This document shows positions 1 through 64,000 of a stretch of DNA of 64,000 nucleotides, piece after piece. The first letter of the stretch is position 1, and every line of letters begins with the position of its first letter. The translations under genes were made by a program, and so were the position numbers. The stretch spans positions 62,001-126,000 of IMG/VR virus record IMGVR_UViG_3300023296_000874; one strand, 5' to 3'. The notes beneath the pieces were generated by a model that had not been told where the DNA came from, did not search any database, and saw nothing but the letters and a program-made list of their open reading frames with translations.

Positions 1-36
1 ATGCTCATAATTCCTCGGGTGTCCAGTTACTCCATC

Positions 37-63
37 AACGACGGATACCCCGAGGAAGTTAGA
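37..63 (-). promoter_or_regulatory. Class A (ECF-like) promoter motif TCTAACT-N16-CGTT with RBS-sequestering hairpin; drives a gene starting at nt 8 that runs out of the window
   Basis: Minus strand reads tctaact-tcctcggggtatccgt-cgtt. A 9-bp inverted repeat (ttcctcggg/cccgaggaa, nt 11-57) covers the GAGGA upstream of the ATG at nt 8. Confidence 0.7.
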
Positions 64-84
64 GAGAACTTGTAGGTTTCGAAC

Positions 85-1005
85 TCAGCGGCGGGTACCA
101 GTACGCACCATCAGGTTGAGGGTCTTCCCGCTCACTTTGAAGGTGGCTGTCTGTCCCCATGCGAACTCCAGCCGGTCAGATTCGATGCCGTCCCCGAAGA
201 TGACTCCACCTTCCTGCATACGCGACGTCACCTTGAGAGGAGCATCCGGCTCCACATACCCTTGCTGGATTGAAACGCCTGAGAAGGGGCTGTCCCAAGC
301 CTCTCTCACCTGAAAGATCAGCACTCCCTCTTCGGGATCTGGGAAGGGCAGAGGGTTCCGGCGCTGTGATGCGACGGAGCTTGCCCAACCCGTACAACCC
401 GTACCGGAGCTGATGATCATACCAGAGGAGCTCTGGTACTCGGTGTGCTGCTCGTAGGCGATGTCGTACTTGGCGCTCTGATGGGAGTGGTGTCCGCAGA
501 ACAGCTCGTTGAGGGCGATGATCTTCCGTCCCTCCTCTTGCGTTTCGTCGTCCTTGATCTCCACCTCCACCATTGAGCGGCGCTGAAGCTTGGCGGTGTT
601 GTTCTTGAGGTAGCCGTAGAGCAAGGGGATCTCCCGCTCACGCCACACCATCATCTTCGCCTTGTAGGAGGTGTCGGGGTTGATCCCGGCGACAGTCTGC
701 CCGTCCAGGTACTTGGCTACGTTCGGGACCAAGCCGTCCTGCCCCACAGCAACGATGATGTCACCGGGCTGAAAGACAAACCTGTCCAGATCGCTCCGGA
801 GGCAGCTCGTCTTTCGCCAGGTGTGTGGTACATCGCGGAGGGCACGGGCAGCAACTTTCAAGGTGACGGCGTGCATCCGTTCCACCTTGTCCATCGACTG
901 CCCCATCAGCTCAAGCCTGAACCTCGCCATCTGAACGGTCCCGTGCTCTACGAGCAGAGATTCGTACTCGGTGGTTCTGCGAACCACTACTACTCGAGGT
1001 TCCAC
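85..1005 (-). CDS. NAD kinase-like protein (SPFH-associated subfamily)
   Basis: GQDG in place of the NADK GGDG motif (VAVGQDGLVPNVAKY), ALNE motif and SSGMIISSGTGCTGW. Lies directly downstream of the SPFH gene, as in bacterial NUDIX-SPFH-NADK-like operons. Confidence 0.8.
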   Translation of the reverse strand: MEPRVVVVRRTTEYESLLVEHGTVQMARFRLELMGQSMDKVERMHAVTLKVAARALRDVPHTWRKTSCLRSDLDRFVFQPGDIIVAVGQDGLVPNVAKYLDGQTVAGINPDTSYKAKMMVWREREIPLLYGYLKNNTAKLQRRSMVEVEIKDDETQEEGRKIIALNELFCGHHSHQSAKYDIAYEQHTEYQSSSGMIISSGTGCTGWASSVASQRRNPLPFPDPEEGVLIFQVREAWDSPFSGVSIQQGYVEPDAPLKVTSRMQEGGVIFGDGIESDRLEFAWGQTATFKVSGKTLNLMVRTGTRR

Positions 1006-1014
1006 GGCTGCCTC

Positions 1015-2133
1015 CTACTTGCTGAGCTGCTGCACAGCTTCCAGCAGTCCGCCACCAATGGTCACGGAGCTGAGGTTGCTGAGGCCTGCGGGGATGCCCT
1101 GGATGGCCAGTGCGAGTGCGGCTTCACCCTTCTCCTCGAAGGCTGCGAGCTGAGCCTCAACCTCGGCCACGCGGGCTTCACCGAGCGCCTCTTCCTGAGC
1201 GACGGTCTGAGCGTCCACGGAGATCCGAATGGCGAGTGCCTGCTCGTCGGAAGCAGCCTTGTTCTCGAGGCGCTGGGCCTCGGCGTTGGCGGCGTCCTCG
1301 AGCTGACGTGCGGAGGTGAGCTCCTGAGCCCTGAGGTTGGCCTCAGTCTTCTTGCGCCCCTGCTCCAACTCGGCGTCCGTGCGGATGCTCACAACAGCAG
1401 CGGAGCTGGCTTCCGAGGCCTCACTGTTCACGCGGTCCTGAGCGATCAGGGCCTCGCGCTGCTTGGCGAGCAGAAGCTTGTTGTTCAGTGCCGCTTCCTC
1501 GATGGCACGCTCCTTCTCAGTAGCGTTGGCACGCCGGTCGAAGGTGGCCTCGTCAGCTTCCTGCTTGAGGCGCTCGTTGGTCTTGGTCTGGAGGGCCTGA
1601 GCAACGTCCCGGTTGGGCTTGATGCTGGTCACGCTTGCGGCGAACACCTCGATGCCGATGTCCAGCGCCTGGAGGGCGGCAAGCACAACGTCGGAGATGG
1701 CCTTGGGGTCATCCACAAGCAGCGGCTCGAGCTCCTGCTGGGAGATGTAGCTCCACGCCGCCTGCTGCGCCGTGTTGGTCAGCACCGTGGCGATGTCCGT
1801 GGAAGGGTCGCCCAGCGGAGTGCCGGTGTCGGTGTCCACAGCGAAGTTGAAGCGGGAGGCGATGTTGAGCGCCGCTTCAACTCCTACGCGCCACTGGCCC
1901 GTCGCGCTGACGGTGACGTCCTGGAAGTCCTTGGTGCGGCAGTTGAAGGTCAGCGGGACGGTCTGGTCCACGACTGGTACCTCAGAGAGGCTCGTGCCCT
2001 TGGTCCAGAACCACAGCCAGAAGCTGAGGCCGGTGCCGCTCTTGGTGACCTTGCCACCTGCAGATGCGATCAGAAAAGTGTGAGCCTCGCCACGCACGTT
2101 GCGTAGAGGCCCGAAGGTTGAGATGGTTGCCAT
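1015..2133 (-). CDS. SPFH/band 7 (flotillin-like) domain protein
   Basis: N-terminal band-7 signature (GLSFW...TKDFQDVTV), ALQT...LKQEADEATFDRRA..EKERAIEE motif, long Ala/Glu coiled coil. Confidence 0.85.
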   Translation of the reverse strand: MATISTFGPLRNVRGEAHTFLIASAGGKVTKSGTGLSFWLWFWTKGTSLSEVPVVDQTVPLTFNCRTKDFQDVTVSATGQWRVGVEAALNIASRFNFAVDTDTGTPLGDPSTDIATVLTNTAQQAAWSYISQQELEPLLVDDPKAISDVVLAALQALDIGIEVFAASVTSIKPNRDVAQALQTKTNERLKQEADEATFDRRANATEKERAIEEAALNNKLLLAKQREALIAQDRVNSEASEASSAAVVSIRTDAELEQGRKKTEANLRAQELTSARQLEDAANAEAQRLENKAASDEQALAIRISVDAQTVAQEEALGEARVAEVEAQLAAFEEKGEAALALAIQGIPAGLSNLSSVTIGGGLLEAVQQLSK

Positions 2134-2230
2134 CTTGTGTCTCCGTGATTGGGCTTGTCGCCCTTGGGTTCATACCCTCCTACTGTTCACGGTTGAAGGC
2201 GGGATAGGTTCCCGCCGACGCACATACTTT

Positions 2231-2449
2231 TCAAACGCCCTTGATGTCCCGTAGTCGCTTGAGCTCAAACGGGCTCGCGTGTTCGGTCCAATGGGTCCAC
2301 GGGTCCACACCCAGTTCCTTGCCGACGTACTCGATGTTCTCGAGCTCCTTGCCCAGATCCGTTTCCCCGACGCCATGTGGGTCGTCGGAGAAGAGGTCGA
2401 GGTAGAGCTCGAACAGCTCGGCAACGAATTCCTGGGTGCGTGGTGTCAC
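2231..2449 (-). CDS. hypothetical protein (72 aa, acidic)
   Basis: Start overlaps the stop of the upstream DUF3228 gene (GTGA); codon style typical of the window. Confidence 0.6.
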   Translation of the reverse strand: MTPRTQEFVAELFELYLDLFSDDPHGVGETDLGKELENIEYVGKELGVDPWTHWTEHASPFELKRLRDIKGV

Positions 2450-3090
2450 TCGGCAGTCTCCCGCGCGGCGAGCATTCCCTTGCCGTTCCAGAAGGTCACG
2501 GCAGCACGCAGGGCAGCTTCAAACTGCACGGCGTCCATGTTGGTGCTCGAGCCGCCGTCGAGGCCGAAGTGGTTCGCCATGAGCGTACCCGGCGTCATCG
2601 GCTGGTCGCCTTCGGTCAGCTTGCCGAGAAGTGTCACCACCTCCCACTCGCTGCCGTTCAGCTCGTCCAGACGCTCCGTGTCCTCTTCGAGAACCGAGCG
2701 GTTGTAGAGCACCACATCCACCCACATCGCCGCAGAAGGGATGCGCGGGCTTCCCAGCTTGTTGATGCGAGCCACCTTGGAGCTCTTGCGGGGCTTCTCA
2801 CCCTCGCGCCGAGCCTTGTACTCCACCACGAAGCGGTCGTCCGGGGTGATGTCCACCACGGGGCAGGTGAAGAAGGTCTCGTCGAACAGCGCGAACACGT
2901 TCAGCGGTACGATGATCACACCGTCCCGGTAGCCCTCACGCTGAGCCGCCCATTCGAGCTGCACTGCCTCCACAAGGATGTCCCACCGCTGGGTGCCCGC
3001 GTCGTCCAAGCACAGGAACTCCGTGAAAGAGGTTCCGGTGCGGTGGTGGTTCTTGCAGAAGCCACTGACGGTGATATCTTGTTTCGGCAT
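2446..3090 (-). CDS. DUF3228-like protein
   Basis: Motifs Y.ARR..E.P, DVVLYNR, WEVV, QPMTPGTLMAN..G..GGS, AV.FW resemble DUF3228. Start moved to ATG 3090 (AAGGA RBS), downstream of the promoter at 3131-3157. Confidence 0.65.
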   Translation of the reverse strand: MPKQDITVSGFCKNHHRTGTSFTEFLCLDDAGTQRWDILVEAVQLEWAAQREGYRDGVIIVPLNVFALFDETFFTCPVVDITPDDRFVVEYKARREGEKPRKSSKVARINKLGSPRIPSAAMWVDVVLYNRSVLEEDTERLDELNGSEWEVVTLLGKLTEGDQPMTPGTLMANHFGLDGGSSTNMDAVQFEAALRAAVTFWNGKGMLAARETAE

Positions 3091-3130
3091 TTGGGTCCGT
3101 TCCTTGGGTCGTTGTCCGTAGTGCTCCCCC

Positions 3131-3157
3131 AACGCATCACGCGGGGGAGCACTCAGA
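3131..3157 (-). promoter_or_regulatory. Class A promoter motif TCTGAGT-N16-CGTT overlapped by a 10-bp GC hairpin
   Basis: Minus strand reads tctgagt-gctcccccgcgtgatg-cgtt; inverted repeat gtgctccccc/gggggagcac at 3121-3152. Confidence 0.65.
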
Positions 3158-3165
3158 GGTTTTCT

Positions 3166-3855
3166 CTACTCGTCGGCCTCGGCTGCAGCGGCAGCAGCTT
3201 CCCGCGCGGTCTTGTTGGCGCGGTCGCAGCCTTCGATCTTGTCGATGAGCCCGTACTCCAGAGCCTCCTCGGCGGTCATCCAGTTGTCGAGCTGCATGTC
3301 GGCTTCGAGCTTCTCGAAGCTCTGGCCGCAGTTCTCGGCCAGCAGCCGGGTCAGCTTCTGGTGGAGGCGGTCTGTGTGCGCCATCGCCGCCTTCATGTCC
3401 TTGTACTTGCCCTGGTTGCCCGAGCTCAGCTCGTGGATCATGATCTCGCTGTTGGGGAGCGCCGAGCGGTTGCCCGCCGAGCCCGCACTGAGCAGGAAGC
3501 TACCCATGGAAGCCGCCATACCCACGACGGTCGTGTGGACGGGGCTGTCGATGAGCTGCATGGTGTCGTAGAGCGCGAGGCCGTCGATCACCGAGCCACC
3601 GGGGCTGTTGATGTACATCATGATGGGCTTGCCGGGAGCGTCCGCCTCGAGGAAGAGGAGCTGCCCAATGGCGATGCGCATCGAAACGCTGTCCACCTGG
3701 GTGCCGACGTAGATGATGCGGTCCCGCATGAGCCGGGAGAACAGGTCGAAACTCCGCTCCATTCGGCCATCGGATTCCACCACGACGGGGATGTTGTAGT
3801 TGGCAGGCAGTCCGCCGAGGGAGGCGAGTACTTCGAGCTGTTCACGAGTGGGCAT
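3166..3855 (-). CDS. clpP: ATP-dependent Clp protease proteolytic subunit
   Basis: IPVVVE..GRMERSFDLFSRLMRDRII, YINSPGGSV, catalytic AASMG (Ser), IMIHE (His), DNWMTAEEALEYGLID. Start set at ATG 3855 after ACGGAG. Confidence 0.95.
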   Translation of the reverse strand: MPTREQLEVLASLGGLPANYNIPVVVESDGRMERSFDLFSRLMRDRIIYVGTQVDSVSMRIAIGQLLFLEADAPGKPIMMYINSPGGSVIDGLALYDTMQLIDSPVHTTVVGMAASMGSFLLSAGSAGNRSALPNSEIMIHELSSGNQGKYKDMKAAMAHTDRLHQKLTRLLAENCGQSFEKLEADMQLDNWMTAEEALEYGLIDKIEGCDRANKTAREAAAAAAEADE

Positions 3856-3909
3856 TTGGTGCTCCGTTGAGGTCATTTTCACAGGACGGTGATCGGGTTT
3901 CAATAGTGC

Positions 3910-3937
3910 AACGAGTTCAACCGGCGTCGAACTCAGA
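3910..3937 (-). promoter_or_regulatory. Class A promoter motif (17-nt spacer) upstream of clpP
   Basis: Minus strand reads tctgagt-N17-cgtt. Confidence 0.55.
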
Positions 3938-3948
3938 GCGTTTCTGGA

Positions 3949-4674
3949 TCAGCCCGTCGCCCGAGCCTTGTCGCCCAACACGCTGTCGGCCGTCACGAAG
4001 GTTGCGCCCGCATCACCGAGGGTGCGGAGGCTGAAGTTCATGCCACCCTCGTCACCGCTCACGGGAGGCACATCGAGCGCCACACAGGCGTCGGTCACCA
4101 CTTCCACGGTGTAGCCACGCTCGAGCAGTCCGGTCACGAAGCCGTCAACGCAGAAGCCGCCGAGGCAGTAGCCAAACACGCGGAAGATCACGTTGTCCTT
4201 GCCGCCCATCTCTTCCACGAGGTGTGCGATGTACGCCTCAGCGATGGGGTTGCTGAAGGCGCTGTACACCTCCTTCTCGAAGTAGAGGCCGACGCCCGCA
4301 AGAGCCTCGGTCGTGAACTCCGTGGAGCCGTACACGCGGGGGCCGTTCCCAGCCTTGTCCTCGCCGATGCAGCCGTCGCCACCCCAGCTCATGGGGAGGA
4401 AGCGGAAGCGGGGAGGCAGCGTGCCGTCGAGCTTCAGCCAGTCCCAGGTGCCCTTGACGGCGTGGGTGGGGAAGATGCCACCGTTGTCGATGAACTCCCA
4501 AGCGTCGTAGCTGTGGCTGTCCACGCAGCCAATGAGGGGCTCGTTGGTGGCAAGGGCGCGAGCCACAAGGCCACGAATGCGGTCGTTGACGGTGTCGTCA
4601 GCGACGGAGAGGTTGCCGTCCTTGTGTGCGAAGGCGTTGGCGGTGTCGACGTCGACGTTGATGTAGCGGGCCAT
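3949..4674 (-). CDS. Nicotinamidase/isochorismatase-family cysteine hydrolase (PncA-like)
   Basis: Catalytic Asp (INVD), Lys (FEKEVYSAF) and Cys (GFCV); metal ligands DSH and FPTHAVKGT; G.L.V and VVTDAC motifs. Confidence 0.8.
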   Translation of the reverse strand: MARYINVDVDTANAFAHKDGNLSVADDTVNDRIRGLVARALATNEPLIGCVDSHSYDAWEFIDNGGIFPTHAVKGTWDWLKLDGTLPPRFRFLPMSWGGDGCIGEDKAGNGPRVYGSTEFTTEALAGVGLYFEKEVYSAFSNPIAEAYIAHLVEEMGGKDNVIFRVFGYCLGGFCVDGFVTGLLERGYTVEVVTDACVALDVPPVSGDEGGMNFSLRTLGDAGATFVTADSVLGDKARATG

Positions 4675-4676
4675 GA

Positions 4677-5336
4677 TCAGGTCTCCTTGGAGAAGCGGTA
4701 GGTTGTTCGTCGGCCTTTGCTCTGCTCAGTCACCGGTTCGATGACGCCCAGCGCAGTAGCCTTCTTTCTCAAGTTCGAGCTGTCTTCCGCCTTGCCCGTG
4801 ATGTGTCCCATCAGGTCGCGGTAGTCGCTCATGTTGAAGTTCATGTAGAGGAAGCCCGCAACCACGTCCGGGTCGTAGCGGTGCTTCTTGAGGAATTCCT
4901 GAGCGAACTCAAGGATGCCCCGATGGTCGAATGCAAGGTCCATGTTCAGCGCAGCGGCGAGTGGCGTCCACCCGTCGTGTCCCCTGAATACGTGGGAGAT
5001 CGGGCAGATGTGCGCCACGCTGAGCACCTTGTCGCGGGTGTCCCGGTCGAAGCCGTCAAAGACGTGCATCTGTACCGGTTGAACCTGCGCGTGTGCCTCG
5101 GGCACGTAGCGTCGTAGGGAGCGGCGTACCGCATCAAAGAGGAGTTCGTTGGGCTTCACAAACGCGCCGGGGAGCGCCAACTGGCCCATCGCCGGAGGGT
5201 TGCGCCGCCTGATGAGCTTCACGCGGAGCTCAGGGTCTACCACTACAACGTCCACCGCCAGAGGCGGGTTCTTGTACTGCGAACGGTCGTAGTCCGCAAA
5301 GTACTCTTCGTCGGTGATGTGGGTTTCGTCGGGCAC
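4677..5336 (-). CDS. NrtR-like regulator (Nudix + winged helix) with degenerate Nudix box
   Basis: Y..P.LAVDVVV, LIRR..PP..GQLALPGAFV, RD.R, LAFDH..I, C-terminal wHTH (SNLRKK...GRRTTYRF). The Nudix box reads E.LFDAVRRSLRRY and lacks the REUXEE glutamates. Confidence 0.8.
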   Translation of the reverse strand: MPDETHITDEEYFADYDRSQYKNPPLAVDVVVVDPELRVKLIRRRNPPAMGQLALPGAFVKPNELLFDAVRRSLRRYVPEAHAQVQPVQMHVFDGFDRDTRDKVLSVAHICPISHVFRGHDGWTPLAAALNMDLAFDHRGILEFAQEFLKKHRYDPDVVAGFLYMNFNMSDYRDLMGHITGKAEDSSNLRKKATALGVIEPVTEQSKGRRTTYRFSKET

Positions 5337-5356
5337 GCTGGTTATTCCTACTTGTT

Positions 5357-5413
5357 ACTTGGTACGTTTTACCTTGTTGTCAGTATAACGCCAGCGATGT
5401 GCAGAAAGTTAGA
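5357..5413 (-). promoter_or_regulatory. Class A promoter (5387-5413) with two GT-N7-AC cores, candidate NrtR operators
   Basis: tctaact-ttctgcacatcgctgg-cgtt. GT-N7-AC cores at 5362-5372 and 5379-5389 in an AT-rich intergenic stretch; the flanking palindromy is only partial. Confidence 0.55.
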
Positions 5414-5426
5414 CTTTCATTTCGAA

Positions 5427-5762
5427 CTATTCGCCATCCAATTCGCTCTTGAGGTAGGAGATGGTGCGGTCGATGTCCGGGTCGGCCAGGTAGAACCGAG
5501 CCGTGTGGTAGGGAGTGGCGTCATGGTGGCGATACATCACCACGAACCAGCCTTGTGCCTCGAAATACGTCCGGAAGCCCTCATGGTCAGGGGGCCGCAG
5601 CGACACGTCTCGGTCGCTGTACCCTCGCTCTCGGAGTCGGGCCACCCAACTGGGGTAGCGAGAGAATCCCTGGATAGTGCTCTGCGCGGCTTGGTGAGCC
5701 TCTACGGTCAGTCCCACGATCTCCGGAATGAACGGGATCGGTACCTCACAGGTGTCAAGCAT
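5427..5762 (-). CDS. hypothetical protein
   Basis: ATG 5762 preceded by GGGGAG; the longer ORF-track version overlaps the neighbouring gene. Confidence 0.55.
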   Translation of the reverse strand: MLDTCEVPIPFIPEIVGLTVEAHQAAQSTIQGFSRYPSWVARLRERGYSDRDVSLRPPDHEGFRTYFEAQGWFVVMYRHHDATPYHTARFYLADPDIDRTISYLKSELDGE

Positions 5763-5805
5763 GTACTCCCCTTCTAAGCACTCAACGTGGTCAGGTACGG
5801 AATAC

Positions 5806-6120
5806 TCAGAGGTATTTCGGGTCCTGCCACCAGTCCTGGCTTTCCAAATCAAGCATCTCGTAGAGGCGGTCTGGAAGTTCCGACAGCCCTTCCTCCCTGA
5901 ACCACTCCCCACGCCACCGAATGCGGTAGCTGCGAAGTCGCCCATGGATGTAGAACTCGGTGGGTCCCTCTTTGGGGACGAGCAGGATGACCTTCAGCGT
6001 GTAGGGGTTCCCGGTCTGAAGCTCGTTGAGGCGGCGCTCAATGTCCTTGGTGCGTCCGATCTTCACCACCCCGGTCACCGCCGCTTGGATGATGTACAGG
6101 TCCTCCCCAAACGATTTCAC
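5806..6120 (-). CDS. T5orf172 / GIY-YIG superfamily nuclease
   Basis: LYIIQ....VKIGRT.DIERRL.ELQTGNP..L, E..IH..L, RGEWF. Confidence 0.85.
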   Translation of the reverse strand: MKSFGEDLYIIQAAVTGVVKIGRTKDIERRLNELQTGNPYTLKVILLVPKEGPTEFYIHGRLRSYRIRWRGEWFREEGLSELPDRLYEMLDLESQDWWQDPKYL

Positions 6121-7073
6121 AGGAAGAACGGGCTCTCCTCTACTACCGGCTGAGCAGGCAGGAGGAAAGAGACGTAGCGGGGTGAGGGGTCGAACGGATT
6201 GAACTTGCGCTTGTAGGTCGCGTTGAAGCCATGCTTGCCACCTTCACCGATGGCTACTCCATCAGCTACGTGGGTCACACCCTGTCGCGCCATGTCGGCA
6301 AAGCAGTCGTGTTGAGCCCATGCACTCAGGTTCGGTATGCCTCTGTCACATGCCATGCCTGTCGTGTGGCCCCAGCACGTTTCTGTCATGGGTTGGTTGA
6401 GGTGGATCACGAGCGGCTCTCCGTCAATGCGGTAGAGCCGGTTGATGCCGTCCTCGTAGTGCCGGTCGAGAATGTACTCGTATTTCCGGTAGTTGATGTT
6501 CATGCCGCCGCGCTCCTTGGACTCCTTGACCCAACGCTTCATCACCGCGCGGGCCTCCTCCAGGTTTCCGGAGTCGATGGGCTCAGCCGTGTAGCCGGTG
6601 GTGGTCCGCTTGAAGGCGTTGATGTCAGCTCGGAGGCGACGCCACTTCTTTCCAGAGAGTGTGTCGATCCCTGCAATGTCGTAGGTGTACTCGCCGTACT
6701 CACTGAATTTCCCAGGAGTGAGCTTGACGCCCTCTGCCATGAAGGCCGCAGCGATATCAGCGGCCCAGGAGGCTGGGACGTTCTCAATCTTGAGGTTCTT
6801 GTCCGTGCTTCCCTTGTACGCCTGCCACCACGCAACCAACTCGGGAATGACTGCGTCCTTGTCACCGTAGGCTCGGTAGACACGGTAGTATTTCCCGTAC
6901 TTCACACTGAAGAGGAGAAGCGTGTCCTCGCTGACGACCTTGTTGCCCTTGAACACTCCGTGGTTGATGAACCCGTAAGTGTAGGGGAGGCAGTCGGTCA
7001 TTGTAGCTACACCGTCCATACGTGAACGGATGAAGGGGATGTCTGCCGTGGTCAGCGGGGTAGTTTCACTCAT
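6117..7073 (-). CDS. DUF2156 / LPG-synthase C-terminal-like double-GNAT protein (putative aa-tRNA-dependent transferase), copy 2
   Basis: EYTYD....LSGKKWRRLRADINAFKR, W....K, GVTHVADG...G...K.KF.P match the DUF2156 pattern; paralogous to 7791-8759. Confidence 0.65.
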   Translation of the reverse strand: MSETTPLTTADIPFIRSRMDGVATMTDCLPYTYGFINHGVFKGNKVVSEDTLLLFSVKYGKYYRVYRAYGDKDAVIPELVAWWQAYKGSTDKNLKIENVPASWAADIAAAFMAEGVKLTPGKFSEYGEYTYDIAGIDTLSGKKWRRLRADINAFKRTTTGYTAEPIDSGNLEEARAVMKRWVKESKERGGMNINYRKYEYILDRHYEDGINRLYRIDGEPLVIHLNQPMTETCWGHTTGMACDRGIPNLSAWAQHDCFADMARQGVTHVADGVAIGEGGKHGFNATYKRKFNPFDPSPRYVSFLLPAQPVVEESPFFL

Positions 7074-7809
7074 CGAAGAGGCTCATGTATTCGTGGTCAT
7101 CACCACCCAAGATGTCCGGGTGGATCAGGCGCTCGGGAACGTCGGGAGCTTCTGCGCCGCCTGAGGTCTCCCGGTGAAGGTAGAAGGGCCGGTTGTACTT
7201 GAGAACCGTCGTAGGGAGGAAGTCCCTCGGGCCTGTGTAGTAGAAACCGTCCACGCCGGTAGATGCAGCGATGGCTGCTTCCATGCGCGGGTCAAGAGTG
7301 GCAACCGGAATGCCCTGGCTCTTGAACTTGAGCGTGATGACTGCGTAGCCCTTCTCGGCCTTGGCGTTCAAGAGGTCGAACAGCATCCCAACGTCTTCGG
7401 GTCCGGTGGTGGTGAACAGCACGCCGCAAGAGAGGACGAAGTCCCACGTCGGGGCCTTGTTCAGCTCTTCCCAGTAGTTCCCGATGCGGAAGTCGTACTC
7501 CGGCACTCGGGTTCGGGCGTCCAGCACGTTGGCAGGGACGATGTCGAACCCTTGGTACTTCAGCTCGGGCCTCTGGTCGCGTAGCATCTCAGCCAGCGTG
7601 CCCGTGCCGCACCCACACTCGAGAATGGAGGTGGCGTTGGCTGGGATCAGGTCGATGAGGCCCTGCCAATGAGCAACCATGTCCTCGGGAGAGTACTTGT
7701 ACCACTTGAAGCGGGTGGTGTCGTCAGGGTCCTCGTACTTCCCGGCTGACCGAGTGTAGGAGTCCCGCCAACGGAGGATCGTTTCATCTGCTACTGGAAT
7801 GGAAGACAT
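7066..7809 (-). CDS. Class I SAM-dependent methyltransferase
   Basis: SILECGCGTG motif I, YQGFDI motif II, WDFVLSCGVL. Confidence 0.85.
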   Translation of the reverse strand: MSSIPVADETILRWRDSYTRSAGKYEDPDDTTRFKWYKYSPEDMVAHWQGLIDLIPANATSILECGCGTGTLAEMLRDQRPELKYQGFDIVPANVLDARTRVPEYDFRIGNYWEELNKAPTWDFVLSCGVLFTTTGPEDVGMLFDLLNAKAEKGYAVITLKFKSQGIPVATLDPRMEAAIAASTGVDGFYYTGPRDFLPTTVLKYNRPFYLHRETSGGAEAPDVPERLIHPDILGGDDHEYMSLFDE

Positions 7810-8759
7810 TCATCATCCTCATACTTGCCGTCAATGGCCAGCCTGACACCGGACACGGCACCCTCGATAGGGCGGAATTTGTCCTTGTTCTTGAAGTTGG
7901 CGACACGCTGTCCATCTGCGATGTGCGTGACGCCGCGTTGCTGAAGAAGGCAGAACGCCTCCCAGCTTGACCACTCCCACAGGCCTCGGGGCCTGAACAG
8001 CGTGCCGTCTTCCTGCTCGGTGCCCAAAGCAATCCCAAGAGTGTGAGCCCAGCACGTGTCGGTGATCTTGTGCATGATCTGAAGGGCTACGGGCTCTCCC
8101 GCCACCTTGTAGAGCAGATGCATACAATCGTCGGTCCTGAAGTTGTCGAAGGCGTAGGTGTACTGCTTGAAGTTGAGGTTGAAGACGTTCCTCACCTTCC
8201 TTGCCTGACGTGCCCACTCCTTGATGACGTACCATGCCTCCGTGTGCGTGACGTCCTCTACAACCTGGATCACTTCCCGTTCGGGGTTGTCCCTCTTGAA
8301 CTTATTGAGGTCCCGGCGAAGCCTGACGTACTTCTTGCCCGGCATCTCGGTGATGCAGTCGATGGGAATCACGTCCTCGGGCCACACGTTGCGCTCCACG
8401 GAGCCAGCGATGGTGTCGAGGTACGGGAAGAGTGCCTGTCCGGTCTCCTCCGCGAGGTACATGAAGATCAGCTTGTCAGCCTCGTCGCGATAGCGGGCAA
8501 TCCACGCCTTGAGCAGCTCAAGCTGGTCAGGCAGTGGTCCCCAAGAGCGGTAGACGCGGTAGTAGGTCTTCCCCTTGCCACGTTTGATGTGAAACAGCAA
8601 TGCCGCCGTGTCACTCTCGTAGAGATGCGCCTTGAAGGAGCTGTTCGCTCCCAGTGCGTAGGGAGGGCAGTCGTAGTAGCTCAGACTGTCCTCAGGTACG
8701 AGCGAGGCTACACGCGCCGCTGACGCTGGGGTCATGTCTGTCGTCTGAATGTCAGTCAT
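7791..8759 (-). CDS. DUF2156-like double-GNAT protein, copy 1
   Basis: EMPGKKYVRLRRDLNKFKR, YYRVYR, TCWAHTLG, GVTHIADG, K.KFRP. Clear paralog of 6117-7073. Confidence 0.65.
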   Translation of the reverse strand: MTDIQTTDMTPASAARVASLVPEDSLSYYDCPPYALGANSSFKAHLYESDTAALLFHIKRGKGKTYYRVYRSWGPLPDQLELLKAWIARYRDEADKLIFMYLAEETGQALFPYLDTIAGSVERNVWPEDVIPIDCITEMPGKKYVRLRRDLNKFKRDNPEREVIQVVEDVTHTEAWYVIKEWARQARKVRNVFNLNFKQYTYAFDNFRTDDCMHLLYKVAGEPVALQIMHKITDTCWAHTLGIALGTEQEDGTLFRPRGLWEWSSWEAFCLLQQRGVTHIADGQRVANFKNKDKFRPIEGAVSGVRLAIDGKYEDDECLPFQ

Positions 8760-9603
8760 TCATCTTGTCCGGCTGCATGAAGGTTTGCCTCACTCCGATT
8801 ACCCAGAACAAGTCACCTGGCTCGATAAAGGGAATCGATTTCGCTTCATAGATCGGGTCAAGAGCGATACCACGCCAATACGGGTCCTTGTAGGGCTGAT
8901 GGTAGTCGAGAGGAGAGCGAACGAGCGTGACCATGTCCTTCCAATGGGTGTCACGGATGTTGACCATGACGTCGCTGTCAGCTTCTTCCCACATGGAGGA
9001 GTAGTCGTTGGTGATGGGAGCGTACTTTCCAAGCCTGTCGTTGGGGTCTGCGCCCACTACAACGCCGAGCACGGGTACGTCCCACCCAATGTCGAGCAGT
9101 CCGTGGAGAAGGCCGGACAGGCTCATAGCTGAACCCACAGGAATGACGATGCGCTTCGCTTCTCGTGGAAGGTTCGCTGCCTGCCCACGGGTCTGCTGCA
9201 CGGCTTCCCAGCAATCCATTCCGAAGGGGATGTCTGCCCACCCGAGCCTCTTGGCGTCTTCCCGAGCTCGAGAGATGATGACGCTGTTGTAGCCCGCGCG
9301 GTGTTGAACCACCTCAGCTCCAGCGGCCTTGGCAGCGAGTACCTCGGGCGACAATTCACCTTCGGGAGTGTGAACCCTACACGGAATGCCGAGCTTCTGG
9401 GCGATGTGGGCGACGATGTTCACCTGCGGGCTGGATCGGCTACCCGCCGTCACCAAACCCTTCGCTCCTTGAGCGAGGTGCCAACAGGTGCGAACTTTCC
9501 CACCCGGTACTCCTCCTACAATGAACTTGTCGTCGCGCTTGACCCACACATCCCCGTGTTTCTCAACAGGGGTGAGGGCCTTGGGGTCCGTTACATGATC
9601 CAC
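8752..9603 (-). CDS. Fold-type II PLP-dependent enzyme (ACC-deaminase/TrpB-like; phage hypermodification-type)
   Basis: LTPVE...VWVKRDD....GGKVR (PLP lysine), VIPVGSAMSLSG phosphate loop, LDPIYEAK, LFWVIG. Confidence 0.85.
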   Translation of the reverse strand: MDHVTDPKALTPVEKHGDVWVKRDDKFIVGGVPGGKVRTCWHLAQGAKGLVTAGSRSSPQVNIVAHIAQKLGIPCRVHTPEGELSPEVLAAKAAGAEVVQHRAGYNSVIISRAREDAKRLGWADIPFGMDCWEAVQQTRGQAANLPREAKRIVIPVGSAMSLSGLLHGLLDIGWDVPVLGVVVGADPNDRLGKYAPITNDYSSMWEEADSDVMVNIRDTHWKDMVTLVRSPLDYHQPYKDPYWRGIALDPIYEAKSIPFIEPGDLFWVIGVRQTFMQPDKMND

Positions 9604-9664
9604 GTACTGTCCTCCGAGTGGTGCTCAGAGTCCAGTAACGGTCGAAAACGGTCCAAGTAGGCAA

Positions 9665-9994
9665 TCAGACCCGCTTCGTCACCTTGACTACTGCTTGGTA
9701 GAGGTCCGGCAGGCTCTCTTTGCCGCCCTTGGACTCTACGTTGTCCCAGTGAATGAGTGCCACAACCTGCGCGGTGTGGTCTCCATCAGCCATCCGCCTG
9801 GCAAGCTGTCCACCATCTCGAGCAGCGCCCTTCCGATCCGCGTCGGGAGAGGTGTACTCGTACTTGCCGGAGTCGGTCAAGCCTCGTGGTCGTCGGTCAG
9901 CGGCCCGGAGGATGTCCTTCCAGTTCGGATGGGGGAGGTCAGCCAGCAGTTCAGCGTGCTTCAAGGTGTCAATTCGGATGACGTGGTCTTGCAT
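9665..9994 (-). CDS. hypothetical protein
   Basis: Translationally coupled to rmlA (TGATG overlap). Confidence 0.6.
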   Translation of the reverse strand: MQDHVIRIDTLKHAELLADLPHPNWKDILRAADRRPRGLTDSGKYEYTSPDADRKGAARDGGQLARRMADGDHTAQVVALIHWDNVESKGGKESLPDLYQAVVKVTKRV

Positions 9995-10719
9995 CAGATC
10001 TCCCTCAGGGTGTCACGGATGTACGCGCCAGCTCTGAACAGTGATTCAAACGTTCCAGCGTCCGTCCACCACCCGTCACATACCCTGAAGCTGAGCTCGC
10101 CGCTTCGGAGGTAGTAGAGATGGAGGTCGGTCACTTCGAGCTCGCCCCGTTCGGAGGGCTCAAGTCGGTCAATCACGTCCCACACACGCCGGTCAAAGCA
10201 GTAGAGGCCCGTGATTGCGAGTGGGGAGATGTACTCTTTCGGCTTCTCGATGATGTGGGTCACCTTGGGGCCGCGCACCACAGCTACGCCGAAGCGGTGA
10301 GGGTCGTCCACCTCTTTGAGGAGGATGCGCCCACCACTGTCGAAGGAGCGGATGAAGTCCTCGGTCACACCAGGCTCGAACACGTTGTCGCCCAAGATGA
10401 CACACACGTCATCCCCGTCAACGAAGTCCTTGGCGTAATGCAGAGCAGCGGGGATACCGCCAGCTCCATCCTGGTAGGTGTAGTGGATGTTCACCTCGGG
10501 GCCGAAGGTCTTCTTCCCGTTGCCCAAGAGCTGAAGGAAGTCACCTGCCCAGTTGCCCCCGGTCACGATCATGATCTCTGTCACCCCTGCGCCCACGAGT
10601 GTCGCGATTGGGTAGTGAATCATGGGCTTGTCGTAGATCGGAAGCAGGTGCTTGTTGGTGACGGCGGTCAGCGGTAGTAGTCGCGAGCCGTACCCGCCTG
10701 CCAAGATGACTCCTTTCAT
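9994..10719 (-). CDS. rmlA: Glucose-1-phosphate thymidylyltransferase (RmlA/SpsI short form)
   Basis: MKGVILAGGYGSRLLPLT..TNKHLLPIYDKPMI, LGDN, IIEKP, SERGELEVTD, WTDAGT. Confidence 0.9.
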   Translation of the reverse strand: MKGVILAGGYGSRLLPLTAVTNKHLLPIYDKPMIHYPIATLVGAGVTEIMIVTGGNWAGDFLQLLGNGKKTFGPEVNIHYTYQDGAGGIPAALHYAKDFVDGDDVCVILGDNVFEPGVTEDFIRSFDSGGRILLKEVDDPHRFGVAVVRGPKVTHIIEKPKEYISPLAITGLYCFDRRVWDVIDRLEPSERGELEVTDLHLYYLRSGELSFRVCDGWWTDAGTFESLFRAGAYIRDTLREI

Positions 10720-10745
10720 GTGTATCTCCTTCTGGAGAGCCAGAC

Positions 10746-10773
10746 CTACAAATGGATCATGATCCTTTTGTAG
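10746..10773. promoter_or_regulatory. Back-to-back pair of class B (putative late) promoter motifs
   Basis: Near-palindrome ctacaaatggaTCATGAtccttttgtag gives TCATGATCCATTTGTAG on minus (toward rmlA) and TCATGATCCTTTTGTAG on plus (toward 10810). Confidence 0.7.
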
Positions 10774-10809
10774 ACGCCGGATGCAAGACCAGTCGTCTCC
10801 GGAGGCATC

Positions 10810-11376
10810 ATGGACCGCATTGCATTTGCTCAGAAGATCAGCCTACTCGCCGACAAGGTGGCGCTGGGCAGCAAGGAGCCTCTCGAGCTCGTACCGGAGG
10901 GAGGCAAGACCCCTTCGAAGAAGGAGATCTCGAAGGCGTGGCCGAACCTCACCTACAAGGGCGACACCATCCACCCTATGAAGAGTGGAAACCTCTACGA
11001 GAAGTGGCAGGACAAGGCTGAGGACAAGCTCCGAGACGATGAGGGCATCGACAGCTTCCAAGAGGTGTATCTCGGGTACGACCCCAAGAAGGACCTCTTC
11101 GTCATGGGTTGGGACCTGTGGCCCGGTGAGGAAGAGTACGACGAGGATGACGAGTACGGAGAAGACGAGGATGGCTACGGACGCTACTCCTCAGAGGGAC
11201 CTCGGAAGGCTGCCGTCAAGAAGCAGGCGAACGACATGGGCTACGCACTCGCCACCATCAAGGATGGCAGGGTGAAGAGCGTTGAGGACTACTGGCCCGG
11301 AGGTGGCTTCTACCGCCACGGGCTCAAGATTGTTCACTCCCACTACAACGGAATCCTCGACCTCAGGCTCGACTGA
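10810..11376 (+). CDS. hypothetical protein with shared N-terminal leader (putative internal virion protein)
   Basis: GGAGG RBS; N-terminus AQKISLLADKVA; acidic central tract. Confidence 0.7.
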   Translation: MDRIAFAQKISLLADKVALGSKEPLELVPEGGKTPSKKEISKAWPNLTYKGDTIHPMKSGNLYEKWQDKAEDKLRDDEGIDSFQEVYLGYDPKKDLFVMGWDLWPGEEEYDEDDEYGEDEDGYGRYSSEGPRKAAVKKQANDMGYALATIKDGRVKSVEDYWPGGGFYRHGLKIVHSHYNGILDLRLD

Positions 11377-12275
11377 TGCACCCAACCCTGAACAGACTTG
11401 CACTCCTTGAGGTCCGGCTCCGCACGGCTGAGATCAGGGAGGCGGTCCGCCATGTGGTAGCCAAGAGCTTCTACCGTAGGCGGGAGGCATCTGTTCGACA
11501 CCTCACTCCGGAGGTGCTGACTGCCTTTGCAGAGGGATTCTGTGAGCAGCCACACAACGTCCGTGAGGCAGGCATTGGCGACATCGTCAAGAAGCTCTCC
11601 AAGCTGGTGAAGCTGTTCCGTCGCGCGCCCAAGCTGCTCGAGCGGATGAAAGAGTTCCTGGGAGATCTTGACCCTCGCACGATCCTGAAGTGGGCGAAGG
11701 ACGGTGTACGTGCTGCCGGGCGGAAGATTCAGAAGGCCGTCAAGTCATGGCCGCTGGCCATGTTCTTCTTCCCCAAGAGCAAGCTTCCGTCACTGAGCGA
11801 CATGATCGCCAACATCGTCAACGGCACCCGGATTGGAGACCTGCTCAAGAAGGTACAGAGCAAGGCGGTGTCGGTAGATGTATGGCTTGAAAAGCACCCT
11901 ATCATCAAGGGGATGTCGAAGCCGGTGCTTGCGGCAGCATTCATCTTCATCTGGATCAACGTCTCTGAGATCTCGTGGGACATGGAGAGCATCTTCCGTG
12001 GCTTCACGGGGCAGATGCCCTTCAGCGAGGTACTGACCTCACTGCCTGAGAGTGCAATCGGCCTGGTGTTTGCCAGCATGGGGATTGGATACGGCTTCAT
12101 GGGACCGGTTCTCATGGCGCGCATCATTTGGCTTGTGGCCTCGAACTACGTCGAGTACGTCCCCGGACGTGGCTTCAAGGTGTTCTGGGACGTCATGGGC
12201 AAGTACACACCGGAGAGCGGTACGTTCCTCGACCGGACGCCTGACGTACAGTTCTTCAAGTGGAGCCCCTCATGA
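11376..12275 (+). CDS. hypothetical protein with hydrophobic C-terminal helices (putative virion/membrane protein)
   Basis: Coupled to the upstream gene; N-terminus LNRLALLEVRLRTA; hydrophobic segments in the C-terminal third. Confidence 0.65.
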   Translation: MHPTLNRLALLEVRLRTAEIREAVRHVVAKSFYRRREASVRHLTPEVLTAFAEGFCEQPHNVREAGIGDIVKKLSKLVKLFRRAPKLLERMKEFLGDLDPRTILKWAKDGVRAAGRKIQKAVKSWPLAMFFFPKSKLPSLSDMIANIVNGTRIGDLLKKVQSKAVSVDVWLEKHPIIKGMSKPVLAAAFIFIWINVSEISWDMESIFRGFTGQMPFSEVLTSLPESAIGLVFASMGIGYGFMGPVLMARIIWLVASNYVEYVPGRGFKVFWDVMGKYTPESGTFLDRTPDVQFFKWSPS

Positions 12276-12685
12276 GCGACAAGACCGCCGCCCGCACCCT
12301 ACGTGAGTTCCTCCTGGCCGGGCAGACTGGACAGGACGATACTCGTGAGCTGCTCCCCTACTCAGGTGTGAACGGACCCAAGGTTCGGACCCTCCCAGAG
12401 GCCATCGCACACTCCAAGACCACGTCAGAGGACAGTGAGGAGTGGTTCAAGGCGAACACCCCGTACCACGGGCGTGATGTGATCGAGCACTTCGACGAGC
12501 TTGTGGGGCAGTTCACCGGGGCAGAGGTACGACCTCGTCCCGGTAGGGACGTTGACCTCATCTCAGGGAAGAGCGGACTCCAAACAAAGGGCTACAGCGA
12601 GGACCACTACACCGCTGTGCCTCAGACCTTCGAGGAGCTTTGCCTCGCGGCAATGGACCAAGAAGGCAAGACACCAAGGGAGTAG
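12272..12685 (+). CDS. hypothetical protein
   Basis: ATGA overlap with the upstream stop; begins MSDKTAART. Confidence 0.6.
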   Translation: MSDKTAARTLREFLLAGQTGQDDTRELLPYSGVNGPKVRTLPEAIAHSKTTSEDSEEWFKANTPYHGRDVIEHFDELVGQFTGAEVRPRPGRDVDLISGKSGLQTKGYSEDHYTAVPQTFEELCLAAMDQEGKTPRE

Positions 12686-12686
12686 C

Positions 12687-13499
12687 GTGAAGCTTTCAAC
12701 TGAAATCGCAGGACTCACCCGTCGCGCGAACGTCGAGAGTGTGACCAAGCACATCCAGACGTGGGGTGACAACGAACTTCGTCACCCGACCCGGTGGCAG
12801 AACGTCATCTACCTCTGCTATGAGCTCGCCAAGAGCACTCAGACCATCGCGGTTGGCGGACCTACATGGGACGGGCCGATGCGAGAGTGGGTCTACGTCA
12901 TGCCTGATGGCATTGGTGTAGAGATGAAGGGCCTTGTGTTCAATCTTGAGCCTGAGGCCTGGTACTACGAGGTTGGGATGGCACCCTGGCCCGACGCCCG
13001 GTCGCTTGAGTTCATCGGCCACAGAGACCACTGGACCCGTGTGTGGTACTGGGTGCTTGCGACGTTGGCTGTCCACGCCGCGAACGGAAAGCCCTATGCC
13101 GGTGTGGAGCGAGTAGTCAAAGGCCGACTCGCGGGCGTGACGTACTTGCAGGGCATGGTTGACCGCATCCTCCCCAAAGCTATTGAGGCGTACCGCAAGG
13201 TTCGCGGCTTTGACCCCAGCCTTGGTGAGTTGAGCGTGTCCTTTTCGGAGATCGTTCCGCCCGATGGGAAGATCGCCGTCTACCAACGGTTCGACTGCAA
13301 AGCCAAGCAGTGCGAGGGTGCCATCAGCATTCACCCGAAGGCTCTACGTGACGAGGGTGGTGAACAGTATCTCGAAACGGTACTCACCCATGAACTTGTC
13401 CACTATCTACTCAACTCGACCAACGCGGCTGACGCCCACGGAGGAGAATTCCAAGCAGTTTCAACACTGCTCGGAATCCCCCGTGAATTCCAGGACTAA
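12687..13499 (+). CDS. SprT-like zinc metalloprotease domain protein with shared leader
   Basis: C-terminal ISIHP...LETVLTHELVH....HGGEF (SprT HExxH...HG..F). GTG start at 12687 after GGGAG gives the leader STEIAGLTRRA. Confidence 0.7.
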   Translation: MKLSTEIAGLTRRANVESVTKHIQTWGDNELRHPTRWQNVIYLCYELAKSTQTIAVGGPTWDGPMREWVYVMPDGIGVEMKGLVFNLEPEAWYYEVGMAPWPDARSLEFIGHRDHWTRVWYWVLATLAVHAANGKPYAGVERVVKGRLAGVTYLQGMVDRILPKAIEAYRKVRGFDPSLGELSVSFSEIVPPDGKIAVYQRFDCKAKQCEGAISIHPKALRDEGGEQYLETVLTHELVHYLLNSTNAADAHGGEFQAVSTLLGIPREFQD

Positions 13500-13502
13500 C
13501 CA

Positions 13503-14024
13503 ATGACAACATCAGCGAACATCAAGAACCTCTCCGGCACCGTTAGTGCTCGCAAGCCACGCGCCCCGAAGCCTGGCGAGGTGTACCAGGACCCTGAGTC
13601 GAAAGAGTGGCTTCTGCTCCCCAAGAAGTACAACTCCAAGCCTGTGCGGATTGACGCACTGCTCCAGGTAGGCGGACTACCTCGACGTCAGGGCGACAAG
13701 GTGACACTCTGGTTCTTCAGGGACCCACCCGAGGGACACAGGTACTGGACCGACATGCACGATCCCGGCGTGGAGATTGACTACAGCAACTACCACATCG
13801 CTCTGGACTACGGACGGTACTTCTTCAGGAAGCAGGACGCTCTCAAGAACGCGAGCACCTGGGACACAGGCAAGGTGGTTGGCCTCATGTCGCTGGACCT
13901 TGACCGCCTGATGCAGAATGGACAGTTCAAGCGCAACGTCGCCCTCAAGACGAAGGGGCGCGGTGCCTCCGGAGGTACGGACGTCACCTCCGGACCGTAC
14001 CTCTACGTGAAGGGCAAGTTCTAA
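13503..14024 (+). CDS. hypothetical protein with shared leader
   Basis: Begins MTTSANIKNLSGTVSA, similar to MTTSAEISLLARSYIA of 53958-54194. Confidence 0.65.
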   Translation: MTTSANIKNLSGTVSARKPRAPKPGEVYQDPESKEWLLLPKKYNSKPVRIDALLQVGGLPRRQGDKVTLWFFRDPPEGHRYWTDMHDPGVEIDYSNYHIALDYGRYFFRKQDALKNASTWDTGKVVGLMSLDLDRLMQNGQFKRNVALKTKGRGASGGTDVTSGPYLYVKGKF

Positions 14025-14299
14025 GCCTGAAGGTTCGTGACGCCGATGAGCTCCCCGAGCAGCGTGCGGCTGAGAGGTTTGCCAGGCTTGTCCTCGTACA
14101 CCTCCCGAACCACGATGCGCTGTGGCGTGCTCTTGGGCACGGACCCCCAGCCCTTGGTGTTGGGAGTGACGTCTGCTGCTGCTTCGTCCCGCATCTTGCA
14201 GTAGACGGCTTGCAGGGTGAGGTCACTGGCATGTCGCATGGTGCCGAAGACGGGCGTCTTGGACGTCAGCCGGTACAGCACATAGATGTATCCGTTCAT
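14021..14299 (-). CDS. hypothetical protein
   Basis: ATG 14299 with GAGG RBS, overlapping the stop of 14296-14487. Confidence 0.55.
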   Translation of the reverse strand: MNGYIYVLYRLTSKTPVFGTMRHASDLTLQAVYCKMRDEAAADVTPNTKGWGSVPKSTPQRIVVREVYEDKPGKPLSRTLLGELIGVTNLQA

Positions 14300-14487
14300 C
14301 GCACAACCTCGAGCGTGTAAGCGGTGAGGCCGAAGCCGCAACCGACGTGATCCTCGGCCCAGGCAATCGCCTGCTCGATGCGGGTGAAGGTCTTGCGGCG
14401 CTTGGGGTCGTCGGTGCGCTGCACACATTGGTGCTCTTCACTGAAGCCCGCGATGTCTTTGCCGCTTTGGTCTTTGAGGTAGTGCAT
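14296..14487 (-). CDS. hypothetical protein (63 aa)
   Basis: ATG 14487 preceded by CGGAG, downstream of a class A promoter. Confidence 0.6.
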   Translation of the reverse strand: MHYLKDQSGKDIAGFSEEHQCVQRTDDPKRRKTFTRIEQAIAWAEDHVGCGFGLTAYTLEVVR

Positions 14488-14492
14488 GGTGT

Positions 14493-14533
14493 CTCCGTAC
14501 CCACTCAACGAGAGCAGGTACGGAGGACTCAGA
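14493..14533 (-). promoter_or_regulatory. Class A promoter TCTGAGT-N16-CGTT (14507-14533) with RBS-sequestering hairpin
   Basis: tctgagt-cctccgtacctgctct-cgtt; inverted repeat ctccgtacc/ggtacggag (14493-14525) pairs with the GGAG RBS. Confidence 0.7.
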
Positions 14534-14535
14534 GA

Positions 14536-14703
14536 CTATGACACGTCCTTCACGTAGCTACCCGGACAGGCGAGGTTCCCGTCCTTGTCTTGAATGGACG
14601 TGTTGGTACACCTCTTCCGGAGGGGGAGTCTGGTCCACCTCACTCTGAACCCGCAGGTGTCGCAGATGTACATCGACTTCAGCAGTGGCATTCGGAACCG
14701 CAT
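14536..14703 (-). CDS. 55-aa zinc-ribbon microprotein (below the ORF-track cutoff)
   Basis: Hand translation MRFRMPLLKSMYICDTCGFRVRWTRLPLRKRCTNTSIQDKDGNLACPGSYVKDVS; GAGGTG RBS. Confidence 0.6.
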   Translation of the reverse strand: MRFRMPLLKSMYICDTCGFRVRWTRLPLRKRCTNTSIQDKDGNLACPGSYVKDVS

Positions 14704-14707
14704 CGGA

Positions 14708-14887
14708 TCACCTCTTCTTGAGAGCGATGCCGTAGCAGATCATCCGGGTGCCACAGGGCTCAACGACCTGCCTCCCGTTTCTTCCTGCGTACTCGACGGG
14801 GTTGGGGCATGAGGGGCGCAGGATGAGCCCGCGCTTGATGAAGGTGTGCCCACATGAGGGGCAGCGGTATTCCTTGGGGACGATCAT
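14708..14887 (-). CDS. 59-aa zinc-ribbon microprotein
   Basis: YRCPSCG...CPN...PCG; same Cys layout as 14536-14703. Confidence 0.6.
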   Translation of the reverse strand: MIVPKEYRCPSCGHTFIKRGLILRPSCPNPVEYAGRNGRQVVEPCGTRMICYGIALKKR

Positions 14888-14889
14888 CG

Positions 14890-15235
14890 GAGTCTTTCCA
14901 GCCGCGAACGGGCTGTCCAGCCTACACATTCCGTGCGGCTGTAATCAAGGGTCTCTGACCGACGAAGGCACCCCGCTCACGTCCAACCCCATTCTTTGCA
15001 CGGAGGAGGGAAGGTGTGAGCGGGGTGCCCAGTCGAAAGATCGCCAGTCCACTCGCTCCCTTGCCTTGGGAGTCCGCTTCGCATACAGGGGGCTGGCATG
15101 GCTCCCATCTAACCGCCCATGGTGCTCAGGCCCCTCTCGAGGCGCTGATCCATAGAGTGCATAACACTTGCCGGGTTCGAACCGGCCACTCACAGGCGCT
15201 GGCAAAAGTCTTCGGGGCTTCTCAGCCCCTTACAT
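14890..15235 (-). ncRNA. candidate structured ncRNA or long structured leader (~350 nt)
   Basis: Own class A promoter at 15242-15268; GNRA-capped hairpins (ggggct-GAGA-agcccc, gcctc-GAGA-ggggc); canonical T-arm gccgg-TTCGAAC-ccggc (15170-15186); 14-bp perfect stem 14967-14980/15016-15029; no credible ORF. Confidence 0.5.
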
Positions 15236-15241
15236 CTCTAC

Positions 15242-15268
15242 AACGAGGCGAGAGCGGCAGCACTCAGA
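15242..15268 (-). promoter_or_regulatory. Class A promoter TCTGAGT-N16-CGTT
   Basis: tctgagt-gctgccgctctcgcct-cgtt. Confidence 0.7.
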
Positions 15269-15270
15269 GA

Positions 15271-15642
15271 CTATTCCGCCCTTTCTTTGGCATCCGCCTC
15301 GTGATCGTCGATTGCCCTCTTGAGCTCAACCAGTTCGTCGTTGGCGCGGTCAAGAGCAGCTTCCAGAGAGCGTCCCGCACGTTGAAGGTCCTCTGCCACC
15401 TCTTCAGCGGCGAGTACCTTCTCCGAGGCAGCGTCGAGCAGCTCCCTCAAACTCTCAATCGAGCCGAGGTGTGGGCGGTAAAACTTGAGCTGTCCCTGCA
15501 CGTACTCAATCGAGTTGCTGGGGTCAGTGTGGTTGATCCTGTTCGCAAGATCCCAAACCATTCGGACGGCCGCAGCCAGGTCGGACTTTGAGTACCTGCT
15601 CGCCTGTCGGGAGAGATGGCTGATGCGGTCTGAAACGTTCAT
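15271..15642 (-). CDS. coiled-coil protein with shared leader (putative internal virion protein)
   Basis: GGAGG RBS; begins MNVSDRISHLSRQA; class B motif 25 nt upstream. Confidence 0.7.
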   Translation of the reverse strand: MNVSDRISHLSRQASRYSKSDLAAAVRMVWDLANRINHTDPSNSIEYVQGQLKFYRPHLGSIESLRELLDAASEKVLAAEEVAEDLQRAGRSLEAALDRANDELVELKRAIDDHEADAKERAE

Positions 15643-15666
15643 GAGGCCTCCGTTGATGAGGCGGGT

Positions 15667-15683
15667 CTACAAACGGATTATGT
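15667..15683 (-). promoter_or_regulatory. Class B (putative late) promoter motif
   Basis: Minus strand ACATAATCCGTTTGTAG, overlapping the topA stop. Confidence 0.7.
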
Positions 15684-17963
15684 CGCAGGCGTCTCGGGAA
15701 GAGGGTTGTAGTCCCCTATGGCGTTGCACACGAAGTCGCAGTGCTCGCTCCACTTCTTGCAAGCGTAGAAGGCCTTCTTCTTTTTCTTGCTGTACCGCTC
15801 CACCACGAAGTCTTCACACTTCGGGCAGATGCCACATGGAACCGGGTGCGTACCACGGCAGCCTTCGCCAGTACACTTCAGGTACTCGCCGTAGCGTCCC
15901 GTCGTCTTGACCATCGGATCTTCACACTTGTCACACACGATGCCTGGATAGATCTCGTCAGGCACAACCTCGACGTTCGGGTCAACCCATGAGGCCTTCC
16001 CCTTGCACTTCGTCTCCTTGTACTTGGTGCATCCCCACCAGTTGCCCCACTTACCCGCCTTGAGCTCCATTGGAGCCTCGCACTTCGGGCACTCAGGGAT
16101 CTCAACTCCCTCGCCAACCTCAGGAGGTGGCTCAGGGACGTGGATCTGAGGGAGGCCGTTGGCGTCACGGAGCAGAACTCCGGCGTCATCAGTCAGGCAG
16201 GTAGTCTTGCAGTCCGGGTACTGGTCGCATGTGTACCAGAAGCTTTCACCACCGGTCTCAGGCTTCTTGAGGATGTACCCGACGCCGCACGCTGGGCACT
16301 TGTCCTCAGTGCGGAAGAGGAACTTGGCGTCACCCTCGCGGGCTCCCTTGAGGTCCGCCTTGAAGGGTGTGTACCACTCCTCGAGCACGCTGACGTAGGT
16401 GGCGCTTCCGGCAGCCACTTCATCGAGCTTGTCTTCCATCTCAGCGGTGAAGGTGGGGTCAACCAGCTTCGGGAAGAAGGTCACCATGTAGTCGAACACC
16501 ATCTTGCCGAGGTCTGTCGCCTGGAAAGAGCGTCCGGCCTTGACGGCGAACTTGCGGGTCAGGAGCGTCTTGAGGGTGGACGCGTAGGTAGCGGGTCGCC
16601 CAACTCCGTCGCTCTCCATCTTCTTCACCAGCGAGGCGTCGCTGTATCGGCCCGGAGGCTGGGTGAACTTCTGCTCCAGCTCGATGTCGGTGAAGGGAAT
16701 CTCGTCGCCTTCGTTGATGTCAGGGAGGATCACGTCCGCCGTACCGGAGCCGTACACCTTCAGGAAGCCGTCGAACAGCATCTTGGAGCCGTTGAGCTTG
16801 AAGTTGACGGGCAGCTTGGTGTCGATGCTCACAAGCTCAACCCGGAGCTGCTCGAAGACGGCGTCTGCCATCTGAGATGCCCAGTAGCGGTTGCGGATGA
16901 GCTCGAACAGTCTGAACTGGTCACCGGTCAATGCGCCGGGGTCTTCACCCGTGGGGCGAATGGCCTCGTGAGCCTCCTGGCTGGCCTTCTTGTTCTTGTA
17001 CTTGTTCTCCGAGTCGGAGATGTGGTCCTTGCCTTGAGCCTTCTCAAGCTCGTCCCTCATGGCAGCCATCTTCTCCTTGTCGATGGAGGTGCTGTCTGTA
17101 CGGTGGTAGGTGATGACGCCCGCTTCGAAGATCTTCTGCGCGGTGATCATCGTCTTGTCGACGCTCCAGCCGAGCATGTTGTTCCCGGCCTGCTGAAGGG
17201 TCGCGGTGGTGAAGGGAGCGGCGGGCTTGCGCCTACGCTCTGAACGCTTCACGCTCGACACACGGAGCTTCTTGCAGCTCTCGTTCATGAGCTGCCGGAT
17301 GCCTTGAGAGGTCTTCGCCGTGCGAATGGTCTTCGCCTTGTTGTTGACGCCGTACAGCCGAGGCTTGTAGCCGTCGCACACTGCGTCAATCAGCCAGTAC
17401 TCCTCAGGGATGAAGGCTTCGATCTCCCTCTCCCTATCGACAACGTACTTGAGCGCCACGCTCTGCACACGTCCGGCTGAGGCACCGGCAATGCCCTTAC
17501 GCCACATGATAGGGCTGACACGGTAGCCGACAAGGCGGTCAATCACGCGCCTGCCCTGCTGAGCCTCGAACAGGTTGTTGTCGATCTCACCCGGATCAGC
17601 GATGGCTGCGAGTACGGCAGGCTTCGTGATGGAGTGGAACAGGACGCGGTGGACGGTCTTCCCGCGCTTGGGAAGCTTGGAGGCGATGTGTACGGCAATA
17701 GCCTCGCCTTCACGGTCGGGGTCAAGAGCGAGATAGATGATCTCGTGCTTCTTGGCCTCATCGACAATCGCCTTGATCGTACCACCTTTGCCACTGATGA
17801 CTTCGTAGGTGGGATCGTAGGTCTTGCTACGGGTGTTGACTCCGACCTTCTTGGGCGGAAGATCAATCACATGGCCCTTGGTTGCCATGATCTTGAAACT
17901 CCCGCCCAAGATGGAACTGAGCTTGCGGATTTTGTTCGGGCTTTCGATGATTACGAGCGGCAC
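15678..17963 (-). CDS. topA: DNA topoisomerase I (type IA) with C-terminal zinc ribbons
   Basis: LVIIESPNK, DPDREGEAIA, SAGRVQS, ITYHRTDS (catalytic Tyr), QEAHEAIRPT, GVGRPATYA; four C4 zinc ribbons. Confidence 0.97.
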   Translation of the reverse strand: MPLVIIESPNKIRKLSSILGGSFKIMATKGHVIDLPPKKVGVNTRSKTYDPTYEVISGKGGTIKAIVDEAKKHEIIYLALDPDREGEAIAVHIASKLPKRGKTVHRVLFHSITKPAVLAAIADPGEIDNNLFEAQQGRRVIDRLVGYRVSPIMWRKGIAGASAGRVQSVALKYVVDREREIEAFIPEEYWLIDAVCDGYKPRLYGVNNKAKTIRTAKTSQGIRQLMNESCKKLRVSSVKRSERRRKPAAPFTTATLQQAGNNMLGWSVDKTMITAQKIFEAGVITYHRTDSTSIDKEKMAAMRDELEKAQGKDHISDSENKYKNKKASQEAHEAIRPTGEDPGALTGDQFRLFELIRNRYWASQMADAVFEQLRVELVSIDTKLPVNFKLNGSKMLFDGFLKVYGSGTADVILPDINEGDEIPFTDIELEQKFTQPPGRYSDASLVKKMESDGVGRPATYASTLKTLLTRKFAVKAGRSFQATDLGKMVFDYMVTFFPKLVDPTFTAEMEDKLDEVAAGSATYVSVLEEWYTPFKADLKGAREGDAKFLFRTEDKCPACGVGYILKKPETGGESFWYTCDQYPDCKTTCLTDDAGVLLRDANGLPQIHVPEPPPEVGEGVEIPECPKCEAPMELKAGKWGNWWGCTKYKETKCKGKASWVDPNVEVVPDEIYPGIVCDKCEDPMVKTTGRYGEYLKCTGEGCRGTHPVPCGICPKCEDFVVERYSKKKKKAFYACKKWSEHCDFVCNAIGDYNPLPETPAT

Positions 17964-18025
17964 AGGTATTCCTCCATCGCTCCATCAAATGCCAAAATCA
18001 AGCCCGCAGTAGCGAACTCAACTTC

Positions 18026-18316
18026 TCAGCGACGGCCGTTCACCTTGTCGGCCATGAGGTTCGAGCTCTTGTAGGTGACCTTCAGGTAGGGCTCGACGTA
18101 GCTCTTCTCACCCGTGCGCGGGTTGCGGGCCTGGCGGTCGCCCTTCTTGACGGAGCGGAAGGTACCGAGGCCGGTGACGGTCACAGCGCCTCCCTCTTCG
18201 TTGAGCTCACCCTGCAGGGAGCCGACGAAGCCCTTCAGGGCTTCACGCACCTGGGCGTCGTTGAGGTTGGTGGAGCCGACGATGTCAGCGACGAGGGTAT
18301 TCATGGTAAGTGCCAT
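18026..18316 (-). CDS. HU/IHF-family DNA-binding protein
   Basis: VTVTGLGTF....R.ARNPRTGE. Confidence 0.9.
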   Translation of the reverse strand: MALTMNTLVADIVGSTNLNDAQVREALKGFVGSLQGELNEEGGAVTVTGLGTFRSVKKGDRQARNPRTGEKSYVEPYLKVTYKSSNLMADKVNGRR

Positions 18317-18426
18317 GTTGGAATCTCCAGATTCGTTGTCTGTTAAGTACTCAGGCCCGTACCTTGGACCACATCACTCAGACACCGGAATCATGCAGAA
18401 ACCTAAAATCTACACCTCGAACTCGC

Positions 18427-19251
18427 TTAGAAAGCCACGGCGGTCACCCCATCAAGGATGAAAGCGTAGCGGAAGGTCAACCCTACCACTGCTGGGTCCC
18501 CAGGCCGCTCAGGGTCCTGGCTTTGTACGCTCGGTCCGTCCATGCAAAGCCACCCCAATCCATCCACTATAGTCACAGGACACCCTACCAGCGAGACAGT
18601 GCGAATGCCTCGATACATATCGAGACCCGTACCAAGGTTCGATAGGTCTTGCACCTCACGAACCATCAGGGCGTTGAGCAGTCCGGGGTCGCCTACGACG
18701 CGTGCTCGGTCGTGGTCGCGAATGTTCATCCAGGCCTCGTTGAAGGTGCCGGGGACGGAGATTGCGGTGAGCTGCTCGTAGTATGCCTCCTCAAGCTCCC
18801 TGTCCATCATAGAGCGCGCCAGGCTGAGTGCTCTGTCGATCGCCTCCATGCTTCGGTCACGTCGCACTTCATCGGTGATCTCTACTGGGATGGTGCGGGT
18901 GATGACCGGGGTCACTACGCGCTCACTGCTTTCGTCAGTGAGGACGCGGTGGGTGATGAACTCCTGCTCCAGAGGGGAGATGTTCCGGACCATGATGTTG
19001 GTCAGGACGGGAGACCGTGACTGTTCGGTGTTGCCCGACCACACGCTCTGGTCTTCGTGGAGGTAGTCTGCTACCTCAGCCGTGAAGCTACCGCTGGTCC
19101 CGCCGCTGAAGTCAGCCGCGTCGTCGTAGTAGGCTACGAGGTTGGACTGCCCTCGAAGCCGTGAGCTTGGCTCCGGTGGTGTTGGAGCTTTGGGTGGTTG
19201 TGGCGGTGGTTGCCACACTCCCAGCAGTAGTTCAAGCTTCGGATGTGCCAT
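18427..19251 (-). CDS. hypothetical protein
   Basis: 274-aa ORF with ACGGAG RBS; no recognised motif. Confidence 0.55.
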   Translation of the reverse strand: MAHPKLELLLGVWQPPPQPPKAPTPPEPSSRLRGQSNLVAYYDDAADFSGGTSGSFTAEVADYLHEDQSVWSGNTEQSRSPVLTNIMVRNISPLEQEFITHRVLTDESSERVVTPVITRTIPVEITDEVRRDRSMEAIDRALSLARSMMDRELEEAYYEQLTAISVPGTFNEAWMNIRDHDRARVVGDPGLLNALMVREVQDLSNLGTGLDMYRGIRTVSLVGCPVTIVDGLGWLCMDGPSVQSQDPERPGDPAVVGLTFRYAFILDGVTAVAF

Positions 19252-19330
19252 GCTCCGTCAGACAAGCGACAGCCCCCAAAGTCGTGAAACTCAAGGGGCT
19301 GCCGGGGAGGCCTCAAAGGCTTATGGAGGG

Positions 19331-20917
19331 CTATTCCACCTCGAAGCTGTCTCCCGAATCAACCGCGTGGGCAAACCGGGCGCGGACGCCGTCTCCGGTC
19401 TCCTCGTCCTTACCCACCCACTCGATGATTCCTTCGAGCTGCTCGCGCATGGTCACCAGGAGGCTGGGCTTGGCACGCACAGCGTTCACAAGGTCCTCCG
19501 TGCTGAGTCCGCGCTTCCCGTCGGAGTACGCCGTGAAGAGCGCGGAGCCAACCGCACCTTCGATCTCGGAGCCGGAGCGTGTGGGCGAGGCCTGCACGAG
19601 GGCGTCGAGGTCGAAGTCAGCCGGGTCGCGGCCCTTCGCACGGATCTGAATCTCCCAAATCTGCTTCCGCTGGGCTTCCTCGGGGAGGCCCACAAAGAAG
19701 ATCTCGTCGAAGCGCCGGAGCAGTTCGGGCGGGAGCTCCGTGATGTTGTTGGCCGTTGCCATCAGGATCACGTCGTCCTCGCACTCCTGCATCCAGTTGA
19801 GGAAGGTACCGATCACGCGGGCGGTGGTGCCGGAGTCGCTGAAGGAGCTGCTCTGCATACCCGCGAGGCCCTTCTCAATCTCGTCGATCCACACGATGCA
19901 CGGAGCCATGCTCTCCATCGTGTTGAGCGCGCGCCGCATGTTGCTCTCGCTCTGTCCAACCTGCCCGCCGAAGAGGCGTGCGGGGTCGAACTTGATGAGC
20001 GGCAGTCCGTAGCGGGAGGCGATGGCCTTGCAGATGAGGCTCTTGCCGTTGCCGGGGAGGCCAACCTGCATGACGCCCTTGAAGCGCGGCAGTCCGTAGT
20101 CCTTGGCTTCCTGGAGCCAGGAGCCGTTGCGCTCGTCGAGGTACTTCTTGAGGGCACCCATGCCGCCCACGTCCTCGAAGGTGAGGTTGGGGTTCACCAG
20201 TTCGAGCAGCGGGTTCTTCTTGATCACCTCGCGCTTGGCGAGGCGAACGTGGGCTGCGGTCAGCATCTTGAACTGAGCCAGCGAAGCGAGGGCGCACTGC
20301 TCGGCCTCGTAGTGGGTCATGCCCGCCATGGCCTCAGCCACATCCTGCGTGTTCACAGGCCCCTTCAGCCGTCGGCTGAGGTGGTCGGAGCTGAGGATGC
20401 CGTCGAGCATCGCCTTGTGGTCGGCCACCGTCGGGAGGTCGAAGTACACAACACGGAACATGCGCTCCATGCCAGCGGGGATCTGGAGGGTGTGCCCCAC
20501 GAAGATCAGGCTCTTGAAGGCCTGCCGGTTCATCTGGCACTGTTCGGCGAGGTCCTCGAGGCGGCGGCTCAGCATCGGGTCACGCCCGCTGAGGATCGTC
20601 TTCTCGGCCCCGAGCATCACCGTGTAGAGGCGTCCGTCGGGGGTCGGCTCGGTCAGGAGCCCGGCGAGGAAGGTGTTGGGGTCGCTGGTCGCGGTGTCCA
20701 GTCGGGCACCCGCCACGTTGTCCCAGAAGCCGATGTACTCGGCCAGCGTCTTGCGGCCCAGGCTCTGCTTCCAAACGCGGAAGTCGTGGCGCTTCTTGCT
20801 GGAGTACTCGGTGTGGAGCCACTTCAGGAAGCGTCCGGGCTCGTCAGTCACCACGTAGATGAAAGGAGCCAGGGTGGAAACTACCTGGCGAACTTCGGGA
20901 TTGTCTGTCTTCGGCAT
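19331..20917 (-). CDS. Ycf46-like AAA+ ATPase
   Basis: Degenerate N-terminal AAA module, then TFEDVGGM..LK, Walker A GLPGNGKS, Walker B IVWIDEIEK, ATAN....LPPELLRRFDEIFFV.LP, SGSEIE. Confidence 0.9.
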   Translation of the reverse strand: MPKTDNPEVRQVVSTLAPFIYVVTDEPGRFLKWLHTEYSSKKRHDFRVWKQSLGRKTLAEYIGFWDNVAGARLDTATSDPNTFLAGLLTEPTPDGRLYTVMLGAEKTILSGRDPMLSRRLEDLAEQCQMNRQAFKSLIFVGHTLQIPAGMERMFRVVYFDLPTVADHKAMLDGILSSDHLSRRLKGPVNTQDVAEAMAGMTHYEAEQCALASLAQFKMLTAAHVRLAKREVIKKNPLLELVNPNLTFEDVGGMGALKKYLDERNGSWLQEAKDYGLPRFKGVMQVGLPGNGKSLICKAIASRYGLPLIKFDPARLFGGQVGQSESNMRRALNTMESMAPCIVWIDEIEKGLAGMQSSSFSDSGTTARVIGTFLNWMQECEDDVILMATANNITELPPELLRRFDEIFFVGLPEEAQRKQIWEIQIRAKGRDPADFDLDALVQASPTRSGSEIEGAVGSALFTAYSDGKRGLSTEDLVNAVRAKPSLLVTMREQLEGIIEWVGKDEETGDGVRARFAHAVDSGDSFEVE

Positions 20918-20929
20918 TTTGGAGGCCCT

Positions 20930-21075
20930 CCTGTCGGGGGAGAAACCCGACGTGCCGTGTTGATTGTATGTGTTGTCTGCACTGGCCCAACCCCGTCCCG
21001 CTTGGCTTGCGCCTTGCGGGTACGGGGGAGGGGGTCCTGGTACCGGTCTCCGTCCGCCGCCCGAAGGCGGCTTCA
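20930..21075 (-). other. structured intergenic RNA element (UUCG and GCAA tetraloop hairpins)
   Basis: gccgcc-TTCG-ggcggc (21056-21071); ccccgt.cccgc-aa-ggc-GCAA-gcc-aa-gcggg.acgggg (20991-21027); gtcggg/cccgac hairpin next to the AAA RBS. Confidence 0.5.
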
Positions 21076-21085
21076 GGAGGCAGCA

Positions 21086-21427
21086 TCAGCCAACGGCAAC
21101 CTGCAGCACGATCTCGCCGCGCTCGGTCACCTCGGAGAGAACCGTGTGGCCCTGCATCGCGAGGTTGTAGCGGACGTGGCGGGCCATGGAGTTGCGGTAC
21201 CACTCGCCCACAACGTAGGCGATGTCCGAGTCCATGGAGGACGCCGAGGGGTTGTCGAGGTTCAGCTTGAGGGCGTTGCCGTAGCGGTTGAACTTCCGGT
21301 CGGAGAAGGTCAGGACGGTGTCGCCACCCTCCTTGCTCTCGCTGAACGCGATGCCGCGATCGTTGAGCTCGTCCTTGAGGGAGTCTGCGCTGCCGAAGTG
21401 GCCCTGAACGGTGATCTTGTGGCTCAT
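21086..21427 (-). CDS. DUF1257 (Ycf35)-like protein
   Basis: Begins MSH...L...L..RG, ends Y......A.QG..V.E....GEIVLQV; adjacent to a Ycf46 AAA gene. Confidence 0.6.
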   Translation of the reverse strand: MSHKITVQGHFGSADSLKDELNDRGIAFSESKEGGDTVLTFSDRKFNRYGNALKLNLDNPSASSMDSDIAYVVGEWYRNSMARHVRYNLAMQGHTVLSEVTERGEIVLQVAVG

Positions 21428-21497
21428 GGTGTTGTCCTTGCTCGAGTTAGGGGCTCTTGAAGTCCCCTTGGGTTACGCACTTGTTGTCCACTCCTCT

Positions 21498-21524
21498 AAC
21501 GCTCGTAAACGCGGAGAAGTTAGA
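21498..21524 (-). promoter_or_regulatory. Class A promoter TCTAACT-N16-CGTT
   Basis: tctaact-tctccgcgtttacgag-cgtt. Confidence 0.7.
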
Positions 21525-21536
21525 ATCGAAGTCGGA

Positions 21537-21743
21537 TCAGTTGACGCCGGGGATGCTGAGGCCGACGTTCACGGGCTGCGGGGTTCCCTGCAGCTCATCG
21601 TGGCCGGTCACCTGGCCCAACGAACGGGTGAGGGTGAGGATCTTGGCGCAGGCCTGGGTCTGCTGGGTGCCCTCGGTCTTGAGGTCGGTCGTAACCGTGC
21701 CCTTGTCGCCAATGCGGATCTCGTAGATGCTTCGCTCGCTCAT
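21537..21743 (-). CDS. DUF2997-like small protein
   Basis: 68 aa; I.I...G.V.......G....C...T..LG.V pattern; gene context. Confidence 0.55.
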   Translation of the reverse strand: MSERSIYEIRIGDKGTVTTDLKTEGTQQTQACAKILTLTRSLGQVTGHDELQGTPQPVNVGLSIPGVN

Positions 21744-21805
21744 GTCGTTGTCCTTCTGAAGTCGGTCCGGCTTGCTTGCCGGGCCAGGTTGCTTGCTTCC
21801 CCTCT

Positions 21806-21832
21806 AACGCGCTCACCTCGTGGAGAGTTAGA
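21806..21832 (-). promoter_or_regulatory. Class A promoter TCTAACT-N16-CGTT
   Basis: tctaact-ctccacgaggtgagcg-cgtt. Confidence 0.7.
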
Positions 21833-22223
21833 GAGTTTCTTTTCGCTTTCTAATTCGAACCAGAGTCTGCTCTGCTACCGGACAAGATGGTGTTGTGCTT
21901 CTCGGCGTACCGTCTGCGGATTCCTCAGGAGCTTCGTAGTCGATCGTCAACCCTTCCCCATCAGTCTGGCTTGCTTCTGCTTCAAGAGCCACTCCCTCGG
22001 CGTGGATTTGTTCCACGAGGGCAGTAGGATCGCTGACAGACACGGCGCAGACGCGGAACGAGCACTTGCCGCCCGGCTCAATGTCGAGGCCCCGGATCAC
22101 GGATGACTCAGGGAACACACCCGCGCGGCGCAGTTCATCAGCTCCAAAGCGGTCCAGTAGGAAACGGAGCAGCTCCGTCTCATCGATGGGCACGGTCAGC
22201 TCTACTTTCTGAACATCAGACAT
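21828..22223 (-). CDS. hypothetical protein
   Basis: Coupled ORF in the polA-downstream operon. Confidence 0.55.
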   Translation of the reverse strand: MSDVQKVELTVPIDETELLRFLLDRFGADELRRAGVFPESSVIRGLDIEPGGKCSFRVCAVSVSDPTALVEQIHAEGVALEAEASQTDGEGLTIDYEAPEESADGTPRSTTPSCPVAEQTLVRIRKRKETL

Positions 22224-22527
22224 CTGCGAACACCACTCTGAGTCGGGATTTGATGATGGCTTCCACTTCCCACTTGCCCAGCGTGTACATCAGGCGGGGA
22301 TCGGAACCCAGCCGGTCTTGAACGTACTGAAGCACTTCCACACGGAGGAGCTCGTACTGGTCTGTCGTCAAGACAACGTCGTGGGTCTGATACCGGATTC
22401 GAACTCCAGCACCCTTCCGGTTGCCCGGTGTGGGATGCCCTACCTCGCAGAGGTCTCTGATCAGGGGAATGACGAGGGGTGTCAGCAACGTCTCAATCTG
22501 TAGTAGGTCGAGTGTGGCTGTCATCAC
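22216..22527 (-). CDS. hypothetical protein
   Basis: Overlapping start/stop with both neighbours. Confidence 0.55.
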   Translation of the reverse strand: MMTATLDLLQIETLLTPLVIPLIRDLCEVGHPTPGNRKGAGVRIRYQTHDVVLTTDQYELLRVEVLQYVQDRLGSDPRLMYTLGKWEVEAIIKSRLRVVFADV

Positions 22528-23018
22528 TTCCTCTTCTTGCCGGGGATGCGGATGGTGGCATTCTTGCCCACCTTCGCGTCAATAGCACCCGAAAAGTCCA
22601 CACTCCATGGGTCCTGCTCAGGCGTCTCCCATTCCTTGTGCATGGTCGCAGCGGTAGGCGCTGACCAAGGGTCCTTCGGGCGCTGTGCGGCTTTCTGGGC
22701 CTTGTCGAGGTCATCAACCGCCGCGTCTACCTTTACGGAGGGCTCTACCACTGTGTCGGGGTCTGCGCGGTGTACGATCTCGTCCGGGTAGTTCGACAGC
22801 GGACTGAGTGGTTGTTCAGCCTCGGGATCTACGAACTCAAGGAGGTGCTCGTGTCGCTTGATCTTCGCCTGTGTGGCGTTGTCGGTGTAGCCCGAGCGGA
22901 AACATCGGTTGTTGACGCACCCTTGGGTACAGACGACAGCCACAAACTCGTCGATGTTGACCTTGCTTCCGGGGTTGCATTCCCCCATCAAGTCAACCTG
23001 GCCTCTTAGAGTCCCCAT
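22524..23018 (-). CDS. hypothetical protein with Cys-rich N-terminus
   Basis: C...F...C...C....C cluster; overlaps the polA stop. Confidence 0.6.
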   Translation of the reverse strand: MGTLRGQVDLMGECNPGSKVNIDEFVAVVCTQGCVNNRCFRSGYTDNATQAKIKRHEHLLEFVDPEAEQPLSPLSNYPDEIVHRADPDTVVEPSVKVDAAVDDLDKAQKAAQRPKDPWSAPTAATMHKEWETPEQDPWSVDFSGAIDAKVGKNATIRIPGKKRK

Positions 23019-25594
23019 TCAACCGCCTTGTACTGGAAGTACTGTGAGTCCACCCTGATTTCACGGGTGGCGTTCAGCACGGCTCCCGTCTCACTCTTGA
23101 GTACGAGCTTCGTGGTGCCTGAACCGGTCAGGATGAACAGAGCCTCGAGCTTCCGGAGCTTGTTCTTCGTGTACGGTCCGCACACTACGTATTCAAGCAC
23201 CTCATCACCGGATGCAACAGTGGGAACCTCCTGAACCGGCTCCGGCTCCGCTTCCGGTGCGCTTCCGGAAGCTTCCGGTGCGGGCGCTGACGTCTCCACG
23301 TTCTCTGGAGTAGGTGGAGGAGTGGAAGCTTCCGGTGCGCTTCCGGATACTTCCGGAGCAGCAGGCGTCGGTGGTGCCTCACCTGCGGGCGTCGGGTCCT
23401 GGTCAGGTCCGTTGTAGGTGCGTCCGTCAAAGTAGAGGTCTCCGGGGTGCAGGGGCTTCACACCTTCTCGCAGACACTTCAGTACGGGAGCGGGCGGCTT
23501 CCATGCGTTGTTCGCTTCGCCCCAGTTCGATCCCCACTCGATGTCCACGGTCAGCGGGATCTTCCACCCCTTCGGTCCGCAGCGGCTCATTACCAGGCCC
23601 AGCTCAGGCATGATGATGAACTTCATGCTGTCCCGCACCTCGAACACGATTTCATCGTGTACGGTGAGGAGGATGCGGCAGTCCTCGCGCCAGCCATTCC
23701 TCTCGATCAGCTTGTCGCACATCACCATCGCGATCTTCGTGATGTCTGCCGACGTACCCTGAACCACCGTGTTCACGGAGGTGCGCTCACCGAACGAGCG
23801 GAGGCGCTTGTCGTCCTCCAACATCTCGGGGATCAGCCGGATGCGCCCGAACGAGGTCTTCACCATCTGGGTCTTGGCGGCTTGCGAGTGCTGCTTCTTG
23901 ATCCACCGCTTGATGCCCGGCAGGTTGTCGAGGAAGCTCTTCTGGATGCGGTAGCCCTCATCCTCGGGGACGCCAATGTTGCGCGCCAGCGTCTTGCCAC
24001 CGGCTCCGTAGAGGATGCCGAAGTTGACGCCCTTGCTCTTGCCACGGTACGGCTCTTCAGAGGTGCCGAACACCGCCACACTGGTCTGGGAGTGAATGTC
24101 CCCTACCTTCTCGTGACAGTAGGGGCAGTGATGCCATAGCGGGCTGTTGCCGATGATCTCGTAGTCGTCGCCGTACTTCTTCTTGCACTCGTTGTGGTTG
24201 AACTCGGTCACCCATTTCGACTCACCGCTCTGGTTGCCCGCAATGCGGAGCTCAACACCAGCGAAGTCGATCGCGGCAATGACGAAGCCGTCTCGAGCAA
24301 TGAACCCCTTGCGGATATTCGGCTTGCCCTTCTTGACTTTCGGTACCGCCTGTGCGTTGACGCCCGTGTACCCCTGGTCGGAGCGTCCACCGGGAGCAGC
24401 AAACCGCCCAGTAGGAGCGCCACAAGCCATGATGCCGAAGCGGCCGTCGTTGAACTGGTCGACGTTGTTGATGAGGTTGTTGAGGTAGGTGCCGCGCAGC
24501 TTGAGGAGCTGTCGGTACTTCACCACCATCGTCAGAGCGGGATACTTGCCCTTGTACTTGGAGTCCAACTCCTCGAGCGTGCCCGCGTCTGTCTTCCACT
24601 GCGCGCCGCTGGGTGTCTTGCCCGCGTTGGGGACGCTGAGCTTGTCGAACAGGGCCTCACCGAGTGCCTTGGCACTCCCGATGTTGAGCTCGCTGTCGCC
24701 TACGAGCTTCCGGATGTCGGTCTCCATCTGCTCCGCTTCGAGCTTCAGTCCGTCATCCAAGCCCTGAAGGTAGTCAACGTCAATGCGGAACCTGTTGCGG
24801 CTCATGCGGCGCAAGACTCCAATCAACATCTTCTCGATCTTGTAGATCGTGCCCTGAGCCTTCAGGTTGAGGTTGTCCTTGTAGAGGTTCCAGAGGTGCC
24901 AGGTGCAGATGCCGTCACCGGAGGCATACACGTAGGCTTCCTCGGGGTGCAGCTCCTCGAACTGAGGGATCTTGGTCCCCTTGGGGAACAGGCTCTTGAA
25001 CTCGATCATCTGCCAACCGAGAATGTCCTTGCTCTGCGACTTGAGGCCGATCCGCTTCCTGTTGCTGTCTACCAGCCAACCCATGACCTGCGTGTCGTCG
25101 AACTTGTCGGGCTGCTCCGGTACGTTGAAGCCCTCGCCCCACATCATCTCCGTGTCGAAGGTGGCGTTGTGGTAGATGCAGATGCAGTTGTCGAGTAGAC
25201 GCTGGATCTGCTCAGCCACCGGCTTCCACGGGAGGTTTCCGTTGTCCGGGTTGGAGATGCTGTCGTGAGCGGAAACGTGCCTGACGGGCGCGTAGAAGCC
25301 GACCTCACCGTCGTAGCAGAGAGCGAACCCTACGATGTGGTGGACGGGTCTACCGCCTTCCAAGGGGTGTCCTCCGTAGACACGGGTATCCAGCCCCTGG
25401 GTCTCGAGGTCGATGACCACCGCGCCGGATGCAATAGCAGCATCCACCACTTCGGTCAGCACCGCGAGATCGTCGATCAGTACGAAGGCCTTCTCCTGCA
25501 TCCATGGCTGGATGGCCTCTTCACTGAGCCCGCCTACGGCATTACCAAAGGGGTCGAATTGGACTTCAATGCCCTTCTTCCATTCACGAGCCAT
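23006..25594 (-). CDS. polA: Family A DNA polymerase (3'-5' exonuclease + polymerase, no 5'-3' exonuclease)
   Basis: ExoI DLET, ExoII YHNATFD, ExoIII YASGD; motif A IDFAGVELRI, motif B RGKSKGVNFGILYG, motif C TVHDEI. Confidence 0.95.
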   Translation of the reverse strand: MAREWKKGIEVQFDPFGNAVGGLSEEAIQPWMQEKAFVLIDDLAVLTEVVDAAIASGAVVIDLETQGLDTRVYGGHPLEGGRPVHHIVGFALCYDGEVGFYAPVRHVSAHDSISNPDNGNLPWKPVAEQIQRLLDNCICIYHNATFDTEMMWGEGFNVPEQPDKFDDTQVMGWLVDSNRKRIGLKSQSKDILGWQMIEFKSLFPKGTKIPQFEELHPEEAYVYASGDGICTWHLWNLYKDNLNLKAQGTIYKIEKMLIGVLRRMSRNRFRIDVDYLQGLDDGLKLEAEQMETDIRKLVGDSELNIGSAKALGEALFDKLSVPNAGKTPSGAQWKTDAGTLEELDSKYKGKYPALTMVVKYRQLLKLRGTYLNNLINNVDQFNDGRFGIMACGAPTGRFAAPGGRSDQGYTGVNAQAVPKVKKGKPNIRKGFIARDGFVIAAIDFAGVELRIAGNQSGESKWVTEFNHNECKKKYGDDYEIIGNSPLWHHCPYCHEKVGDIHSQTSVAVFGTSEEPYRGKSKGVNFGILYGAGGKTLARNIGVPEDEGYRIQKSFLDNLPGIKRWIKKQHSQAAKTQMVKTSFGRIRLIPEMLEDDKRLRSFGERTSVNTVVQGTSADITKIAMVMCDKLIERNGWREDCRILLTVHDEIVFEVRDSMKFIIMPELGLVMSRCGPKGWKIPLTVDIEWGSNWGEANNAWKPPAPVLKCLREGVKPLHPGDLYFDGRTYNGPDQDPTPAGEAPPTPAAPEVSGSAPEASTPPPTPENVETSAPAPEASGSAPEAEPEPVQEVPTVASGDEVLEYVVCGPYTKNKLRKLEALFILTGSGTTKLVLKSETGAVLNATREIRVDSQYFQYKAVEWGL
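23240..23360 (-). repeat. imperfect direct repeat encoding the PolA Pro/Ala linker (APE.SGSAPEA x2)
   Basis: cttccggtgcgcttccgga occurs twice. Confidence 0.7.
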
Positions 25595-25642
25595 GGGGCG
25601 TCCTTGCTTGTAGGTTCATCATGTGCCCTCAAACGGCGAGGT

Positions 25643-26062
25643 TCACTCGCTTCCACCGTTCTTGTTTGCCACGCGGACCGCAATATATCCATCCCGCCAC
25701 AGGTTGATGAGTTCCGTCAGCTCCGGGGAGTGCTCGTCGTTGGCGTCCACTATGCGGAGGAGGTCGCAGGCGTTGTTCCGCAGGTCCTGACACTTCTTCT
25801 CGTGCCAGCCAAAGCAGCCCGGCCCCCAGAGATGACATCGCCTGTTCGGGACTCGGTCCAGACACTGCTTCGGGTAGTAGCGCACCTGAAGCAGCAGTGG
25901 AACCGCGTACCTGTCAAGGGCGAGGCGTATGTCATTGACGAGGACCAAACTGACGAGACTATCGACCCACTCAGGAGCGTCGGTGTACGCTACCTGTGCT
26001 ATCTTGTGTACCTTCTCGAACTCGTCGTAGACCGAGAAGCGTTGCGTGATGCTGAACTTCAT
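25643..26062 (-). CDS. hypothetical protein (Cys-containing)
   Basis: GGAG RBS; lies upstream of polA. Confidence 0.6.
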   Translation of the reverse strand: MKFSITQRFSVYDEFEKVHKIAQVAYTDAPEWVDSLVSLVLVNDIRLALDRYAVPLLLQVRYYPKQCLDRVPNRRCHLWGPGCFGWHEKKCQDLRNNACDLLRIVDANDEHSPELTELINLWRDGYIAVRVANKNGGSE

Positions 26063-26141
26063 GCTCCATTTTACACTGGGATTAGGGCTCGAGCCGTGAA
26101 ACAGAGGTCACATCAGTTCCATGACCCACGGAGGTCAATGA

Positions 26142-27035
26142 ATGTCTGAAGCCAATTCCACTGCGTTCCACCACAGCCCTGACGGCCACTGGGAATTCCA
26201 CGACGGACGTGCGGTCTTTGAGAAGCTGCCCGCCAACCTGTACTCCCTGTCTACGGGGCGGTTCGGAGCTATTCATCTCGTACCCGCCACCATGGAGGTA
26301 GACGAGGTGGTGCCCTTGCCGAACCCTCAGGCGCTCCGCGCCAAGACTCTCGCATCTCGCTTCCTTTCAGGGGAGTTCGATGAGAGCCTCAAGAGCATGG
26401 GCCTTCTGAAGAAGATGGCGATGTTGCTGTGGGGTGTGCCGGGGACAAGCAAGTCGGTGACGATCTTCGAGATCACCGGAGACGCCATCAGGAAGGGATG
26501 GATCGTCATCCGTGCCACCACGAACGTCGACCTACTGGTGGACGCCTTGCGCGCCATCCGTGCGGTTGAGCCGGATCGTGGCATCATGGTGATCTGGGAA
26601 GAGTTCGAGGACGTAGTGACGCACCGGGAGGCTTCCTTGTTGGAGCTGCTCGACGGTGGGAACCAGATCCCCGGCGTCTTCTACATCATGACCACCAACT
26701 ACATCAAGATGATCCCGCCCCGGATCTTCCTCCGCATGAGGCGCATCCCCTTCCAGGTGGAGTTCATGTACCCCGGCGACGATGAGCGTCGTGCCTTCTT
26801 CAATGCGAAGATCCCCACCGCTCGCGCGGCAGAGATCGACGTAGAGGATTGGGTGATCAAGACGAAGGGCTTCAGCCTGGATCAATGCGCCCAGGTGATC
26901 CTCGCGGTGTTTGCTTTCCAGAGCACCATCGAGGCCGTCATTGAGGATCTCGCCTTGCGCTTGGCTGCCGTCGGTGCGGAAGATCCCGAAGCTGACGATG
27001 CCGAGGATGATGAGTACTACGAAGAGGATGAATGA
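26142..27035 (+). CDS. AAA+ ATPase
   Basis: Walker A WGVPGTSKS, Walker B variant VIWEEFE, LLELLDG, MTTNY; acidic tail. Confidence 0.8.
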   Translation: MSEANSTAFHHSPDGHWEFHDGRAVFEKLPANLYSLSTGRFGAIHLVPATMEVDEVVPLPNPQALRAKTLASRFLSGEFDESLKSMGLLKKMAMLLWGVPGTSKSVTIFEITGDAIRKGWIVIRATTNVDLLVDALRAIRAVEPDRGIMVIWEEFEDVVTHREASLLELLDGGNQIPGVFYIMTTNYIKMIPPRIFLRMRRIPFQVEFMYPGDDERRAFFNAKIPTARAAEIDVEDWVIKTKGFSLDQCAQVILAVFAFQSTIEAVIEDLALRLAAVGAEDPEADDAEDDEYYEEDE

Positions 27036-27042
27036 GGGCCGG

Positions 27043-27843
27043 TTAGGAGTCCTTACGCTCCACCGGGAGTGTACTCCTGATGCCCCATGTGTTCTTCGCC
27101 CAGAAGGTCTCGAGTGCGAAGTAGCCGCCGAGCATGGTGATCTGGTACGTGAGAACGGGCACCCAAGGCACCGAGCCGAGTAGGGCGGTAAACACTCCCA
27201 GCATCACCACCGCGCTTGTTGTCCGGTACGTCAGGGCCTTGGCGGCGCTGCGCTTGGTCTCTACCTGATCGTCCTCGGTGATGCCGAAGTTGCTGTCGTG
27301 CCACAGGCGCTCATGCACCAGGCTGAAGAAGGTCATCATCACCGAGTAGCCGGTGAGCAGCCACAGGCTCAGTCCGAGCTTCCAAAGCACAAGGGAAAAT
27401 ACTCCGAGTGCGAGGGTGCGGTAGAGCAGCATCTTGGCTGCCGTCCGGTAGCCGGTGCTCATGGCGCTGCGGTCCGGTTCCCAAGGCACACGTCCACGGC
27501 ACCGGTCGTAGGTGCGGAAGCCGAAGATGGCGATGGGGTACACGATGGGCTCACCGTGTAGGAGCAGCACGATGGGGATGAGCTCGGGGAGGCCGACGTT
27601 CCAGAGGATGATGGGGATCACCACGTCCTCGAACAGTTCCCACACCACGGCGAAGACGAAGAAGCGGGGGCCTTGGCTCTTGAGCAGCTTCTTGAGCTCG
27701 CGCCAAGTTTCGAAGATGTTGACCTTCTCCCAGATCTCTCCGGCAGCCCAGCACCATGCACGTCGTAGATGTTTCAGCACTTCTGAACCTCCGTGTTGTA
27801 CTGGAAACGCATCCAGTGTCCGGAAACTCAGAGGTGTGGTCAA
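27043..27843 (-). CDS. membrane protein with two DUF2061-like repeats
   Basis: RTAAKMLLYR...VHERLW and RSAAKALTYR...ALETFW repeats; several TM helices. Confidence 0.6.
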   Translation of the reverse strand: MTTPLSFRTLDAFPVQHGGSEVLKHLRRAWCWAAGEIWEKVNIFETWRELKKLLKSQGPRFFVFAVVWELFEDVVIPIILWNVGLPELIPIVLLLHGEPIVYPIAIFGFRTYDRCRGRVPWEPDRSAMSTGYRTAAKMLLYRTLALGVFSLVLWKLGLSLWLLTGYSVMMTFFSLVHERLWHDSNFGITEDDQVETKRSAAKALTYRTTSAVVMLGVFTALLGSVPWVPVLTYQITMLGGYFALETFWAKNTWGIRSTLPVERKDS

Positions 27844-28106
27844 TCGTCCTTGAAGAGCAGGTCGATGCGGTTGGAGGGCTGTACTTCCTCGACACCCTTG
27901 GCGGTGTCCTCAAAGGCCACTGAGAGGGTCACGTCGTAGGTGTTGACGTTGATGAGGTCTACGTCGTCCATCCGTGCAATCTTGGCTTCCATCCGTGCTA
28001 CCGCAAGGGTGAGAGCCTGCTTGAGTGTGGTGCAACCCTCTTCAATCAGATTGCCGACGACCTCGTGGTCGATGTCGATGTGTAGCGTGATTTTACCGTG
28101 CGGCAT
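27840..28106 (-). CDS. hypothetical protein
   Basis: Coupled ORF. Confidence 0.55.
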   Translation of the reverse strand: MPHGKITLHIDIDHEVVGNLIEEGCTTLKQALTLAVARMEAKIARMDDVDLINVNTYDVTLSVAFEDTAKGVEEVQPSNRIDLLFKDD

Positions 28107-28722
28107 CGAAGTCCTCTTCGGGGGGTAGCATGTCCCGAACCTTGCCTATCCACTGTAGGAGGCGCTTGTTGGTGGGGCCTGGCTTCTCGTCGTCGTACAT
28201 GAAATAGATCTTGTCAAGTACATAGGACACACGAACGAACCTCTTCAGGCCAATCGATGTCCGATTGGTGCGGAGCATTGCCTCGCAGACGGCGAACTGT
28301 CTCTTGGGGTCCACCGCAACAACGCGGTTTGATATGCCCTTGAGCTCGTCAGCTACATCAGCCGCGAGTTCGATATCATCGTACCTGATTCGGTACTGTT
28401 GCTCGAGGTACCGGAGGGACTCAACGAAGCTGGCTTCACGCGCACGCTGGATGAAGCCGATCACGTCCAAGGGGCGTTCAGTACAGACCCAGCAGTAGTA
28501 GGTCTCGTAGTCGTCCCTCTCGCCTGCCGGGTAGTACCGAGCAGACGGCTTGAGGTCTTTGCCTGACTTGGCGTGGCTGGTGCTGAAGCAGCAGCGCATC
28601 TGAGCAGAGCGGTCCTCGAACCTGGGCTCAGCACCGTACTCAATCATCGCTGAGTGGAGCGATGCGGTCTCCTTCACCCGGTCAATGCGGTGCCGGAAGA
28701 AGTCCTCGCGGGACAGAAGCAT
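28093..28722 (-). CDS. stand-alone primase-type CHC2 zinc-finger protein
   Basis: C.F..H....D.KPSA......YYCWVC....DVIGFIQ......F.E....L; no TOPRIM domain. Confidence 0.75.
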   Translation of the reverse strand: MLLSREDFFRHRIDRVKETASLHSAMIEYGAEPRFEDRSAQMRCCFSTSHAKSGKDLKPSARYYPAGERDDYETYYCWVCTERPLDVIGFIQRAREASFVESLRYLEQQYRIRYDDIELAADVADELKGISNRVVAVDPKRQFAVCEAMLRTNRTSIGLKRFVRVSYVLDKIYFMYDDEKPGPTNKRLLQWIGKVRDMLPPEEDFDAAR

Positions 28723-29037
28723 TCAAGCAACCGCGCGAAGGAGGATCGGTACTACCTGCTCTTGTACCTCGACGGAGGGGATGGAGAACACGCGACTCAT
28801 GCAGTGCTTGCACTTCATGATGTGGTTCAAGTGGCCGAGCGATGCGCTATCCCAATGGTAGCTCGCGTCTTGCACCGAGCTGTCGTCGGTATAGAGGCTG
28901 AGCCAGCCGAGAAGAGCTTCGTGACCCATGTAGGTGCAGGGGTCGGAGTAATCCGTCCCCACTACGAGCCTTTTGCCGTGGATGATGAGTCTGTCGTAGA
29001 CTCTCAACATTCTCAGATGTGCTGTTACGGGTGCCAT
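28723..29037 (-). CDS. hypothetical protein
   Basis: H...CxxC motif; lies between dnaB and the Zn-finger gene. Confidence 0.5.
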   Translation of the reverse strand: MAPVTAHLRMLRVYDRLIIHGKRLVVGTDYSDPCTYMGHEALLGWLSLYTDDSSVQDASYHWDSASLGHLNHIMKCKHCMSRVFSIPSVEVQEQVVPILLRAVA

Positions 29038-29044
29038 GTGGGTC

Positions 29045-30520
29045 CTACTCGTTTACCAGTGAGTCCCCGATGCCGAGCTCGTCGAGGATGTTGCCATCAT
29101 CATCTTCTGAGTCCACGGGGTTCCGGATTCGGCGCGATTGGAAGTGAACTGAAGCGGTGAATGGCTTGAAGTGGTTGCCGTCTCTGTTCTTTAGACAACC
29201 AATCTTCACTTCGTTGTTATCTCGAAGTTCAGTCGTGTCCCCGAGGAAGGTGTAGGTGATCAGGCTGGCGCTACGTTCTGCCTCGTTTGCCCACGAGAGA
29301 GCGTCGAGCTTGTAGTGCCCCTGGTTCTTGCAGGCTTCCTTCCAACCGTTACGGTTGGCCTGGAAGGGAGTACACACCGGGATACCCTCGCCGTCGTTGA
29401 AGTTCAGCGCCAGCAGGCTGAGGTCCTTCATCACGTAGTTCATAGCCATGGCGAAGTTGTTCACCGAGCGGCCCGTCGAGTTCTCAATGAGTCCGGCGTG
29501 ATCTGCGATGATCAATCCGAGTTCAGCCTTGCGGTGCTCCACTTCAGCCTTCAGCTTCATTTCGGGCACGGTGATCTCGCCAGCGGGGCGCTCAACGATG
29601 ATGCGTCCGTAGTCCTGCGACATCCGGTCCTCAAAGTCAGCCGCCACGTCGCGTAGCAGAGCCTCTTCCTCTCCAGTCAGCTCACCATCACGGAGCCGTC
29701 CGTAGTCGATGTAGCGGGCGTTGCCGGAGCGTGTCCGGAACTTGTCGTGGGTGGAGTGGATGCAGTAGAGGATGCGCCGTACCTGCTCGTACTTCATCTC
29801 GAGGCTGAAGTACATGCAGTTCCATCCGTAGTGGATGGCGGTGTTGTAGGCGTAGTTGAGGGCCAGCGTGGTCTTGAGCTCTCCAACGAACCCCAGCATC
29901 AACATCAGCTCGCCAGGACGTAGTCCCTTGGTGATGTGGTCGATGTTGCTGAGGCCCATGAGCCGTCCGATCTTCGGGTTGGTCTTCTGGAGCTCGTACT
30001 CCTGAAGTACCTCGTCGCCGTCCTCAACGATGTTGCCCTTGAGCTTGCCGTTGCTCTCTACGGTGAGTAGCTCGTCGGCCCCAGCAATGAAGTGCTCAAC
30101 CGCGTCACGCACGCCCTTCTTCAAGGGGCCGCGTTTCTCGAACCTCATGCCGCTGCTCTTGATGACGGCGGTCTCACGGAGCAGGCTGTCGAGCTTGCGC
30201 TGCTTCTGCTCTGCGTAGAGCGTCTTGCACAACCGTCTGAAGTTGGAGCGGATGTAGCCTGAGCCCTCCCGAATCTCCGCAAGACGCTCCGACACATCGG
30301 GTCTCCCCTCAGCCTCGAAGTAGTCAATCACGGATTGGTTGGAGGGCAGCTCGCTCTCACGGCTCTCGCCGAAAAAGTCTTGCACGTACCGGTAGATGTC
30401 TTCGTCCTGCTCCCGTAGGAACTCGATCCCGCTCTCAACGAACTGAAAGTAGTTCGAACGCAGGTTCTCTTGGGACGTACCATCGGCATAGTCAATGAGG
30501 GAGTGGAGGATGCGCTTCAT
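29045..30520 (-). CDS. Replicative DnaB-like (SF4) helicase
   Basis: GLRPGEL, Walker A GFVGELKTT, YFSLEM, IIADH, QANR, KNRDG. Confidence 0.9.
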   Translation of the reverse strand: MKRILHSLIDYADGTSQENLRSNYFQFVESGIEFLREQDEDIYRYVQDFFGESRESELPSNQSVIDYFEAEGRPDVSERLAEIREGSGYIRSNFRRLCKTLYAEQKQRKLDSLLRETAVIKSSGMRFEKRGPLKKGVRDAVEHFIAGADELLTVESNGKLKGNIVEDGDEVLQEYELQKTNPKIGRLMGLSNIDHITKGLRPGELMLMLGFVGELKTTLALNYAYNTAIHYGWNCMYFSLEMKYEQVRRILYCIHSTHDKFRTRSGNARYIDYGRLRDGELTGEEEALLRDVAADFEDRMSQDYGRIIVERPAGEITVPEMKLKAEVEHRKAELGLIIADHAGLIENSTGRSVNNFAMAMNYVMKDLSLLALNFNDGEGIPVCTPFQANRNGWKEACKNQGHYKLDALSWANEAERSASLITYTFLGDTTELRDNNEVKIGCLKNRDGNHFKPFTASVHFQSRRIRNPVDSEDDDGNILDELGIGDSLVNE

Positions 30521-30526
30521 GTGGGC

Positions 30527-31375
30527 CTACAGCTTGAAATCTTTGATGATGTTGTTGGTGCGCGAGTTGTGGCTACGGTCACCGCCGCCACCCTTCCCGT
30601 CTTCACCGTTCCGGGTACGCTTGGAGGTGAACTCCGCAAGGTCCTTCTCAGGCTCGTAGTCCGGGTCGTCGTCGGGGTCATACGTGTCTTCCCAATCAGG
30701 CTCGGCCTGCACCTTCTCCCTGATCACTTCCGCGCGGATAGCAGCAACCCGTGCCTCGGGCCTGTGGGCCTCATCCTTCTTGCGCTTCCACCCGTTGCTC
30801 TCGAAATTCCGGCGCAACAGGTTGTCCAGTTCATCGCTCCACTCAAGGCACTGCTCAGTGAGTGGGCGTGGGCTAACGATCCAGGTGGTGCGGAAGCTGA
30901 TTAGCCGGAGCATGAGCAGCTCGCAGATCACTCCGGAGAGGGCGATGTTCTTGTAGCCCTGCACTCCGAGGCGTAGCACCAAGAAGGGGTACTCAGCGAT
31001 CTCGGCAACGTTCTGGGCGCTGATGGAGTTGGGGTTGCCCAGGAAGGCTTGCAACACGTCGGTGTCAGTGACGTAGGCCCAGCGGGCGTTCAGGCCGAGC
31101 TTGATGAACGCTGACTTGAGGTGGGGGTTGATATCGTCATCGTCCACCACGAGGAACGTGTTGGTCTTGAGCTTCTTGAGCAGGGAGCTGTTCTTCGCGG
31201 GAGGCACACGGTACAGATGCATTCCGAGCTTGCGGGCATAGAGGCTCCGCTGCAGGCAGATGCATCTCTTCGCGTTCAGGCTGTCCACGAAGATGTGCCC
31301 CGTGCCGCCACAGCGTTTGCAGTTGGCATCTGCGGGCATTATTCCTCCGGTTGGGTGGGGTTGGTCACAGGCCAT
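30527..31375 (-). CDS. DnaC/DnaI-like helicase loader, degenerate ATPase
   Basis: N-terminal CKRCGGTG...CIC zinc motif; LVLRLG and ELL..R.....TWI echo the DnaC Walker B region; immediately upstream of the helicase. Confidence 0.5.
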   Translation of the reverse strand: MACDQPHPTGGIMPADANCKRCGGTGHIFVDSLNAKRCICLQRSLYARKLGMHLYRVPPAKNSSLLKKLKTNTFLVVDDDDINPHLKSAFIKLGLNARWAYVTDTDVLQAFLGNPNSISAQNVAEIAEYPFLVLRLGVQGYKNIALSGVICELLMLRLISFRTTWIVSPRPLTEQCLEWSDELDNLLRRNFESNGWKRKKDEAHRPEARVAAIRAEVIREKVQAEPDWEDTYDPDDDPDYEPEKDLAEFTSKRTRNGEDGKGGGGDRSHNSRTNNIIKDFKL

Positions 31376-31421
31376 TCAACCGTTCGACCACCCGTGACAC
31401 GGCGAACTTGGATAGTGTTCA

Positions 31422-33155
31422 TCAAGTCGTACTCGCCTTGAACTTCTTCTTGCCGCCCGCACGGAGCCTTTCAGCGTCCGCTCGAATGCTGTTCATGAGG
31501 TCCTTGAGGTTTGACGAGGTGTCAAACTGGAGCGCGCCCTTGGTCTGCTCTCCAAGCACTTGCTTGATCACCTTGCTCTTCTTCTTCACGGCGGCGAGCA
31601 CGTAGTCGTCAATGGTGCCCTTGCACATGAGGTGGAAGGCTACGACGGTCTCATGCACCGAGCCAATGCGGATCATCCGTCCGAGTAGCTGGTCGTAGTC
31701 ACCGGGGCTCCACGGGATGTCGTAGAACACAAAGGCGGACGCAGCTTGAAGGTTGAGAGCCTCGGTTCCAGCCGGTGTCAGCAGAATGACGTTCGGCCAC
31801 TGCTTGTCACGTATGCCTCGAAGCTGAGAGCGGCACGTCCGCATTACTTCGCGCTTGGTACGCTCATCGGCCCCTGGTCCAACCGTCTTGGTGAGGAAAC
31901 GCTTGAGAGCGGCGTGGTCTTCCGTGAACATGAGCTTGTTCAGTGTGCGCTGATGCTCGTTCTCGTCTCCGGTGATCCGGGCGGTGTTGTAGTCTTGGTG
32001 CTGCAACTCGCGCTGTAGGATGTTGATCATCTTCTTGTAGCGGCTGAAGATGATCACCTTCTCGCCCTTGAGCTCGTCGTTGAGCAGTCGGTAGAGCTCC
32101 TTCTCCTTCTCGGAGGTGCCCGGCATACCGATACATTCAGGGTGGTTGACGATCTGCTGGAAGTACCCGATGCGGGTCAGCGGCGTCATCTCCTTCTCAA
32201 CCTCTTCCCCGGTGTCCGCAGCTACGACGGTCAGTACGTCGCCCAGAGCCTGGGTGTAGAGGTCCCACTGGCCTGGGCTCATGCCGCACGGGATTTCCTT
32301 GGTCACCAGGTCAGGCAACTCGGTCGACACGTCGTACTTGTTGCGCCCAAGGAAGAAGGGGTCGATCATGTCGCGGAAATGGTCGACGTTCTTGTAGCCC
32401 ACGACCATCGGGATCTTGCGTCCGCCGATGTCCCGCTTCTTCTCAATGCAATAGTGGAGCTTGAACTTCGTGATGCCCTGGAAGAGGGGCGGGTAGACCA
32501 CCTTGAAGATGCCGTAGCCCTCGAGCAGGCTGTTCTTGAGCAGGGTGGCGGTCAGCCCGTACACGCGCCGGGCCTTGTCCGATACCATCCGAGCTACCTT
32601 GTGGGTCTTGCTCGTGTAGGTCTTGCACGCCGTCACCTCGTCCATGACGAGCATGAAGTTGCCGTTGGCGTTGATGTGGTGCTCGTAGAGCCGGTAGTCT
32701 TCCCTGTAGAAGTGGTAGTGCATCACAAGGACGTTGGCGGTGGGGTCGTTCCAGAAGTCCTCGTACTGCTTGACCCGGCTGGCCTTGCCGAAGTTCTCAA
32801 GGCGGCGGCAGTCGATGCCATCCGTGAACTTCTCAAACTCATCCACCCACTGCGCCGTAGCGGACTTGGGTGCGATCACGATCATCTTGAGCGTCGGGTC
32901 CTTCTCCAGAAGGTACGAGTACGCGCCGATCACCTCAATGGTCTTGCCGAGACCGGTTCCATCCCCCAGTACCATGCGGCTCATCTTGAGCATGTGCATG
33001 ATGCCGATGACTTGGTAGTACCTGAAGTCTACCCAGTCCTTGATGAATCGATTCCCCTTCAGCTTGACGCCCGTTTGGCCCCGAAGCTTCAGAAGCGACG
33101 GGTATGCCTTCGGGCGCGGCGGTTGGGGTAGAACTACTTTCGGTGGTGGAGCCAT
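31422..33155 (-). CDS. SNF2-family helicase
   Basis: YQ, LGDGTGLGKT, IAPKS...QW..E, VMDEV, LTATLLKN, KVIIFS, ALNLQAA, WSPG...Q..GR..RIG. Confidence 0.9.
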   Translation of the reverse strand: MAPPPKVVLPQPPRPKAYPSLLKLRGQTGVKLKGNRFIKDWVDFRYYQVIGIMHMLKMSRMVLGDGTGLGKTIEVIGAYSYLLEKDPTLKMIVIAPKSATAQWVDEFEKFTDGIDCRRLENFGKASRVKQYEDFWNDPTANVLVMHYHFYREDYRLYEHHINANGNFMLVMDEVTACKTYTSKTHKVARMVSDKARRVYGLTATLLKNSLLEGYGIFKVVYPPLFQGITKFKLHYCIEKKRDIGGRKIPMVVGYKNVDHFRDMIDPFFLGRNKYDVSTELPDLVTKEIPCGMSPGQWDLYTQALGDVLTVVAADTGEEVEKEMTPLTRIGYFQQIVNHPECIGMPGTSEKEKELYRLLNDELKGEKVIIFSRYKKMINILQRELQHQDYNTARITGDENEHQRTLNKLMFTEDHAALKRFLTKTVGPGADERTKREVMRTCRSQLRGIRDKQWPNVILLTPAGTEALNLQAASAFVFYDIPWSPGDYDQLLGRMIRIGSVHETVVAFHLMCKGTIDDYVLAAVKKKSKVIKQVLGEQTKGALQFDTSSNLKDLMNSIRADAERLRAGGKKKFKASTT

Positions 33156-33208
33156 GCTCCCCTGAACGGGAGCATTTTGGCCTCAGTCGCGATTCTGCAG
33201 GGGGAATC

Positions 33209-33703
33209 TCAATCCTCGTAACCGCCGCCATCCTCCCAGGGAAGTCGCCGCAAGCTCCGAAGGATTGTCATGTGCTCCGGTGAAACTCGATCCTGTACCT
33301 GCTGCACAAACGCGTCGTAGCCGGGCATGAGGATGTCGGAGTAGTTTCCCGCCAGGCGATCGTACACGGAGCGAAGCTCTGCGGCCTCTGGAGATCCCAT
33401 CCCCAGCACGGTCGATTCCAGGACAATGGCTTCAATCTCGCGCAGCAGAGCCAACCGAGGCCCTCGATTGAAGGGTACCCGGTCAGCACCCGCTGGAAGG
33501 AGGAGGTTCGGGTGTGCCCGTTCCTCCTCCGTCGCTACGAGCCAGTGACAGATCTCGTGCCGGACGCCAGGCGCGTCATCGCAGAAGATGCTGGTGTAGT
33601 TCTGTTGGGAAAACGGCTTCGGGGAGGGTGGGGTCTGTACCCATTCCTTCCCGGTGATGAGATTCGCTGCCTCTTCTACACTGTCAACTGCGCTGAAACT
33701 CAA
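33209..33703 (-). CDS. hypothetical protein
   Basis: Start reassigned to TTG 33703 (ACGGAG RBS) because the ORF-track ATG lies inside the promoter motif. Confidence 0.5.
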   Translation of the reverse strand: MSFSAVDSVEEAANLITGKEWVQTPPSPKPFSQQNYTSIFCDDAPGVRHEICHWLVATEEERAHPNLLLPAGADRVPFNRGPRLALLREIEAIVLESTVLGMGSPEAAELRSVYDRLAGNYSDILMPGYDAFVQQVQDRVSPEHMTILRSLRRLPWEDGGGYED

Positions 33704-33753
33704 ATGGTACTCCGTGTTGTATATCCAACGGAGTACCATTGAGAAAACTCAGA
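33703..33753 (-). promoter_or_regulatory. Class A promoter TCTGAGT-N16-CGTT (33727-33753) with 13-bp RBS-sequestering hairpin
   Basis: tctgagt-tttctcaatggtactc-cgtt; perfect inverted repeat aatggtactccgt/acggagtaccatt. Confidence 0.7.
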
Positions 33754-35035
33754 GCAGTTCTGCCGCCAAAGCCGCCAGAGCACTACGTTCACCCTTGGTG
33801 AGCGTCACGTGTCCTGCCATGGCATGTCCCTTGAACCGCTCAATGACGTACGTCAATCCGTTGCTCAGGCTGTCAACGTAGGGATTGTCGATCTGTGCCG
33901 GGTCACCCGTGAGCACAATCTTGGTCCCTTCGCCAGCGCGCGTGAGGATCGTCTTCACCTCGTGAGGTGTGAGGTTCTGAGCCTCGTCGATGATCATGAA
34001 CTGGTTGGGGATCGAGCGGCCTCGGATGTAGGTCAGAGGCTCTACCTCAACCACCCCGGTGTCAAGCAGGTACTGGTAGTTCTTGCCACCGCGCCCATTG
34101 GCGTCCTTCTTGGTGGATCCAACCATCAGCTCAAGGTTGTCGAAGATCGGCTTCATCCAGGGATTCAGCTTCTCTTCGATGGTGCCCGGCAGGTAGCCGA
34201 GGTCCTTGCCCATGGGGAAGATGGGCCTACTCACCAGCACCTTGCGGTACTTGTGCGCGTCAGCCGTGAGCGCCATTCCTGCGGCCAGAGCAAGTAGCGT
34301 CTTGCCTGTACCAGCGATGCCGCTGATGGTCACGAGGTTGATGTCGGGATTCATCAGGAGGTGGAGAGCGAAGAGCTGCTCCTTGTTGCGCGGGTGAATG
34401 CCCCACACACCTTCATCGTTCTTGGGCAGGAGGTGTAGCTCATCATCCTGAAGCTGAGCGAGGCCGCTCTGCTTCCCGTTCTTCACCAGCACAAACTGGT
34501 TCTCAACCAACCCCTCAAAGTCGTTGGGAAGGAAACAGTCGCGGAACAGACGGTCGACGGTGGCGGTGTCTACATGCACTTCAGCGAAGCCAGTGTAGAG
34601 GCCATCACTCTCGACGCCTACTCCGGCAGTCTGGTAATCCTCCGAGGTCACGCCAATGGCGTCACCCTTGATCCTCATGTTGGTGTCCCGGCTCACGAGA
34701 ATGACGTTGTCGTCGTCCTTGCGGAGGTCCTGGGCTACACGGATGATCTGATTGTCGTTGCTGCTCTCAGCCAATGGGTCGTCAGTGAACGCTACGCGCA
34801 GGGTGCCGCCTCCTGGGAGGTCGACGCCTTCCCTGAGGGATCCCTGCTCGCGAAGTCCATCGAGGAAACGGGATACATACCTTGCGGCGTACCCAATCTC
34901 ACTCATGTCCTTCTTGAAGGTATCGATCTCTTCAATCACCGTCATGGGGATTACAAGATCGTTCTCTTCGAAGCGGCTGAGTGCCGTGTGGTCGTATAGC
35001 AGAACGTTGGTGTCGAGGACGTAGGTTCGCTTCAC
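33749..35035 (-). CDS. phoH: PIN-PhoH (PhoH2/YlaK-type) protein
   Basis: YVLDTNVLL PIN domain, RNKEQ, GIAGTGKT, GYLPG..EEK, YIRGRS, IIDEAQN, GD..QID. Confidence 0.95.
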   Translation of the reverse strand: MKRTYVLDTNVLLYDHTALSRFEENDLVIPMTVIEEIDTFKKDMSEIGYAARYVSRFLDGLREQGSLREGVDLPGGGTLRVAFTDDPLAESSNDNQIIRVAQDLRKDDDNVILVSRDTNMRIKGDAIGVTSEDYQTAGVGVESDGLYTGFAEVHVDTATVDRLFRDCFLPNDFEGLVENQFVLVKNGKQSGLAQLQDDELHLLPKNDEGVWGIHPRNKEQLFALHLLMNPDINLVTISGIAGTGKTLLALAAGMALTADAHKYRKVLVSRPIFPMGKDLGYLPGTIEEKLNPWMKPIFDNLELMVGSTKKDANGRGGKNYQYLLDTGVVEVEPLTYIRGRSIPNQFMIIDEAQNLTPHEVKTILTRAGEGTKIVLTGDPAQIDNPYVDSLSNGLTYVIERFKGHAMAGHVTLTKGERSALAALAAELL

Positions 35036-35135
35036 TCCAAACTCCTGGTTCAGTGGTCTACGCTCTTGTGTCTAATCGCGCGCACCTATGGCGCACGAGT
35101 ACCTTACAACTCGTTTGTCTCCTTGAGGGTCTGTA

Positions 35136-35774
35136 TTAGAACGCGAAGTACCAGCCGAGGGACGGTGTGAACACCGGGGGCGTGATCTCTGCCTCTCCCA
35201 ACTTGAACGGCCAAGTCCACCTCGCATCGATTTCGATACCGCTGTTACGGAAGACGTCAAAGCCCACACCAGCTCCGAAGCTGCGTGCGCCGACGTACGC
35301 ATTGACATTGAACTTGCGGAAGTAGAGGAAGTCCAGCGATACGCCCAGGTCAAACAGACGCATCGGGTCTTCTACAATGTGAGGACTCTCAAGAACCAGC
35401 CAACTGAGCTGAAGCTTGGGTCGCGCGCGGAAGCCTCCCTGGGGCGGCTCCTTCCTCCGCACATCTACATCAACACCAAGCTCAAGCTCTGCGCTGAGCG
35501 TGCCCCAAGTCAACAGGCCCGGAATGAGCTGCGCGCCCGTGCCGTTGCTGTACACTCGGTAGCGTTCATCCGTAGTGATCACTACGGGCTCGCTGAATGT
35601 GATTGTTGGGGTGCCTTCCTCAATGACGGCAAACTCCTCGAGCTTGTCATGCACGTCGGCGTACTGCTCATCCGTGAGGCACACGTAGCCTTCGGGGCAA
35701 TCCACCGGGAGCGGCTCTTGCGCCAAAGCAGGCACAGAGAGGAGGGTCAGTAGAGCAACAAGCAGTAGTCTCAT
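35136..35774 (-). CDS. secreted protein with C-terminal beta-barrel (outer-membrane) signature; spanin-like candidate
   Basis: Sec signal MRLLLVALLTLLSVPALA; amphipathic beta strands ending PSLGWYFAF. Confidence 0.55.
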   Translation of the reverse strand: MRLLLVALLTLLSVPALAQEPLPVDCPEGYVCLTDEQYADVHDKLEEFAVIEEGTPTITFSEPVVITTDERYRVYSNGTGAQLIPGLLTWGTLSAELELGVDVDVRRKEPPQGGFRARPKLQLSWLVLESPHIVEDPMRLFDLGVSLDFLYFRKFNVNAYVGARSFGAGVGFDVFRNSGIEIDARWTWPFKLGEAEITPPVFTPSLGWYFAF

Positions 35775-35823
35775 GTGGTACAGCTTACCGTCGTAGATGG
35801 CGATTGGGAAGTTTCTCGAGGGA

Positions 35824-36381
35824 TCAAGCCCTCGGAGTAGGCAGTCCGTTCAGTAGGTCCCGCGCTGAGTGCTTGGACTCACTATTGGTCTTCACCACGT
35901 ACACCTGCGGGCGTACCTCAATCACACTCTCAACATCCGTGTCCTGAATTCCCGTGGGGAGCTGCACTTCGTGGTCCTTCCCCTCAGCGGTGGTCACTGT
36001 GATGGTTCCCTTGTCACGGAAGGGGTTGGTGGGCGTGGTCCACTCGCGTGTTTCCCACTGCGTCCACCCGTTGTCGTCTGCTTCACCGACAGGGATCTCG
36101 CTGCCATCCTCACGAACGCGCTTGTCGGAGACGGTGTTGGCAGCCGCTACCACACTCTCGGAGCCTTTGGGACGTCCGAACAGGTACTTGAGGATGCCGC
36201 CGATGTTGATGTCGATACCCGACTTGAGCAGCATGAAGCCGCCTACAACCACGAAGATCGCAAGCACCAACGCTACGGGGTAACGAACCAGCCAGGTCAG
36301 AACGGTCTTGAAACCGTTGAGGAGGTTCTGGAAGAAGAGCTTGGTGATGTCACCAAAGGTCGGCTCAGTAGTCTCGGGCAT
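35824..36381 (-). CDS. single-TM inner-membrane protein (i-spanin-like candidate)
   Basis: TM segment YPVALVLAIFVVVGGFML followed by a soluble domain; GGGG RBS before ATG 36381. Confidence 0.5.
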   Translation of the reverse strand: MPETTEPTFGDITKLFFQNLLNGFKTVLTWLVRYPVALVLAIFVVVGGFMLLKSGIDINIGGILKYLFGRPKGSESVVAAANTVSDKRVREDGSEIPVGEADDNGWTQWETREWTTPTNPFRDKGTITVTTAEGKDHEVQLPTGIQDTDVESVIEVRPQVYVVKTNSESKHSARDLLNGLPTPRA

Positions 36382-36389
36382 CTTGCCCC

Positions 36390-38429
36390 CTATCGGCGTC
36401 GGATGTCTGTTGGCATGTCTCGCTTGTTGCCACGAGTGTAGATGTCGGTCAGCCACTTCTTCTGTCGGTCGCTGAGGTCGTCCCAGTTCTTCACACGGCG
36501 GCGCTTCACAAGGCTGTTGATGAACCCTGCCTCGCTACCCGCCCGCATCGTCTGCGTGCAGGAGGTGAAGAACTCATCGAGTGTCATGCGTCCGTTGGTG
36601 GGCGTCTTCGTGAAGCTGCCAGGCGCGGCTACGGGAGCGGCGCTCGAAGCAGAGGCGGGAGCAGTCGGTACCACACTACGGGAGCTGATGCCTCGGAGCC
36701 AACGGAGCTGTCCGGGGCTGAGGTCCTTGATCCTCTTGTACCGGCGCTGCATGTCCTCTACGAACTGTACCTCGCGCTGGGCGCTTGGGTCCTTCAGGCG
36801 GTCAGCTTCCGCAACCAGGTCCTTGTACTCCTGAAGGTCGCGGATATCCTGCTGCTCGGCTGCGGCTGCACGCTTGGCTTCCAGCTTGGCAGCGTCGTCG
36901 TCTGCCTTGGTCTGCTGCTGCTGTGCCGCGCGGGCGTCTGCAATGGCGTCACGGAAGGCGTCTGAGCTACCCATGAGGCGGTTCAGAAGGTCACCGTTCC
37001 GTACCAATGCTTCGGCGGGGACGCTGCATCGCTGGTAGGTGGCGGAGAGGCCGAGGCGCGTGAGGTCGGAGAGCTTGATGTCACCCGCGTCGATGGTGCT
37101 GAACACAGCGGCCTTCAAATCCACCGAGGAGATCGTGGTCACCTTGCGGATGGGGTGGTCGGGTGGAACTGAGCTGCTCCACGAGCTCGCGGGGCGGTAA
37201 TCCCAGCTTGAGCACTTGAGCATGTTGTAGAGCTGAGCGTGTCCGGGGTTTCGGCTGATCCAGTCTCCATAGGTCCACTGCCGGATGAACACGTTGGCGT
37301 CAGTGCTTGGCGCGGTCAGGTTGTGCCTGCGGCCTCCACTGTTGGTGAGCATGGCGTCGATGTTGGTCAGCCGTGCCTCGTAGTCGCTGTACTGCTCATC
37401 TACGATGTGGATCGTTGCTTCCTTCCACTCGTCGATGTACCCCTTGAGGCGGGTACGGTTTCCCACTTCCTTCTTCATGGTGGCGAAGTGGGAGATCACA
37501 TCCCCTTCCACGTCGCTTTGCTTGTCCTCAAGGTCATCAATCTGGCCCTGAATGAAGTTGCGGTACTCACGGAGGATGAGGTCGTATGCCTGCGTAGGCG
37601 TGCCGTACTGCAAGAGCAGTCGGAGCTGCGTCTCGTACTCAACGAAGAGCTGAAGCTTCTTCTCGTCGCTCACCTTCACCCGGTCGATCTTCTGCTTCCT
37701 ACGAATCTTGTCGGGGATTTCCTTCACCAACGTAGTCCTGTAGGTGTCTTCCATCACGCGGCGCATGACGCTCACGTTCCGTACCCACTTGGCGAAGGAG
37801 TCAGAGAGCTGGAACCCCGCCACGCGGCGGAAGGTAGCGAGCTTCGCCTGGAACTCGCCAATGTCGAATCCGTTGGGGAGGTCAGCCTGAAGGGTCTTCA
37901 GCGAGGCGAAGATGGCGTCCTGTCGGTCCCACACGTCAAGGGTGGTGGCATCAACGGCATCGAAGCGCCTGTCCTGCAACCGGGCACGCAACCTGTTGAG
38001 GTAGATGTTCAGTTCCTGCTTGGTGAACCCGCTGAGGACCACGTAGGTCAGGATGCAAGAGGAGCCCAGAACCATCGTGTGATGGTTGAGCTTGTTCTCG
38101 ATCTGGAAGTGGTAGACGATCGGGTTGTGTCCACAGAGCTCGCACTTGCCGTTGCTCTCTGCCCACTGCTTCTTCAGCGCCCACTCCATCTTCGCATCGT
38201 CGTAGGAGTCAGCGTTGGAAACGGCAATCAGGCTGCGCTTCTGCTTCTCTTCAAAGCCTGAGCCTGATGCACCATCGAGGGCAGCGGAGAGGTCGTCAAC
38301 GGCGCTCTCAAGTTCTGCGACCGTGTCGAGGTCGCTGTCGTTACGGAAAGACATTCCCTTCTTAGACCCAGGCTGAGCCGGGTCCGTGCGAAAGAAAAGC
38401 ATCTCATCACGAGCAAATCGAAGAGCCAT
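36390..38429 (-). CDS. 679-aa hypothetical protein with CxxC-H-C zinc motif and two C-terminal helical repeats
   Basis: CELCGHNPIVYHF...LGSSCI; repeats E..F...M......LS..Q..WL..I; class B motif upstream. Confidence 0.7.
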   Translation of the reverse strand: MALRFARDEMLFFRTDPAQPGSKKGMSFRNDSDLDTVAELESAVDDLSAALDGASGSGFEEKQKRSLIAVSNADSYDDAKMEWALKKQWAESNGKCELCGHNPIVYHFQIENKLNHHTMVLGSSCILTYVVLSGFTKQELNIYLNRLRARLQDRRFDAVDATTLDVWDRQDAIFASLKTLQADLPNGFDIGEFQAKLATFRRVAGFQLSDSFAKWVRNVSVMRRVMEDTYRTTLVKEIPDKIRRKQKIDRVKVSDEKKLQLFVEYETQLRLLLQYGTPTQAYDLILREYRNFIQGQIDDLEDKQSDVEGDVISHFATMKKEVGNRTRLKGYIDEWKEATIHIVDEQYSDYEARLTNIDAMLTNSGGRRHNLTAPSTDANVFIRQWTYGDWISRNPGHAQLYNMLKCSSWDYRPASSWSSSVPPDHPIRKVTTISSVDLKAAVFSTIDAGDIKLSDLTRLGLSATYQRCSVPAEALVRNGDLLNRLMGSSDAFRDAIADARAAQQQQTKADDDAAKLEAKRAAAAEQQDIRDLQEYKDLVAEADRLKDPSAQREVQFVEDMQRRYKRIKDLSPGQLRWLRGISSRSVVPTAPASASSAAPVAAPGSFTKTPTNGRMTLDEFFTSCTQTMRAGSEAGFINSLVKRRRVKNWDDLSDRQKKWLTDIYTRGNKRDMPTDIRRR

Positions 38430-38443
38430 AGTGCCAGACCTCT

Positions 38444-38487
38444 GCGGGGGAAGGTTCTACCCCTCCCCCGCCACAAAACGATTATGA
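38444..38487 (-). promoter_or_regulatory. Class B motif (38471-38487) followed by a GC-rich hairpin
   Basis: TCATAATCGTTTTGTGG; hairpin gcggggga.gg/cc.tcccccgc. Confidence 0.6.
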
Positions 38488-38494
38488 ACCGACG

Positions 38495-39247
38495 CTACGG
38501 AGTATCGCCCCAAGGAGGAGCATCACCAACGGTAGGCTGCGTCTCTCCAATCACCATGCCGGGATCGGTACGCTCGTCTACGGGCTCCATGGCGTCGTCT
38601 GGCAAGTCGAACGGTACGTCCCGCCCCGGTGCCCCACCACCGCCACTAAAGCCGCCTCCGTAGCCACCACCGCCGCCTCCACCACCTGGGAGGCTAAAGC
38701 CCCCAGCGTTCTTGCTGCTCCAGGAATCAATGAACGCCTTCATGGGCTCAGTGAACTTGGTTCCGAGGTTGTAAGCCAGCAGTCCAAGGTTGGTCAGGAA
38801 CAGCATGGATAGCACGCCAAGGTACAGCGTAGCAAGCGGGCTGTTCACGTCCTGAGAGGTACGCAGCGAAACCATCGCCATCACACACATCGTGAGGAAC
38901 GTCACCATCGTGAGCCAGAAGCTCACACGTCCAAGGCTGACCTTCCACCTGCCGTCCTTGCTCTTCTCATAGAACAGAGGGGCAATGCGGTCAAACCTCT
39001 TTCGAGGACGGTGTTCAGCACCCGCACCGGGTCCGTCGATGTCGTTGTGGTCGTCGAAATGGAGCGGTGACTCTCGACGCGCGGTGATGACCGGGGCGCG
39101 AGAAGTTGTCGCTCGGGGAGCTGACAACTGTTGACGTGTCTTCTTCACCGCGAAGACCACGGCGAGTACTACAAGAAGGATGAGTGCGGAAACCAGGCCG
39201 GTTCCAAGCCAGGGCACACCGAACAGATCCCAGTGGATAAAGTCCAT
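38495..39247 (-). CDS. putative holin (3 TM helices)
   Basis: Three hydrophobic segments, E..DG...SLGRV.F motif, directly downstream of the endolysin. Confidence 0.55.
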   Translation of the reverse strand: MDFIHWDLFGVPWLGTGLVSALILLVVLAVVFAVKKTRQQLSAPRATTSRAPVITARRESPLHFDDHNDIDGPGAGAEHRPRKRFDRIAPLFYEKSKDGRWKVSLGRVSFWLTMVTFLTMCVMAMVSLRTSQDVNSPLATLYLGVLSMLFLTNLGLLAYNLGTKFTEPMKAFIDSWSSKNAGGFSLPGGGGGGGGYGGGFSGGGGAPGRDVPFDLPDDAMEPVDERTDPGMVIGETQPTVGDAPPWGDTP

Positions 39248-39284
39248 GAGATTTACCTACAGAATAGGGTTGTCGTGTTGGTGT

Positions 39285-40019
39285 CTATGTGTTTGGGACG
39301 GACGCGCCGTTTGCCTTCAAGAAGGATACAAGCCAACTGTCGATCATCTCCAGTGCATCCGGGTCACGGGTAGCAGATACCCATCCGTTTGCCTGCTTGA
39401 TCTGCGTGATGGCTGCCTTGGTGTTCCTACCGACAATGCCGTCGATAGTACCGATGTCAATTCCGTAGGCGAGGATCTGGCCCTGCACCCACGCGGCCTC
39501 ATCGTCCTTCACTTCTCGAATGTCAACGCCGATGTCCAGGATGGCTGCACGTACCGCCATCTTGTAGCCTTCAAGGCGTCGGACGTTCTGGAACTCCCCA
39601 CGACACTCGAAGTGCCAGGCCTCGCTCTTGCGGGAGTTGGGCTCAGAGATGATCGGCACCACGTTGTAGCGTGCGGCGATACCCCAGAACACCTCAAGGA
39701 AGTTGTCACCCAAGGGTCGGAGTGCCCCAAGGTCAACGTCCATTGCTCGGCCAGCCTCATGGAAACTTGATCCGGGCGGTGGAGAGTAGCTCCTCTTTCG
39801 GCCCGTCTTGTAGTCCATGTGAGCCTTGAGCTGCATGTCGTAGGATCGGAACAGGTCCGAGAGCCTCAACTTGCCGCCCGCCACCCTCACATCATCTTCG
39901 ATGTTTCGAATGGAGCTGATGAAGTCAGGGGTGCAGAGGGCCATCCGCTTCGGGAGCGCAACGAAGTTGCCCTTCACCTTGTAGATGGATTCAATGCTGA
40001 TCGGAATGAGTTCAGTCAC
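39285..40019 (-). CDS. Endolysin, peptidase M15 family with PG-binding domain
   Basis: FRSY..Q, PGSSFHEAGRAMD (SxHxxGxAxD), EAWH, IDGIVGRNT..AI. Confidence 0.85.
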   Translation of the reverse strand: MTELIPISIESIYKVKGNFVALPKRMALCTPDFISSIRNIEDDVRVAGGKLRLSDLFRSYDMQLKAHMDYKTGRKRSYSPPPGSSFHEAGRAMDVDLGALRPLGDNFLEVFWGIAARYNVVPIISEPNSRKSEAWHFECRGEFQNVRRLEGYKMAVRAAILDIGVDIREVKDDEAAWVQGQILAYGIDIGTIDGIVGRNTKAAITQIKQANGWVSATRDPDALEMIDSWLVSFLKANGASVPNT

Positions 40020-40029
40020 TTAGCGTCTC

Positions 40030-43000
40030 CTACACCTTGGTTGCGTAGAGCCTGTCGACGTAACAGCTCACGGCAGTATTGGCTGCCGAGCCCGTGTTGT
40101 CGATAACAAAGCGCCCTACAACATCTCCTGAGGTGATGGTAGTACCGGAAAAGGTGCCAGTGCCCACTGTAGTCAGGTCCCAGCTCACGGAAGTTGTACC
40201 TCCCGCAGATACCAGGATTCCAACGCGGTGCCACTCAGTATCCAGCACCGTCGTGGTGAGGATGGTCACATCACCCGTGCCAGTCAGCTCGTTGTGGACG
40301 GTGATGGTGTAGAAGCTCGTCGCAGGGTTGAACGTTACGCTGATCAGGTCGTTGTAGGTGCTTCCCTGCCTGCTCTGGTACTTGAGGTCAAAGGTGTTTC
40401 CGGTCGGGATTGTGGAGCTGAGCAGCTTGAAGCTGAACTGCAGGTTCACAAGATCCGTACCGAACTCGCCCGCCGAAGAGCTGATCTCTCGGAACGCGGT
40501 GTCTGTACCAACCCGTCCGGTTCCCGTGAACAACCCGCTGCGATCCCCAATGAAGGATTCTGCGTCAGATACCCTGAAGGCTCGTGGGTGGTTCGTGCTC
40601 CAGCCTTCGGATGCGCTCAGGGCTTGTACGGGGAACTTGCCCACCGGGTATGACATGAAGTTGTCAAGGAAGCTCACTTCAAAGACGCCGGGCTGCGTGG
40701 TGCCTACTGAGAAGGCGTCTTCGAGGATGGATACCTTACCGTCACCTGCTCGGGCCATGAGGTCAAAGGCCCCAAGAGATCCGATGTTGCGGAACACCAC
40801 CTGGGTGTCAGTGTAGTCCACAATCCACTGGTCAAGCTGGATCCAGTCAGCGGTGGCTCCAGCCGCGCGGGATCGGATGAAGTACTCGACGCCGTTGCCC
40901 TTGTCCGCTGCCTTAACGGGAGCGAGGTTGACGCCCGAAACGGTCATGGCGTCCCCTACAGACATGACGCGTGGGTACACCTCGTAGAGGTTGGGCATCC
41001 CAACCCGCGCCGTAGCAGATGGCACCACCACCTGAGTATCGTCTTCCATGAAGGGTACGAGGAGGGGCTGGTGGGTCAGGGGCCGTCCGATGCAGCGGTA
41101 CCGGTCGATAGCAGAGGCTCCCTCACCCACACCTGCGGAGCTGATGTGGGCTACCGCGCGCTGTTCCCGGTAGAGGTTCTGTACGTTGAACACTGGGTTC
41201 ACAACTGAGGTGAGAATCACCATCTGGAGCTCGCCTCCACGTCCCTTGAGTACCTTCGGGTTGGTGGTGACGTGCTCAGGCAGTGCAAAGTTCGAGGGCG
41301 CTTCTTCCTTGAAGTTCCTCACCAACATCGCGGTGCAGTAGAGCCCACGGAACCCCACCTTGATGTCCCTGTTGCCAGTTTCCAAAGAGCCTCCGGAGAA
41401 GTCTCCGGCCTGGTTGTACCCGGCACCTCCTCGAGTCACTCGGAACTGAGTCAGAGTGCTGGTGGAGATGTTGCCCTGGCTGAGGGTGATCATAGAACCC
41501 GCACCCAAAGCGTCGGAGGCGCGGGTGCTGTCCTGAATCTCACTACTGGGGTTGCTGCCTTGCCCACCGATGAAGAAGAAGCTGCCTCCTCCGGAGCCGG
41601 ATTCGAGATCCTCACCTACGAAGTCGGCATCGCGGTAGCGTGCGCCAAGGGGGAGTCGGGTGATGAATCCAGCCCGGTCAGGGGATACGTCACTCAGGGG
41701 GAGGGTCTCATGCCGAGGTGCGTCTGCCGGGATGCTGTTCCCGATGTTCCTCTGGTCATAGTACCGCCCGCCCGCAAGCCCACTGAACCGTGCGGTGCCC
41801 AGGGAGGTGAAGAACTCAGCGGTGGCGAGTACCTCGTAGTGGAAGGGCGTCCCCAGATCGTAGCCGGTCAGTGCGGTGTCCAGGTCCGTGAGATCGGTGG
41901 GGCTCACGAGGCCGCGATTGTTGAACGGCTCGGGTGTCGTGGAGCCAAAGGGCTCGTACCTGTCGTAGATGCTTCCCTGGTATGGGACGCGGGTGTAGGT
42001 GATCTGAGCAATGGCGCTTGCGGGCAGTGCCTGTGGCACCACAACACTCAACGTCACAGTCTCATCCACTCCAGTCACCTGTTCGTGTGCGGCAAGGATG
42101 CCGTTCGAGGTGATGAACCCTTCTCGGAAGCCAAACAGGTTCGCTACCACCACGTACTCGGTCGCTGCCGCGTATCCAGTGATTGCGCCGGGGAGGATCG
42201 TGAAGGTCACGTCCAGGTTGGTCCCGGTGCGTCCAATCCAGATGTTCGGGTCGATGTTCGAGGTCTCAATGCTGGCATTGAGGAGGTTGGTACCCGCGAT
42301 GCTGTTGGTGTCAAAGTCACTCGCCTCGAAGATGCCAATCACCCGTCCCAGTCCGATGTACTGAGGAAGCTCGATGCCTCCTGTGACGGTGTTCACCTTG
42401 CAGCCAATCTTGTCCGGGGTGCCGGAGTCAAGGGCCTCGTAGGCGATGCTGTCTTCCCTGGCGAGTACGCTGTTCCCTACGAAGGTGTCGTCGTCGAAGT
42501 CGGAGCGCCCAAGTAGGTTGAGCACCACTTCCGAGGAGGCATCTGATTCGTCAATGGCCCAAACGTGCAGGCCCGTGTGGAACACGCCAGTAGAGGCAGC
42601 CACAATGGGGATCGCATGGGAGCCAAGACTCGGGAGGTACGCCTTGGGTACCTCGAGGCAGTACCGTGTGTCAAACAGGCTGTAGAAGGCGTGTGTCGGG
42701 GAGAAGGTAGCGTTCTCTCGGGGTACAAGAGCTACGTTCACCCTCTGGAAGGGCTGTACTACGGCGGTCTTGGAGCTCTCGTCGAAGTATGCCTCTGCCT
42801 CAACCCAGGCAGCGCTGGATGCGGCGGGGTTGGCGAAGTCGGGGCTCTCAGCCAAGCTGCGCACGTCGAGGTAGTTGATACCTGAGGTGCTCGCCAACCG
42901 TGTCAGCACGGAGCTGGTGGGGTTGGTGTAGTTGATCTGATGCACCTTGCGCGGGATCACGGAGAGGCCCTGTCCGGCTGGGTAGTGCATCAAGAAGTCA

Positions 43001-44862
43001 ATCCACAGGTCGAGCTGTAGGTTGGCAGTCTGAAGCGTCGAGGAGGAAGAAGAGGTCTCACCGTTGATGCTGGTAAGAGTCACGAGCATCTCTGTCGTGG
43101 TTGCCACAGCCGTACCAACAAACACGGGGGGTCGAATGATGAAGTTCGACGTCGTGTCTGGGTTGGTTCCCCACACCGGGTCGACGCTGATCTGGTTCGC
43201 GCTGTCGATCAGGGTGATGGTGCGCTGCTGCCCCTGTCCCAATCCGCTTGTGATCTCTACGGCCCATCCTGCCCACTGGTCAGAGTCAGCAGAGAAGGTG
43301 GTGAAGGATCCCGTGCTCACCAGCGTACTCGAAGTAGAGGAGGCAACCGCTCCTGCCGCTACGGGCTCATGTCCGAGGTAGGTCAACTCAATCTCACCCG
43401 TCAGCATCTGGGAAGGGTAGTCCTCACCGTTGAGGCTGTCGGGGTGTGTGATCGAGATGATGTCGCCGGGCATCCACTTGCTGGGGTCCACACCGAACGA
43501 GGGGCTCGTTGCTTCCTTGGAGGCTGCAGCGGTGATGTTCAGGTTCCGGCCCTGGTACATAGGCACGTCAGTGAACAGGCGGCGGGTGCCGTCGGGCTCG
43601 CCAATCAGGATGGTGGAAGCGTTGTCCGTGCCCGTGTTGTTCAGCTCGTCAGTCACGAGGTAGGAGGTGCCGAACTGGCTGCCGCCAACGGTCGTGAACT
43701 TCGGAGTGGTCTGAAGGAAGTTGCTGAACAGGCTCTGAAGGTTCTCCATCAGGATGGAGTCGTAGTCATGCGCGCCGGGCTGAACGTGTGCTCGGAGGTC
43801 AATGACGTCGTCAGAGGTCACGAAGTCCGAGAACATGCCGTCCGGTCGGTCCGAGACGGGAGCAGCGGAAAGCTCACCCGATGTCAGGGGGCAGCCGTTG
43901 ACGGGATCTCCTTCAACGTACCCGGTCGGGGGTGATGTGCGAGCTACGCCGCCGTTGATGGTGCTGATGCCCCAACCGCCCCGGTTCCTGCGTCGCACCA
44001 TGCACACTGGAATCGCGTAGGTGTAGCCGTCAACGCTCACAAGGCCGTTGGTGGGGTCGCCGTCTCCGGCCCGCCACAAGCCTTCGTCTCCGTCCACGGG
44101 GTAGAATGCCATATCAGCCGCGCCCGCCAACGTCAGGGCGTCTCCGGGCGTCAGGTTGGCACGAGCGGTGACGTTGGCTGTGTCCTCAAACCCGGTGGGG
44201 AATGAAACGGCGTCAATGGAGTCCACCATGCGGAGTCGGTACTGGATCTGAACGCGCTTGGTGGTCTCTGCTCCAATGTCTGCGCGGAGCAGGTCATCGG
44301 TGAGGTTGGTGCCTCCGAACTCGGTGTTGCCGTACTTGTAGATGCCCGTTGCGCTGGGCTTCCCTTCAGTGCTGCTGTTCACCGTGATGAGCTTCTTCCA
44401 CACTTCGAGGAACACGAAGTTGGTCTCAAAGCCGCTGGTCGGTCCGTAGGGGAGGAGGATCTTGTTCCGGAAGTCGTCGTCGTTGAGGGTCAGCTCCTCA
44501 TTGACGTTGGTTCCCACAACGGGAATCATCCAGCCGTTCACGTTGGCCCAGGTGATGGGCTCAAGTCCTGCCGTCTCGTTGGACGCAGTGTCGGTCACTA
44601 CCTCCTTCTGCCGTCCGAAGAACAGGTAGTTCGAGAAGCTGGTGTGGAAGTGCCAATCCTGGTGGGCCAGGTTGGGAGCGCCAATGAAGCCGGAGGGCAT
44701 GAGCGCGCGGATGTTCTTGGCGCGCTCCTCATTGTTGATCTGACCGACAAGGTTCAGCTCTGCGTCCGTTGGCGGCATGTTGCGCTGCCAAACGAGGAGC
44801 TGATACGCTGTGTCCTTGGGATCAAGGACGATGGTTACGTCGGTGCCGAGATTGTCAGCCAT
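40030..44862 (-). CDS. large baseplate/tail-fibre-attachment structural protein (1610 aa)
   Basis: PP.D.E.N, VFLEVW, ETTKRVQIQYRLR, VDG..YAIP.C.V.RRN, DRPDG motifs; paralog of 50310-52886; C-terminal Ig-like and lectin-like beta domains. Confidence 0.75.
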   Translation of the reverse strand: MADNLGTDVTIVLDPKDTAYQLLVWQRNMPPTDAELNLVGQINNEERAKNIRALMPSGFIGAPNLAHQDWHFHTSFSNYLFFGRQKEVVTDTASNETAGLEPITWANVNGWMIPVVGTNVNEELTLNDDDFRNKILLPYGPTSGFETNFVFLEVWKKLITVNSSTEGKPSATGIYKYGNTEFGGTNLTDDLLRADIGAETTKRVQIQYRLRMVDSIDAVSFPTGFEDTANVTARANLTPGDALTLAGAADMAFYPVDGDEGLWRAGDGDPTNGLVSVDGYTYAIPVCMVRRRNRGGWGISTINGGVARTSPPTGYVEGDPVNGCPLTSGELSAAPVSDRPDGMFSDFVTSDDVIDLRAHVQPGAHDYDSILMENLQSLFSNFLQTTPKFTTVGGSQFGTSYLVTDELNNTGTDNASTILIGEPDGTRRLFTDVPMYQGRNLNITAAASKEATSPSFGVDPSKWMPGDIISITHPDSLNGEDYPSQMLTGEIELTYLGHEPVAAGAVASSTSSTLVSTGSFTTFSADSDQWAGWAVEITSGLGQGQQRTITLIDSANQISVDPVWGTNPDTTSNFIIRPPVFVGTAVATTTEMLVTLTSINGETSSSSSTLQTANLQLDLWIDFLMHYPAGQGLSVIPRKVHQINYTNPTSSVLTRLASTSGINYLDVRSLAESPDFANPAASSAAWVEAEAYFDESSKTAVVQPFQRVNVALVPRENATFSPTHAFYSLFDTRYCLEVPKAYLPSLGSHAIPIVAASTGVFHTGLHVWAIDESDASSEVVLNLLGRSDFDDDTFVGNSVLAREDSIAYEALDSGTPDKIGCKVNTVTGGIELPQYIGLGRVIGIFEASDFDTNSIAGTNLLNASIETSNIDPNIWIGRTGTNLDVTFTILPGAITGYAAATEYVVVANLFGFREGFITSNGILAAHEQVTGVDETVTLSVVVPQALPASAIAQITYTRVPYQGSIYDRYEPFGSTTPEPFNNRGLVSPTDLTDLDTALTGYDLGTPFHYEVLATAEFFTSLGTARFSGLAGGRYYDQRNIGNSIPADAPRHETLPLSDVSPDRAGFITRLPLGARYRDADFVGEDLESGSGGGSFFFIGGQGSNPSSEIQDSTRASDALGAGSMITLSQGNISTSTLTQFRVTRGGAGYNQAGDFSGGSLETGNRDIKVGFRGLYCTAMLVRNFKEEAPSNFALPEHVTTNPKVLKGRGGELQMVILTSVVNPVFNVQNLYREQRAVAHISSAGVGEGASAIDRYRCIGRPLTHQPLLVPFMEDDTQVVVPSATARVGMPNLYEVYPRVMSVGDAMTVSGVNLAPVKAADKGNGVEYFIRSRAAGATADWIQLDQWIVDYTDTQVVFRNIGSLGAFDLMARAGDGKVSILEDAFSVGTTQPGVFEVSFLDNFMSYPVGKFPVQALSASEGWSTNHPRAFRVSDAESFIGDRSGLFTGTGRVGTDTAFREISSSAGEFGTDLVNLQFSFKLLSSTIPTGNTFDLKYQSRQGSTYNDLISVTFNPATSFYTITVHNELTGTGDVTILTTTVLDTEWHRVGILVSAGGTTSVSWDLTTVGTGTFSGTTITSGDVVGRFVIDNTGSAANTAVSCYVDRLYATKV

Positions 44863-44892
44863 TAGGTGTCCTCATCTGATTTGATTTTGATC

Positions 44893-45510
44893 TCAGGTCC
44901 GCCACAGCACAGCGTAGTACCCGAGGTACAAATCACGAGCTGTCGTGTTGGTGAACCGTAGGCGAAGATTGGTGCTCGGGTTCGAAGAGGTGAACGCCGT
45001 CTGGTCCGTGATGGTGTCCCAGTTGGAGCCGTTGTCTGTAGAAGCTTCAACCTTGATGGCTGAGGACGCTTCCTCAACGTACTGAGCCTGCGTGTCGTTG
45101 GCTTGTCCCATTGCGTAGGTCAGGCTGTAGACACTGAAGTATGGCACAAGCTGCACGGGCGTCCCGCCCATTGCTACGGCCTTGGTAGTGAGCTCTCCAT
45201 CACTGGTGCCCTGAGCCTTCACCATCCACTCGTAGGCACCAACCTCGGCACGGTGCGAACCGACGGTGTCGTCCACCTTCGTCGCGTTGTCGAGTTCGTT
45301 GTACTCGATGTTGGGGAAGTCCGGGTAGAACGCTACCAACTCAGCCTGCTTCGCAGTCTTGAGGTCGGCATAGGTCGCCGGAGTGTCGATGGCAAACCCG
45401 TCAGGCAGGTCCACAAGGAACAGCCCGGTGACAGAGAAGTTCACGTCGCCCACGAAGGGGTGGACGATGCTCTCGTCGAACTTGCTGATCAGAAAGTGCA
45501 GGCTACTCAT
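44893..45510 (-). CDS. tail structural protein (beta-sandwich)
   Basis: S.DNG.NW...LRLRF pattern; located in the tail operon. Confidence 0.6.
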   Translation of the reverse strand: MSSLHFLISKFDESIVHPFVGDVNFSVTGLFLVDLPDGFAIDTPATYADLKTAKQAELVAFYPDFPNIEYNELDNATKVDDTVGSHRAEVGAYEWMVKAQGTSDGELTTKAVAMGGTPVQLVPYFSVYSLTYAMGQANDTQAQYVEEASSAIKVEASTDNGSNWDTITDQTAFTSSNPSTNLRLRFTNTTARDLYLGYYAVLWRT

Positions 45511-45525
45511 GTGTGTTCCTCAGTA

Positions 45526-48500
45526 TCAAACAACGGTGAGGTTGTTGGCGGAATTGGTCCAGGTGTTGTCATGGAGATCGGGCCACTGGTCATCGCCAGA
45601 ATCACTGTCGATGTTGCCTACCATGACGCCCTGAGCGGGTGGCCAGTTGGTCCCCCGCTGTCCACCGTCGATGCTGTTGTTCACATCCTCGGTGGCATTG
45701 TCTCGAGCAATGTTCCCATTGATGATCACGCCTCCGGGGATGGTCCCCGCGATGGTGGAAACCAGGGATCCGCCTCCATCCTGCTCTCCCGCAACTCCGG
45801 TGTAGATCCGGAAGCCGTTGGAGTTCACGTTCAAGGTGTTGTTGCACACGCTCAACTCCATCACGCGGCCACGCATGATGAGGTACATGCCGTACTCACC
45901 GTTGCCGTAGCAGTTGTTGTCGTTGAACAGGATGCCCGTCATCTGCGCGTTGACGCTGGCCGAGCTCGTTGAGTGTCGCCATCGAATGCCGTCCTCACCG
46001 TTGCTGGTGCATACGTTGGAGCACACGCTCATTCCGCGCACGGAGAATTGAGTGGCGGTGTTCACTCCGTCAATGAAAATGCCGTGGTTGGTGTTGTCGC
46101 TACAGGAGTTTCCAGTGATGCTGAGCCCGCGTAGCTGGCCCGTGGCAGTCGTCGAAGGGGAAATGTAGATGCCGTGATCACCGCAGCTCCAGATGTTGTT
46201 CCCATTCACGTGGATGCCATCAGGGCTGGCGGTCTCCGAAAGGTCCAGGAGGATGCCCGAGCCGCCACAATCCCAGATGGAATTGTTGCTGATGTTGATC
46301 TGATCCGGGGAGGTAGTCGTAGTCCCAAACTCAACCAGAATGCCGTCCGCCTCTGTCTCAATCCGGTTCGAGCAGATTGAGATGTTCTGAAACTCGGATA
46401 GGATGGGGTCTTCAATGTCGAGGTGGATACCGTGGCCGTTGCCACCGGTAAGCATGTTCCCACTGATATCCACATCGGAGATGCCCATGTCACCGGTTGA
46501 GCTGCCGAGGCGGATCTGCCCAACGGCTGCGCCCGAGGTCCCACAGTTGTCGAAGAAGTTGGAGATGATCTGAATCTGAGTCACCCGAATACCAGTCGGG
46601 TTGATGTAGATAGCGCTGTAGTTGACGCTCGTGTAGGCAACCAGGTGGAACGTGTTGTTCTGAATCCGAATGTCGTCCATGGTACCGCTCGCGGCGTCGA
46701 TATCCTCAATGTGGATTCCATACGAGCCAATCAGGTAGAACGTGTTGTCGGTGATGGTCAGCATCCGGAGGTGCGGTGAGGTGCCACCCGCGAGGTTCAG
46801 CTTGATGCCTTCAAGAGTCGCTGTGCTGAATGTGTCCTCGAAGTTGTTGCCCGTGATGGTGGTTCGGTACACCGTATCTGTCTCAAAATGCACCATCCGG
46901 CCACCGGAGCCTACGAACTGGTTCCCCTTCACGGTGGCTCGAACAACGCCGCCCGTCGTGGATCCGAAGTAGAGGTGGTCCGACAGGGAGTCGCTCAGCG
47001 CCTCAGCGATGTTGTCTGAGATGTTGACGTTCGTGATGTCGTTCTGAGCCTCAATAGAGAAGCTCATGTCATCCGTCTTGTAGATGTTGTTGCCCAGGGC
47101 AATCAACCTGTTCAGGTTGCCAGCTCCGGTGTGTCCGGCGTAGATCTTGAGGAACGTGTTCCACTCAGTGCAGTGGTTGTTGTTCACGGTGACGTTGTCG
47201 ATATCCGCAGTGTGTGAGCTCAAAGAGATCGCAGCGCCGTGCGAGGATCCCTGGAACTGGTTGCCGCTGATCACGAAGTCCTTGAAGTCTCCACTGTTGA
47301 TGCTCTGCGCGGATAGGTTGATGCCGTCATCCGTGCCTGCTGTCGCATCCGTAATGTGGTTGCCGGTGATGGTCACGGAGTAGAAGCTACCGTACCCATC
47401 AGTGCCTCCCTCAATGGCGTTATCGGTGATGAGGTCAAGCTGGTTGTCGCTGATCACCAAGTTCCGGAGAACACACGGGTCGCCCACAGTCCCATCCGCC
47501 AGTACGGCAATTCCGTTGCCTCGGACATTGTCAATGGTGTTGTCGGTGACGGTCACCATCTTCAGCACAAAGGTTCCGGCTGAGATGGTTCCGGGCTCCA
47601 CCCGCACCACAATACCGGCGTCGTCCGTGTTGGTGATAGAGTTGCCAGTCACCTTGTGGCCCTGCTTGGTGGTCGTACCGGAGCTATCGTTCCTGTACGC
47701 AACCTCGATGCCCACGCCGCGAGCGGTACCCTTGATGAGGCACTGTGCGATGACGTTGCTTGTGATGTTCAACCTATCGCAGTTCTCAGCGTAGATCCCG
47801 TAGGCGTTCACGTGAGTGCCAGACGGCTGGTAGCTCGTGCCCGTGTTGTTCACGAGCTGGCCAATGTCGTAGATGTTGTTGCCTGAAACAAGGGCTCCTG
47901 TCACATACTCGAGGCCGATGGCCTTGGTGCCCGTGTTCTCCCAGGTCTCACCGCTCGTGGTAGAGGCTACGGCAATGTTCGAGATCGTGTTCCCTGAGAT
48001 GGTCAAGTGGCTCAGCATCGAGGCATTGGAGCCCTGAGCTTCAATGCCCGTAATCAGCCGGGTGATCTGGTTGTTGTTGATTGAGATGTGACGATGTCCG
48101 GGAGATCCGCCGCTGTAAGAAGCATGGATACCAACACCGGTCACATCAGTGCTGGATCCAATGAACCCGTCAATGATGTTGTCGCTGATGTTGGTGTTTC
48201 GAACGTACTGGGAGAGTGAGATACCGAAGGTGGCAACCGAGTTGATCTGGTTCCCTACGATACTCATTCCGATGGTGCGGTCACTGGCTGAGTTCGCACC
48301 TTCAAGGTAGATGCCGCCGCCCACGTCGTTGCAGTCCATCACGTTGTCGTTGATGGTACCGCTGGTGATCTCGTCGAGGTACACGTAGAACGCGCCCGCC
48401 TCTGCCACCCCTGAGCGGAAGTGGTTGCCCGTCACCTGTACCTCATTGGCAGTGGTGATGAAGATCGAGTGGTTCTCTGCTGCCTCAAACTGGCAACCCG

Positions 48501-50280
48501 TCACTACAACCTTGTCGATCGCGTTGCTGGTCGAATTGTAGATGTCGTAGTAGTTGCCGATGAACGTACATCCCTGAAGGACGGTGATGTCAGAGCCACT
48601 CTTCAGAGTGATGCCACAGCCCTTGGGAGTGCCGGAGTCGTTGTACCAGTTGCCGAACGTAGTGTTGGTGATGGTGCAGTTCTGAGCCCGAAGGTCGATG
48701 CCGAAGGGGTCTTCGGTAGTCCAGGAGGTCTTGGTGCAAACGAGCTGGCAGTCAACAATCCGGGTACCCGATCCGTCGATTCGAATTCCAACGATACCGT
48801 CAGCCGCTCGGCCCGTAACCGAGGAGGTGGATACCACCGTGTTCCCGCCCTGCAAGTACATCCCCGTTGCCGTGTCAACCATCTGGCAGTCGGAGATGAT
48901 CAAGCCATCAACGCTACCGTCAGTCTCAAGGCCCGTGGTTGCATCTCGGACGGTACACCCGCTGACCGTGTTCCCCAGCGTGGCACCACCAAGCTCAATT
49001 CCTACCGTGCCCCCGAAGAGGTCGATGACGGTGTCAGATAGCGTGTTGCTCTCACTACGGAGAAATACACCCGTATCGAACTTCGAGATGTAGCAGGCGT
49101 CTACCTTGTTGGATCCCTCGCCCGGCGTAGGAGCCTGAGCCGTAGTACCAATCTCGATAGCCGAGCCGGATCCCCCACCGACGCTCTTGATGATGCAATC
49201 ACGGATGATGCACCGATCCGGCCGTCGGATGCTGATGCCCGTGTCAGATACATCCTGAACGTTGCAGTTGAACATCCGGAATCGCTGTGTGGCCGATCCA
49301 AACTCAGCGAGGTTCACTGCATACGTGTAGGGAGTGCCACCGTCCACGAAGACGCAGTGGTCAATAGTCAGCCCATCGGAGTTCCCCGTCGAGTCACTGA
49401 TCGCCTCGCAGCCCGTGTGCTTGCTGCTGAAGGCCAGGTCCTTGAAGGTGACGTTGTCCTGTCCGTTGAGCAGGAAGTTCGAGGTGGTGTTCGCCCCCGT
49501 CTCAATGATGGTGCCTGAGCCCTCACCACGGATGGTGATGTTGCCTACGGGGAGCACTACGTCCTGAAGTACATGCCCACCACGGAGGACGATCTCGGAG
49601 CGGAGTTCGCTTCCGCTCGGCTGGTAGGTCTCGATCCAGGCAAGCGCGGCCTCAACACTCATGAAGTTGCCTTCAGAGCGCTCGTCGTGTGTCGGGTTGG
49701 AGGATCCGGCCCGTACCGTGATGGAGGGCTTGCGGTCAGCTCCGTACACGAACATACGGAGATCGCTGACGTCCGTGACGCCCGATCCGTCAGTAGTCAG
49801 CTTCCACAGTACGACGTTGCCGCTGCTTGCGGAAGGGATGCCCGCACTCTGCTTCATGTCGTTGTCAGCGGGGTCGATGTAGAGGTATCGCGTAGCTGTG
49901 GCGTCTACCGTCACTTGCTGTCCGGATACGTCCGTGGCGGTACCGTTGATGAGTACCTTGGAGTTCGCCACCAAGGTCACGGAGAGTCCTGCGGTGTTGG
50001 TACCGCACTCTCCGAGCACGCCAGGCGAGCTGTGCTCGTCAAGGGTCGCCCCAACCTGCGTCAGTGCAGACTCAACCTCATCCCCGTCGTAGCGGTCCTG
50101 AGTGTCGAGCAGGCTGATTGCCGACGCATCGTGAGCATCGACAGGGTCAAGCAGGTGGGCGGTGAGCCCTGAGGATGTCGTCAGATCAAAATCAAGGGCT
50201 TGCTCAGAAACGGTCTTGTCGAGATCGCGTCCGGGTCGGCCAACCTTGTTGAGATCAATCGGGTCCTTGGATACTGGCAT
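45526..50280 (-). CDS. tailspike / receptor-binding protein with very long right-handed beta-helix
   Basis: H......HDASAIS fibre motif, then more than 1200 aa of I.GN.I/GI PbH1-type repeats. Confidence 0.85.
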   Translation of the reverse strand: MPVSKDPIDLNKVGRPGRDLDKTVSEQALDFDLTTSSGLTAHLLDPVDAHDASAISLLDTQDRYDGDEVESALTQVGATLDEHSSPGVLGECGTNTAGLSVTLVANSKVLINGTATDVSGQQVTVDATATRYLYIDPADNDMKQSAGIPSASSGNVVLWKLTTDGSGVTDVSDLRMFVYGADRKPSITVRAGSSNPTHDERSEGNFMSVEAALAWIETYQPSGSELRSEIVLRGGHVLQDVVLPVGNITIRGEGSGTIIETGANTTSNFLLNGQDNVTFKDLAFSSKHTGCEAISDSTGNSDGLTIDHCVFVDGGTPYTYAVNLAEFGSATQRFRMFNCNVQDVSDTGISIRRPDRCIIRDCIIKSVGGGSGSAIEIGTTAQAPTPGEGSNKVDACYISKFDTGVFLRSESNTLSDTVIDLFGGTVGIELGGATLGNTVSGCTVRDATTGLETDGSVDGLIISDCQMVDTATGMYLQGGNTVVSTSSVTGRAADGIVGIRIDGSGTRIVDCQLVCTKTSWTTEDPFGIDLRAQNCTITNTTFGNWYNDSGTPKGCGITLKSGSDITVLQGCTFIGNYYDIYNSTSNAIDKVVVTGCQFEAAENHSIFITTANEVQVTGNHFRSGVAEAGAFYVYLDEITSGTINDNVMDCNDVGGGIYLEGANSASDRTIGMSIVGNQINSVATFGISLSQYVRNTNISDNIIDGFIGSSTDVTGVGIHASYSGGSPGHRHISINNNQITRLITGIEAQGSNASMLSHLTISGNTISNIAVASTTSGETWENTGTKAIGLEYVTGALVSGNNIYDIGQLVNNTGTSYQPSGTHVNAYGIYAENCDRLNITSNVIAQCLIKGTARGVGIEVAYRNDSSGTTTKQGHKVTGNSITNTDDAGIVVRVEPGTISAGTFVLKMVTVTDNTIDNVRGNGIAVLADGTVGDPCVLRNLVISDNQLDLITDNAIEGGTDGYGSFYSVTITGNHITDATAGTDDGINLSAQSINSGDFKDFVISGNQFQGSSHGAAISLSSHTADIDNVTVNNNHCTEWNTFLKIYAGHTGAGNLNRLIALGNNIYKTDDMSFSIEAQNDITNVNISDNIAEALSDSLSDHLYFGSTTGGVVRATVKGNQFVGSGGRMVHFETDTVYRTTITGNNFEDTFSTATLEGIKLNLAGGTSPHLRMLTITDNTFYLIGSYGIHIEDIDAASGTMDDIRIQNNTFHLVAYTSVNYSAIYINPTGIRVTQIQIISNFFDNCGTSGAAVGQIRLGSSTGDMGISDVDISGNMLTGGNGHGIHLDIEDPILSEFQNISICSNRIETEADGILVEFGTTTTSPDQINISNNSIWDCGGSGILLDLSETASPDGIHVNGNNIWSCGDHGIYISPSTTATGQLRGLSITGNSCSDNTNHGIFIDGVNTATQFSVRGMSVCSNVCTSNGEDGIRWRHSTSSASVNAQMTGILFNDNNCYGNGEYGMYLIMRGRVMELSVCNNTLNVNSNGFRIYTGVAGEQDGGGSLVSTIAGTIPGGVIINGNIARDNATEDVNNSIDGGQRGTNWPPAQGVMVGNIDSDSGDDQWPDLHDNTWTNSANNLTVV

Positions 50281-50309
50281 TGGTGTTCTTTCCTATGCTT
50301 CTGAGTCTA

Positions 50310-52886
50310 TCAGAGGAGGCCGAGGCCGATCTGGTACTTCCGGGGGCTAACGATGGGGTTGCCCTTCAGTCGGTACAGAGCGACACAGCTATCTCCGCCA
50401 CCAGCCAGGTCAAAGGCTACGGCGTTTTGTTCGTCATTTGATGTACGGGTGAAAACCATGAGGAGCAAAGTTCCTCGCTTTCCAACCAGTGTGTCTTCTA
50501 CGCAAACAGCGATGCATGGGTAGAGCACACGATGTGGCTTGTCGCCTTGAAGGGATTTGGCGTGGACGCTGGGCTGGTAGATAACCGGGCTTCCAAGCAC
50601 CACATCGTCGTAGGCGCTGCCTCTCAACTCGCTGTAGTAGCTCCGTCCCTCGCCGTCTGTACCCACACTCGTGAAGGCCAGGAAGGGTACGTGCGCCAAG
50701 GGCACATTCACGGGCAACCTGATGAGGCCCCCGTCCGTACCAAAGTCATCCACGCTCAACGCCTGATCGAAGTTCAGGAGGTGGTCTCCGGCATTCATGG
50801 AGGCGTTTGAGGAAGGGAACTGGGAGGCTGGCGAAACGTAGGGGTAGCCCGCGTTGTGTCCACCCGATCCAGCGGTAGTGGTGTAGAGCCAATCAGGAGC
50901 GTAGAGCATGTGGAGGTTCACGTCGGCTACGTTCAAGCCGCCCGCGCCCACGTTGAGGCTCTGCTGTGCGGGGCTCTGGTAGTACAGGGAGCACTGCGAA
51001 ACTGCGGGGAGCGGCTCCTTGCTGATGTAGTCCACGATCATCGCACGGTGAGCAGCGGGTACTGCGGTGTGGAGGATGATGTTGTCCTCCGTGCCGATGC
51101 CCAGATACAGGTTGGTGCTCTTGCCGGGGTCTGCCACGCCGTCGTAGATGCCGGTCACCGTTCGGATCTGGTGAGGCAGGTGTGTCTCTCCTGTAGTCCG
51201 AGAGGTGATGGCGAGGTCCGTGTAGGTGAACTGCACCACCAGGCACGCGGTCCGGCTGGGCTTGTAGAACAGGCTGTCGGGATCCATGGTAGTCGATACC
51301 ATGCCGCCTGGAACCACGTTCTCGTACACCAAGCCATCACCCGCAGTCAGCGTAGTGATGTCACCCGAAGTGCCGATGCCTTCCTGGTAGAGGTGCGGTG
51401 TGCGGCTGAGGCCCGCGTCACCGGGGAACATGACGCCCACCTTCACGAATAGCGTGCCGCCTGTGCGGCTACCTACCGGGATGTTGGTGTCAAAGTCCGG
51501 GGAGAGTACGACGGTCAGGGTCTTGGTGTTCAAACCCGTCACGGAGAAGTCAACGGAGGAGTACCCACTGAGGGTCCCCATCACTTCAATGCGCTCAAAC
51601 AGCCCGTCAGATGCCACCGGGAGGCCGATGTCGAACGTGTCTCCGGCTCCCCAGATGCCGCCCGTGATGGCTACGGTTCGGTCACCGAGTGTGATCTCTT
51701 GGAACACCTCGTTGCCGGTCACCGCGTCGCTGAAGTGCTTGCGGAAGGCGTCTGCCTCCCCAATGAGCGTAGCGCCAGGAGTGTCAACGGGTCCAACCTC
51801 GTCGATTGCCCGGATGTACGTGCCGCGCCCACCACCGCCGAGGTTGTGGTCCTCGAAGTCGGTCTTGAGCTTGTTGTCGAGCAGCCAGGCGAAGTTCCTC
51901 TTGAGCATGGCTTCCATGTCCCAATCAGCGCTCACCGTCTTGCGGAGGTCCAGGATGTCCTGCTCAACGACGTCATCGTGAGCAAAGCCGGTGGGTGAGG
52001 TGCCCGAGCCACCGTTCTGGTTGGTGTCCTGAGCCCAGGTGGTCTGGTTCCGACGTGCCACGGCGCAGAGCGGGATCGCGTAGATGTTCCCGTCTACCGT
52101 GTGGGTGGTCGTGTTGTGTCCGCTGGATACCCAAAGGCCGGGGTCACCATCGACGTTGCTGCTGGTAAATGCGATGGCTGACGGGGAGGAGTCAGGGCCT
52201 TGTGCCAGTACGTTGCCGGTGTCGTCCAGCCCGTCGGGGTAGGAGTACATGTCCACGTCTTCAACGATGCGGATGCGCCACTGGATCTGCACACGCCTGG
52301 ATGTCTCCGCACCTACACCGCCGTCCAACACGTCATCGACGAAGTTGTCAGCGGTAGGGGAGTCTACCCAACCGTTGTAGAAGATCTTGCCGTTGGCGTC
52401 ACGGTGTCCGTTGGTGGTGTCCGTGGCAGCGGTGCCCGTCAGGGGCGCACGCCATACCTCAATGAACACGAGGTCCCAGCGCTTCGCACCAACGCCTGTC
52501 GGGGCCGCTGGTAGCGTGATGGTGAGCCACTCTTCGTTCTTCTCCTGCAGGTTCACGAGCATGTCAGCTACGTGAGCTACCTGTCCGGGTCCGAAGTAGA
52601 AGGTATTGGCAGTGGTGCCGCCGCCGAAGGTCTTTTCGTTCCTGAAGTTGCCTGGCTCATCGATGTAGCCAGTGCCGACAGGGAACACGTCGGGGCTGAA
52701 GTAGTCCCGGCTGAACAGAAATCCCGAGCAGATCTGCCCGGATCGGTAGAGGTGCTTGAGGAAAAGTTCGCCCGCGAGGTTGAACTCTTTGTCCAGCGGT
52801 GGTCTGCCCGTGCGCCAGGTTACCTGTTCGAGCGACTTGTTGTCGGGCTCGAGGTATCCGCTCACGGGACCGAAGTCCTTGCTCAT
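50310..52886 (-). CDS. baseplate/tail structural protein (858 aa), paralog of 40030-44862
   Basis: GRPPLDKEFN, VFIEVW, GAETSRRVQIQWRIR, DPGLW, VDGNIYAIPLCAVARRN. Confidence 0.75.
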   Translation of the reverse strand: MSKDFGPVSGYLEPDNKSLEQVTWRTGRPPLDKEFNLAGELFLKHLYRSGQICSGFLFSRDYFSPDVFPVGTGYIDEPGNFRNEKTFGGGTTANTFYFGPGQVAHVADMLVNLQEKNEEWLTITLPAAPTGVGAKRWDLVFIEVWRAPLTGTAATDTTNGHRDANGKIFYNGWVDSPTADNFVDDVLDGGVGAETSRRVQIQWRIRIVEDVDMYSYPDGLDDTGNVLAQGPDSSPSAIAFTSSNVDGDPGLWVSSGHNTTTHTVDGNIYAIPLCAVARRNQTTWAQDTNQNGGSGTSPTGFAHDDVVEQDILDLRKTVSADWDMEAMLKRNFAWLLDNKLKTDFEDHNLGGGGRGTYIRAIDEVGPVDTPGATLIGEADAFRKHFSDAVTGNEVFQEITLGDRTVAITGGIWGAGDTFDIGLPVASDGLFERIEVMGTLSGYSSVDFSVTGLNTKTLTVVLSPDFDTNIPVGSRTGGTLFVKVGVMFPGDAGLSRTPHLYQEGIGTSGDITTLTAGDGLVYENVVPGGMVSTTMDPDSLFYKPSRTACLVVQFTYTDLAITSRTTGETHLPHQIRTVTGIYDGVADPGKSTNLYLGIGTEDNIILHTAVPAAHRAMIVDYISKEPLPAVSQCSLYYQSPAQQSLNVGAGGLNVADVNLHMLYAPDWLYTTTAGSGGHNAGYPYVSPASQFPSSNASMNAGDHLLNFDQALSVDDFGTDGGLIRLPVNVPLAHVPFLAFTSVGTDGEGRSYYSELRGSAYDDVVLGSPVIYQPSVHAKSLQGDKPHRVLYPCIAVCVEDTLVGKRGTLLLMVFTRTSNDEQNAVAFDLAGGGDSCVALYRLKGNPIVSPRKYQIGLGLL

Positions 52887-52925
52887 GTTGCTCCTCTAAT
52901 CTGGATGTGGTGTGTATTTGGGGGT

Positions 52926-52965
52926 GGAACAGGGCGCTGGGGTCCGGGGTCCCAGCACCCATTCC
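52926..52965. terminator. GC-rich intergenic hairpin
   Basis: ggaa..ggg.gctggg/cccagc.ccc.ttcc; no clear U-tract. Confidence 0.35.
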
Positions 52966-52980
52966 GATCTTCAGGTTGGA

Positions 52981-53193
52981 TCAACCACCAGCACCCGGAC
53001 CACCGCTCTCCTGGTTCGCGCCGACAGCGGCACTTGCAGAAGCAGTGTTGTTCACGGTGAGGCCTGCACGCAGGCCGGGGTTGAGCTTGGGAGGACCACC
53101 GCCGAGAGACGGGATGTGCGTGTTGACGCTGGTCTTCACCTTGCCATTGAGGCTGATGCTTCGCATCTTGAGCCGGTTGTAGTAAACAGCCAT
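52981..53193 (-). CDS. small hypothetical protein
   Basis: GGAGAG RBS; located in the structural operon. Confidence 0.5.
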   Translation of the reverse strand: MAVYYNRLKMRSISLNGKVKTSVNTHIPSLGGGPPKLNPGLRAGLTVNNTASASAAVGANQESGGPGAGG

Positions 53194-53274
53194 GAGTTTC
53201 TCTCCAGTTTGGTTTTTCGACGTCGAATTGCCTGATGGATGTGTGTATCTGAGGAGTATAGCCTCGTAAGGTCC

Positions 53275-53949
53275 CTACTCCGAATTACTGCTCTCATGGA
53301 TTTCGTAGGACAACTCTCCAAGCTTCAAGGCAGTCTTCTGGATCTCGGCCCGAAGGGATTTCAGTTGGCGGTCCTGTCCATCGAGTAGGGGGCCGTAGCC
53401 GGAGAGGAGCTCAAGTTCGTGAGCGATACCTCCGATGCCTCTGTGGAGCCAGTTGACAGAATCCTTGAAGTGGGTTTCGTAGTACCTATCGCCGCCGCGC
53501 GAGTGTTTGGCTGAAGTCACAGCCTTGTCAGCAGCAGTCGTGCCCCCACCGAGCATTCCTGAAATGTCTCCGAGTCCCGAGTCGAGGTCCTCAATGGCAT
53601 CTTGTACCGCCACGATCTCAGAGTGGAAGGCGTCCATGGCACTGGAGCCTCCCATCTCGTCCGGTAGCTTATCAAACTCTTCAGTCACGTCACCGAGCGC
53701 GTCGGTAAGTCGGCTCATGGCACGCTTGAAGTGCTTGCGGTAGATCGGGTCCGACGAGGCCTGCACCGTCCGCGCAAGGCGGCTGATGTTGTCAGAAAGG
53801 CTCGCCTTGAAGGTGTGGTCAGGCTTCATGTTCTTGTAGATTCCCATGATGTACGCATAGTTGCCGCCCTTGCCCGCTTCAGCAGCGATTTCCTTGGCAC
53901 GGTCCCACTTGTGTTCGTCGCGGGGTGTGTCAACTACGCCACCGGGCAT
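53275..53949 (-). CDS. putative virion protein with an internal copy of the shared leader
   Basis: N-terminal E..W..AK......YAYIMGIYK.M module, then KA-SLSDNISRLARTVQA, then helical domains. Confidence 0.7.
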   Translation of the reverse strand: MPGGVVDTPRDEHKWDRAKEIAAEAGKGGNYAYIMGIYKNMKPDHTFKASLSDNISRLARTVQASSDPIYRKHFKRAMSRLTDALGDVTEEFDKLPDEMGGSSAMDAFHSEIVAVQDAIEDLDSGLGDISGMLGGGTTAADKAVTSAKHSRGGDRYYETHFKDSVNWLHRGIGGIAHELELLSGYGPLLDGQDRQLKSLRAEIQKTALKLGELSYEIHESSNSE

Positions 53950-53957
53950 GTCAGCTC

Positions 53958-54194
53958 CTACTTGTTTTCTTGGATGGAAGAGAACCTGTGCAACGTCTTC
54001 CGCATGTCCTGCAGCCGGTCACGCGCCTTTTCGGGCGAGTAGCTCAGCAGAGCCAGAATCTCATCAACTTCCTTCACAAGAGGCTTCACAACTACGGTCG
54101 GCTTGCCGGTGTCGCGGACGTCCATGTCCATGTAGCGAGCGCGGTCGGCAATGTAGGAGCGAGCAAGGAGGGAAATCTCAGCGGATGTGGTCAC
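53958..54194 (-). CDS. small protein with shared leader
   Basis: GAGG RBS, GTG start, MTTSAEISLLARSYIA. Confidence 0.65.
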   Translation of the reverse strand: MTTSAEISLLARSYIADRARYMDMDVRDTGKPTVVVKPLVKEVDEILALLSYSPEKARDRLQDMRKTLHRFSSIQENK

Positions 54195-54210
54195 AATCGG
54201 TACCTCTCTA

Positions 54211-54816
54211 TCAGAAGGTCACGCGCCACACAAACGTCAGGGTCATGGAGCCTGGCTTGTTGATGACGTTGAAGTTGCGGACGTTGAGGAACGAGTCGTA
54301 GTTCCTACGGTCCACCGAGGGGTCATTCCAAGAGCCTTGAGCAATCGGAGTAGCCACAAGCGGCGGGGTGATGTCTACAGCGGCACACACGATGCCCATC
54401 TCAACCAGAGGCCCTACGGCTTCAGACGTGCTGTACGTCACAGTGAAGTCGAGGATGTTGGTCGGGATGGCCGATGTGGAGCCACCAGCGTCGATGAAGT
54501 CAATGGCACTGAACTGCTTGCGGTCGATCTCAGCGTAGAGGGAGCCCTGTGTGGCTGCCGCTGCTGGGACGCTCTGTAGGTCCCACCCGGCGTCCCCAGT
54601 TCCTACTGCGAGTGCAAACGCACCAGCCGAGGGCTCTGTAGGGTCAGCCACCAAACGGGCCACGAGGATGCTCGCGTCGTTGGTGATGACGTTCTTGCCG
54701 AGGTAGGTGAAGGCCTTCTTCTCACCCGGACGCTCCATCTTGTACCAGATCTGACCCGTGAAAGGGATCGACCGAGATACTTCAATGAGCGGGGGGTGTG
54801 CAAGCTGCTCAATCAT
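54211..54816 (-). CDS. tail-collar/fibre-attachment protein
   Basis: KNVITN....LVARL, AVGTG, L..EI.RK, EA.GPL.EMG, F.VINK.....LT..W..TF. Confidence 0.7.
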   Translation of the reverse strand: MIEQLAHPPLIEVSRSIPFTGQIWYKMERPGEKKAFTYLGKNVITNDASILVARLVADPTEPSAGAFALAVGTGDAGWDLQSVPAAAATQGSLYAEIDRKQFSAIDFIDAGGSTSAIPTNILDFTVTYSTSEAVGPLVEMGIVCAAVDITPPLVATPIAQGSWNDPSVDRRNYDSFLNVRNFNVINKPGSMTLTFVWRVTF

Positions 54817-54970
54817 TGGTCTTCTTCTCTGGCTTTGGTTTTGTGTCTTCCTTGGCAGTGTAGCCCTGACGCAGGTCAACGTTCACGGCCTTGCCGTCCG
54901 GCTCTTGTAGCCTGACGACCATTACATCCGCACGGATGGGCTTCTGAAATCTGTCCGACGCTCTGGGCAT
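54809..54970 (-). CDS. small hypothetical protein (53 aa)
   Basis: GGGAG RBS, ATG 54970, first gene after a class B motif. Confidence 0.55.
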   Translation of the reverse strand: MPRASDRFQKPIRADVMVVRLQEPDGKAVNVDLRQGYTAKEDTKPKPEKKTND

Positions 54971-54996
54971 GGTGTCTCCCAAGTGAACTGCCCCAG

Positions 54997-55013
54997 CTAC
55001 AAACGGATTATGA
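54997..55013 (-). promoter_or_regulatory. Class B (putative late) promoter motif
   Basis: TCATAATCCGTTTGTAG at the head of the tail operon. Confidence 0.75.
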
Positions 55014-55042
55014 CAGCGAGGGAATCTGGCCGTCATACGGTC

Positions 55043-55474
55043 ATGCCACATGATGTCGACAAGCGTATCTGGGTTCTGACTGATGACGGCTCTGAGGAGC
55101 CGCCAGCAGACCTATTTCCTGAGGACGCCCCGGAATCGGCTCCTCAGGTAGAAACCATTCCTGACCGTTCGTATGGGGGTCCAATACCCCTGCAGCAGGG
55201 AGTAGCCTTGCCGGATGTGCCTACGACCAGGGTCACCATTCAGGGTCCCTACGCGGATGCTGTAGCGGCAGCTATCTTGATGCACGCGGCACCGGGGCTC
55301 AGGCTACAGTCGCAGGCCACTACGGAGGGGAGAGTGGACCTGCTGTTCGACACGAACTCGGACATGCTGTGGCGGGTGCTCAATGGGGAAGCAGTCGAGG
55401 ACGAAGAGGCCGAAGCTGACTCGAACAGTGACGCGGTCAACCCTCCAGAGGATCCCTACGACATGTTCCTCTGA
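55043..55474 (+). CDS. acidic hypothetical protein
   Basis: Fills the gap between minus-strand genes; start uncertain. Confidence 0.5.
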   Translation: MPHDVDKRIWVLTDDGSEEPPADLFPEDAPESAPQVETIPDRSYGGPIPLQQGVALPDVPTTRVTIQGPYADAVAAAILMHAAPGLRLQSQATTEGRVDLLFDTNSDMLWRVLNGEAVEDEEAEADSNSDAVNPPEDPYDMFL

Positions 55475-55476
55475 TC

Positions 55477-57549
55477 CTACGGCGGTGAGCCCAGCACCAA
55501 GTCCCGCTCGTTTGAGGGAAGGTGGCTTGTGGTTGCTCCGAGGATCACCGTGATGTCACCCTCGTCATTCCAATGCCCCAGCAGCTCGTTGTTGAACAGG
55601 ACGTCCGAGCCGTTGAAGTTGCTCTCGTTCATCACGAACATGCCGGTCAGATCGTAGCTCTCGCCTCGCCCTGTCTCGCCGCCGATGCCCAAGTTGGAGA
55701 GTGGGGAGTCTGTAATGGCTGCGGTGTCAAAGTCGTCGGAGTCAGGTACGGTCACTGAGGCTGTCTGCGTGAGCTGACATCCCTCTACTCCCTCGAAGTT
55801 GTTGAGCAGGTCCGTACCGTTGAGGTCGCTCTGGTTGAAGATGAACAGCCCATCTTCGTCGCAGAAGGGGATGCTCGGGAAGGTGAACGTCTCTTCCAAG
55901 CCGTCATCGATGCTCAGCCCAACGAGTCCATCGTCACAGGCCACATGGATGAGGCCTTCCTCTCCGGTCTCCGTCTTGGACAGGTTCAGAGGAGCGCTGA
56001 AGTGCTCGCCCGGTGTGAGGGTCACCCATGTCAGTGCTGGGTTCTCGGATGCTACTTCTTGAGGTGTGTCGCCGCCCCATGCAGAGGAACCCCAATCCAC
56101 ATCGCCGAAGGAGCCGTACTCGGAGAGGTCAATGCCGTCCTCAAGCTCGAACACCGGGTTGCCCGCGATCTTCGTCTCGACGATCGGTGTCCCTTCGTTC
56201 AGTGGGTGCTCGAGTCCGCTCGCATCGGTCTGGTCCGGAGATAGAACGTAGTTGGCCCAGTTGAGTACGTGACGGTGTCCGAAGATTCGGCCGTCCGTAT
56301 CGCTGATCTGGTGCGGGGGCTCGTTCAGTACGAGGCGCGTGGGGTCGTTGAGGCCTGCGGTGTAGGCGGTCTCAAAGCCCTCGTAGCTCCAGTACACCTG
56401 CTTCGGGTTGATGGCCTGTACGGAGTTGAGTACCCAACGTACCGGGAACTTCTCGTAGCCACCGCCCCAGATGGTCCGGCCCGGCTGGTTGAGCAGCAGT
56501 CCGAAGGAGGTGTTCTTCCAGTAGTTGTACTCGACAACTACCGTGTCTGAAGGGACCACGGGTGCCGACAGGGTGATGATGCCGGATGCACCATCCACGT
56601 CCGCTACCGTCACGACGGTGCCGTTGACGGTGACTGTCACGTCGTCAGCGCCGCCGATGTTGGGGCTGGTGTCCGCGTCCGTGATGGGGCCGTTGGACGT
56701 GTAGATGAGTAGCCCCGCCATGCCCGAGAAGTCCTCGGTGACCGGGATGGCCTTGTTGACGCCCAAGCGGTCGCGGCCCTCTACTCCCTCACAGTACTTG
56801 CGTGCATCGTCGTAGTCGTGGTCCCAGATGTTCTCGGTCTTCACCGTGTCGTCGGCGTTCTTCACCAACTCCATCAGGTCAGTGAAGATGAACCTGAGCA
56901 CGTAGAGCGTGTGTGCGGGCTTCACCAGCTTGAGCAGGAAGTCCAGCTTGACGCTGATGTCCTGGAAGTTGCGGCTGATGTTCTCGGTGAGCTCGAAGTC
57001 CACCCGGAAGCCGAACTGATCGCTGATGTCAAAGGCGCTCAGCGGGTTGCGTGCGTCCTTGAAGTTCTCACTGAGCGTAACCACGCCCTCTTCGCCCACG
57101 AAGCGCTCGATGCCCGCCACGATGTTCGCGGGGGTGGATCCTCCGAAGAAGATCGCCACAAGCGACTGAACGAAGTCGCAGAACTCCTGGCTACTGAAGA
57201 TGCTGAGCTGAAGATTCTTGTTCAACGCCAGCATGGAGCCGAGCTTCTGGTAGGCCAGGTCAGCGCGGTTGTCGCAGTATGCCGGTGTGTTGAAGTAGGT
57301 GTCGCCCTCGAGGTCCTCAATCGCCAACCGGATGCGAGCGAACTCGATGGCGTAGGCCCGGAGTGCGATGGCGTAGTTGGGTCCGGTGATCGAGCTCTGG
57401 TAGTTGGAGGGGAGGACGTTGCGGAGATCCTTCTCAATCTCGAGCGACTTGTCCTTCAACCTTGTCCTAAAGACCTTGCCTTCCCGACCGACCTGGCTGA
57501 ACGCCCGTCGGTTCCGGATGTCAAGTAGTCTGAAGAAATCAACGGCCAT
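55477..57549 (-). CDS. baseplate wedge protein (gpI/gp7-like)
   Basis: LPSNY, F.GSTP.NI, L.LVKPAHT motifs typical of the partner of baseplate J; FxxN.S..NG repeats. Confidence 0.7.
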   Translation of the reverse strand: MAVDFFRLLDIRNRRAFSQVGREGKVFRTRLKDKSLEIEKDLRNVLPSNYQSSITGPNYAIALRAYAIEFARIRLAIEDLEGDTYFNTPAYCDNRADLAYQKLGSMLALNKNLQLSIFSSQEFCDFVQSLVAIFFGGSTPANIVAGIERFVGEEGVVTLSENFKDARNPLSAFDISDQFGFRVDFELTENISRNFQDISVKLDFLLKLVKPAHTLYVLRFIFTDLMELVKNADDTVKTENIWDHDYDDARKYCEGVEGRDRLGVNKAIPVTEDFSGMAGLLIYTSNGPITDADTSPNIGGADDVTVTVNGTVVTVADVDGASGIITLSAPVVPSDTVVVEYNYWKNTSFGLLLNQPGRTIWGGGYEKFPVRWVLNSVQAINPKQVYWSYEGFETAYTAGLNDPTRLVLNEPPHQISDTDGRIFGHRHVLNWANYVLSPDQTDASGLEHPLNEGTPIVETKIAGNPVFELEDGIDLSEYGSFGDVDWGSSAWGGDTPQEVASENPALTWVTLTPGEHFSAPLNLSKTETGEEGLIHVACDDGLVGLSIDDGLEETFTFPSIPFCDEDGLFIFNQSDLNGTDLLNNFEGVEGCQLTQTASVTVPDSDDFDTAAITDSPLSNLGIGGETGRGESYDLTGMFVMNESNFNGSDVLFNNELLGHWNDEGDITVILGATTSHLPSNERDLVLGSPP

Positions 57550-57587
57550 GTTCGGTCCTCTTATGGATCTGATCTGTCAAGCCTGAC

Positions 57588-57604
57588 CTACAAATGCAGT
57601 ATGA
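57588..57604 (-). promoter_or_regulatory. Class B promoter motif variant
   Basis: TCATACTGCATTTGTAG, 39 nt upstream of the baseplate gene. Confidence 0.6.
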
Positions 57605-57616
57605 CAGCATTTCCAT

Positions 57617-57643
57617 TCTGACTTCCAGCACCACATCACCGTT
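57617..57643 (+). promoter_or_regulatory. Class A promoter TCTGACT-N16-CGTT
   Basis: tctgact-tccagcaccacatcac-cgtt. Confidence 0.7.
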
Positions 57644-57668
57644 ATATGAGAAATCGGAGGAACGACAC

Positions 57669-58100
57669 ATGCCCAAAACCCTCGCCGTCTATGCAGGCGC
57701 ATTCCTGACCTCCCGTGGCAAGACCGCGCTGCGCCTTTGGTGGCAAGCCAACGTCAGTCCGCTGGAGAGTAAGAGCTTCGGCCATCACATGACCATCAAG
57801 TTCAAGCCCTCAGATGAGGAGCTGTACGAGTTGATGGAGCGCCTCGGTGGCGTAGGTGAGACCGTTCAGTTGCGCATCGTGGGCTACGCCGAGGACGCGG
57901 ACCTGGGAGTGCAGGCGGTGGTTGTGGAAGGCGTCTACTCCACCAACGACAACCCCCACGTCACTGTCGCCACGGACGGAGCCAAGCCTTTCCTGAGCAA
58001 CAAGCTCCTCAAGCGGGGCTATACCGACGTGCGCGGAGCCGCCCTCGAAGCTCGGCTCGGATACTTCGACGGACGCGCCGACCGCTTCGAGCTGCCTTAG
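57669..58100 (+). CDS. 2H phosphoesterase (cyclic phosphodiesterase fold)
   Basis: Two HxT motifs (HHMTI, PHVTV) and P..SN.LL; GGAGG RBS before ATG 57669. Confidence 0.75.
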   Translation: MPKTLAVYAGAFLTSRGKTALRLWWQANVSPLESKSFGHHMTIKFKPSDEELYELMERLGGVGETVQLRIVGYAEDADLGVQAVVVEGVYSTNDNPHVTVATDGAKPFLSNKLLKRGYTDVRGAALEARLGYFDGRADRFELP

Positions 58101-58205
58101 TATTCCACACTATCAACGGCTTTCCGTTGTAGAATGGAGTACTGGCATTCTGTCATCACACGAGAAGAGACTATTCCCACTCCCTGCGAAAAAGACGACC
58201 CCTTC

Positions 58206-58232
58206 CCTGAGAATACGGGCACATGGTCCGTT
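58206..58232 (+). promoter_or_regulatory. degenerate class A promoter CCTGAGA-N16-CGTT
   Basis: Same spacing as the consensus, two mismatches. Confidence 0.45.
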
Positions 58233-58270
58233 GAGTCTCTGAACCCCTTTCGGAGACCCAATACCCAACC

Positions 58271-59275
58271 ATGATACTCCTTGTAATCGCTGTAACCGCA
58301 GTTGTACTTGCCTCGGCGCTCTGCTCCGGCTCTGAAGCCGCCTTGATGGCAATGCCCAACGTGCGTGTTCGCCAGCTCGCGGAGGAAGGTGGCTCAACAG
58401 CCGCCATACTGCTCCGGTTGAAAGACAACCTCGACAGGCCCATTGCTGCCATCGTGGTTCTCAACAACATCGCCAACATCGTCGGCTCCATCGTGGTTGG
58501 TGGGATTGCTACTGACGTGCTCGGAAGTGCCTACCTCGGTGCCTTCTCAGCCGTGTTGACCTTCGCCATCATCCTCTTCGCAGAGATCATCCCCAAGAGC
58601 ATCGGCACCAACTACCCGGAGCGCATCAGCCTCCTGATTGCACGACCGCTCAGTGCGATCTCGTGGTTGCTGACCCCGGCACTCTGGATGCTCGAACAGG
58701 TGACCAAGCTCATTGGCGGACCCAACGGTGCTACGGCAGCGGACGAGGCTACCTTGCGCTTCATGGTGCGGGAAGCCGGACGTGAGGACCAGATTGAGGA
58801 GGATGAGCGCGACATGATCCTCCGGGTGTTCAGCCTCAACGACCTGACCGCCAGCGACATCATGACTCCCCGTACCGCGATGACCTACCTCCGCGCTGAC
58901 CTGACTGCCAAGGAGCAGGAGGCCCAGATCAAGGCGTCACAGCACTCCCGCATCATCGTTGTGGGTGAGACGCTCGACGACGTGGTGGGCGTGGTGATGC
59001 TGAGGGACTTGCTCCTCTCGCTCATGAATGGCGGACTGCTACCGAAGCCTGTGCCTGCCGCCTTTGTCAGCCCCGACATGCCCGCCGATGAGCTCATGCG
59101 GCACTTCCTACCCGCGCGGAACCACATGGCTCTCGTGCGGGGAGAGTACGGCGCGGTACATGGCTTGGTGACCCTCGAGGACGTCCTTGAGATCGTTGTT
59201 GGCGAAGAGATTGTTGACGAGACTGACCGTGACGACGACATGCAGGCTGTTGCACGGGACCGCGCTACATCCTGA
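58271..59275 (+). CDS. CNNM/CorB-family (DUF21 + CBS) Mg2+/metal transport protein
   Basis: SALCSGSEAAL, LNNIANI, IILFAEIIPKS, DIMTPR, HSRI.V, EYG...GLVTLEDVLE.VVG.EIVDETD. Confidence 0.92.
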   Translation: MILLVIAVTAVVLASALCSGSEAALMAMPNVRVRQLAEEGGSTAAILLRLKDNLDRPIAAIVVLNNIANIVGSIVVGGIATDVLGSAYLGAFSAVLTFAIILFAEIIPKSIGTNYPERISLLIARPLSAISWLLTPALWMLEQVTKLIGGPNGATAADEATLRFMVREAGREDQIEEDERDMILRVFSLNDLTASDIMTPRTAMTYLRADLTAKEQEAQIKASQHSRIIVVGETLDDVVGVVMLRDLLLSLMNGGLLPKPVPAAFVSPDMPADELMRHFLPARNHMALVRGEYGAVHGLVTLEDVLEIVVGEEIVDETDRDDDMQAVARDRATS

Positions 59276-59281
59276 ATAGCC

Positions 59282-59326
59282 TCTGAGTGATCAGGCGCTC
59301 CGTCCGTTACCTGTGCAGCACGGAGC
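59282..59326 (+). promoter_or_regulatory. Class A promoter TCTGAGT-N16-CGTT (59282-59308) with RBS-sequestering hairpin
   Basis: tctgagt-gatcaggcgctccgtc-cgtt; gctccgt/acggagc pairs with the GGAG RBS. Confidence 0.7.
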
Positions 59327-59331
59327 ACAAC

Positions 59332-59553
59332 ATGGCCCTCGCCCAGCGACAAGACAGCACCACCGACCAGATCGAAACCGTCATCGAAGAGGCGCGCAAG
59401 CAGGACTTCCCCGTGGCATGGCTCGAGGACTGGGAAGACTGGACGCGCTCAGAGAGCGCGGACCTCGTGGGGTGCTACTGCATCATCGCTGATGAGGCCG
59501 GGTGCTACGACGCCAAGGACGCCATCATGCGCAAGTGGGAAGCTGCCTCATGA
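59332..59553 (+). CDS. hypothetical protein
   Basis: ATG 59332 after ACGGAG. Confidence 0.6.
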   Translation: MALAQRQDSTTDQIETVIEEARKQDFPVAWLEDWEDWTRSESADLVGCYCIIADEAGCYDAKDAIMRKWEAAS

Positions 59554-59837
59554 TCGGACGCACCATCACCTGCTACCCGATGGACGGGACCAAGCCCCAG
59601 TTCGAACTCGAAATCACGAACAGTGGGCGCGGGCTCATTGATCTTCGTGTCAAAGGGACAGGCGACGGTGTGAACTGGACCGGATTCCAGTTCGACGGCT
59701 ACAACCGACCGCATCAGTTCAAACCCGAGTGGCTGCATACAGTCCGCTTCCACGGCTACCTCATCAAGGGCAGCGGCAAAAACCGCGACGTGATGGAGGT
59801 GGACTTCTGGCTGAAGGAGATAGACAGTGCCGACTGA
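59550..59837 (+). CDS. hypothetical protein
   Basis: ATGA coupling with the upstream gene. Confidence 0.55.
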   Translation: MIGRTITCYPMDGTKPQFELEITNSGRGLIDLRVKGTGDGVNWTGFQFDGYNRPHQFKPEWLHTVRFHGYLIKGSGKNRDVMEVDFWLKEIDSAD

Positions 59838-60741
59838 GACCATCGCAAACCCCAACTTCAGCATCGTCCTACCCGGAGCCTGTCAGGCTCGTTGTGGGTT
59901 CTGCTATTGGAAACGCTCGGACAATGAGCTACGCCTCAAGGCGTGGGCATCTGAGCTGAACCGCGTGCTGGGAGCCCTGCCCCCACAGTTCAAGACCCTC
60001 TCCCTCACCGGAGGAGAGACTGTACTCAGCCCCTACCTCAAGCGTGCGCTGAGTGTGATCGAGCTCCACAAGGAGCGCTTCGACCGAGTGGTGCTGACCA
60101 CCAACGGGGGGTCTCCCAAGAACTTCGACAAGCTGAGGGACCTGTTCGACGGGGTGGTGGACCACATCAACCTCTCACGTCACGCCCTCAACGAGCTTGA
60201 GAACCGTGCGGCCTTCGGAGACTGCAAGACCATCAACTGGGAAGAGACCGAGACCTTCTGCACCAAGATGGCTGAGGTTGGAATCGACGTGACCATCAGC
60301 GCCGTGCTCGGCATCTGGTGGGGAGAGATGATCCTCGGAGAGTGGGTAGGAGCCGACAAGGCATACACCCGCGCATTCCTCGCCAAGTGCAAGAGCGTTG
60401 GAGCCGGAGCGGTATTCCTCCGCAAGCTTCACGGCACGCTCGACACTCACCCGTTGCAGGACAACTTCAGCGAAGAGGCCACGGTGGAGCATGGCTGCCC
60501 GACGTGCAAGGACTTCGTCATGACCATCGACGGGGTGCGCGTGCATTGGAAGTACAGCACGCTCGAGCCAAGCGATGATCTCGGCCTTGTGTACGAGGTG
60601 ATTCTGCAGCCCGACGGTAGGATGACTACCGGATGGACCACCGACGAGCCCTACGAGCTCCCAGTGCCCGAGCCAGTGCGGGCCTCGGTGGCAAGCTCTA
60701 CATCAGGGTGCGGAGGTACTACTCGGAGCTGCGGTAGCTGA
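59827..60741 (+). CDS. radical SAM enzyme
   Basis: CQARCGFC (CxxxCxxC), SLTGGE, LTTNG, HINLSRH. Confidence 0.9.
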   Translation: MPTETIANPNFSIVLPGACQARCGFCYWKRSDNELRLKAWASELNRVLGALPPQFKTLSLTGGETVLSPYLKRALSVIELHKERFDRVVLTTNGGSPKNFDKLRDLFDGVVDHINLSRHALNELENRAAFGDCKTINWEETETFCTKMAEVGIDVTISAVLGIWWGEMILGEWVGADKAYTRAFLAKCKSVGAGAVFLRKLHGTLDTHPLQDNFSEEATVEHGCPTCKDFVMTIDGVRVHWKYSTLEPSDDLGLVYEVILQPDGRMTTGWTTDEPYELPVPEPVRASVASSTSGCGGTTRSCGS

Positions 60742-63700
60742 TCAGAAATCGTTGCCGTACTCATCGCCCGTGCCGGTGTAGGTCATCTGCACCTGGCCGA
60801 GTGTGAGGTACTCCATCACGAAAGCCTCAATGTCACCCGTGCCGCTCTCGCCATCAACGATGTAGGAAGCCGCCCAGGTGTGGTCCTCAGGCGTTTCTCC
60901 CTTCGGCAAACTCACCAACACGCGGTTCGCTGTCACAATGCCAGCATCCAACAGCAAACCGCCCAGGCCGCAGTCACATACGTCGAAGCCCAAACGTCCA
61001 ACGATCAGAGCGGAGCCGGGGTTGCTCTCCAGCTCGCAGAAGTCGCTCTCAAGCTCAAACAGCGTCATCGGCTGGTCGTCCATGAAGACGCCACGGTGAA
61101 GTGTGTTGGGTCCTCCACCCGTTGAGGTGTTGAAGGTGAGCTGCTGGTTGATGAGCCACACGTCCGCTTCCTGTCCCTCAACTACCTTTGTGGAGTCGGA
61201 GTCCAGAGCGTCACGGAGGATCAGGGAGCCGTCGCTCTTGTGCATCAGGGTGAGTGGGAGCACCACGTAGCTCACCTCATTCACTTCCTCGATGGCGTGG
61301 ATCACATCCGATTGGTGCAGATCCTCTCCAATCTGGAGACGGTTCACGAGGTGGGAGAGGTTGGTGCGGATGTCAATGTCCACGTCCGCCTGATCTGCAT
61401 TGTCCTTGAGCACTACGGTCGCCGAGATCTCCACCTCGTTCTCAATGCTCTGCTTCACCAGCACATCCGCCGTCACATGCCGCATCACGTCCACCTTGGC
61501 GGCTACGAGCTGGAGCACGTTGTTCACGGAGTAGGATACGGTGAAGTTCTCCTCAGCCGTGTAGGCCACAATCACCTTCTCACCGTTGAGAATGGTGCCT
61601 GACTCGTTGCGGGCGATCTTCGGAGCCGTGGTTAGGTCTCCTCCGGTGAGGAACACGTCGGGTGTTGCAGAATCCCCCTGGTCGGTGGTGTAGGTGACGG
61701 TGCCCGCCGTGTTGGTGATCACGATGGTCGTCTCGTCGACGCCTACAGATCCGAGCTTGACGGAGGTGCTGCCTACGAGCACTACACCCTCGTCCGTCAC
61801 CGTGGTCGGGTCGCCTGTGGGAACCCCGTTCGCCTGTACCACGTTGATCTGGTCGCTGGCCTCAACGGAGTAGCCGAACAGGAGTGGGTCTTCGGTCTTG
61901 CTGAGCGAGTAGTTCTCCGTGGTCAACGTGCTTGCAGAGCTTGTGATGCCGGAGATATCTCGGATGGGTTGCACTACGGGCTCGAACGGATCGCTGTCCC
62001 GGTACTTGTAGTCGCCGATGAGGATGTCATCTTCATCCACATCAGGCTGAGGAATGTTCACGTCAAGCTGGATGGTGCGGTAGTCCGTGATCGTCACGCC
62101 GCTCAGGTCAAAGTCCTGTCCCGTAGAAGTGTTCCTCAGCCCGTAGCCCAAGGAAGCATCGTTCAGCATGGCGAAGATCGGAGTGGCCTCGGTCACTGCG
62201 GCAGAAGTCGTCCGGAAGGTCAGGAGCGAGGCCTCGCCCACTGCTTCAAAACGCACGTTGAGGTCTTGGAGGTACTGGAAGGCAAAGGTCTCCTGCACCT
62301 CGATGATTGCCGTGCCCTGGATCCAGAGGTCCACCTTGCCGCCGATGTGCTTCTCACGTACATCGTCCCAGTCCCGCATCATCAGGCTCTCACCCGCTTC
62401 CTCAACACGGGCGCGGTGTACGCCGGAGGTGTCAAGTGCCGTGCGGAGGTAGCCTCCTGAGGTGCCACGGTCCACACTGACGTAGGAGAGCATGGCTCGC
62501 TCAGCGAGACTGAGGTTGCTCTCCTGATCCTGTCCAAAGGTGGTGGCCTCGTTGTTGACGACACTGCTGAACCCGGAGGCTGAGGTAGATGTGATGGCTC
62601 CCGCCGCCACGTTTCCCGTCGCCCCTGCGGTCACGGCAGAGATGGAGACGGTCAGCTCGTAGAAGCCCGTGTTCGCGTTGAAATACGAGCTACCATTGGC
62701 CGCTGACATGGTCTTGCTCGCAGAGGTCACGAAACTCTGCGAGCTGGTGCCCGCAGCGCTATCTCCTCGGCTTGTCAGTGTGGTGCCCGCATCCACAACC
62801 AAGTCCTTACTCGGGGCCGACGTCCGGCGCATGACGGCCTGTCCGATGGCCTTGGTTGCTCCCATACGCTCAGTGAGCGAGTTCATGGCGAGCTTGGTGA
62901 ACGTCTCGTCGATGAGCGTCTGCACCTCAGCTTCGGTCAGAGCTACCGCAAGGGCGAGTGCCTGCTTGTAGTTCGATTCCTTGTAGGCGATGCTGGTGCC
63001 CGTCTGCTGAGGGTCATCGATCTGAATGAGCGTCAGGAAGCTCTGGGCTCGGCTCATGAAGTCGATGAGCAGCCAGATGCGGTTCATCTCCCACGCGGGC
63101 GGGTCTACGTGGATGTCACGGGTCACTGAGCCGGGGCGCACATCGATGTTCGACTGAACCCTGAGGATCTCGGTGATGAGTCCCTGCTGGATGGTGTTCA
63201 GGTTGCGGGGCGTGAGGTCCTTGACCCGCGTGCTCAGCACCAACGGCAGTCCTACAAGCTCACTCGAGAAGGTGCTCTCGTACTCAATGGCCAGGCTTGG
63301 GTCGTAGGCCAATGCCGTAGCGACGTAGTAGATCTCCTGGGTCAGTGCGATAGGGCTGAACAGAGCCTGCGCCGCATCCTGCTGCGGGTAGTCCGTCGCT
63401 GTGGAGTCGTTGGCGCGGACGTGGTTGAAGGCGTACACGTAGAACTTGTTCAGGGTCTGAACGTTGATGCTCGTGTCGATGATGACGTTGCTGTCGTCTG
63501 GGTCCACTTCTCGGTCGGTGGTTTCCACCGTGGACACTACCTTCTCCACCACCTCTTTGTAGTCATCTACGAGGCGGGTGTTGAGCAGTGTGTAGCCCGC
63601 AAGTCCGCCACCCGGCTCGGAAGCTGAGTAGAAGTTGAATCCTACGGTCATCGTGTCGCGCTCTACATCAGCGAGCAGCACGTCCTCAATGTGGGTAGCC

Positions 63701-64000
63701 AGGAACTCCACGCGGTTCGCGTACCGGTCAATCTTGATGCCGGTTGGTGCGTCAATGAGGAACCCAAGGGAGCCGTCAGAGACGTAATGAATGGTGAGCG
63801 TAGCTGCCGTGCTGAGGGAGCCGTCGTACCCTTCCGCCTGGATGAGGAAGACGTTCTGCCCCTCCACAAGCTGCGGGTTCGAGGGAAGTGTCAAGCTCCA
63901 CTCGCCATCTGAGAGTACAATGCCGCCTGTTGACCCTGTCGAACCGGTGGATCCGGTAGAGCCCGTGGTGCCCGTAGTCCCGGTACCTCCGGTTGTACCA
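60742..64000 (-). CDS. baseplate J-like (gp6-like) wedge protein, 5' end outside the window
   Basis: DVRPGSVTRD, R.GAT.A.G, A...G..GNV..G.I, V.N......G.D.ESN..L..R, GGKVDLW; the frame stays open to nt 63999 with G-x-T repeats. Confidence 0.85.
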   Translation of the reverse strand, partial: GTTGGTGTTGTTGSTGSTGSTGSTGGIVLSDGEWSLTLPSNPQLVEGQNVFLIQAEGYDGSLSTAATLTIHYVSDGSLGFLIDAPTGIKIDRYANRVEFLATHIEDVLLADVERDTMTVGFNFYSASEPGGGLAGYTLLNTRLVDDYKEVVEKVVSTVETTDREVDPDDSNVIIDTSINVQTLNKFYVYAFNHVRANDSTATDYPQQDAAQALFSPIALTQEIYYVATALAYDPSLAIEYESTFSSELVGLPLVLSTRVKDLTPRNLNTIQQGLITEILRVQSNIDVRPGSVTRDIHVDPPAWEMNRIWLLIDFMSRAQSFLTLIQIDDPQQTGTSIAYKESNYKQALALAVALTEAEVQTLIDETFTKLAMNSLTERMGATKAIGQAVMRRTSAPSKDLVVDAGTTLTSRGDSAAGTSSQSFVTSASKTMSAANGSSYFNANTGFYELTVSISAVTAGATGNVAAGAITSTSASGFSSVVNNEATTFGQDQESNLSLAERAMLSYVSVDRGTSGGYLRTALDTSGVHRARVEEAGESLMMRDWDDVREKHIGGKVDLWIQGTAIIEVQETFAFQYLQDLNVRFEAVGEASLLTFRTTSAAVTEATPIFAMLNDASLGYGLRNTSTGQDFDLSGVTITDYRTIQLDVNIPQPDVDEDDILIGDYKYRDSDPFEPVVQPIRDISGITSSASTLTTENYSLSKTEDPLLFGYSVEASDQINVVQANGVPTGDPTTVTDEGVVLVGSTSVKLGSVGVDETTIVITNTAGTVTYTTDQGDSATPDVFLTGGDLTTAPKIARNESGTILNGEKVIVAYTAEENFTVSYSVNNVLQLVAAKVDVMRHVTADVLVKQSIENEVEISATVVLKDNADQADVDIDIRTNLSHLVNRLQIGEDLHQSDVIHAIEEVNEVSYVVLPLTLMHKSDGSLILRDALDSDSTKVVEGQEADVWLINQQLTFNTSTGGGPNTLHRGVFMDDQPMTLFELESDFCELESNPGSALIVGRLGFDVCDCGLGGLLLDAGIVTANRVLVSLPKGETPEDHTWAASYIVDGESGTGDIEAFVMEYLTLGQVQMTYTGTGDEYGNDF

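Follow-up and report, generated by a model that had tools for sequence, protein, structure and literature searches.

What does a large phage gain from a tightly packed set of genes encoding a PLP enzyme, two MprF/Fem-like proteins of the kind that take amino acids from charged tRNA, a methyltransferase and a small nuclease-like protein? The set is carried by a 257-kb phage and was analysed within a 64,000-nt stretch (hereafter the window) covering positions 62,001 to 126,000 of IMG/VR record IMGVR_UViG_3300023296_000874. The observation made by the sequence-only reading holds: all genes that it named are present on the minus strand between positions 10719 and 5806, and most have overlapping stops and starts. 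Its interpretation, namely tRNA-dependent aminoacylation of a base or sugar followed by PLP decarboxylation or elimination and by methylation, possibly on a dTDP-sugar-derived moiety, with a virion glycan as the alternative target, is supported only in part. The reading retained here is that the cassette decorates the phage's own DNA, a tentative one since the use of DNA as acceptor is inferred.

The operon starts with rmlA (10719-9994, minus strand), a 241-residue short-form glucose-1-phosphate thymidylyltransferase (PF00483, E=2e-43; PDB 3hl3, E=6e-67), whose TIGR01208 score of 208 bits lies below the equivalog cut-off of 320. The next ORF (9994-9665, minus strand; 109 aa) has no Pfam, PHROG or NCBIfam hit and no homologue by blastp in L005 or L004, or by tblastn in L021, these being loci of related phages described below. 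It is followed on the same strand by a fold-type II PLP enzyme (9603-8752; 283 aa; PF00291, 51 bits), DUF2156-a (8759-7791; 322 aa; PF09924, 37.6 bits against a cut-off of 27.5), a class I SAM-dependent methyltransferase (7809-7066; 247 aa), DUF2156-b (7073-6117; 318 aa; PF09924, 40.2 bits) and a T5orf172/MUG113 (GIY-YIG-like) protein (6120-5806; 104 aa; PF13455, 41.7 bits, and PF10544, 40.8 bits). The overlaps are 1 nt between rmlA and the 109-aa ORF (TGATG), 8 nt between the PLP gene and DUF2156-a, 19 nt between DUF2156-a and the methyltransferase, 8 nt between the latter and DUF2156-b, and 4 nt between DUF2156-b and T5orf172 (GTGA). The only gap, of 61 nt, separates the 109-aa ORF from the PLP gene. 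GC3 is 0.68-0.78, as in the other genes. Downstream, a 172-aa ORF (5945-5427) overlaps T5orf172 by 140 nt; it more likely starts at the ATG at 5762, behind a GAAGGGGA ribosome-binding site, yielding a 111-aa product.

The sequence-only reading gave the operon a class B (late) motif. A 28-nt palindrome is found at 10746-10773, about 54 nt upstream of rmlA in the divergent rmlA/orf188 intergenic region. This promoter- or operator-like site is unique in the window, with 0 expected. Its half-site, CTACAAAYG, occurs four times on the plus strand of the window against 0.4 expected, and twice upstream of plus-strand genes in L005. No sigma-70-type promoter was found, and nothing shows when the site is active. 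The locus lies among replication genes, including those for topoisomerase, HU, DNA polymerase, helicases and primase.

The two DUF2156 proteins are 29% identical to each other (E=3e-34), and neither possesses a hydrophobic segment (maximum Kyte-Doolittle value over 19 residues of 0.85 or less), so that their description as soluble and duplicated is right. Both display the full tandem-GNAT DUF2156/MprF-C/Fem architecture; its absence had been named beforehand as grounds for rejecting the proposal, and this ground does not apply. DUF2156-b matches PDB 2hqy (E=2e-4), a structure without known function, and its AF2 model has a pLDDT of 91. Foldseek returns TM values of 0.72-0.80 to 2hqy, 0.58-0.64 to MprF-C and 0.60-0.66 to FemX, above the 0.47-0.58 of the acyl-CoA tandem GNATs, and the ESM Atlas agrees. 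The most conserved motif of the family is a basic helix with 5-8 K/R in 22 residues (8 in DUF2156-a), which aligns to the MprF helix that binds the tRNA acceptor stem in aminoacyl-tRNA transferases (PMC6103681). In contrast, no conserved CoA-binding Q/RxxGxG/A motif was found. In the tree, DUF2156-a groups with the L005 and L004 copies (support 87/83) and is the positional orthologue of the single copy in related phages, while a fragment orthologous to DUF2156-b, P0006, exists elsewhere.

Compared with the aminoacyl-phosphatidylglycerol synthase domain of MprF (PF09924; PDB 2hqy, 4v36, 4v34/35, 5vrv, 6lv0), both proteins share the fold over the full length and the basic helix, but identity is only 14-19%, there is no flippase or membrane element, and they are phage-encoded, duplicated and in an operon with a PLP enzyme and a methyltransferase. 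The FemX/FemA/FemB transferases of peptidoglycan synthesis likewise are tandem-GNAT paralogues acting in one pathway, each adding one residue to an amine; however, there is no Fem family (PF02388) hit here and the operon contains no cell-wall genes. A new feature is an acidic C-terminal tail ending in LF or FF, shared by the DUF2156 proteins and the methyltransferases: DDECLPFQ in DUF2156-a, EESPFFL in DUF2156-b and HEYMSLFDE in the methyltransferase. It is found only on these proteins (3 of the 4 matching frames among 494 in the window) and recurs in the orthologues.

The PLP enzyme is the conserved anchor of the locus and belongs to a large phage family, with 849 relatives found. Lys36 and the Gly/Ser loop are invariant in 17 homologues. 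About 50 of 70 IMG/VR homologues are fusions of ParB_N, an N6/N4 DNA methylase and the PLP domain; ParB partners are known in phage DNA hypermodification clusters (PMC13229309). These fusions tie the PLP enzyme to DNA modification. In such fusions, as exemplified by Pseudanabaena phage Pam4 gp70, the PLP domain is 40-63% identical to the window protein, whereas in the window phage and its clade the PLP enzyme stands alone, without a ParB/methylase partner nearby. The literature searches performed found no description of this fusion family. Besides its own PHROG family (phrog_3650, E=2e-34), the only other PHROG family that the enzyme matches is phrog_7093 (E=9.5e-8), that of M6 gp52, and gp52 hits phrog_3650 in return. 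M6 gp52, which decarboxylates glycine carried on DNA, and ViI gp226 are PLP-dependent decarboxylases of thymidine hypermodification (PMC8989533); like the window protein they are short fold-II enzymes of about 280 residues, with the lysine at position 36 in both. An hhalign comparison with gp52 covers the full length with Lys36 aligned (E=7e-5, probability 64%), a distant similarity that is about as strong as that to ACC deaminase (1j0a).

The methyltransferase has Methyltransf_25/12/23/31 hits and a motif I reading ILECGCGTG; its structural neighbours are small-molecule and lipid methyltransferases, not DNA methylases, and its orthologues in L005, L004, L017 and L021 are 43-67% identical. T5orf172 is always the last gene of the module, with orthologues in the same position in L005, L021 and L017/L018 at 50-75% identity, and conserved LYIIQ, KIGR, GEWF and C-terminal DWW motifs.

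The arrangement is rare: only about five loci were found in more than 10^9 proteins (the window, L005/L006, L021, L004 and L017), all in one clade of large phages spanning GC 39-63%. DUF2156 occurs with the methyltransferase in these five, and the PLP gene is adjacent in all four loci where the flank is visible. Start/stop overlaps occur throughout, and L005 shows the different order DUF-PLP-MTase. DUF2156, PLP enzyme, methyltransferase and T5orf172 co-occur in related phages. In contrast, rmlA (absent from L005, L021 and two further loci, L013 and L014) and the second paralogue are missing from every related locus. A dTDP-sugar moiety or a virion glycan is thus not part of the conserved system, and that reading is weak. 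No glycosyltransferase was seen among the window ORFs scanned with Pfam.

The order of steps in the sequence-only reading is not the most natural one either. Two sister phages keep the PLP gene without DUF2156 or the methyltransferase, so the PLP enzyme does not depend on them. Moreover, an aminoacyl ester or amide has no free carboxylate, which makes PLP decarboxylation directly after tRNA-dependent transfer chemically awkward. That the DUF2156 genes occupy the position of the aGPT-Pplase transferases is analogy only: no 5-hmdU kinase, amino-acid:DNA transferase, hydroxymethylase or N6/N4 methylase was found in the window or in about 120 kb of clade DNA, nor does a radical SAM isomerase lie nearby, and whatever would install the first group is therefore not accounted for. 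Further evidence weighs against DNA as the acceptor. No DUF2156 enzyme is known to act on nucleic acid, the known acceptors being lipids, sterols and a hydroxylamine (PMC6103681, PMC9437257), the two proteins are not basic overall (pI 5.9 and 7.05), and the methyltransferase looks like small-molecule or lipid methyltransferases rather than DNA methylases. Since all five loci belong to one clade in which the PLP gene sits at this spot anyway, adjacency could reflect an insertion hot spot. A precedent does exist in Mom of phage Mu, which transfers glycine from Gly-tRNA to the N6 of adenine in dsDNA (PMC13219725) and is the only known case of charged tRNA donating to DNA. Mom is also a phage-encoded member of the GNAT superfamily, but it is a single GNAT domain with its own insertion, works alone, and has no detectable sequence relationship with the present proteins (hhalign probability 0.2%).

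Among the alternatives, the one that survives best, though it is unlikely, is that the cassette tailors a small molecule: the DUF2156 enzymes would aminoacylate a metabolite, a nucleotide-sugar or a signalling molecule from charged tRNA, to be finished by the PLP enzyme and the methyltransferase, and the product could be an antimetabolite or a counter-defence compound. The models are tRNA-dependent natural-product pathways, such as those of dehydrophos (DhpH/DhpK/DhpI), valanimycin (VlmA) and the streptothricin-type Sbb17. The late steps of dehydrophos biosynthesis use the same four enzyme types, namely the DhpH PLP domain plus GNAT, DhpK and the DhpI O-methyltransferase. The use of tRNA by DhpH and DhpK is documented (PMC6103681). 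Foldseek also finds the aminoacyl-tRNA-dependent peptide synthases Sbb17 and Sba18, the methyltransferase resembles small-molecule enzymes, rmlA could supply a nucleotide-sugar acceptor in this phage, and NAD-salvage genes lie next door. However, the GNAT subfamily differs from that of dehydrophos, the setting is a phage replication region, there are no phosphonate genes, and Pfam scans of the window revealed no scaffold-building genes (PEP mutase, NRPS and the like). Furthermore, rmlA is not conserved, and this reading explains neither the ParB_N and DNA methylase fusions of most PLP relatives in phages nor the shared tails.

It is less likely still that the genes do not form one pathway, DUF2156-MTase-T5orf172 being a mobile cassette carried by a GIY-YIG-type homing endonuclease that landed in a variable spot next to an unrelated PLP gene. 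Its cargo would act on protein N-termini (a ClpP gene lies 2 kb downstream) or tRNA itself, or would drain charged tRNA. The patchy presence within one clade while the PLP gene stays put, the constant 3' position of T5orf172, its better conservation (50-75%) relative to the DUF2156 proteins (30-36%), and the absence of the tail from the PLP enzyme are in line with this view. In contrast, L005 places the PLP gene between DUF2156 and the methyltransferase, with an 11-nt overlap, which a simple side-by-side insertion does not predict; the PLP and DUF2156-a genes overlap here as well, and the set is kept across GC 39-63%. Finally, remodelling of the cell envelope, by aminoacylation of a host membrane lipid (as by MprF) or a peptidoglycan precursor (as by FemX), for example to block superinfection or alter surface charge, is the least likely: despite the lipid and sterol acceptors of all characterised DUF2156 enzymes (PMC6103681, PMC9437257), the structural similarity to MprF-C and FemX, and cyclopropane-fatty-acyl-phospholipid synthases among the methyltransferase's neighbours, there is an acidic tail instead of a transmembrane or amphipathic C-terminal helix, the isolated MprF catalytic domain does not make aminoacyl-PG in vivo (PMC8131360), the nearest cellular relatives are soluble archaeal-type DUF2156 proteins and not MprF, a PLP enzyme has no obvious role in such a scheme, and the module sits in the replication region.

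The locus is therefore best explained, tentatively, as an accessory tailoring cassette of a phage DNA-base hypermodification pathway. The folds, family memberships, gene linkage and domain fusions were established by the analysis, whereas the use of tRNA, DNA as the acceptor, the order of steps and the role of the tails are inferred. In this view, the conserved core is the PLP enzyme, taken to process an amino-acid-type side chain carried on DNA as its distant relative M6 gp52 does, and it is joined in a subset of the clade by one or two soluble DUF2156 enzymes and a class I methyltransferase. The PLP enzyme would help produce an amine- or hydroxyl-bearing modified base. The DUF2156 enzymes would then acylate that group with an amino acid from charged host tRNA, two paralogues adding two residues or serving two sites, as the Fem enzymes do in sequence, and the methyltransferase would cap the product. 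The shared tails would dock the DUF2156 proteins and the methyltransferase on one partner, for which a replisome component is a guess. T5orf172 would be either a nuclease that spares modified DNA or the homing endonuclease that moves the cassette, and RmlA a lineage-specific addition rather than a core part. Any DNA activity of these DUF2156 proteins would be a recruitment independent of that of Mom.

The 64-kb window is part of IMGVR_UViG_3300023296_000874, a 257,533-bp phage contig also listed as Ga0222664_1000010, and starts near contig position 62,004. Its GC content is 59%. The first 39 kb carry replication and nucleotide-related genes: topoisomerase IA, HU, AAA ATPases, a family A DNA polymerase, DnaB-like and SNF2-like helicases, PhoH, and a primase-like zinc ribbon. 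A VanY-type lysis enzyme and tail and baseplate genes follow, among which sit a CNNM/CBS transporter-like gene and a radical SAM protein of 304 aa (58271-59275 and 59827-60741, + strand), the latter showing no similarity to the M6 gp53 isomerase. A second IMG/VR contig (L103, IMGVR_UViG_3300022821_000113, 23.9 kb) shares an exact 40-mer with the end of the window; a closely related phage was therefore sampled independently.

The operon described in the sequence-only reading is present, and that observation is confirmed. On the minus strand at 10719-5806 lie rmlA, a 109-aa ORF, a fold-II PLP enzyme (8752-9603), DUF2156-a (7791-8759), a class I SAM methyltransferase (7066-7809), DUF2156-b (6117-7073), and a T5orf172/MUG113 protein. 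Stops and starts overlap by 1, 8, 19, 8, and 4 nt, and the only gap, of 61 nt, precedes the PLP gene. Downstream on the same strand are a small ORF, an NrtR-like Nudix regulator, a nicotinamidase-like isochorismatase, and ClpP. The small ORF can be read as 172 aa (5427-5945), overlapping T5orf172 by 140 nt, but the ATG at 5762 behind a GAAGGGGA site gives a more plausible 111-aa protein (5762-5427), which has no homologue in the related loci. The Nudix regulator and the nicotinamidase-like protein (3949-5336, - strand) form an NAD-salvage block directly downstream of the module; in the related locus L005 (13335-18715), this block also contains NAPRT-like, NadE, and PRPP synthetase genes, and it may counter NAD-depleting host defences. 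Further along the minus strand, the phage encodes ClpP, a DUF3228 protein, and an SPFH/Band 7 protein (3166-3903, 2446-3132, and 1015-2133).

The two DUF2156 proteins (318-322 aa) are 29% identical over their full length. Both match LPG_synthase_C (PF09924), the aminoacyl-tRNA transferase domain of MprF, with 37.6 and 40.2 bits against a gathering cut-off of 27.5, and the relatives P0003, P0004, and P0007-P0010 also carry this domain. With a 28-sequence alignment, AlphaFold2 gave a confident model of DUF2156-b (pLDDT 91.2, pTM 0.87), whereas a model from a two-sequence alignment reached only pLDDT 45 and was discarded. The predicted fold comprises two GNAT domains in tandem covering the whole protein; for DUF2156-a, it is inferred from the 29% identity. 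Foldseek against the PDB ranks first the soluble Bacteroides DUF2156 protein 2hqy (TM 0.72-0.80), followed by the MprF synthase domains (0.58-0.64), then FemX (0.60-0.66) and the aminoacyl-tRNA-dependent peptide synthases Sbb17 and Sba18, while acyl-CoA tandem GNATs score lower. The ESM Atlas agrees (TM 0.75-0.80 over residues 1-308). In contrast, BFVD contains no viral structural match better than TM 0.45.

The best conserved stretch of the family is a Lys- and Arg-rich segment running from GKK to NxFKR (residues 141-156), with 5-8 K/R in 22 residues. It is a helix in the model (residues 142-157) and aligns with the corresponding segment of MprF and 2hqy. A positively charged helix that binds the tRNA acceptor stem is the feature common to Fem, L/F-transferase, and aaPGS enzymes (PMC6103681), and a similar role is inferred here on that basis. 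The proteins lack the flippase domain and the membrane-inserting C-terminal helix of MprF proper: no hydrophobic segment is found (Kyte-Doolittle over 19 residues is 0.85 or less), and the C-terminus is acidic and disordered. No conserved CoA-binding motif was found, and hhalign of the 28-sequence DUF2156 profile against Mu Mom gives a probability of 0.2%, hence no detectable similarity. The sequence-only reading had named absence of the double-GNAT architecture as grounds for rejecting its hypermodification proposal; this test does not refute it, although the use of tRNA itself stays inferred.

These proteins are rare. An exhaustive profile search of 1.84 billion representatives returned only 30 hits, of which only four full-length proteins and two fragments form the phage clade. 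This clade is monophyletic (support 99/99), and its nearest relatives are soluble DUF2156 proteins from cellular, partly archaeal, contigs; the contexts of these distant relatives (P0007-P0010) were uninformative. INPHARED has no DNA match to the locus and no tblastn match to DUF2156-a. Word-based protein searches found only the protein itself for DUF2156-b and two relatives for the methyltransferase. A double methyltransferase-like protein, P0153 at locus L019, was examined and is not part of the module.

Four related loci were found. L005/L006, from a 478-kb phage scaffold, has the order DUF2156, PLP, methyltransferase, T5orf172 and, further on, NrtR and PncA. L021, a 44.7-kb contig of 38.6% GC, reads PLP, DUF2156, methyltransferase, T5orf172, NrtR, PncA, ClpP, and also keeps the DUF3228 gene. 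L004, a 2-kb contig, carries the PLP C-terminus, a 57-aa ORF, DUF2156, and the methyltransferase. L017/L018, 2-kb contigs, carry the DUF2156 C-terminus, the methyltransferase, an 86-aa ORF, and T5orf172. All are syntenic with the window around topoisomerase, HU, and the AAA ATPase, so they belong to one phage clade. Core proteins are 57-72% identical between them, the methyltransferase 43-67%, T5orf172 50-75%, and the DUF2156 proteins only 30-36%. rmlA and a second full-length DUF2156 gene occur only in the window phage, although a 64-aa fragment (P0006) shows that DUF2156-b orthologues exist elsewhere. Two sister phages, L013 and L014, keep the PLP gene at the same place without DUF2156, methyltransferase, or T5orf172. 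In L013, the AAA ATPase gene next to HU and topoisomerase carries an intein with a LAGLIDADG domain (12284-14831). L005 encodes a CCA-adding enzyme of the PolyA_pol family (7425-8663) three genes upstream of its DUF2156 gene; no counterpart and no tRNA genes were found in the window.

The PLP enzyme is the anchor of the locus, and it points to DNA. It has 849 relatives, the best 120 of which are 52-99% identical to it, and Lys36 and a Gly/Ser loop are invariant. In 70 IMG/VR loci (within the series L023-L101), about 50 copies are embedded in proteins of 430-1160 aa, which Pfam and PHROGs resolve as ParB_N, N6/N4 DNA methylase, PLP, and a methylase-like C-terminus. Pseudanabaena phage Pam4 gp70 (L002) is a cultured example. 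No description of this architecture was found in the literature searched, and it looks like an uncharacterised DNA modification enzyme in its own right. ParB-like partners are already known in phage DNA hypermodification clusters (PMC13229309). However, no ParB/methylase partner lies near the PLP gene here: phmmer of the proteins from the first 38 kb of the window against the fusion family found only the PLP enzyme, a 13-bit hit to a 679-aa protein being a low-complexity artefact.

Within PHROGs, the PLP enzyme hits its own family, phrog_3650 (E=2e-34), and next phrog_7093 (E=9.5e-8), the family of M6 gp52, which decarboxylates glycine carried on thymidine in DNA (PMC8989533); gp52 hits phrog_3650 in return. 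A profile alignment covers both proteins end to end with the lysine at position 36 in each (E=7e-5, probability 64%), while BLASTP gives only E=0.12. This points to distant homology between related but distinct families rather than to membership. The kinase, transferase, and hydroxymethylase components of a thymidine (5-hmdU) hypermodification cluster were not found: tblastn with M6 gp51, gp53, gp54, and gp58 against the window, L005, L006, L021, L013, L014, L004, L017, and a further locus, L001, gave no hit at E<=0.01, hence no M6-type 5-hmdU DNA kinase, amino-acid:DNA transferase (aGPT-Pplase), radical SAM isomerase, or dUMP hydroxymethylase in about 120 kb of clade DNA, a search that leaves out roughly 190 kb of this genome.

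The methyltransferase has a standard motif I, and its weak best matches are small-molecule, sugar, or lipid methyltransferases. A CmoA-like enzyme, as in the Cx-SAM-dependent 5cxmC pathway (PMC12783734), was considered and dropped, since NCBIfam gave no CmoA hit. The T5orf172 protein matches PF10544 (40.8 bits) and PF13455 (41.7 bits), and four orthologues keep the GIY-YIG-like motifs LYIIQ, KIGR(T/S), and GEWF as well as a C-terminal DWW; a nuclease function is inferred from this similarity only. RmlA is a genuine short-form homologue, matching 3hl3 (E=6e-67) and about twenty further RmlA entries (E=1e-44 to 1e-52) over residues 1-236. It does not, however, reach the NCBIfam equivalog cut-offs (208 against 320 bits), so this homology does not settle its sugar and nucleotide specificity.

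A unique, perfect 28-nt palindrome (10746-10773) lies in the divergent rmlA/orf188 region, 54 nt upstream of rmlA. Its half-site CTACAAAYG occurs four times in the window against 0.4 expected (also at 15667, 54997, and 57588, + strand) and at 6413 and 6950 in L005; at three sites (window 10746, L005 6413 and 6950) it lies about 55-65 nt upstream of the nearest + strand gene. It is probably a phage promoter or operator class and may be the "class B (late) motif" of the sequence-only reading, but nothing shows that it is late. A sigma-70 scan found no promoter, and the only two terminator-like hits lie on the + strand inside coding sequence, fewer than in shuffled sequence.

A further feature is shared by two of the enzyme types. 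Every DUF2156 protein and every methyltransferase of the module ends in a short acidic stretch followed by LF or FF: EESPFFL, DDECLPFQ, and HEYMSLFDE in the window (C-termini of 6117-7073, 7791-8759, and 7066-7809, - strand), DEASPFF and EESPFFKTE in L005, YECLFET and YESLFE in L017, EEQNLFAT in L004, and DSLPFFE and EETFFIS in L021. The pattern was written after the tails had been seen. Even so, only 4 of 494 frames in the window match it, and 3 of them are these genes; the fourth is an 88-aa ORF next to the primase-like zinc-ribbon gene (27840-28106, - strand), ending in a similar acidic LLF tail (IDLLFKDD). In L005, the only two matches are the two module genes. The PLP enzyme, T5orf172, and RmlA lack the tail. 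Such tails recall, by analogy only, the acidic C-termini ending in an aromatic residue with which SSB, T7 gp2.5 and gp4, or clamp-binding proteins dock on replisome partners, and they suggest that the two enzyme types share a docking partner.

These genes recur together, in two different orders and with translational coupling, across phages of very different GC content, although all module loci come from one phage clade. That argues that they work together. The PLP gene is kept where the others are missing, which argues that it is the core and the others are add-ons. The most coherent model, held tentatively, is a DNA-base hypermodification in which DUF2156 enzymes acylate a group on the base from charged tRNA and the methyltransferase caps the product. 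In this view, the number of paralogues would set the number of residues, as in the Fem system. The hypermodification proposal of the sequence-only reading is supported in part. Its order of reactions, aminoacylation first and PLP decarboxylation second, is less likely, because an aminoacyl ester or amide has no free carboxylate. Family memberships, gene linkage, and domain fusions are read from the sequences, and the tandem-GNAT fold from a confident predicted structure; catalysis with aminoacyl-tRNA, DNA as the acceptor (for which the context, namely the DNA link of the PLP family and the position in the replication region, is only indirect), the order of steps, and the role of the tails are all inferred.

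A farther-reaching version of this model is more doubtful. Tandem-GNAT DUF2156 enzymes would be a second, independently evolved class of tRNA-dependent DNA-modifying enzymes, extending an amine- or hydroxyl-bearing hypermodified base with one or two amino acids. A dedicated methyltransferase would cap the product, and both enzymes would be brought to replicating DNA by the shared acidic tail, the PLP partner belonging to a widespread, uncharacterised ParB-methylase-PLP DNA modification system.

Among the alternatives, tailoring of a small molecule survives best, although it is unlikely; scaffold-forming genes expected beside the transferases in a tRNA-dependent peptide pathway of the dehydrophos type, such as PEP mutase, did not appear among the Pfam hits of the window ORFs scanned. 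An unrelated mobile cassette driven by the putative T5orf172 endonuclease is less likely still. Modification of envelope lipids or peptidoglycan is about as improbable, the lipid reading being weakened by the lack of any membrane element and by the finding that the isolated MprF catalytic domain is inactive in vivo (PMC8131360). The virion-glycan and dTDP-sugar idea of the sequence-only reading has little support, since rmlA is not conserved and no glycosyltransferase was seen among the scanned ORFs.

PLP tailoring of DNA-borne amino acids is known from M6 and ViI (PMC8989533), and tRNA-dependent DNA aminoacylation from Mom (PMC13219725). A tandem-GNAT DUF2156 enzyme in the latter role, in series with a PLP enzyme and a methyltransferase, has not been described; in the literature searched, the one paper mentioning both DUF2156 and phage is unrelated. 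The large phage family of ParB, N6/N4 methylase, and PLP fusion proteins brought out here is more common and probably a more tractable target. Even if the acceptor is not DNA, the proteins described here would be the first described phage DUF2156 enzymes and, being soluble, a convenient model for a family whose soluble members, including the solved 2hqy, have no known function. Only one enzyme, Mom, is known to move an amino acid from charged tRNA onto DNA. A second, unrelated enzyme class doing the same, in series with a PLP enzyme and a methyltransferase, would mean that phages can build peptide-like decorations on bases, which would widen the known chemistry of restriction evasion and give new tools for DNA labelling.

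What the first reader, a model, noticed from the sequence alone, without database searches (positions are those of the whole stretch)
10746..57604. 17-bp late-promoter-like motif TCATAATCCGTTTGTAG, including an overlapping divergent pair
Copies lie at 10746-10762 (-), 10757-10773 (+), 15667-15683 (-), 38471-38487 (-), 54997-55013 (-) and 57588-57604 (-), about 25-45 nt upstream of a start codon. They precede tail/baseplate operons, leader-bearing genes and the rmlA operon, and never the class A genes. The single contiguous block without a -35 element suggests a phage-specific late sigma or RNAP. At 10746-10773 two copies share TCATGA and form a bidirectional element.
Basis: partly seen in the sequence, partly recalled or inferred. 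Interest (0 to 1): 0.68.

Follow-up and report, generated by a model that had tools for sequence, protein, structure and literature searches.

The report
Late-gene promoter of a jumbo phage
A 17-base DNA signal repeated about 33 times in an uncultured giant bacteriophage marks the start of its capsid, tail, baseplate and lysis operons and is almost certainly that phage's own structural-gene (late) promoter; this is an ordinary kind of element with a new sequence.

Summary
All six copies are at the stated coordinates, against 0.02 expected by chance. The window lies in a 257.5-kb IMG/VR phage contig, which I extended to 322 kb. It carries 29 clean copies, plus 3-4 in the extension.

All copies point the same way as the next gene. 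28 of 29 are intergenic, and they lie a median of 40 nt before a start codon. No -35 element or other flanking conservation is present. They head the operons for major capsid protein, portal/terminase, tail sheath, baseplate, tail spike and endolysin, and a sugar-nucleotide operon.

A second motif, TCTGAsT-N16-CGTT (66 sites), heads the replication, translation and metabolism genes.

In eight related metagenomic contigs (protein identity about 35-75%) the 17-mer sits at the same intergenic positions. It is 90% identical there, while the flanks are 36% identical.

The motif contains a canonical -10-like CATAAT. One site forces the transcription start into, or within 3 nt after, the motif.

No phage RNA polymerase or gp55-like factor was found. 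One RpoD-like sigma gene lies 59 kb beyond the contig end and is the best candidate reader; that link is inferred, not shown. No RNA data could be obtained. It is a new member of a known kind.

The parts
10746..10762 (-). Class B promoter copy (TCATGATCCATTTGTAG), 26 nt before the ATG of the NTP-transferase operon. It is one half of the divergent pair.
10757..10773 (+). Class B promoter copy (TCATGATCCTTTTGTAG), 36 nt before the ATG at 10810. It shares TCATGA with the minus-strand copy.
15667..15683 (-). Class B copy (ACATAATCCGTTTGTAG), 24 nt before the ATG at 15642. It overlaps the last codons and stop of the topoisomerase gene.
38471..38487 (-). Class B copy (TCATAATCGTTTTGTGG), 41 nt before the ATG of a 679-aa gene.
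54997..55013 (-). Class B copy with a perfect match to the consensus, 26 nt before the ATG at 54970. It heads the 16-kb run of genes that ends with the beta-helix tail-spike-like and 1610-aa proteins.
57588..57604 (-). Class B copy (TCATACTGCATTTGTAG), 38 nt before the ATG of a 690-aa gene. It lies back to back with a class A site at 57617-57643 (+).
5427..10719 (-). Operon served by the 10746 copy: RmlA-like NTP transferase, a PLP-dependent enzyme, two LPG_synthase_C-like proteins, a methyltransferase and a T5orf172-domain protein.
10810..14024 (+). Five-gene operon served by the 10757 copy. Functions are unknown apart from one weak SprT-like hit.
14021..15642 (-). Run of five small genes served by the 15667 copy.
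33209..38429 (-). Operon served by the 38471 copy (679-aa protein and four more genes; no family hits for the 679-aa protein).
38495..54970 (-). Operon served by the 54997 copy. It includes the 858-aa, 1584-aa (right-handed beta-helix, tail-spike PHROG) and 1610-aa proteins.
55477..57549 (-). 690-aa gene served by the 57588 copy. It has an ortholog next to the baseplate genes of relative G002.
60742..64000 (-). Baseplate-wedge-like gene (1154 aa, runs past the window end). Its operon is headed by a class B copy just outside the window, at window coordinate 66423.
37..63 (-). Class A site (TCTAACTT-N15-CGTT), listed for contrast: this is the other promoter class.
3910..3937 (-). Class A site heading the Clp-protease-like gene run.
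5387..5413 (-). Class A site. It marks where the class B-headed rml operon ends.
21498..21524 (-). Class A site heading the run that includes topoisomerase IA.
27806..27832 (-). Class A site.
33727..33753 (-). Class A site.
57617..57643 (+). Class A site, divergent from the class B copy at 57588.

Best explanation
The 17-mer TCATAATCCnTTTGTAG is the promoter of the structural, lysis and virion-modification ('late') gene class of an uncultured jumbo myovirus of at least 322 kb, whose capsid resembles that of Bacillus phage G. It is one of two phage-specific promoter classes. The other is the bipartite TCTGAsT-N16-CGTT, which serves replication, translation and metabolism genes. Proposed anatomy: positions 2-7 (CATAAT) act as a -10 hexamer, with the invariant A3 at -11 and the invariant T7 at -7. 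CCnTTT is the discriminator, and transcription starts at G14 or A16 inside TTTGTAG. No -35 element is used. Proposed reader: host core RNA polymerase carrying a phage-encoded specificity factor. The best candidate is the single RpoD-like sigma (318 aa, regions 1.2-4.2) encoded 59 kb to the left of the contig. What is shown: position, orientation, gene class, conservation in relatives, absence of a -35 element, and absence of any recognisable phage RNA polymerase. What is inferred: that it is a promoter (about 0.85), that it is late (about 0.75), where transcription starts (about 0.5), and that the RpoD-like sigma reads it (about 0.4). The overall confidence given refers to 'phage-specific promoter of the structural/lysis gene class'.
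For: Statistics: 6 sites against 0.02 expected in the window. The contig has 29 sites with a bimodal score distribution.

Position: all sites are co-oriented with the next gene. 28 of 29 are intergenic although only 6.5% of the DNA is non-coding. The motif-to-ATG distance is 12-70 nt for 26 of the 29, with a median of 40.

Gene class: the motif heads the operons with endolysin and sheath, portal, protease and large terminase, the major capsid protein (E 1e-61 to PDB 6wkk), baseplate wedge, hub and tape-measure-like genes and a tail-spike-like gene. The class A motif heads different genes.

Conservation: at eight orthologous intergenic positions in related contigs the motif is 200/221 identical, while 20-nt flanks are 186/520 identical. 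L102-L104 and G001 were found through proteins rather than through the motif.

Divergent pairs leave no room for another promoter.

Start site: at genome 128423 an in-frame TAG inside the motif and a Shine-Dalgarno sequence 3 nt after it force the start into, or no more than 3 nt after, the motif.

The conservation profile of CATAAT (A3 28/29, T7 29/29, positions 5-6 the most variable) mimics a -10 hexamer.

Canonical -35/-10 promoters are not enriched (2 observed against 3-9 in shuffles).

The phage sigma keeps the -10-reading residues (YATWWIKQAMTRA) and aligns with RpoD at E 7e-46. A 16-bit class-B-like element lies 42 nt before the sigma gene's own ATG.
Against: 'Promoter', 'late' and the start site therefore all rest on sequence logic.

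The sigma's region 4.2 also looks canonical (TRERVRQI), which would predict use of a -35 element, and none is conserved. Ten conserved bases downstream of a -10 hexamer are unusual for sigma70-family promoters. C at -12 is not the usual T.

The host's own primary sigma could read CATAAT equally well.

Two promoter classes but only one recognisable sigma means at least one specificity factor is unidentified.

The genome is not closed. About a third of the contig's proteins were not scanned against family libraries.

Some class B operons are not structural (sugar-nucleotide operon, small ORFs, a SIR2-like gene).
Confidence: 0.75

Rival explanations
1. The motif is a composite site. The host primary-sigma holoenzyme uses CATAAT as a -10 element, and an unidentified phage late activator or co-factor binds the adjacent CCnTTTGTAG block. 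That factor could bind duplex DNA or the non-template strand, in the manner of a Q-like or gp33/gp45-like helper. The phage RpoD-like sigma would serve something else.
For: CATAAT is a good -10 element for any group 1 sigma. The 10-bp downstream block is as strongly conserved as the hexamer and has no known sigma70-family reader. At least one specificity factor is missing anyway, since there are two classes and one sigma.
Against: No candidate activator was identified. The block is asymmetric and abuts the hexamer, which is unusual for a separate DNA-binding protein. A phage that carries its own RpoD-like sigma but has no canonical promoters needs some target for it.
Confidence: 0.2
2. The motif is the promoter of an unrecognised phage RNA polymerase (single-subunit or a divergent two-barrel enzyme). 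The enzyme would be encoded among the many unknown ORFs or in the part of the genome not yet recovered.
For: A contiguous, asymmetric, 27-bit block that contains the start site, has no weak intermediates and stays near-invariant across relatives resembles T7-type promoters more than typical sigma promoters (own knowledge). Several very large ORFs (1610, 1535, 1140, 879 aa) have no family hit.
Against: There is no PF00940 or Rpb2_6 match in six-frame searches of the contig. No DxDGD-type or T7 motif A/C signatures occur in a plausible protein. Nothing appears in the precomputed Pfam of the 65-kb extension. The large unknown ORFs sit inside tail and baseplate operons.
Confidence: 0.12
3. The motif acts in RNA, as a 5'-leader element (processing site, stability or translation signal) of transcripts started elsewhere.
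For: It is strand-specific and always lies upstream of start codons. Some leaders contain a small hairpin next to the Shine-Dalgarno sequence.
Against: Spacing to the start codon varies from 12 to 122 nt. The overlapping and back-to-back divergent pairs leave no space for separate promoters. There is no Rfam match and no other conserved element upstream within 50 nt. The hairpin shows no covariation.
Confidence: 0.05
4. It is a chance or selfish repeat (a remnant of a miniature mobile element, or iterons for replication or packaging).
For: None beyond the repetition itself.
Against: 0.02 are expected by chance. Only 17 bp are shared and the flanks are unrelated. All copies are gene-oriented and are conserved at orthologous sites in diverged relatives.
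Confidence: 0.01

Closest known systems
T4-type late promoters (TATAAATA read by gp55 with gp33 and the gp45 clamp; own knowledge)
   Same: A single A/T-rich block near -10, no -35 element, placed before virion and lysis genes, with specificity supplied by a phage factor on host core polymerase.
   Different: The sequence is unrelated and twice as long (17 against 8 bp). No gp55-like protein was detected (a single-sequence search, so of weak power). The only sigma found is a full RpoD-like protein.
RpoD-like sigma factors of jumbo phages that lack their own RNA polymerase (Iyer et al. 2021, PMC7824862, read)
   Same: This is a jumbo phage without a recognisable RNA polymerase that carries a sigma close to cellular RpoD. 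This is the strategy that review describes for its group 2 phages.
   Different: This phage has a family A DNA polymerase and a capsid like that of phage G, so it does not fit the group 2 marker set. The review reports no cognate promoters for such sigmas.
T7-family single-subunit RNA polymerase promoters (own knowledge)
   Same: A contiguous, highly informative, asymmetric block that probably includes the start site, with near-identical copies across a genome.
   Different: No T7-like polymerase gene was found in 322 kb (and the precomputed Pfam). The block contains a bacterial-type -10 hexamer.
-35-independent middle and late promoters of phages that keep the host primary sigma, such as the Thermus phage P23-45 group (own knowledge)
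   Same: A -10-type element without a -35 element drives late genes.
   Different: Those promoters rely on an extended -10 TG. Here there is no TG, and instead there are ten conserved bases downstream of the hexamer.
ECF-sigma promoters (AAC at -35, CGT at -10; own knowledge)
   Same: This description fits the genome's other motif, class A.
   Different: Class B has neither element. No ECF sigma gene is recognisable in the phage.

Membership tests
Bacterial sigma70-family promoter (group 1/2 sigma) | -10 hexamer of the form TAnnnT with invariant A(-11) and T(-7) | tested here: met
   In CATAAT at motif positions 2-7, A3 is 28/29, T7 is 29/29 and positions 5-6 are the most variable. However, -12 is C rather than T.
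Bacterial sigma70-family promoter (group 1/2 sigma) | -35 hexamer 16-18 bp upstream, or an extended -10 TG | tested here: not met
   No informative column lies within 50 nt upstream, and there is no TG before the hexamer.
Bacterial sigma70-family promoter (group 1/2 sigma) | Transcription start 6-9 nt downstream of the hexamer | tested here: inconclusive
   One site (genome 128423) requires the start inside, or no more than 3 nt after, the motif. No RNA 5'-end data are available.
Bacterial sigma70-family promoter (group 1/2 sigma) | A cognate sigma is available | tested here: met
   A 318-aa phage sigma has Pfam regions r2, r3 and r4. It is RpoD/RpoS/SigB-like and keeps the -10-reading residues. 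That it binds this motif was not tested.
T4-type late promoter | TATAAATA consensus at -10 | tested here: not met
   The consensus here is TCATAATCCnTTTGTAG.
T4-type late promoter | gp55-family minimal sigma encoded by the phage | tested here: inconclusive
   phmmer of T4 gp55 against all ORFs of 60 aa or more in the 322 kb gives a best E of 2.3. A single-sequence search can miss distant relatives.
T7-type single-subunit polymerase promoter | Phage-encoded single-subunit RNA polymerase | tested here: not met
   PF00940 finds no candidate, although the control genomes also had none. No motif A/B/C signatures occur in one protein. The genome is not closed.
T7-type single-subunit polymerase promoter | Contiguous conserved block of about 17-23 bp spanning the start site | tested here: inconclusive
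   The block is 17 bp and contiguous. The start site is inferred, not mapped.
phiKZ/AR9-type non-virion polymerase late promoter | Split beta/beta'-like polymerase genes in the phage | tested here: not met
   There is no Rpb2_6 match and no DxDGD catalytic signature in a large protein.
Sigma54 (-24/-12) promoter | GG and GC dinucleotides one helical turn apart | tested here: not met
   Two half-sites lie 10 bp apart (CATAAT and TTGTAG), but the motif has no GG or GC.

The most novel reading that the evidence does not exclude
A phage-encoded sigma that looks like a housekeeping RpoD reads a 17-bp contiguous promoter. In it, ten invariant bases downstream of the -10 hexamer (the discriminator and first transcribed bases) replace the -35 element. 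That would be a recognition mode not described for group 1/2 sigmas. Meanwhile the phage's 66 ECF-like class A promoters would be read by a factor that no sequence method recognises. Together these would define a self-contained two-factor transcription programme in giant phages with a phage-G-like capsid.
Probability: 0.25. Interest if true: 0.6.

Novelty: new member of a known kind. Interest (0 to 1): 0.4.

Why it matters
It gives a complete, testable promoter map (two classes, about 100 sites) for a lineage of giant environmental phages in which most genes have no known function. Class membership alone sorts roughly 240 genes into 'virion/lysis' and 'replication/host takeover' sets. The pairing of a 27-bit, -35-less promoter with an RpoD-like phage sigma is a compact system for studying how sigma factors gain specificity. 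It is also a possible orthogonal expression part for GC-rich hosts. It does not change any general picture of phage transcription.

Tried and rejected
- Exact-motif scan of IMG/VR: 58 single hits, none in a relative. This is the chance level.
- Distant relatives: G002 (206 kb, 24-44% aa identity) and Tunturiibacter phage Tunturi_5 show no excess over the reversed-pattern control. AT-rich relatives found through the portal protein give only ambiguous PWM hits.
- Six-frame searches of the contig for Sigma70_r2, r4, r4_2, T7 RNA polymerase and Rpb2_6 found nothing. The sigma was found only by walking outside the contig.
- Pfam 'batch' scans list only the 25 top families per batch. They did not cover about 121-170 kb and 202-257 kb, so absence of a factor there is not shown.
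- Closing the circle failed. 64.9 kb were added to the left with overlaps of 99.96-100% identity, but the right end was not reached, and the 64.7-kb ENA contig is not held by the genome search.
- The search for related loci with the 408-aa head protein failed because of low-complexity patterns.
- Intrinsic terminators and canonical sigma70 promoters are not enriched.
- There are no Rfam matches in the window.
- The leader hairpin has no covariation.
- The iterated PWM drifted into codon-biased antisense sequence and was replaced by the clean-site PWM.
- A sigma54-like reading was considered because the two half-sites lie one helical turn apart. It was rejected for lack of GG and GC.
- A Bacteroidota-type -7 element (TAnnTTTG) was considered. 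It was rejected because the A is replaced by C and the genes use strong Shine-Dalgarno sites.


Full report
**Observation.** The pattern search reproduces the six sites at the stated coordinates and strands with 0-3 mismatches. Dinucleotide shuffles give 0.02 matches on average, and none reaches six. An alignment of the six sites with 70-nt flanks shows that only the 17-mer is shared. At 10746-10773 the two copies overlap by the palindrome TCATGA and face outwards.

**Genomic setting.** The window is bases 62,001-126,000 of a 257,533-bp IMG/VR virus contig. The contig is 59.5% G+C, linear, and 81% complete by CheckV. I called 322 genes with a codon-usage and Shine-Dalgarno heuristic, covering 93% of the sequence.

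With up to 3 mismatches the contig holds 27 copies. A PWM made from 29 curated sites gives 27 minus-strand and 2 plus-strand sites at 15 bits or more and almost nothing between 9 and 15 bits, so the distribution is cleanly bimodal.
- All 29 sites point the same way as the next gene.
- 28 of 29 are intergenic, although only 6.5% of the DNA is non-coding.
- The gap to the start codon is 12-70 nt for 26 of them, with a median of 40.
- One outlier (232 nt) has an uncalled small ORF with a Shine-Dalgarno site 25 nt downstream. Another (295 nt) lies inside a weakly supported ORF.

Column statistics from -50 to +30 show information only in the 17 columns (about 27 bits). There is no -35 element and no TG. 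A weak G sits six nt after the motif.

**What the motif precedes.** First genes, or genes within the operons it heads, are:
- an endolysin and the 1193-aa tail sheath;
- the portal, head protease and large terminase;
- the major capsid protein, 297 aa, E 1e-61 to PDB 6wkk 'Gp27 major capsid protein' (supported);
- baseplate wedge, hub/lysozyme and tape-measure-like proteins;
- a 1584-aa beta-helix tail-spike-like protein;
- an operon beginning with an RmlA-like NTP transferase, followed by a PLP-dependent enzyme, two LPG_synthase_C-like proteins and a methyltransferase.

The highest-scoring copies sit before the head operon (genome 220458) and as a tandem pair at 211472/211395.

The 60-kb run of minus-strand genes from about 10 to 72 kb has no copy. 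It encodes IF3, aminoacyl-tRNA synthetases, PRPP synthetase, L7/L12, nucleotide enzymes and similar functions.

**A second promoter class.** K-mer enrichment in upstream regions brought out a second element, TCTGAsT-N16-CGTT(g). It has 66 sites in the extended genome and a weakly conserved rTA nine nt after CGTT. It resembles ECF-sigma promoters (AAC-type -35, CGT-type -10; own knowledge).

This class heads operons holding topoisomerase IA, a Clp-protease-like gene, tRNA nucleotidyltransferase and many small ORFs. The family A DNA polymerase gene could not be assigned to either class.

Assigning each gene to its nearest upstream same-strand site gives 129 class B genes, 114 class A genes and 79 unassigned. 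Class A and class B sites lie back to back at window 57588/57617 and at genome 170455/170522.

**Comparative evidence.** A protein search with the 408-aa head protein found orthologs of 70, 69 and 56% identity on small metagenomic contigs. All three carry the exact 17-mer 42-44 nt before the ATG.

A scan of metagenome contigs for the motif was mostly chance hits. It nevertheless recovered five further relatives (L114, L160, L201, L214, L229), recognised by tblastn at 35-65% identity. These carry additional copies beyond the one that found them, at positions orthologous to genome 150065, 211472/211395 (again a tandem pair), 209873, 202590 (with the same CCC variant), 237955 and 247470.

A syntenic tail-module contig found through the sheath protein (G001, 51% G+C) has a degenerate copy before one orthologous gene and a much weaker resemblance (10 of 17) before the sheath gene.

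Over all orthologous pairs the motif is 200/221 (90%) identical. Ungapped 20-nt flanks are 186/520 (36%) identical. More distant relatives lack the motif: G002 and Tunturiibacter phage Tunturi_5 (PMC11924767), and the AT-rich relatives found through the portal protein. G002 has its own bipartite CTAACTT-N13-GGGTA motif. The element is therefore under strong purifying selection in a narrow clade.

**Why a promoter rather than an RNA signal.**
- Spacing to the start codon is variable.
- There is no Rfam match and no secondary structure of its own.
- In the overlapping pair at 10746-10773, and in a back-to-back pair found in the extension, no room remains for separate promoters.
- At genome 128423 an in-frame TAG inside the motif excludes an upstream start codon, and a strong Shine-Dalgarno sequence begins 3 nt after the motif. 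The mRNA must therefore begin inside the motif or within 3 nt of its end.

That geometry places CATAAT (positions 2-7) where a -10 hexamer belongs. Its conservation profile matches one: A3 and T7 are essentially invariant and positions 5-6 are the most variable. The predicted start is G14 or A16.

**Who reads it.** Six-frame searches of the contig found no Sigma70 r2, r4 or r4_2 domain, no T7-type polymerase and no Rpb2 domain. Catalytic-motif searches were also negative.

Other assemblies carry the same proteins, so I walked 64.9 kb beyond the left end of the contig. Successive overlaps of 2.4-11.4 kb are 99.96-100% identical. This stretch is dense with class A sites and holds three or four more class B sites.

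At 59-60 kb from the contig end lies a 318-aa gene with Pfam Sigma70 r2, r3 and r4.
- It is RpoD/RpoS/SigB-like, below every equivalog cut-off.
- It aligns with RpoD structures at E 7e-46.
- It keeps the region 2.4 and region 4.2 residues that read -10 and -35 elements.
- It has only two close homologs in 5.8 billion proteins, at 76% and 42% identity.
- It has no paralog, and no T4 gp55 relative exists, among all ORFs of the 322 kb.

Canonical -35/-10 promoters are not enriched in the genome (2 observed against 3-9 in shuffles). The class B CATAAT is therefore the only conserved canonical -10-like element available to this sigma. A 16-bit class-B-like element, followed by TTGCAG-N18-TACAAT, precedes the sigma gene itself.

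This makes the sigma the best candidate reader, but only by inference. Its canonical region 4.2 and the ten conserved bases downstream of the hexamer are not explained. The factor for class A is unknown.

**Relation to known systems.** The logic matches that described for jumbo phages that lack their own polymerase and carry sigma factors, some of them RpoD-like (PMC7824862). It also matches late promoters without a -35 element, as in T4 (own knowledge). The sequence, the length and the downstream block are new. The membership tests are listed separately.

**Verdict.** It is a real, strongly selected, phage-specific promoter of the structural and lysis gene class: a new member of a known kind. 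Its start site, its timing and its reader remain unmeasured.

Noticed in passing
window 37-63, 3910-3937, 5387-5413, 21498-21524, 27806-27832, 33727-33753 (all -), 57617-57643 (+); 66 sites in the 322-kb extended genome: A second, bipartite promoter-like motif, TCTGAsT-N16-CGTT(g), with a weak rTA nine nt further on. It is ECF-sigma-like in form and heads replication, translation and metabolism operons. No ECF sigma gene is recognisable in the phage.
   Followed up: partly
L255:4793-5749 (-), about 59-60 kb left of the contig's first base (outside the window): A 318-aa RpoD-like sigma gene, the only sigma in 322 kb. Its 100-nt upstream region holds a 16-bit class-B-like element and a TTGCAG-N18-TACAAT candidate host-type promoter.
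   Followed up: partly
Loci L234, L239, L240, L242, L243, L245, L248, L255: The IMG/VR contig is incomplete. Other assemblies extend it by 64.9 kb to the left with 99.96-100% identical overlaps. The extension is full of small unknown ORFs and also holds Thg1, RNA ligases, two more aminoacyl-tRNA synthetases, MazG, SIR2 and UDG. The circle was not closed.
   Followed up: partly
L017:18260-19153 (-) = genome 217567-218460: The major capsid protein matches PDB 6wkk 'Gp27 major capsid protein' at E 1e-61, and the C-terminal part of the sheath matches Bacillus phage G and actinophage sheaths. The phage therefore belongs to a lineage with a phage-G-like capsid. Its nearest sheath relatives are an uncultured 485-kb phage (LR745208) and Tunturiibacter phage Tunturi_5.
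   Followed up: partly
genome 1-62 kb and 170-202 kb (L009-L012, L015-L016): There is a large translation and metabolism gene set: IF3, class I and class II aminoacyl-tRNA synthetases, L7/L12, peptide deformylase, Cpn10, tRNA nucleotidyltransferase, PRPP synthetase, aspartate/ornithine carbamoyltransferase, ABC transporter parts and a PARP-like domain.
   Followed up: no
window 5427-10719 (-): The class B-headed 'rml' operon couples an NTP transferase with a PLP-dependent enzyme, two LPG_synthase_C-like (aminoacyl-transferase fold) proteins and a methyltransferase. This could be a virion or DNA glycan/amino-acid modification pathway expressed together with the structural genes.
   Followed up: no
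extension, 62,623 and 62,595 bases left of contig base 1 (L255 2265 -, 2293 +): A second divergent class B pair, back to back with 11 nt between the copies. One copy is strong (26.8 bits) and the other weak (14.1 bits).
   Followed up: no
genome 163148-163164 (-) and 186763-186779 (-): Two class B copies do not sit just before a called gene. One lies inside a weakly supported 187-aa ORF, whose start is probably mis-called or which holds an internal promoter. The other precedes an uncalled small ORF with a good Shine-Dalgarno site 25 nt downstream.
   Followed up: no
L022 / G002 (IMGVR_UViG_3300043411_001777): This distant relative has its own bipartite motif, CTAACTT-N13-GGGTA. It shares the -35-like half with class A but has a different -10-like half, and one copy lies directly before its sheath gene.
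   Followed up: partly
L018:1525-1573 (-) and orthologous leaders in L102-L104: The leader of the 408-aa head gene has a short stem next to the Shine-Dalgarno sequence. It is conserved in sequence in close relatives, but there are no compensatory changes.
   Followed up: yes

What the first reader, a model, noticed from the sequence alone, without database searches (positions are those of the whole stretch)
10810..54194. Shared N-terminal leader on unrelated late proteins: candidate capsid-targeting / maturation signal
Otherwise unrelated proteins start with the same amphipathic pattern [SA]-x-x-I-[SAK]-x-L-[AST]-x-x-(x)-(x)-A: AQKISLLADKVA (10810), STEIAGLTRRA (12687), SANIKNLSGTVSA (13503), SDRISHLSRQA (15642), SAEISLLARSYIA (54194), internal SDNISRLARTVQA (53275-53949), and more loosely LNRLALLEVRLRTA (11376). 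All lie downstream of class B motifs. K/R-x-A sites (RTA, KTA, KQA, RFA) recur near the N-termini. T4 internal proteins use a short cleaved capsid-targeting sequence, and phiKZ head proteins are cut at x-x-E. Inference: an analogous but different address tag, probably cleaved after Ala, loads a cargo set that is ejected into the host.
Basis: partly seen in the sequence, partly recalled or inferred. Interest (0 to 1): 0.82.

Follow-up and report, generated by a model that had tools for sequence, protein, structure and literature searches.

The report
Shared terminal address helix on phage proteins
A set of otherwise unrelated small proteins of an uncultured 257-kb jumbo phage begin with the same short helix, related phages carry the same device with their own consensus, and it looks like a docking tag for a partner that is still unknown.

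Summary
In my 63 gene calls for the window, [SA]xxI[SAK]xL[AST] occurs six times, five within the first 15 residues (0.025 expected). Four have Ser exactly at residue 4. Codons differ between copies and the proteins share nothing else. A relaxed form is also enriched at N-termini outside the window (3 found, 0.10 expected).

Two closer relatives (L022, L023) carry the same kind of tag on orthologues and on proteins at other cluster positions. One distant lineage (L031/L032) uses another consensus, [VIL][AST]xR[FYW][LI], at N- or C-termini. Neither consensus turns up at N-termini of the other lineage. In the SprT-like zincin family the tag is an optional add-on.

I read it as a modular docking helix that brings a fast-changing set of accessory proteins to one common partner. 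The assembling virion is the most likely destination (inferred, about 0.35). The tag is probably not cut off:
- It also occurs internally and at C-termini.
- No conserved cleavage site follows it.
- [KR]xA is not clearly enriched.

Rival partners are the phage's volactin-like actin, a conserved membrane-like protein, and a protease or unfoldase. No match to a described family was found. The partner and destination remain untested.

The parts
10810..11376 (+). 188-aa protein; tag residues 5-19 (AFAQKISLLADKVAL, nt 10822-10866); first gene of the + strand cluster
   Evidence: Weakest canonical member (leave-one-out rank 62). A near-identical tag, LAQQISKLADQI, heads a 100-aa protein in relative L022.
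11376..12275 (+). 299-aa all-helical, membrane-like protein with a loose tag (TLNRLALLEVRLR, nt 11385-11423); the most conserved cluster member
   Evidence: The start at 11376 is confirmed by orthologues and by the database gene call. 23 homologues on contigs up to 433 kb; their N-termini carry the tag of their own lineage (xVxDRY[LIM]). AlphaFold model: helix 2-29, mean pLDDT 68.
12272..12685 (+). 137-aa protein with a loose tag (TAARTLREFLLAG, nt 12284-12322)
   Evidence: By eye, homologues P0013 and P0026 look like fusions of this protein with the next one; no alignment was run. They begin with clear tags, KLSRTISEYAAAI and KVSRTIAEYAAAI.
12687..13499 (+). 270-aa SprT-like zincin (HELVH at nt 13389-13403) with tag residues 3-14 (LSTEIAGLTRRA, nt 12693-12728)
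   Evidence: Pfam SprT-like E = 2.6e-5, below the curated cut-off. 80 homologues. H235, E236 and H239 nearly invariant. AlphaFold pLDDT 91.7, helix 2-27, first 10 residues pLDDT 61. The tag is present or absent among homologues.
13503..14024 (+). 173-aa orphan protein with tag residues 3-16 (TSANIKNLSGTVSA, nt 13509-13550), followed by a Pro/Lys-rich linker
   Evidence: The homologue search returned only the protein itself.
15271..15642 (-). 123-aa protein just downstream of the topoisomerase IA gene, with tag residues 3-15 (VSDRISHLSRQAS, nt 15598-15636)
   Evidence: It has its own promoter-like motif at 15667-15680.
53958..54194 (-). 78-aa protein with tag residues 3-16 (TSAEISLLARSYIA, nt 54147-54188), inside the run of tail-region genes
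   Evidence: The gene is absent between the flanking orthologues in L007/L014 and in the close relative L004, so it is accessory.
53275..53949 (-). 224-aa protein: a conserved 45-aa N-terminal module (nt 53809-53949), then an internal tag at residues 51-64 (LSDNISRLARTVQA, nt 53758-53799), then a variable body
   Evidence: The N-module is shared with P0002-P0007, which have unrelated bodies (P0006 has weak, sub-cutoff C39-like peptidase hits; PF13529 is precomputed for P0006 and P0007). A tag-like helix follows the module in P0002-P0004.
10760..10773 (+). promoter-like motif TGATCCTTTTGTAG, 43 nt upstream of the 10810 start
   Evidence: 7 exact TTTGTAG in 92.6 kb, 6 of them just upstream of gene starts (19-45 nt for the five scored there; about 34 nt for the small ORF at 54969).
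15667..15680 (-). promoter-like motif TAATCCGTTTGTAG, 31 nt upstream of the 15642 start
54997..55010 (-). promoter-like motif TAATCCGTTTGTAG at the head of the run of same-strand genes that holds the 201-aa, 78-aa and 224-aa genes and the large tail-spike-like genes

Best explanation
The shared segment is a modular docking helix, an 'address tag' of about 13 residues.

Anatomy:
- A Ser or Thr sits at the point where the helix would start.
- Hydrophobic residues at positions 3, 7, 10 and 14 (Leu/Val/Thr, Ile, Leu, Val/Ala) would line one narrow face of a helix.
- A Gly/Pro/Ser-rich break usually follows.

Where it sits: it is placed on the N-terminus, and less often on the C-terminus or a domain boundary, of otherwise unrelated and rapidly exchanged accessory proteins.

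What it does (inferred): it brings them all to one common phage-encoded partner. Tag and partner appear to co-evolve, so different phage lineages use different consensus sequences. In this phage it is [SA]xxIxxL[AST]. In the L031/L032 lineage it is [VIL][AST]xR[FYW][LI].

Shown: the enrichment, the positional lock, the modularity, conservation in relatives, and the reciprocal specificity between two lineages.

Inferred:
- That the tag is a binding element.
- That the most likely destination is the assembling virion (scaffold or capsid interior). On that reading the tagged proteins (a zincin protease, a membrane-like protein and small orphans) would be a packaged and possibly ejected cargo set. 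This works like the T4 capsid targeting sequence or the encapsulation peptides of protein shells.
- That the tag is probably not removed by cleavage.

My confidence is about 0.7 that it is a docking tag and about 0.35 that the destination is the virion.
For: - Enrichment and position lock.
- Protein-level conservation, with no similarity beyond the tag.
- Closer relatives:
  - L022 has a tag or tag-like helix on all four genes of the syntenic cluster.
  - L023 has two RIRRLA-type tags in 2.5 kb.
- Distant lineage L031/L032:
  - In L031 alone the narrower pattern V[AS]xR[FYW]L has 4 N-terminal and 1 C-terminal hit in 6,075 aa (0.028 hits of any kind expected).
  - Orthologues keep the pattern.
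- Reciprocal test:
  - The window-type pattern is N-terminal in 8 of 139 proteins here and 0 of 45 there.
  - The L-type pattern is N-terminal in 6 and C-terminal in 1 of 45 there, and N-terminal in 0 of 139 here.
- Modularity in the SprT-like family.
- Helix models:
  - AlphaFold gives a helix at residues 2-27 whose first 10 residues have lower confidence.
  - The 11376 family has a helix at residues 2-29.
- Pointers toward the virion:
  - The promoter-like motif is shared with tail-region genes.
  - Two tagged genes lie in the run of tail-spike genes.
  - Further tagged genes lie a few kb from the 1,193-aa gene I take to be the tail sheath.
  - In L031 the tagged genes lie just upstream of the large terminase.
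  - Gene content around the tags changes between close relatives, as in the T-even internal-protein loci, which keep only the targeting sequence (PMC3012670).
Against: - No experiment and no virion proteome is available. No tagged protein has a homologue in a cultured phage.
- The main cluster lies beside replication genes (topoisomerase IA and HU in conserved synteny, plus DNA polymerase and a DnaB-like helicase in the window).
- Some SprT-like homologues are fused to topoisomerase IB, which points to DNA metabolism.
- No head gene was identified in the ~132 kb read. The ClpP-like 'head maturation protease' sits next to a Band_7 gene, which could equally make it an NfeD/stomatin-type pair.
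- In a third lineage (L039) only the membrane-like protein shows a clear tag in 16.8 kb.
- The tag patterns were defined after looking at the data. Only the out-of-window test and the reciprocal test are semi-independent. In the reciprocal test each pattern's hits in its own lineage include the instances that defined it; the cross-lineage zeros do not.
Confidence: 0.45

Rival explanations
1. The tag helices bind one another or the conserved membrane-like protein (the 11376 family, which carries the tag of its own lineage). That would assemble a membrane-anchored complex. The minimal unit would be the membrane-like protein plus the SprT-like zincin.
For: - The 11376 family was the anchor for every lineage with tags, and it is itself tagged.
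- In P0092's contig the cluster is just a 284-aa homologue plus a 255-aa gene next to it.
- Hydrophobic spacing 3-7-10-14 is heptad-like (read from the sequences).
- The C-terminal half is hydrophobic and conserved.
Against: - All distant lineages were found through this family, so its presence is partly by construction.
- Tagged genes also lie far from it (53 kb, and 158-168 kb of the contig).
- Thirteen residues is short for a stable coiled coil.
- Membrane topology was not predicted with a dedicated tool. The fold search found nothing.
Confidence: 0.15
2. The tag is a terminal helix that docks into the hydrophobic groove of the phage's own actin homologue (volactin-like). This would resemble the C-terminal helices of ParR or arcadin-2, or WH2 helices on actin (from my own knowledge). 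Tagged proteins would be recruited to a phage cytoskeletal filament.
For: - A 349-aa Volactin-family protein (E = 1.7e-64) is flanked within about 5 kb by four clearly tagged small genes and a fifth with a tag-like stretch near its called start.
- A sixth tagged gene, the 166-aa one, lies about 5 kb upstream. One of the flanking genes lies directly before the volactin gene and two directly after it.
- Actin-family regulators typically bind through terminal amphipathic helices that work at either end of the protein.
Against: - It is not known whether the L031/L032 lineage has an actin homologue.
- The 66%-identical relative L036 apparently keeps the actin gene (a partial first ORF, not scanned against Pfam). 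It lacks the 103-aa and 55-aa tagged genes after it.
- More than ten different filament binders in one phage would be unusual.
- No interaction could be modelled here.
Confidence: 0.12
3. Exactly: a T4-like N-terminal capsid targeting sequence that the prohead protease removes after an Ala.
For: - The general analogy with the T4 targeting sequence (PMC3012670).
- A ClpP-like protein matching PHROG 'head maturation protease' at E = 2e-50 is encoded in the window.
- An Ala lies 7-9 residues after the Ile in all six copies.
Against: - The Ala position is not fixed, and [KR]xA is not clearly enriched.
- Internal and C-terminal copies exist.
- The tag is continuous with helix 1 of the zincin domain.
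- No x-x-E or other shared site follows the tag (reading).
Confidence: 0.08
4. The tag is a degradation or unfolding signal. It would be read by the phage's ClpP-like protease, with a host or phage AAA+ partner such as the 528-aa AAA protein, to time the removal of these proteins.
For: - A ClpP-like gene and a conserved AAA+ gene in synteny with the cluster.
- Clp recognition signals sit at protein termini. From memory, the lambda O N-terminus resembles MTTSANIKNLSG; this is a lead, not a test.
Against: - An internal copy lies behind a folded module.
- The Ser-started, patterned helix is better conserved than typical degrons.
- The tagged proteins show no shared basic residue as in ClpX N-motif 1.
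- Nothing links the AAA+ protein to proteolysis.
Confidence: 0.07
5. There is no common function. The pattern would be a generic N-terminal amphipathic helix picked out after the fact, or a by-product of translation-start constraints.
For: - The patterns were defined after looking at the data.
- 10810 is marginal.
- The third lineage, L039, is unconvincing.
Against: - Five found against 0.025 expected.
- Out-of-window P = 1.7e-4.
- Reciprocal lineage specificity.
- C-terminal and internal copies cannot arise from translation-start effects.
- Codons differ between copies.
- The 5' RNA fold is not unusual (z = 0.36).
Confidence: 0.08

Closest known systems
T4 capsid targeting sequence (CTS) of the internal proteins IPI, IPII and IPIII
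   Same: - A short N-terminal leader is the only thing shared by a diverse, fast-changing set of small proteins (PMC3012670).
- The carrier genes differ between close relatives.
   Different: - The T4 CTS is strictly N-terminal and is cut off by the prohead protease at a defined site (from my own knowledge).
- Here the tag also occurs internally and at C-termini, and no conserved cleavage site follows it.
- Packaging is unproven, and the sequence is unrelated.
Encapsulation peptides of bacterial microcompartments, and cargo-loading peptides of encapsulins (HK97-fold shells)
   Same: - A terminal amphipathic helix joined by a flexible linker to unrelated cargo.
- It works at either terminus and is not cleaved.
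- An Ile-x-x-Leu-type hydrophobic pair (from my own knowledge of these systems).
   Different: - No microcompartment or encapsulin shell gene was seen in the ~132 kb read. The only candidate shell is the phage capsid, which was not found in that stretch.
- The consensus differs.
Terminal helices that dock on actin-family filaments (ParR on ParM, arcadin-2 on crenactin, WH2 on actin)
   Same: - A short terminal amphipathic helix on unrelated proteins.
- The genes lie next to an actin-family gene.
   Different: - No sequence match was tested.
- The interaction was not modelled.
- Most tagged genes lie 45-90 kb from the volactin-like gene.
PIP-box and clamp-binding motifs (Qxx[ILM]xx[FY][FY]; bacterial QL[SD]LF)
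   Same: - The same 1-4-7-8 spacing.
- A location at the extreme terminus.
- One carrier is a SprT-like protease, and human Spartan has a PIP box (from my own knowledge).
   Different: - No Gln and no aromatic pair in this phage's version.
- No sliding clamp was identified in the window.
- Several carriers lie in tail-gene surroundings.

Membership tests
T4-type capsid targeting sequence | Short leader shared by otherwise unrelated proteins | tested here: met
T4-type capsid targeting sequence | Strictly N-terminal and followed by a conserved prohead-protease site | tested here: not met
   Internal copy at residue 52. C-terminal copies in relatives. No common site after the tag. [KR]xA not clearly enriched.
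T4-type capsid targeting sequence | Carrier proteins are present inside proheads and virions | not testable with these tools
   No cultured relative.
phiKZ/SPN3US-type propeptide processing | Cleavage motif [SAG]-x-E after the propeptide | tested here: not met
   By eye (no pattern scan): no recurrent x-x-E at a fixed distance after the tag in the nine canonical copies.
Encapsulation / cargo-loading peptide | Terminal amphipathic helix plus flexible linker, at the N- or C-terminus of unrelated cargo | tested here: met
   Helix predicted. Gly/Pro/Ser-rich stretch after the tag in most copies. C-terminal copies.
Encapsulation / cargo-loading peptide | A cognate shell protein with a binding site for the peptide | not tested
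   Major capsid and scaffold genes were not found in the ~132 kb read. No complex modelling is available.
Paralogous gene family (shared descent of whole proteins) | Similarity extends beyond the leader | tested here: not met
   All-against-all BLASTP with relaxed settings finds only the first 20 residues (E = 4-10).
PIP-box / clamp-binding motif | Qxx[ILM]xx[FY][FY] or QL[SD]LF | tested here: not met
   The first position is Ser/Ala and positions 7-8 are Leu plus a small residue.
SprT-like zincin (12687-13499 only) | HExxH with a third His ligand downstream | tested here: met
   H235, E236, H239 and H251 are nearly invariant in 43 homologues. The Pfam SprT-like match has E = 2.6e-5, just under the curated cut-off.

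The most novel reading that the evidence does not exclude
Uncultured jumbo phages use a previously undescribed address system that co-evolves with each lineage. A 13-residue terminal helix marks a fast-changing set of accessory proteins for loading into one phage-built structure, the virion interior or an actin-like filament. The set includes a zincin protease here and, in relatives, weakly C39-like peptidases; a NUDIX/2H-phosphoesterase protein carries only a weak tag-like stretch. If so, the tag alone would let one read a phage's cargo set directly from its sequence.
Probability: 0.35. Interest if true: 0.8.

Novelty: new variant of a known kind. Interest (0 to 1): 0.62.

Why it matters
- If the tag is an address, it identifies from sequence alone which orphan proteins of these large uncultured phages travel together. 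Such proteins are plausible counter-defence or takeover factors.
- It would also provide a short portable peptide for loading foreign proteins into the same structure, as the T4 targeting sequence does.
- The lineage-specific consensus offers a handle for finding the receptor by co-variation.
- It gives a concrete, testable entry into proteins that currently match nothing in Pfam, PHROGs, the PDB or cultured phages.

Tried and rejected
Searches that found nothing useful:
- DNA searches against GenBank phages.
- PHROGs and Pfam on the tagged proteins: nothing except a weak SprT-like hit.
- tblastn of the 11376 and 12687 proteins against cultured phages.
- Scans for the 11376 family in IMG/VR and in JGI metagenomes found only the source contig itself. 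The genome collection gave nothing.
- Fold searches of both AlphaFold models gave no meaningful match.
- ESM Atlas returned only unnamed viral clusters.
- Pfam on the 45-aa N-module found no family.
- Two context look-ups returned gene tables but no DNA. One look-up failed because my start codon differed from the database call.
- The topoisomerase query brought in only distant, non-syntenic phages.

Ideas tested and dropped:
- Paralogy of the tagged proteins.
- A DNA- or RNA-level cause. Codons differ between copies, and the 5' region does not fold unusually (z = 0.36).
- [KR]xA cleavage sites.
- The exact 9-mer TTTGTAGAC is not enriched as such. The 7-mer TTTGTAG is informative through its position upstream of genes.
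- A 32-aa ORF with a tag-like peptide at contig 128,560 is a false call that lies antisense to a real gene.
- The polyvalent-protein lead: the large homologues carry NUDIX or topoisomerase IB domains, and no MuF domain.
- A third lineage, L039, gave no convincing sharing of the tag.

Full report
**Source and gene calls**

The window is positions 62,001-126,000 of IMGVR_UViG_3300023296_000874. This is also JGI Ga0222664_1000010, a 257,533-bp, 59% GC contig of an uncultured jumbo phage.

The window encodes:
- a DNA polymerase, a tail-spike-like protein and a baseplate-wedge-like protein;
- a DnaB-like helicase, a primase zinc ribbon and AAA+ proteins;
- a topoisomerase IA gene, assigned by synteny.

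It has no DNA similarity to GenBank phages. I called genes with a codon-usage model trained on the long ORFs. Where they could be compared, the calls agree with the database's own gene calls.

**The observation**

- Among 63 proteins (19,577 aa), [SA]xxI[SAK]xL[AST] occurs 6 times (0.51 expected). Five of these lie within the first 15 residues (0.025 expected).
- Four proteins have Ser at residue 4, Ile at 7 and Leu at 10.
- A leave-one-out PSSM puts four copies at rank 1 of 18,982 positions. 12687 is at rank 6 and 10810 at rank 62.
- Codons differ between copies. The 5' region of the mRNA is not unusually structured. The proteins share nothing else. The signal is therefore a protein-level motif on unrelated proteins.
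- [KR]xA is not clearly enriched.

**Independent test in the same genome**

I extended the read-out of the contig to about 43-175 kb. The pieces overlap without conflict. The outermost pieces come from near-identical contigs of other samples (0 and 1 mismatches in the overlaps).

- In 74 proteins outside the window, the relaxed pattern [SA]xxIxxL[AST] starts within the first 10 residues three times (0.10 expected, P = 1.7e-4).
- The new carriers (MSTSRDIGVLSRRL, MKKLAREIYKLAWAV, MTVSTEIQRLAAL) lie in an island around a Volactin-family actin homologue. So do several looser ones (MPSDKPSDRLATLRAEV, a 55-aa protein made of two tag-like helices, and ..TASRIARLIVAL).
- No tag was seen on the large tail-region proteins or in the metabolic region at 43-62 kb.

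**Relatives**

- L022 is a syntenic locus with topoisomerase IA and HU. All four genes of its + strand cluster begin with a tag or tag-like helix: MSTLNRIAMLE, MNLSKKIAAMASKIA, MKKLSRTISEYAAAI and MTKKLAQQISKLADQI.
- L023 has two RIRRLA-type tags in 2.5 kb. One is visible only from a GTG start behind a strong ribosome-binding site.
- The SprT-like zincin (12687) has 80 homologues.
  - Many distant ones start with a tag-like helix.
  - Others have the same following domain and no tag.
  - The 60%-identical orthologue P0009 lacks the tag, with a stop codon directly upstream.
- The tag is therefore a modular add-on.
- The two tagged genes at 53-54 kb are absent between the flanking orthologues in more distant relatives. 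In a close relative a different gene takes their place.

**A second consensus in another lineage**

The membrane-like protein (11376) has 23 homologues on contigs of up to 433 kb. In distant ones the N-terminus reads xVxDRY[LIM].

- In L031 the pattern V[AS]xR[FYW]L occurs 5 times in 6,075 aa (0.028 expected). Four are at residues 4-8 of unrelated proteins and one is at an extreme C-terminus.
- The orthologues in L032 keep the pattern with substitutions.
- Reciprocal test:
  - The window-type pattern is N-terminal in 8 of 139 proteins here and in 0 of 45 there.
  - The L-type pattern is N-terminal in 6 and C-terminal in 1 of 45 there, and N-terminal in 0 of 139 here.
  - Each pattern's own-lineage count includes the instances that defined it. 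The cross-lineage zeros are the independent part.
- This is what a tag that co-evolves with a receptor would look like.
- A third lineage (L039) showed a clear tag only on the membrane-like protein, so the generality is not settled.

**Anatomy**

- The hydrophobic positions are 3, 7, 10 and 14, with a Ser or Thr where the helix would begin.
- A Gly/Pro/Ser-rich break usually follows.
- The AlphaFold model of the zincin is confident (pLDDT 91.7, pTM 0.90). Residues 2-27 form one helix, and the first ten residues have lower confidence (61).
- The 11376 family has a helix at residues 2-29.
- In the 224-aa protein the tag lies behind a separate 45-aa module. That module is fused to quite different bodies in other phages, including ones with weak C39-like peptidase hits. 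Tag-like helices follow it in P0002-P0004, and one lies at the C-terminus of P0006/P0007.

**Expression context**

TAATCC-N-TTTGTAG lies just upstream of several gene starts: 19-45 nt for the five that one search scored, and about 34 nt for a small ORF at 54969. The genes are:
- 10810;
- 15642;
- the divergent sugar-nucleotide operon;
- a small ORF at the head of the run of genes that holds 54194 and 53949;
- the 690-aa gene;
- a 462-aa tail-region gene.

Six of the 7 exact TTTGTAG in 92.6 kb are placed this way. I infer, and have not shown, that this is a promoter class shared with structural genes.

**Interpretation**

The best reading is a docking tag that gathers a changeable set of accessory proteins at one partner.

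Pointers toward the virion:
- the shared promoter-like motif;
- tagged genes inside and beside tail modules;
- in L031, a position just upstream of the large terminase;
- the parallel with the T-even internal proteins (PMC3012670).

Against a cleaved signal:
- internal and C-terminal copies;
- no shared cleavage site;
- continuity with the first helix of the zincin.

Against the virion reading:
- The main cluster lies next to replication genes in conserved synteny.
- Topoisomerase IB fusions occur in the zincin family.
- No head gene or proteome is available.

The rival partners are the membrane-like protein, the volactin-like actin, and a ClpP/AAA+ system.

**Novelty**

I found no match to any described family in Pfam, PHROGs, the PDB, BFVD, the GenBank phages or the papers searched. 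In kind it resembles known address tags, so I rate it a new variant of a known kind.

Noticed in passing
outside the window: contig 161,350-162,399 (L035:3231-4280 +; L038:13100-14149 +): A 349-aa actin homologue of the Pfam Volactin family (E = 1.7e-64). This family is known from Haloferax volcanii cell-shape control (PMC10869688). Here it is in a phage whose other genes look bacterial (HU, VanY/PG_binding), and it is flanked by small tag-bearing genes.
   Followed up: partly
window 1015-3855 (- strand): A ClpP-like protein at 3166-3855 (PHROG 94 'head maturation protease', E = 2e-50), then DUF3228, a 72-aa gene and a 372-aa Band_7/SPFH protein. This could be a prohead protease, or an NfeD/stomatin-like protease-SPFH pair. 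No portal or capsid gene lies beside it.
   Followed up: partly
window 10746-10773, 15667-15680, 54997-55010 and 57588-57601; contig 128,423-128,436: A promoter-like motif, T[AG]ATCC-N-TTTGTAG, lies just upstream of start codons (19-45 nt for the five scored; about 34 nt for the ORF at 54969). It includes a divergent pair at 10746-10773. Six of the 7 exact TTTGTAG in 92.6 kb are placed this way.
   Followed up: partly
window 53809-53949 (-): A 45-aa N-terminal module (PRDEHKWxKAKEIA..NYAYIMGIYKNMKPDH) has no Pfam family. ESM Atlas feature and structure similarity (scores below its stated lead threshold) points to 50-70-aa stand-alone proteins in many tailed phages. In other phages it is fused to unrelated bodies, including ones with weak C39-like peptidase hits.
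   Followed up: partly
window 12687-13499 and homologues P0047, P0085, P0058: In other phages the SprT-like zincin family is fused to a eukaryotic-type topoisomerase IB catalytic core or to NUDIX. In this phage group it sits in conserved synteny near topoisomerase IA and HU. That hints at a role with DNA-protein adducts.
   Followed up: partly
window 4677-10719 (- strand): An operon with a nucleotidyl-transferase, a PLP enzyme (PALP), two LPG_synthase_C-like proteins, a methyltransferase and a T5orf172 protein. It is possibly a DNA or surface modification pathway.
   Followed up: no
window 58346-59275 (+): A CNNM/CBS-domain (CorC/HlyC-like) membrane protein is encoded between tail-region genes.
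   Followed up: no
outside the window: L038:704-4115 (-) and L038:5461-7455 (+); L020:13824-15317: Phage-borne ABC-transporter genes (ATPase, permease, NMT1/OmpA-like binding protein). A 664-aa protein combines a 2H phosphoesterase (weakly Acb1-like), DUF4258 and NUDIX, with a tag-like stretch TSSQIQKLARVVR right after the NUDIX domain. There is also an Asx-tRNA-synthetase-like gene.
   Followed up: no
outside the window: contig 152,336-155,917 (-): A very long (1,193 aa) gene that is probably the tail sheath, judged only from its N-terminal PGVY-type signature. It is conserved at 66% identity in L036.
   Followed up: no
L031:14179-15078 and L031:16412-18289: In the distant lineage, a ferritin/Dps-like 299-aa protein and the large terminase lie just downstream of the tagged membrane-like and 273-aa proteins.
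   Followed up: no
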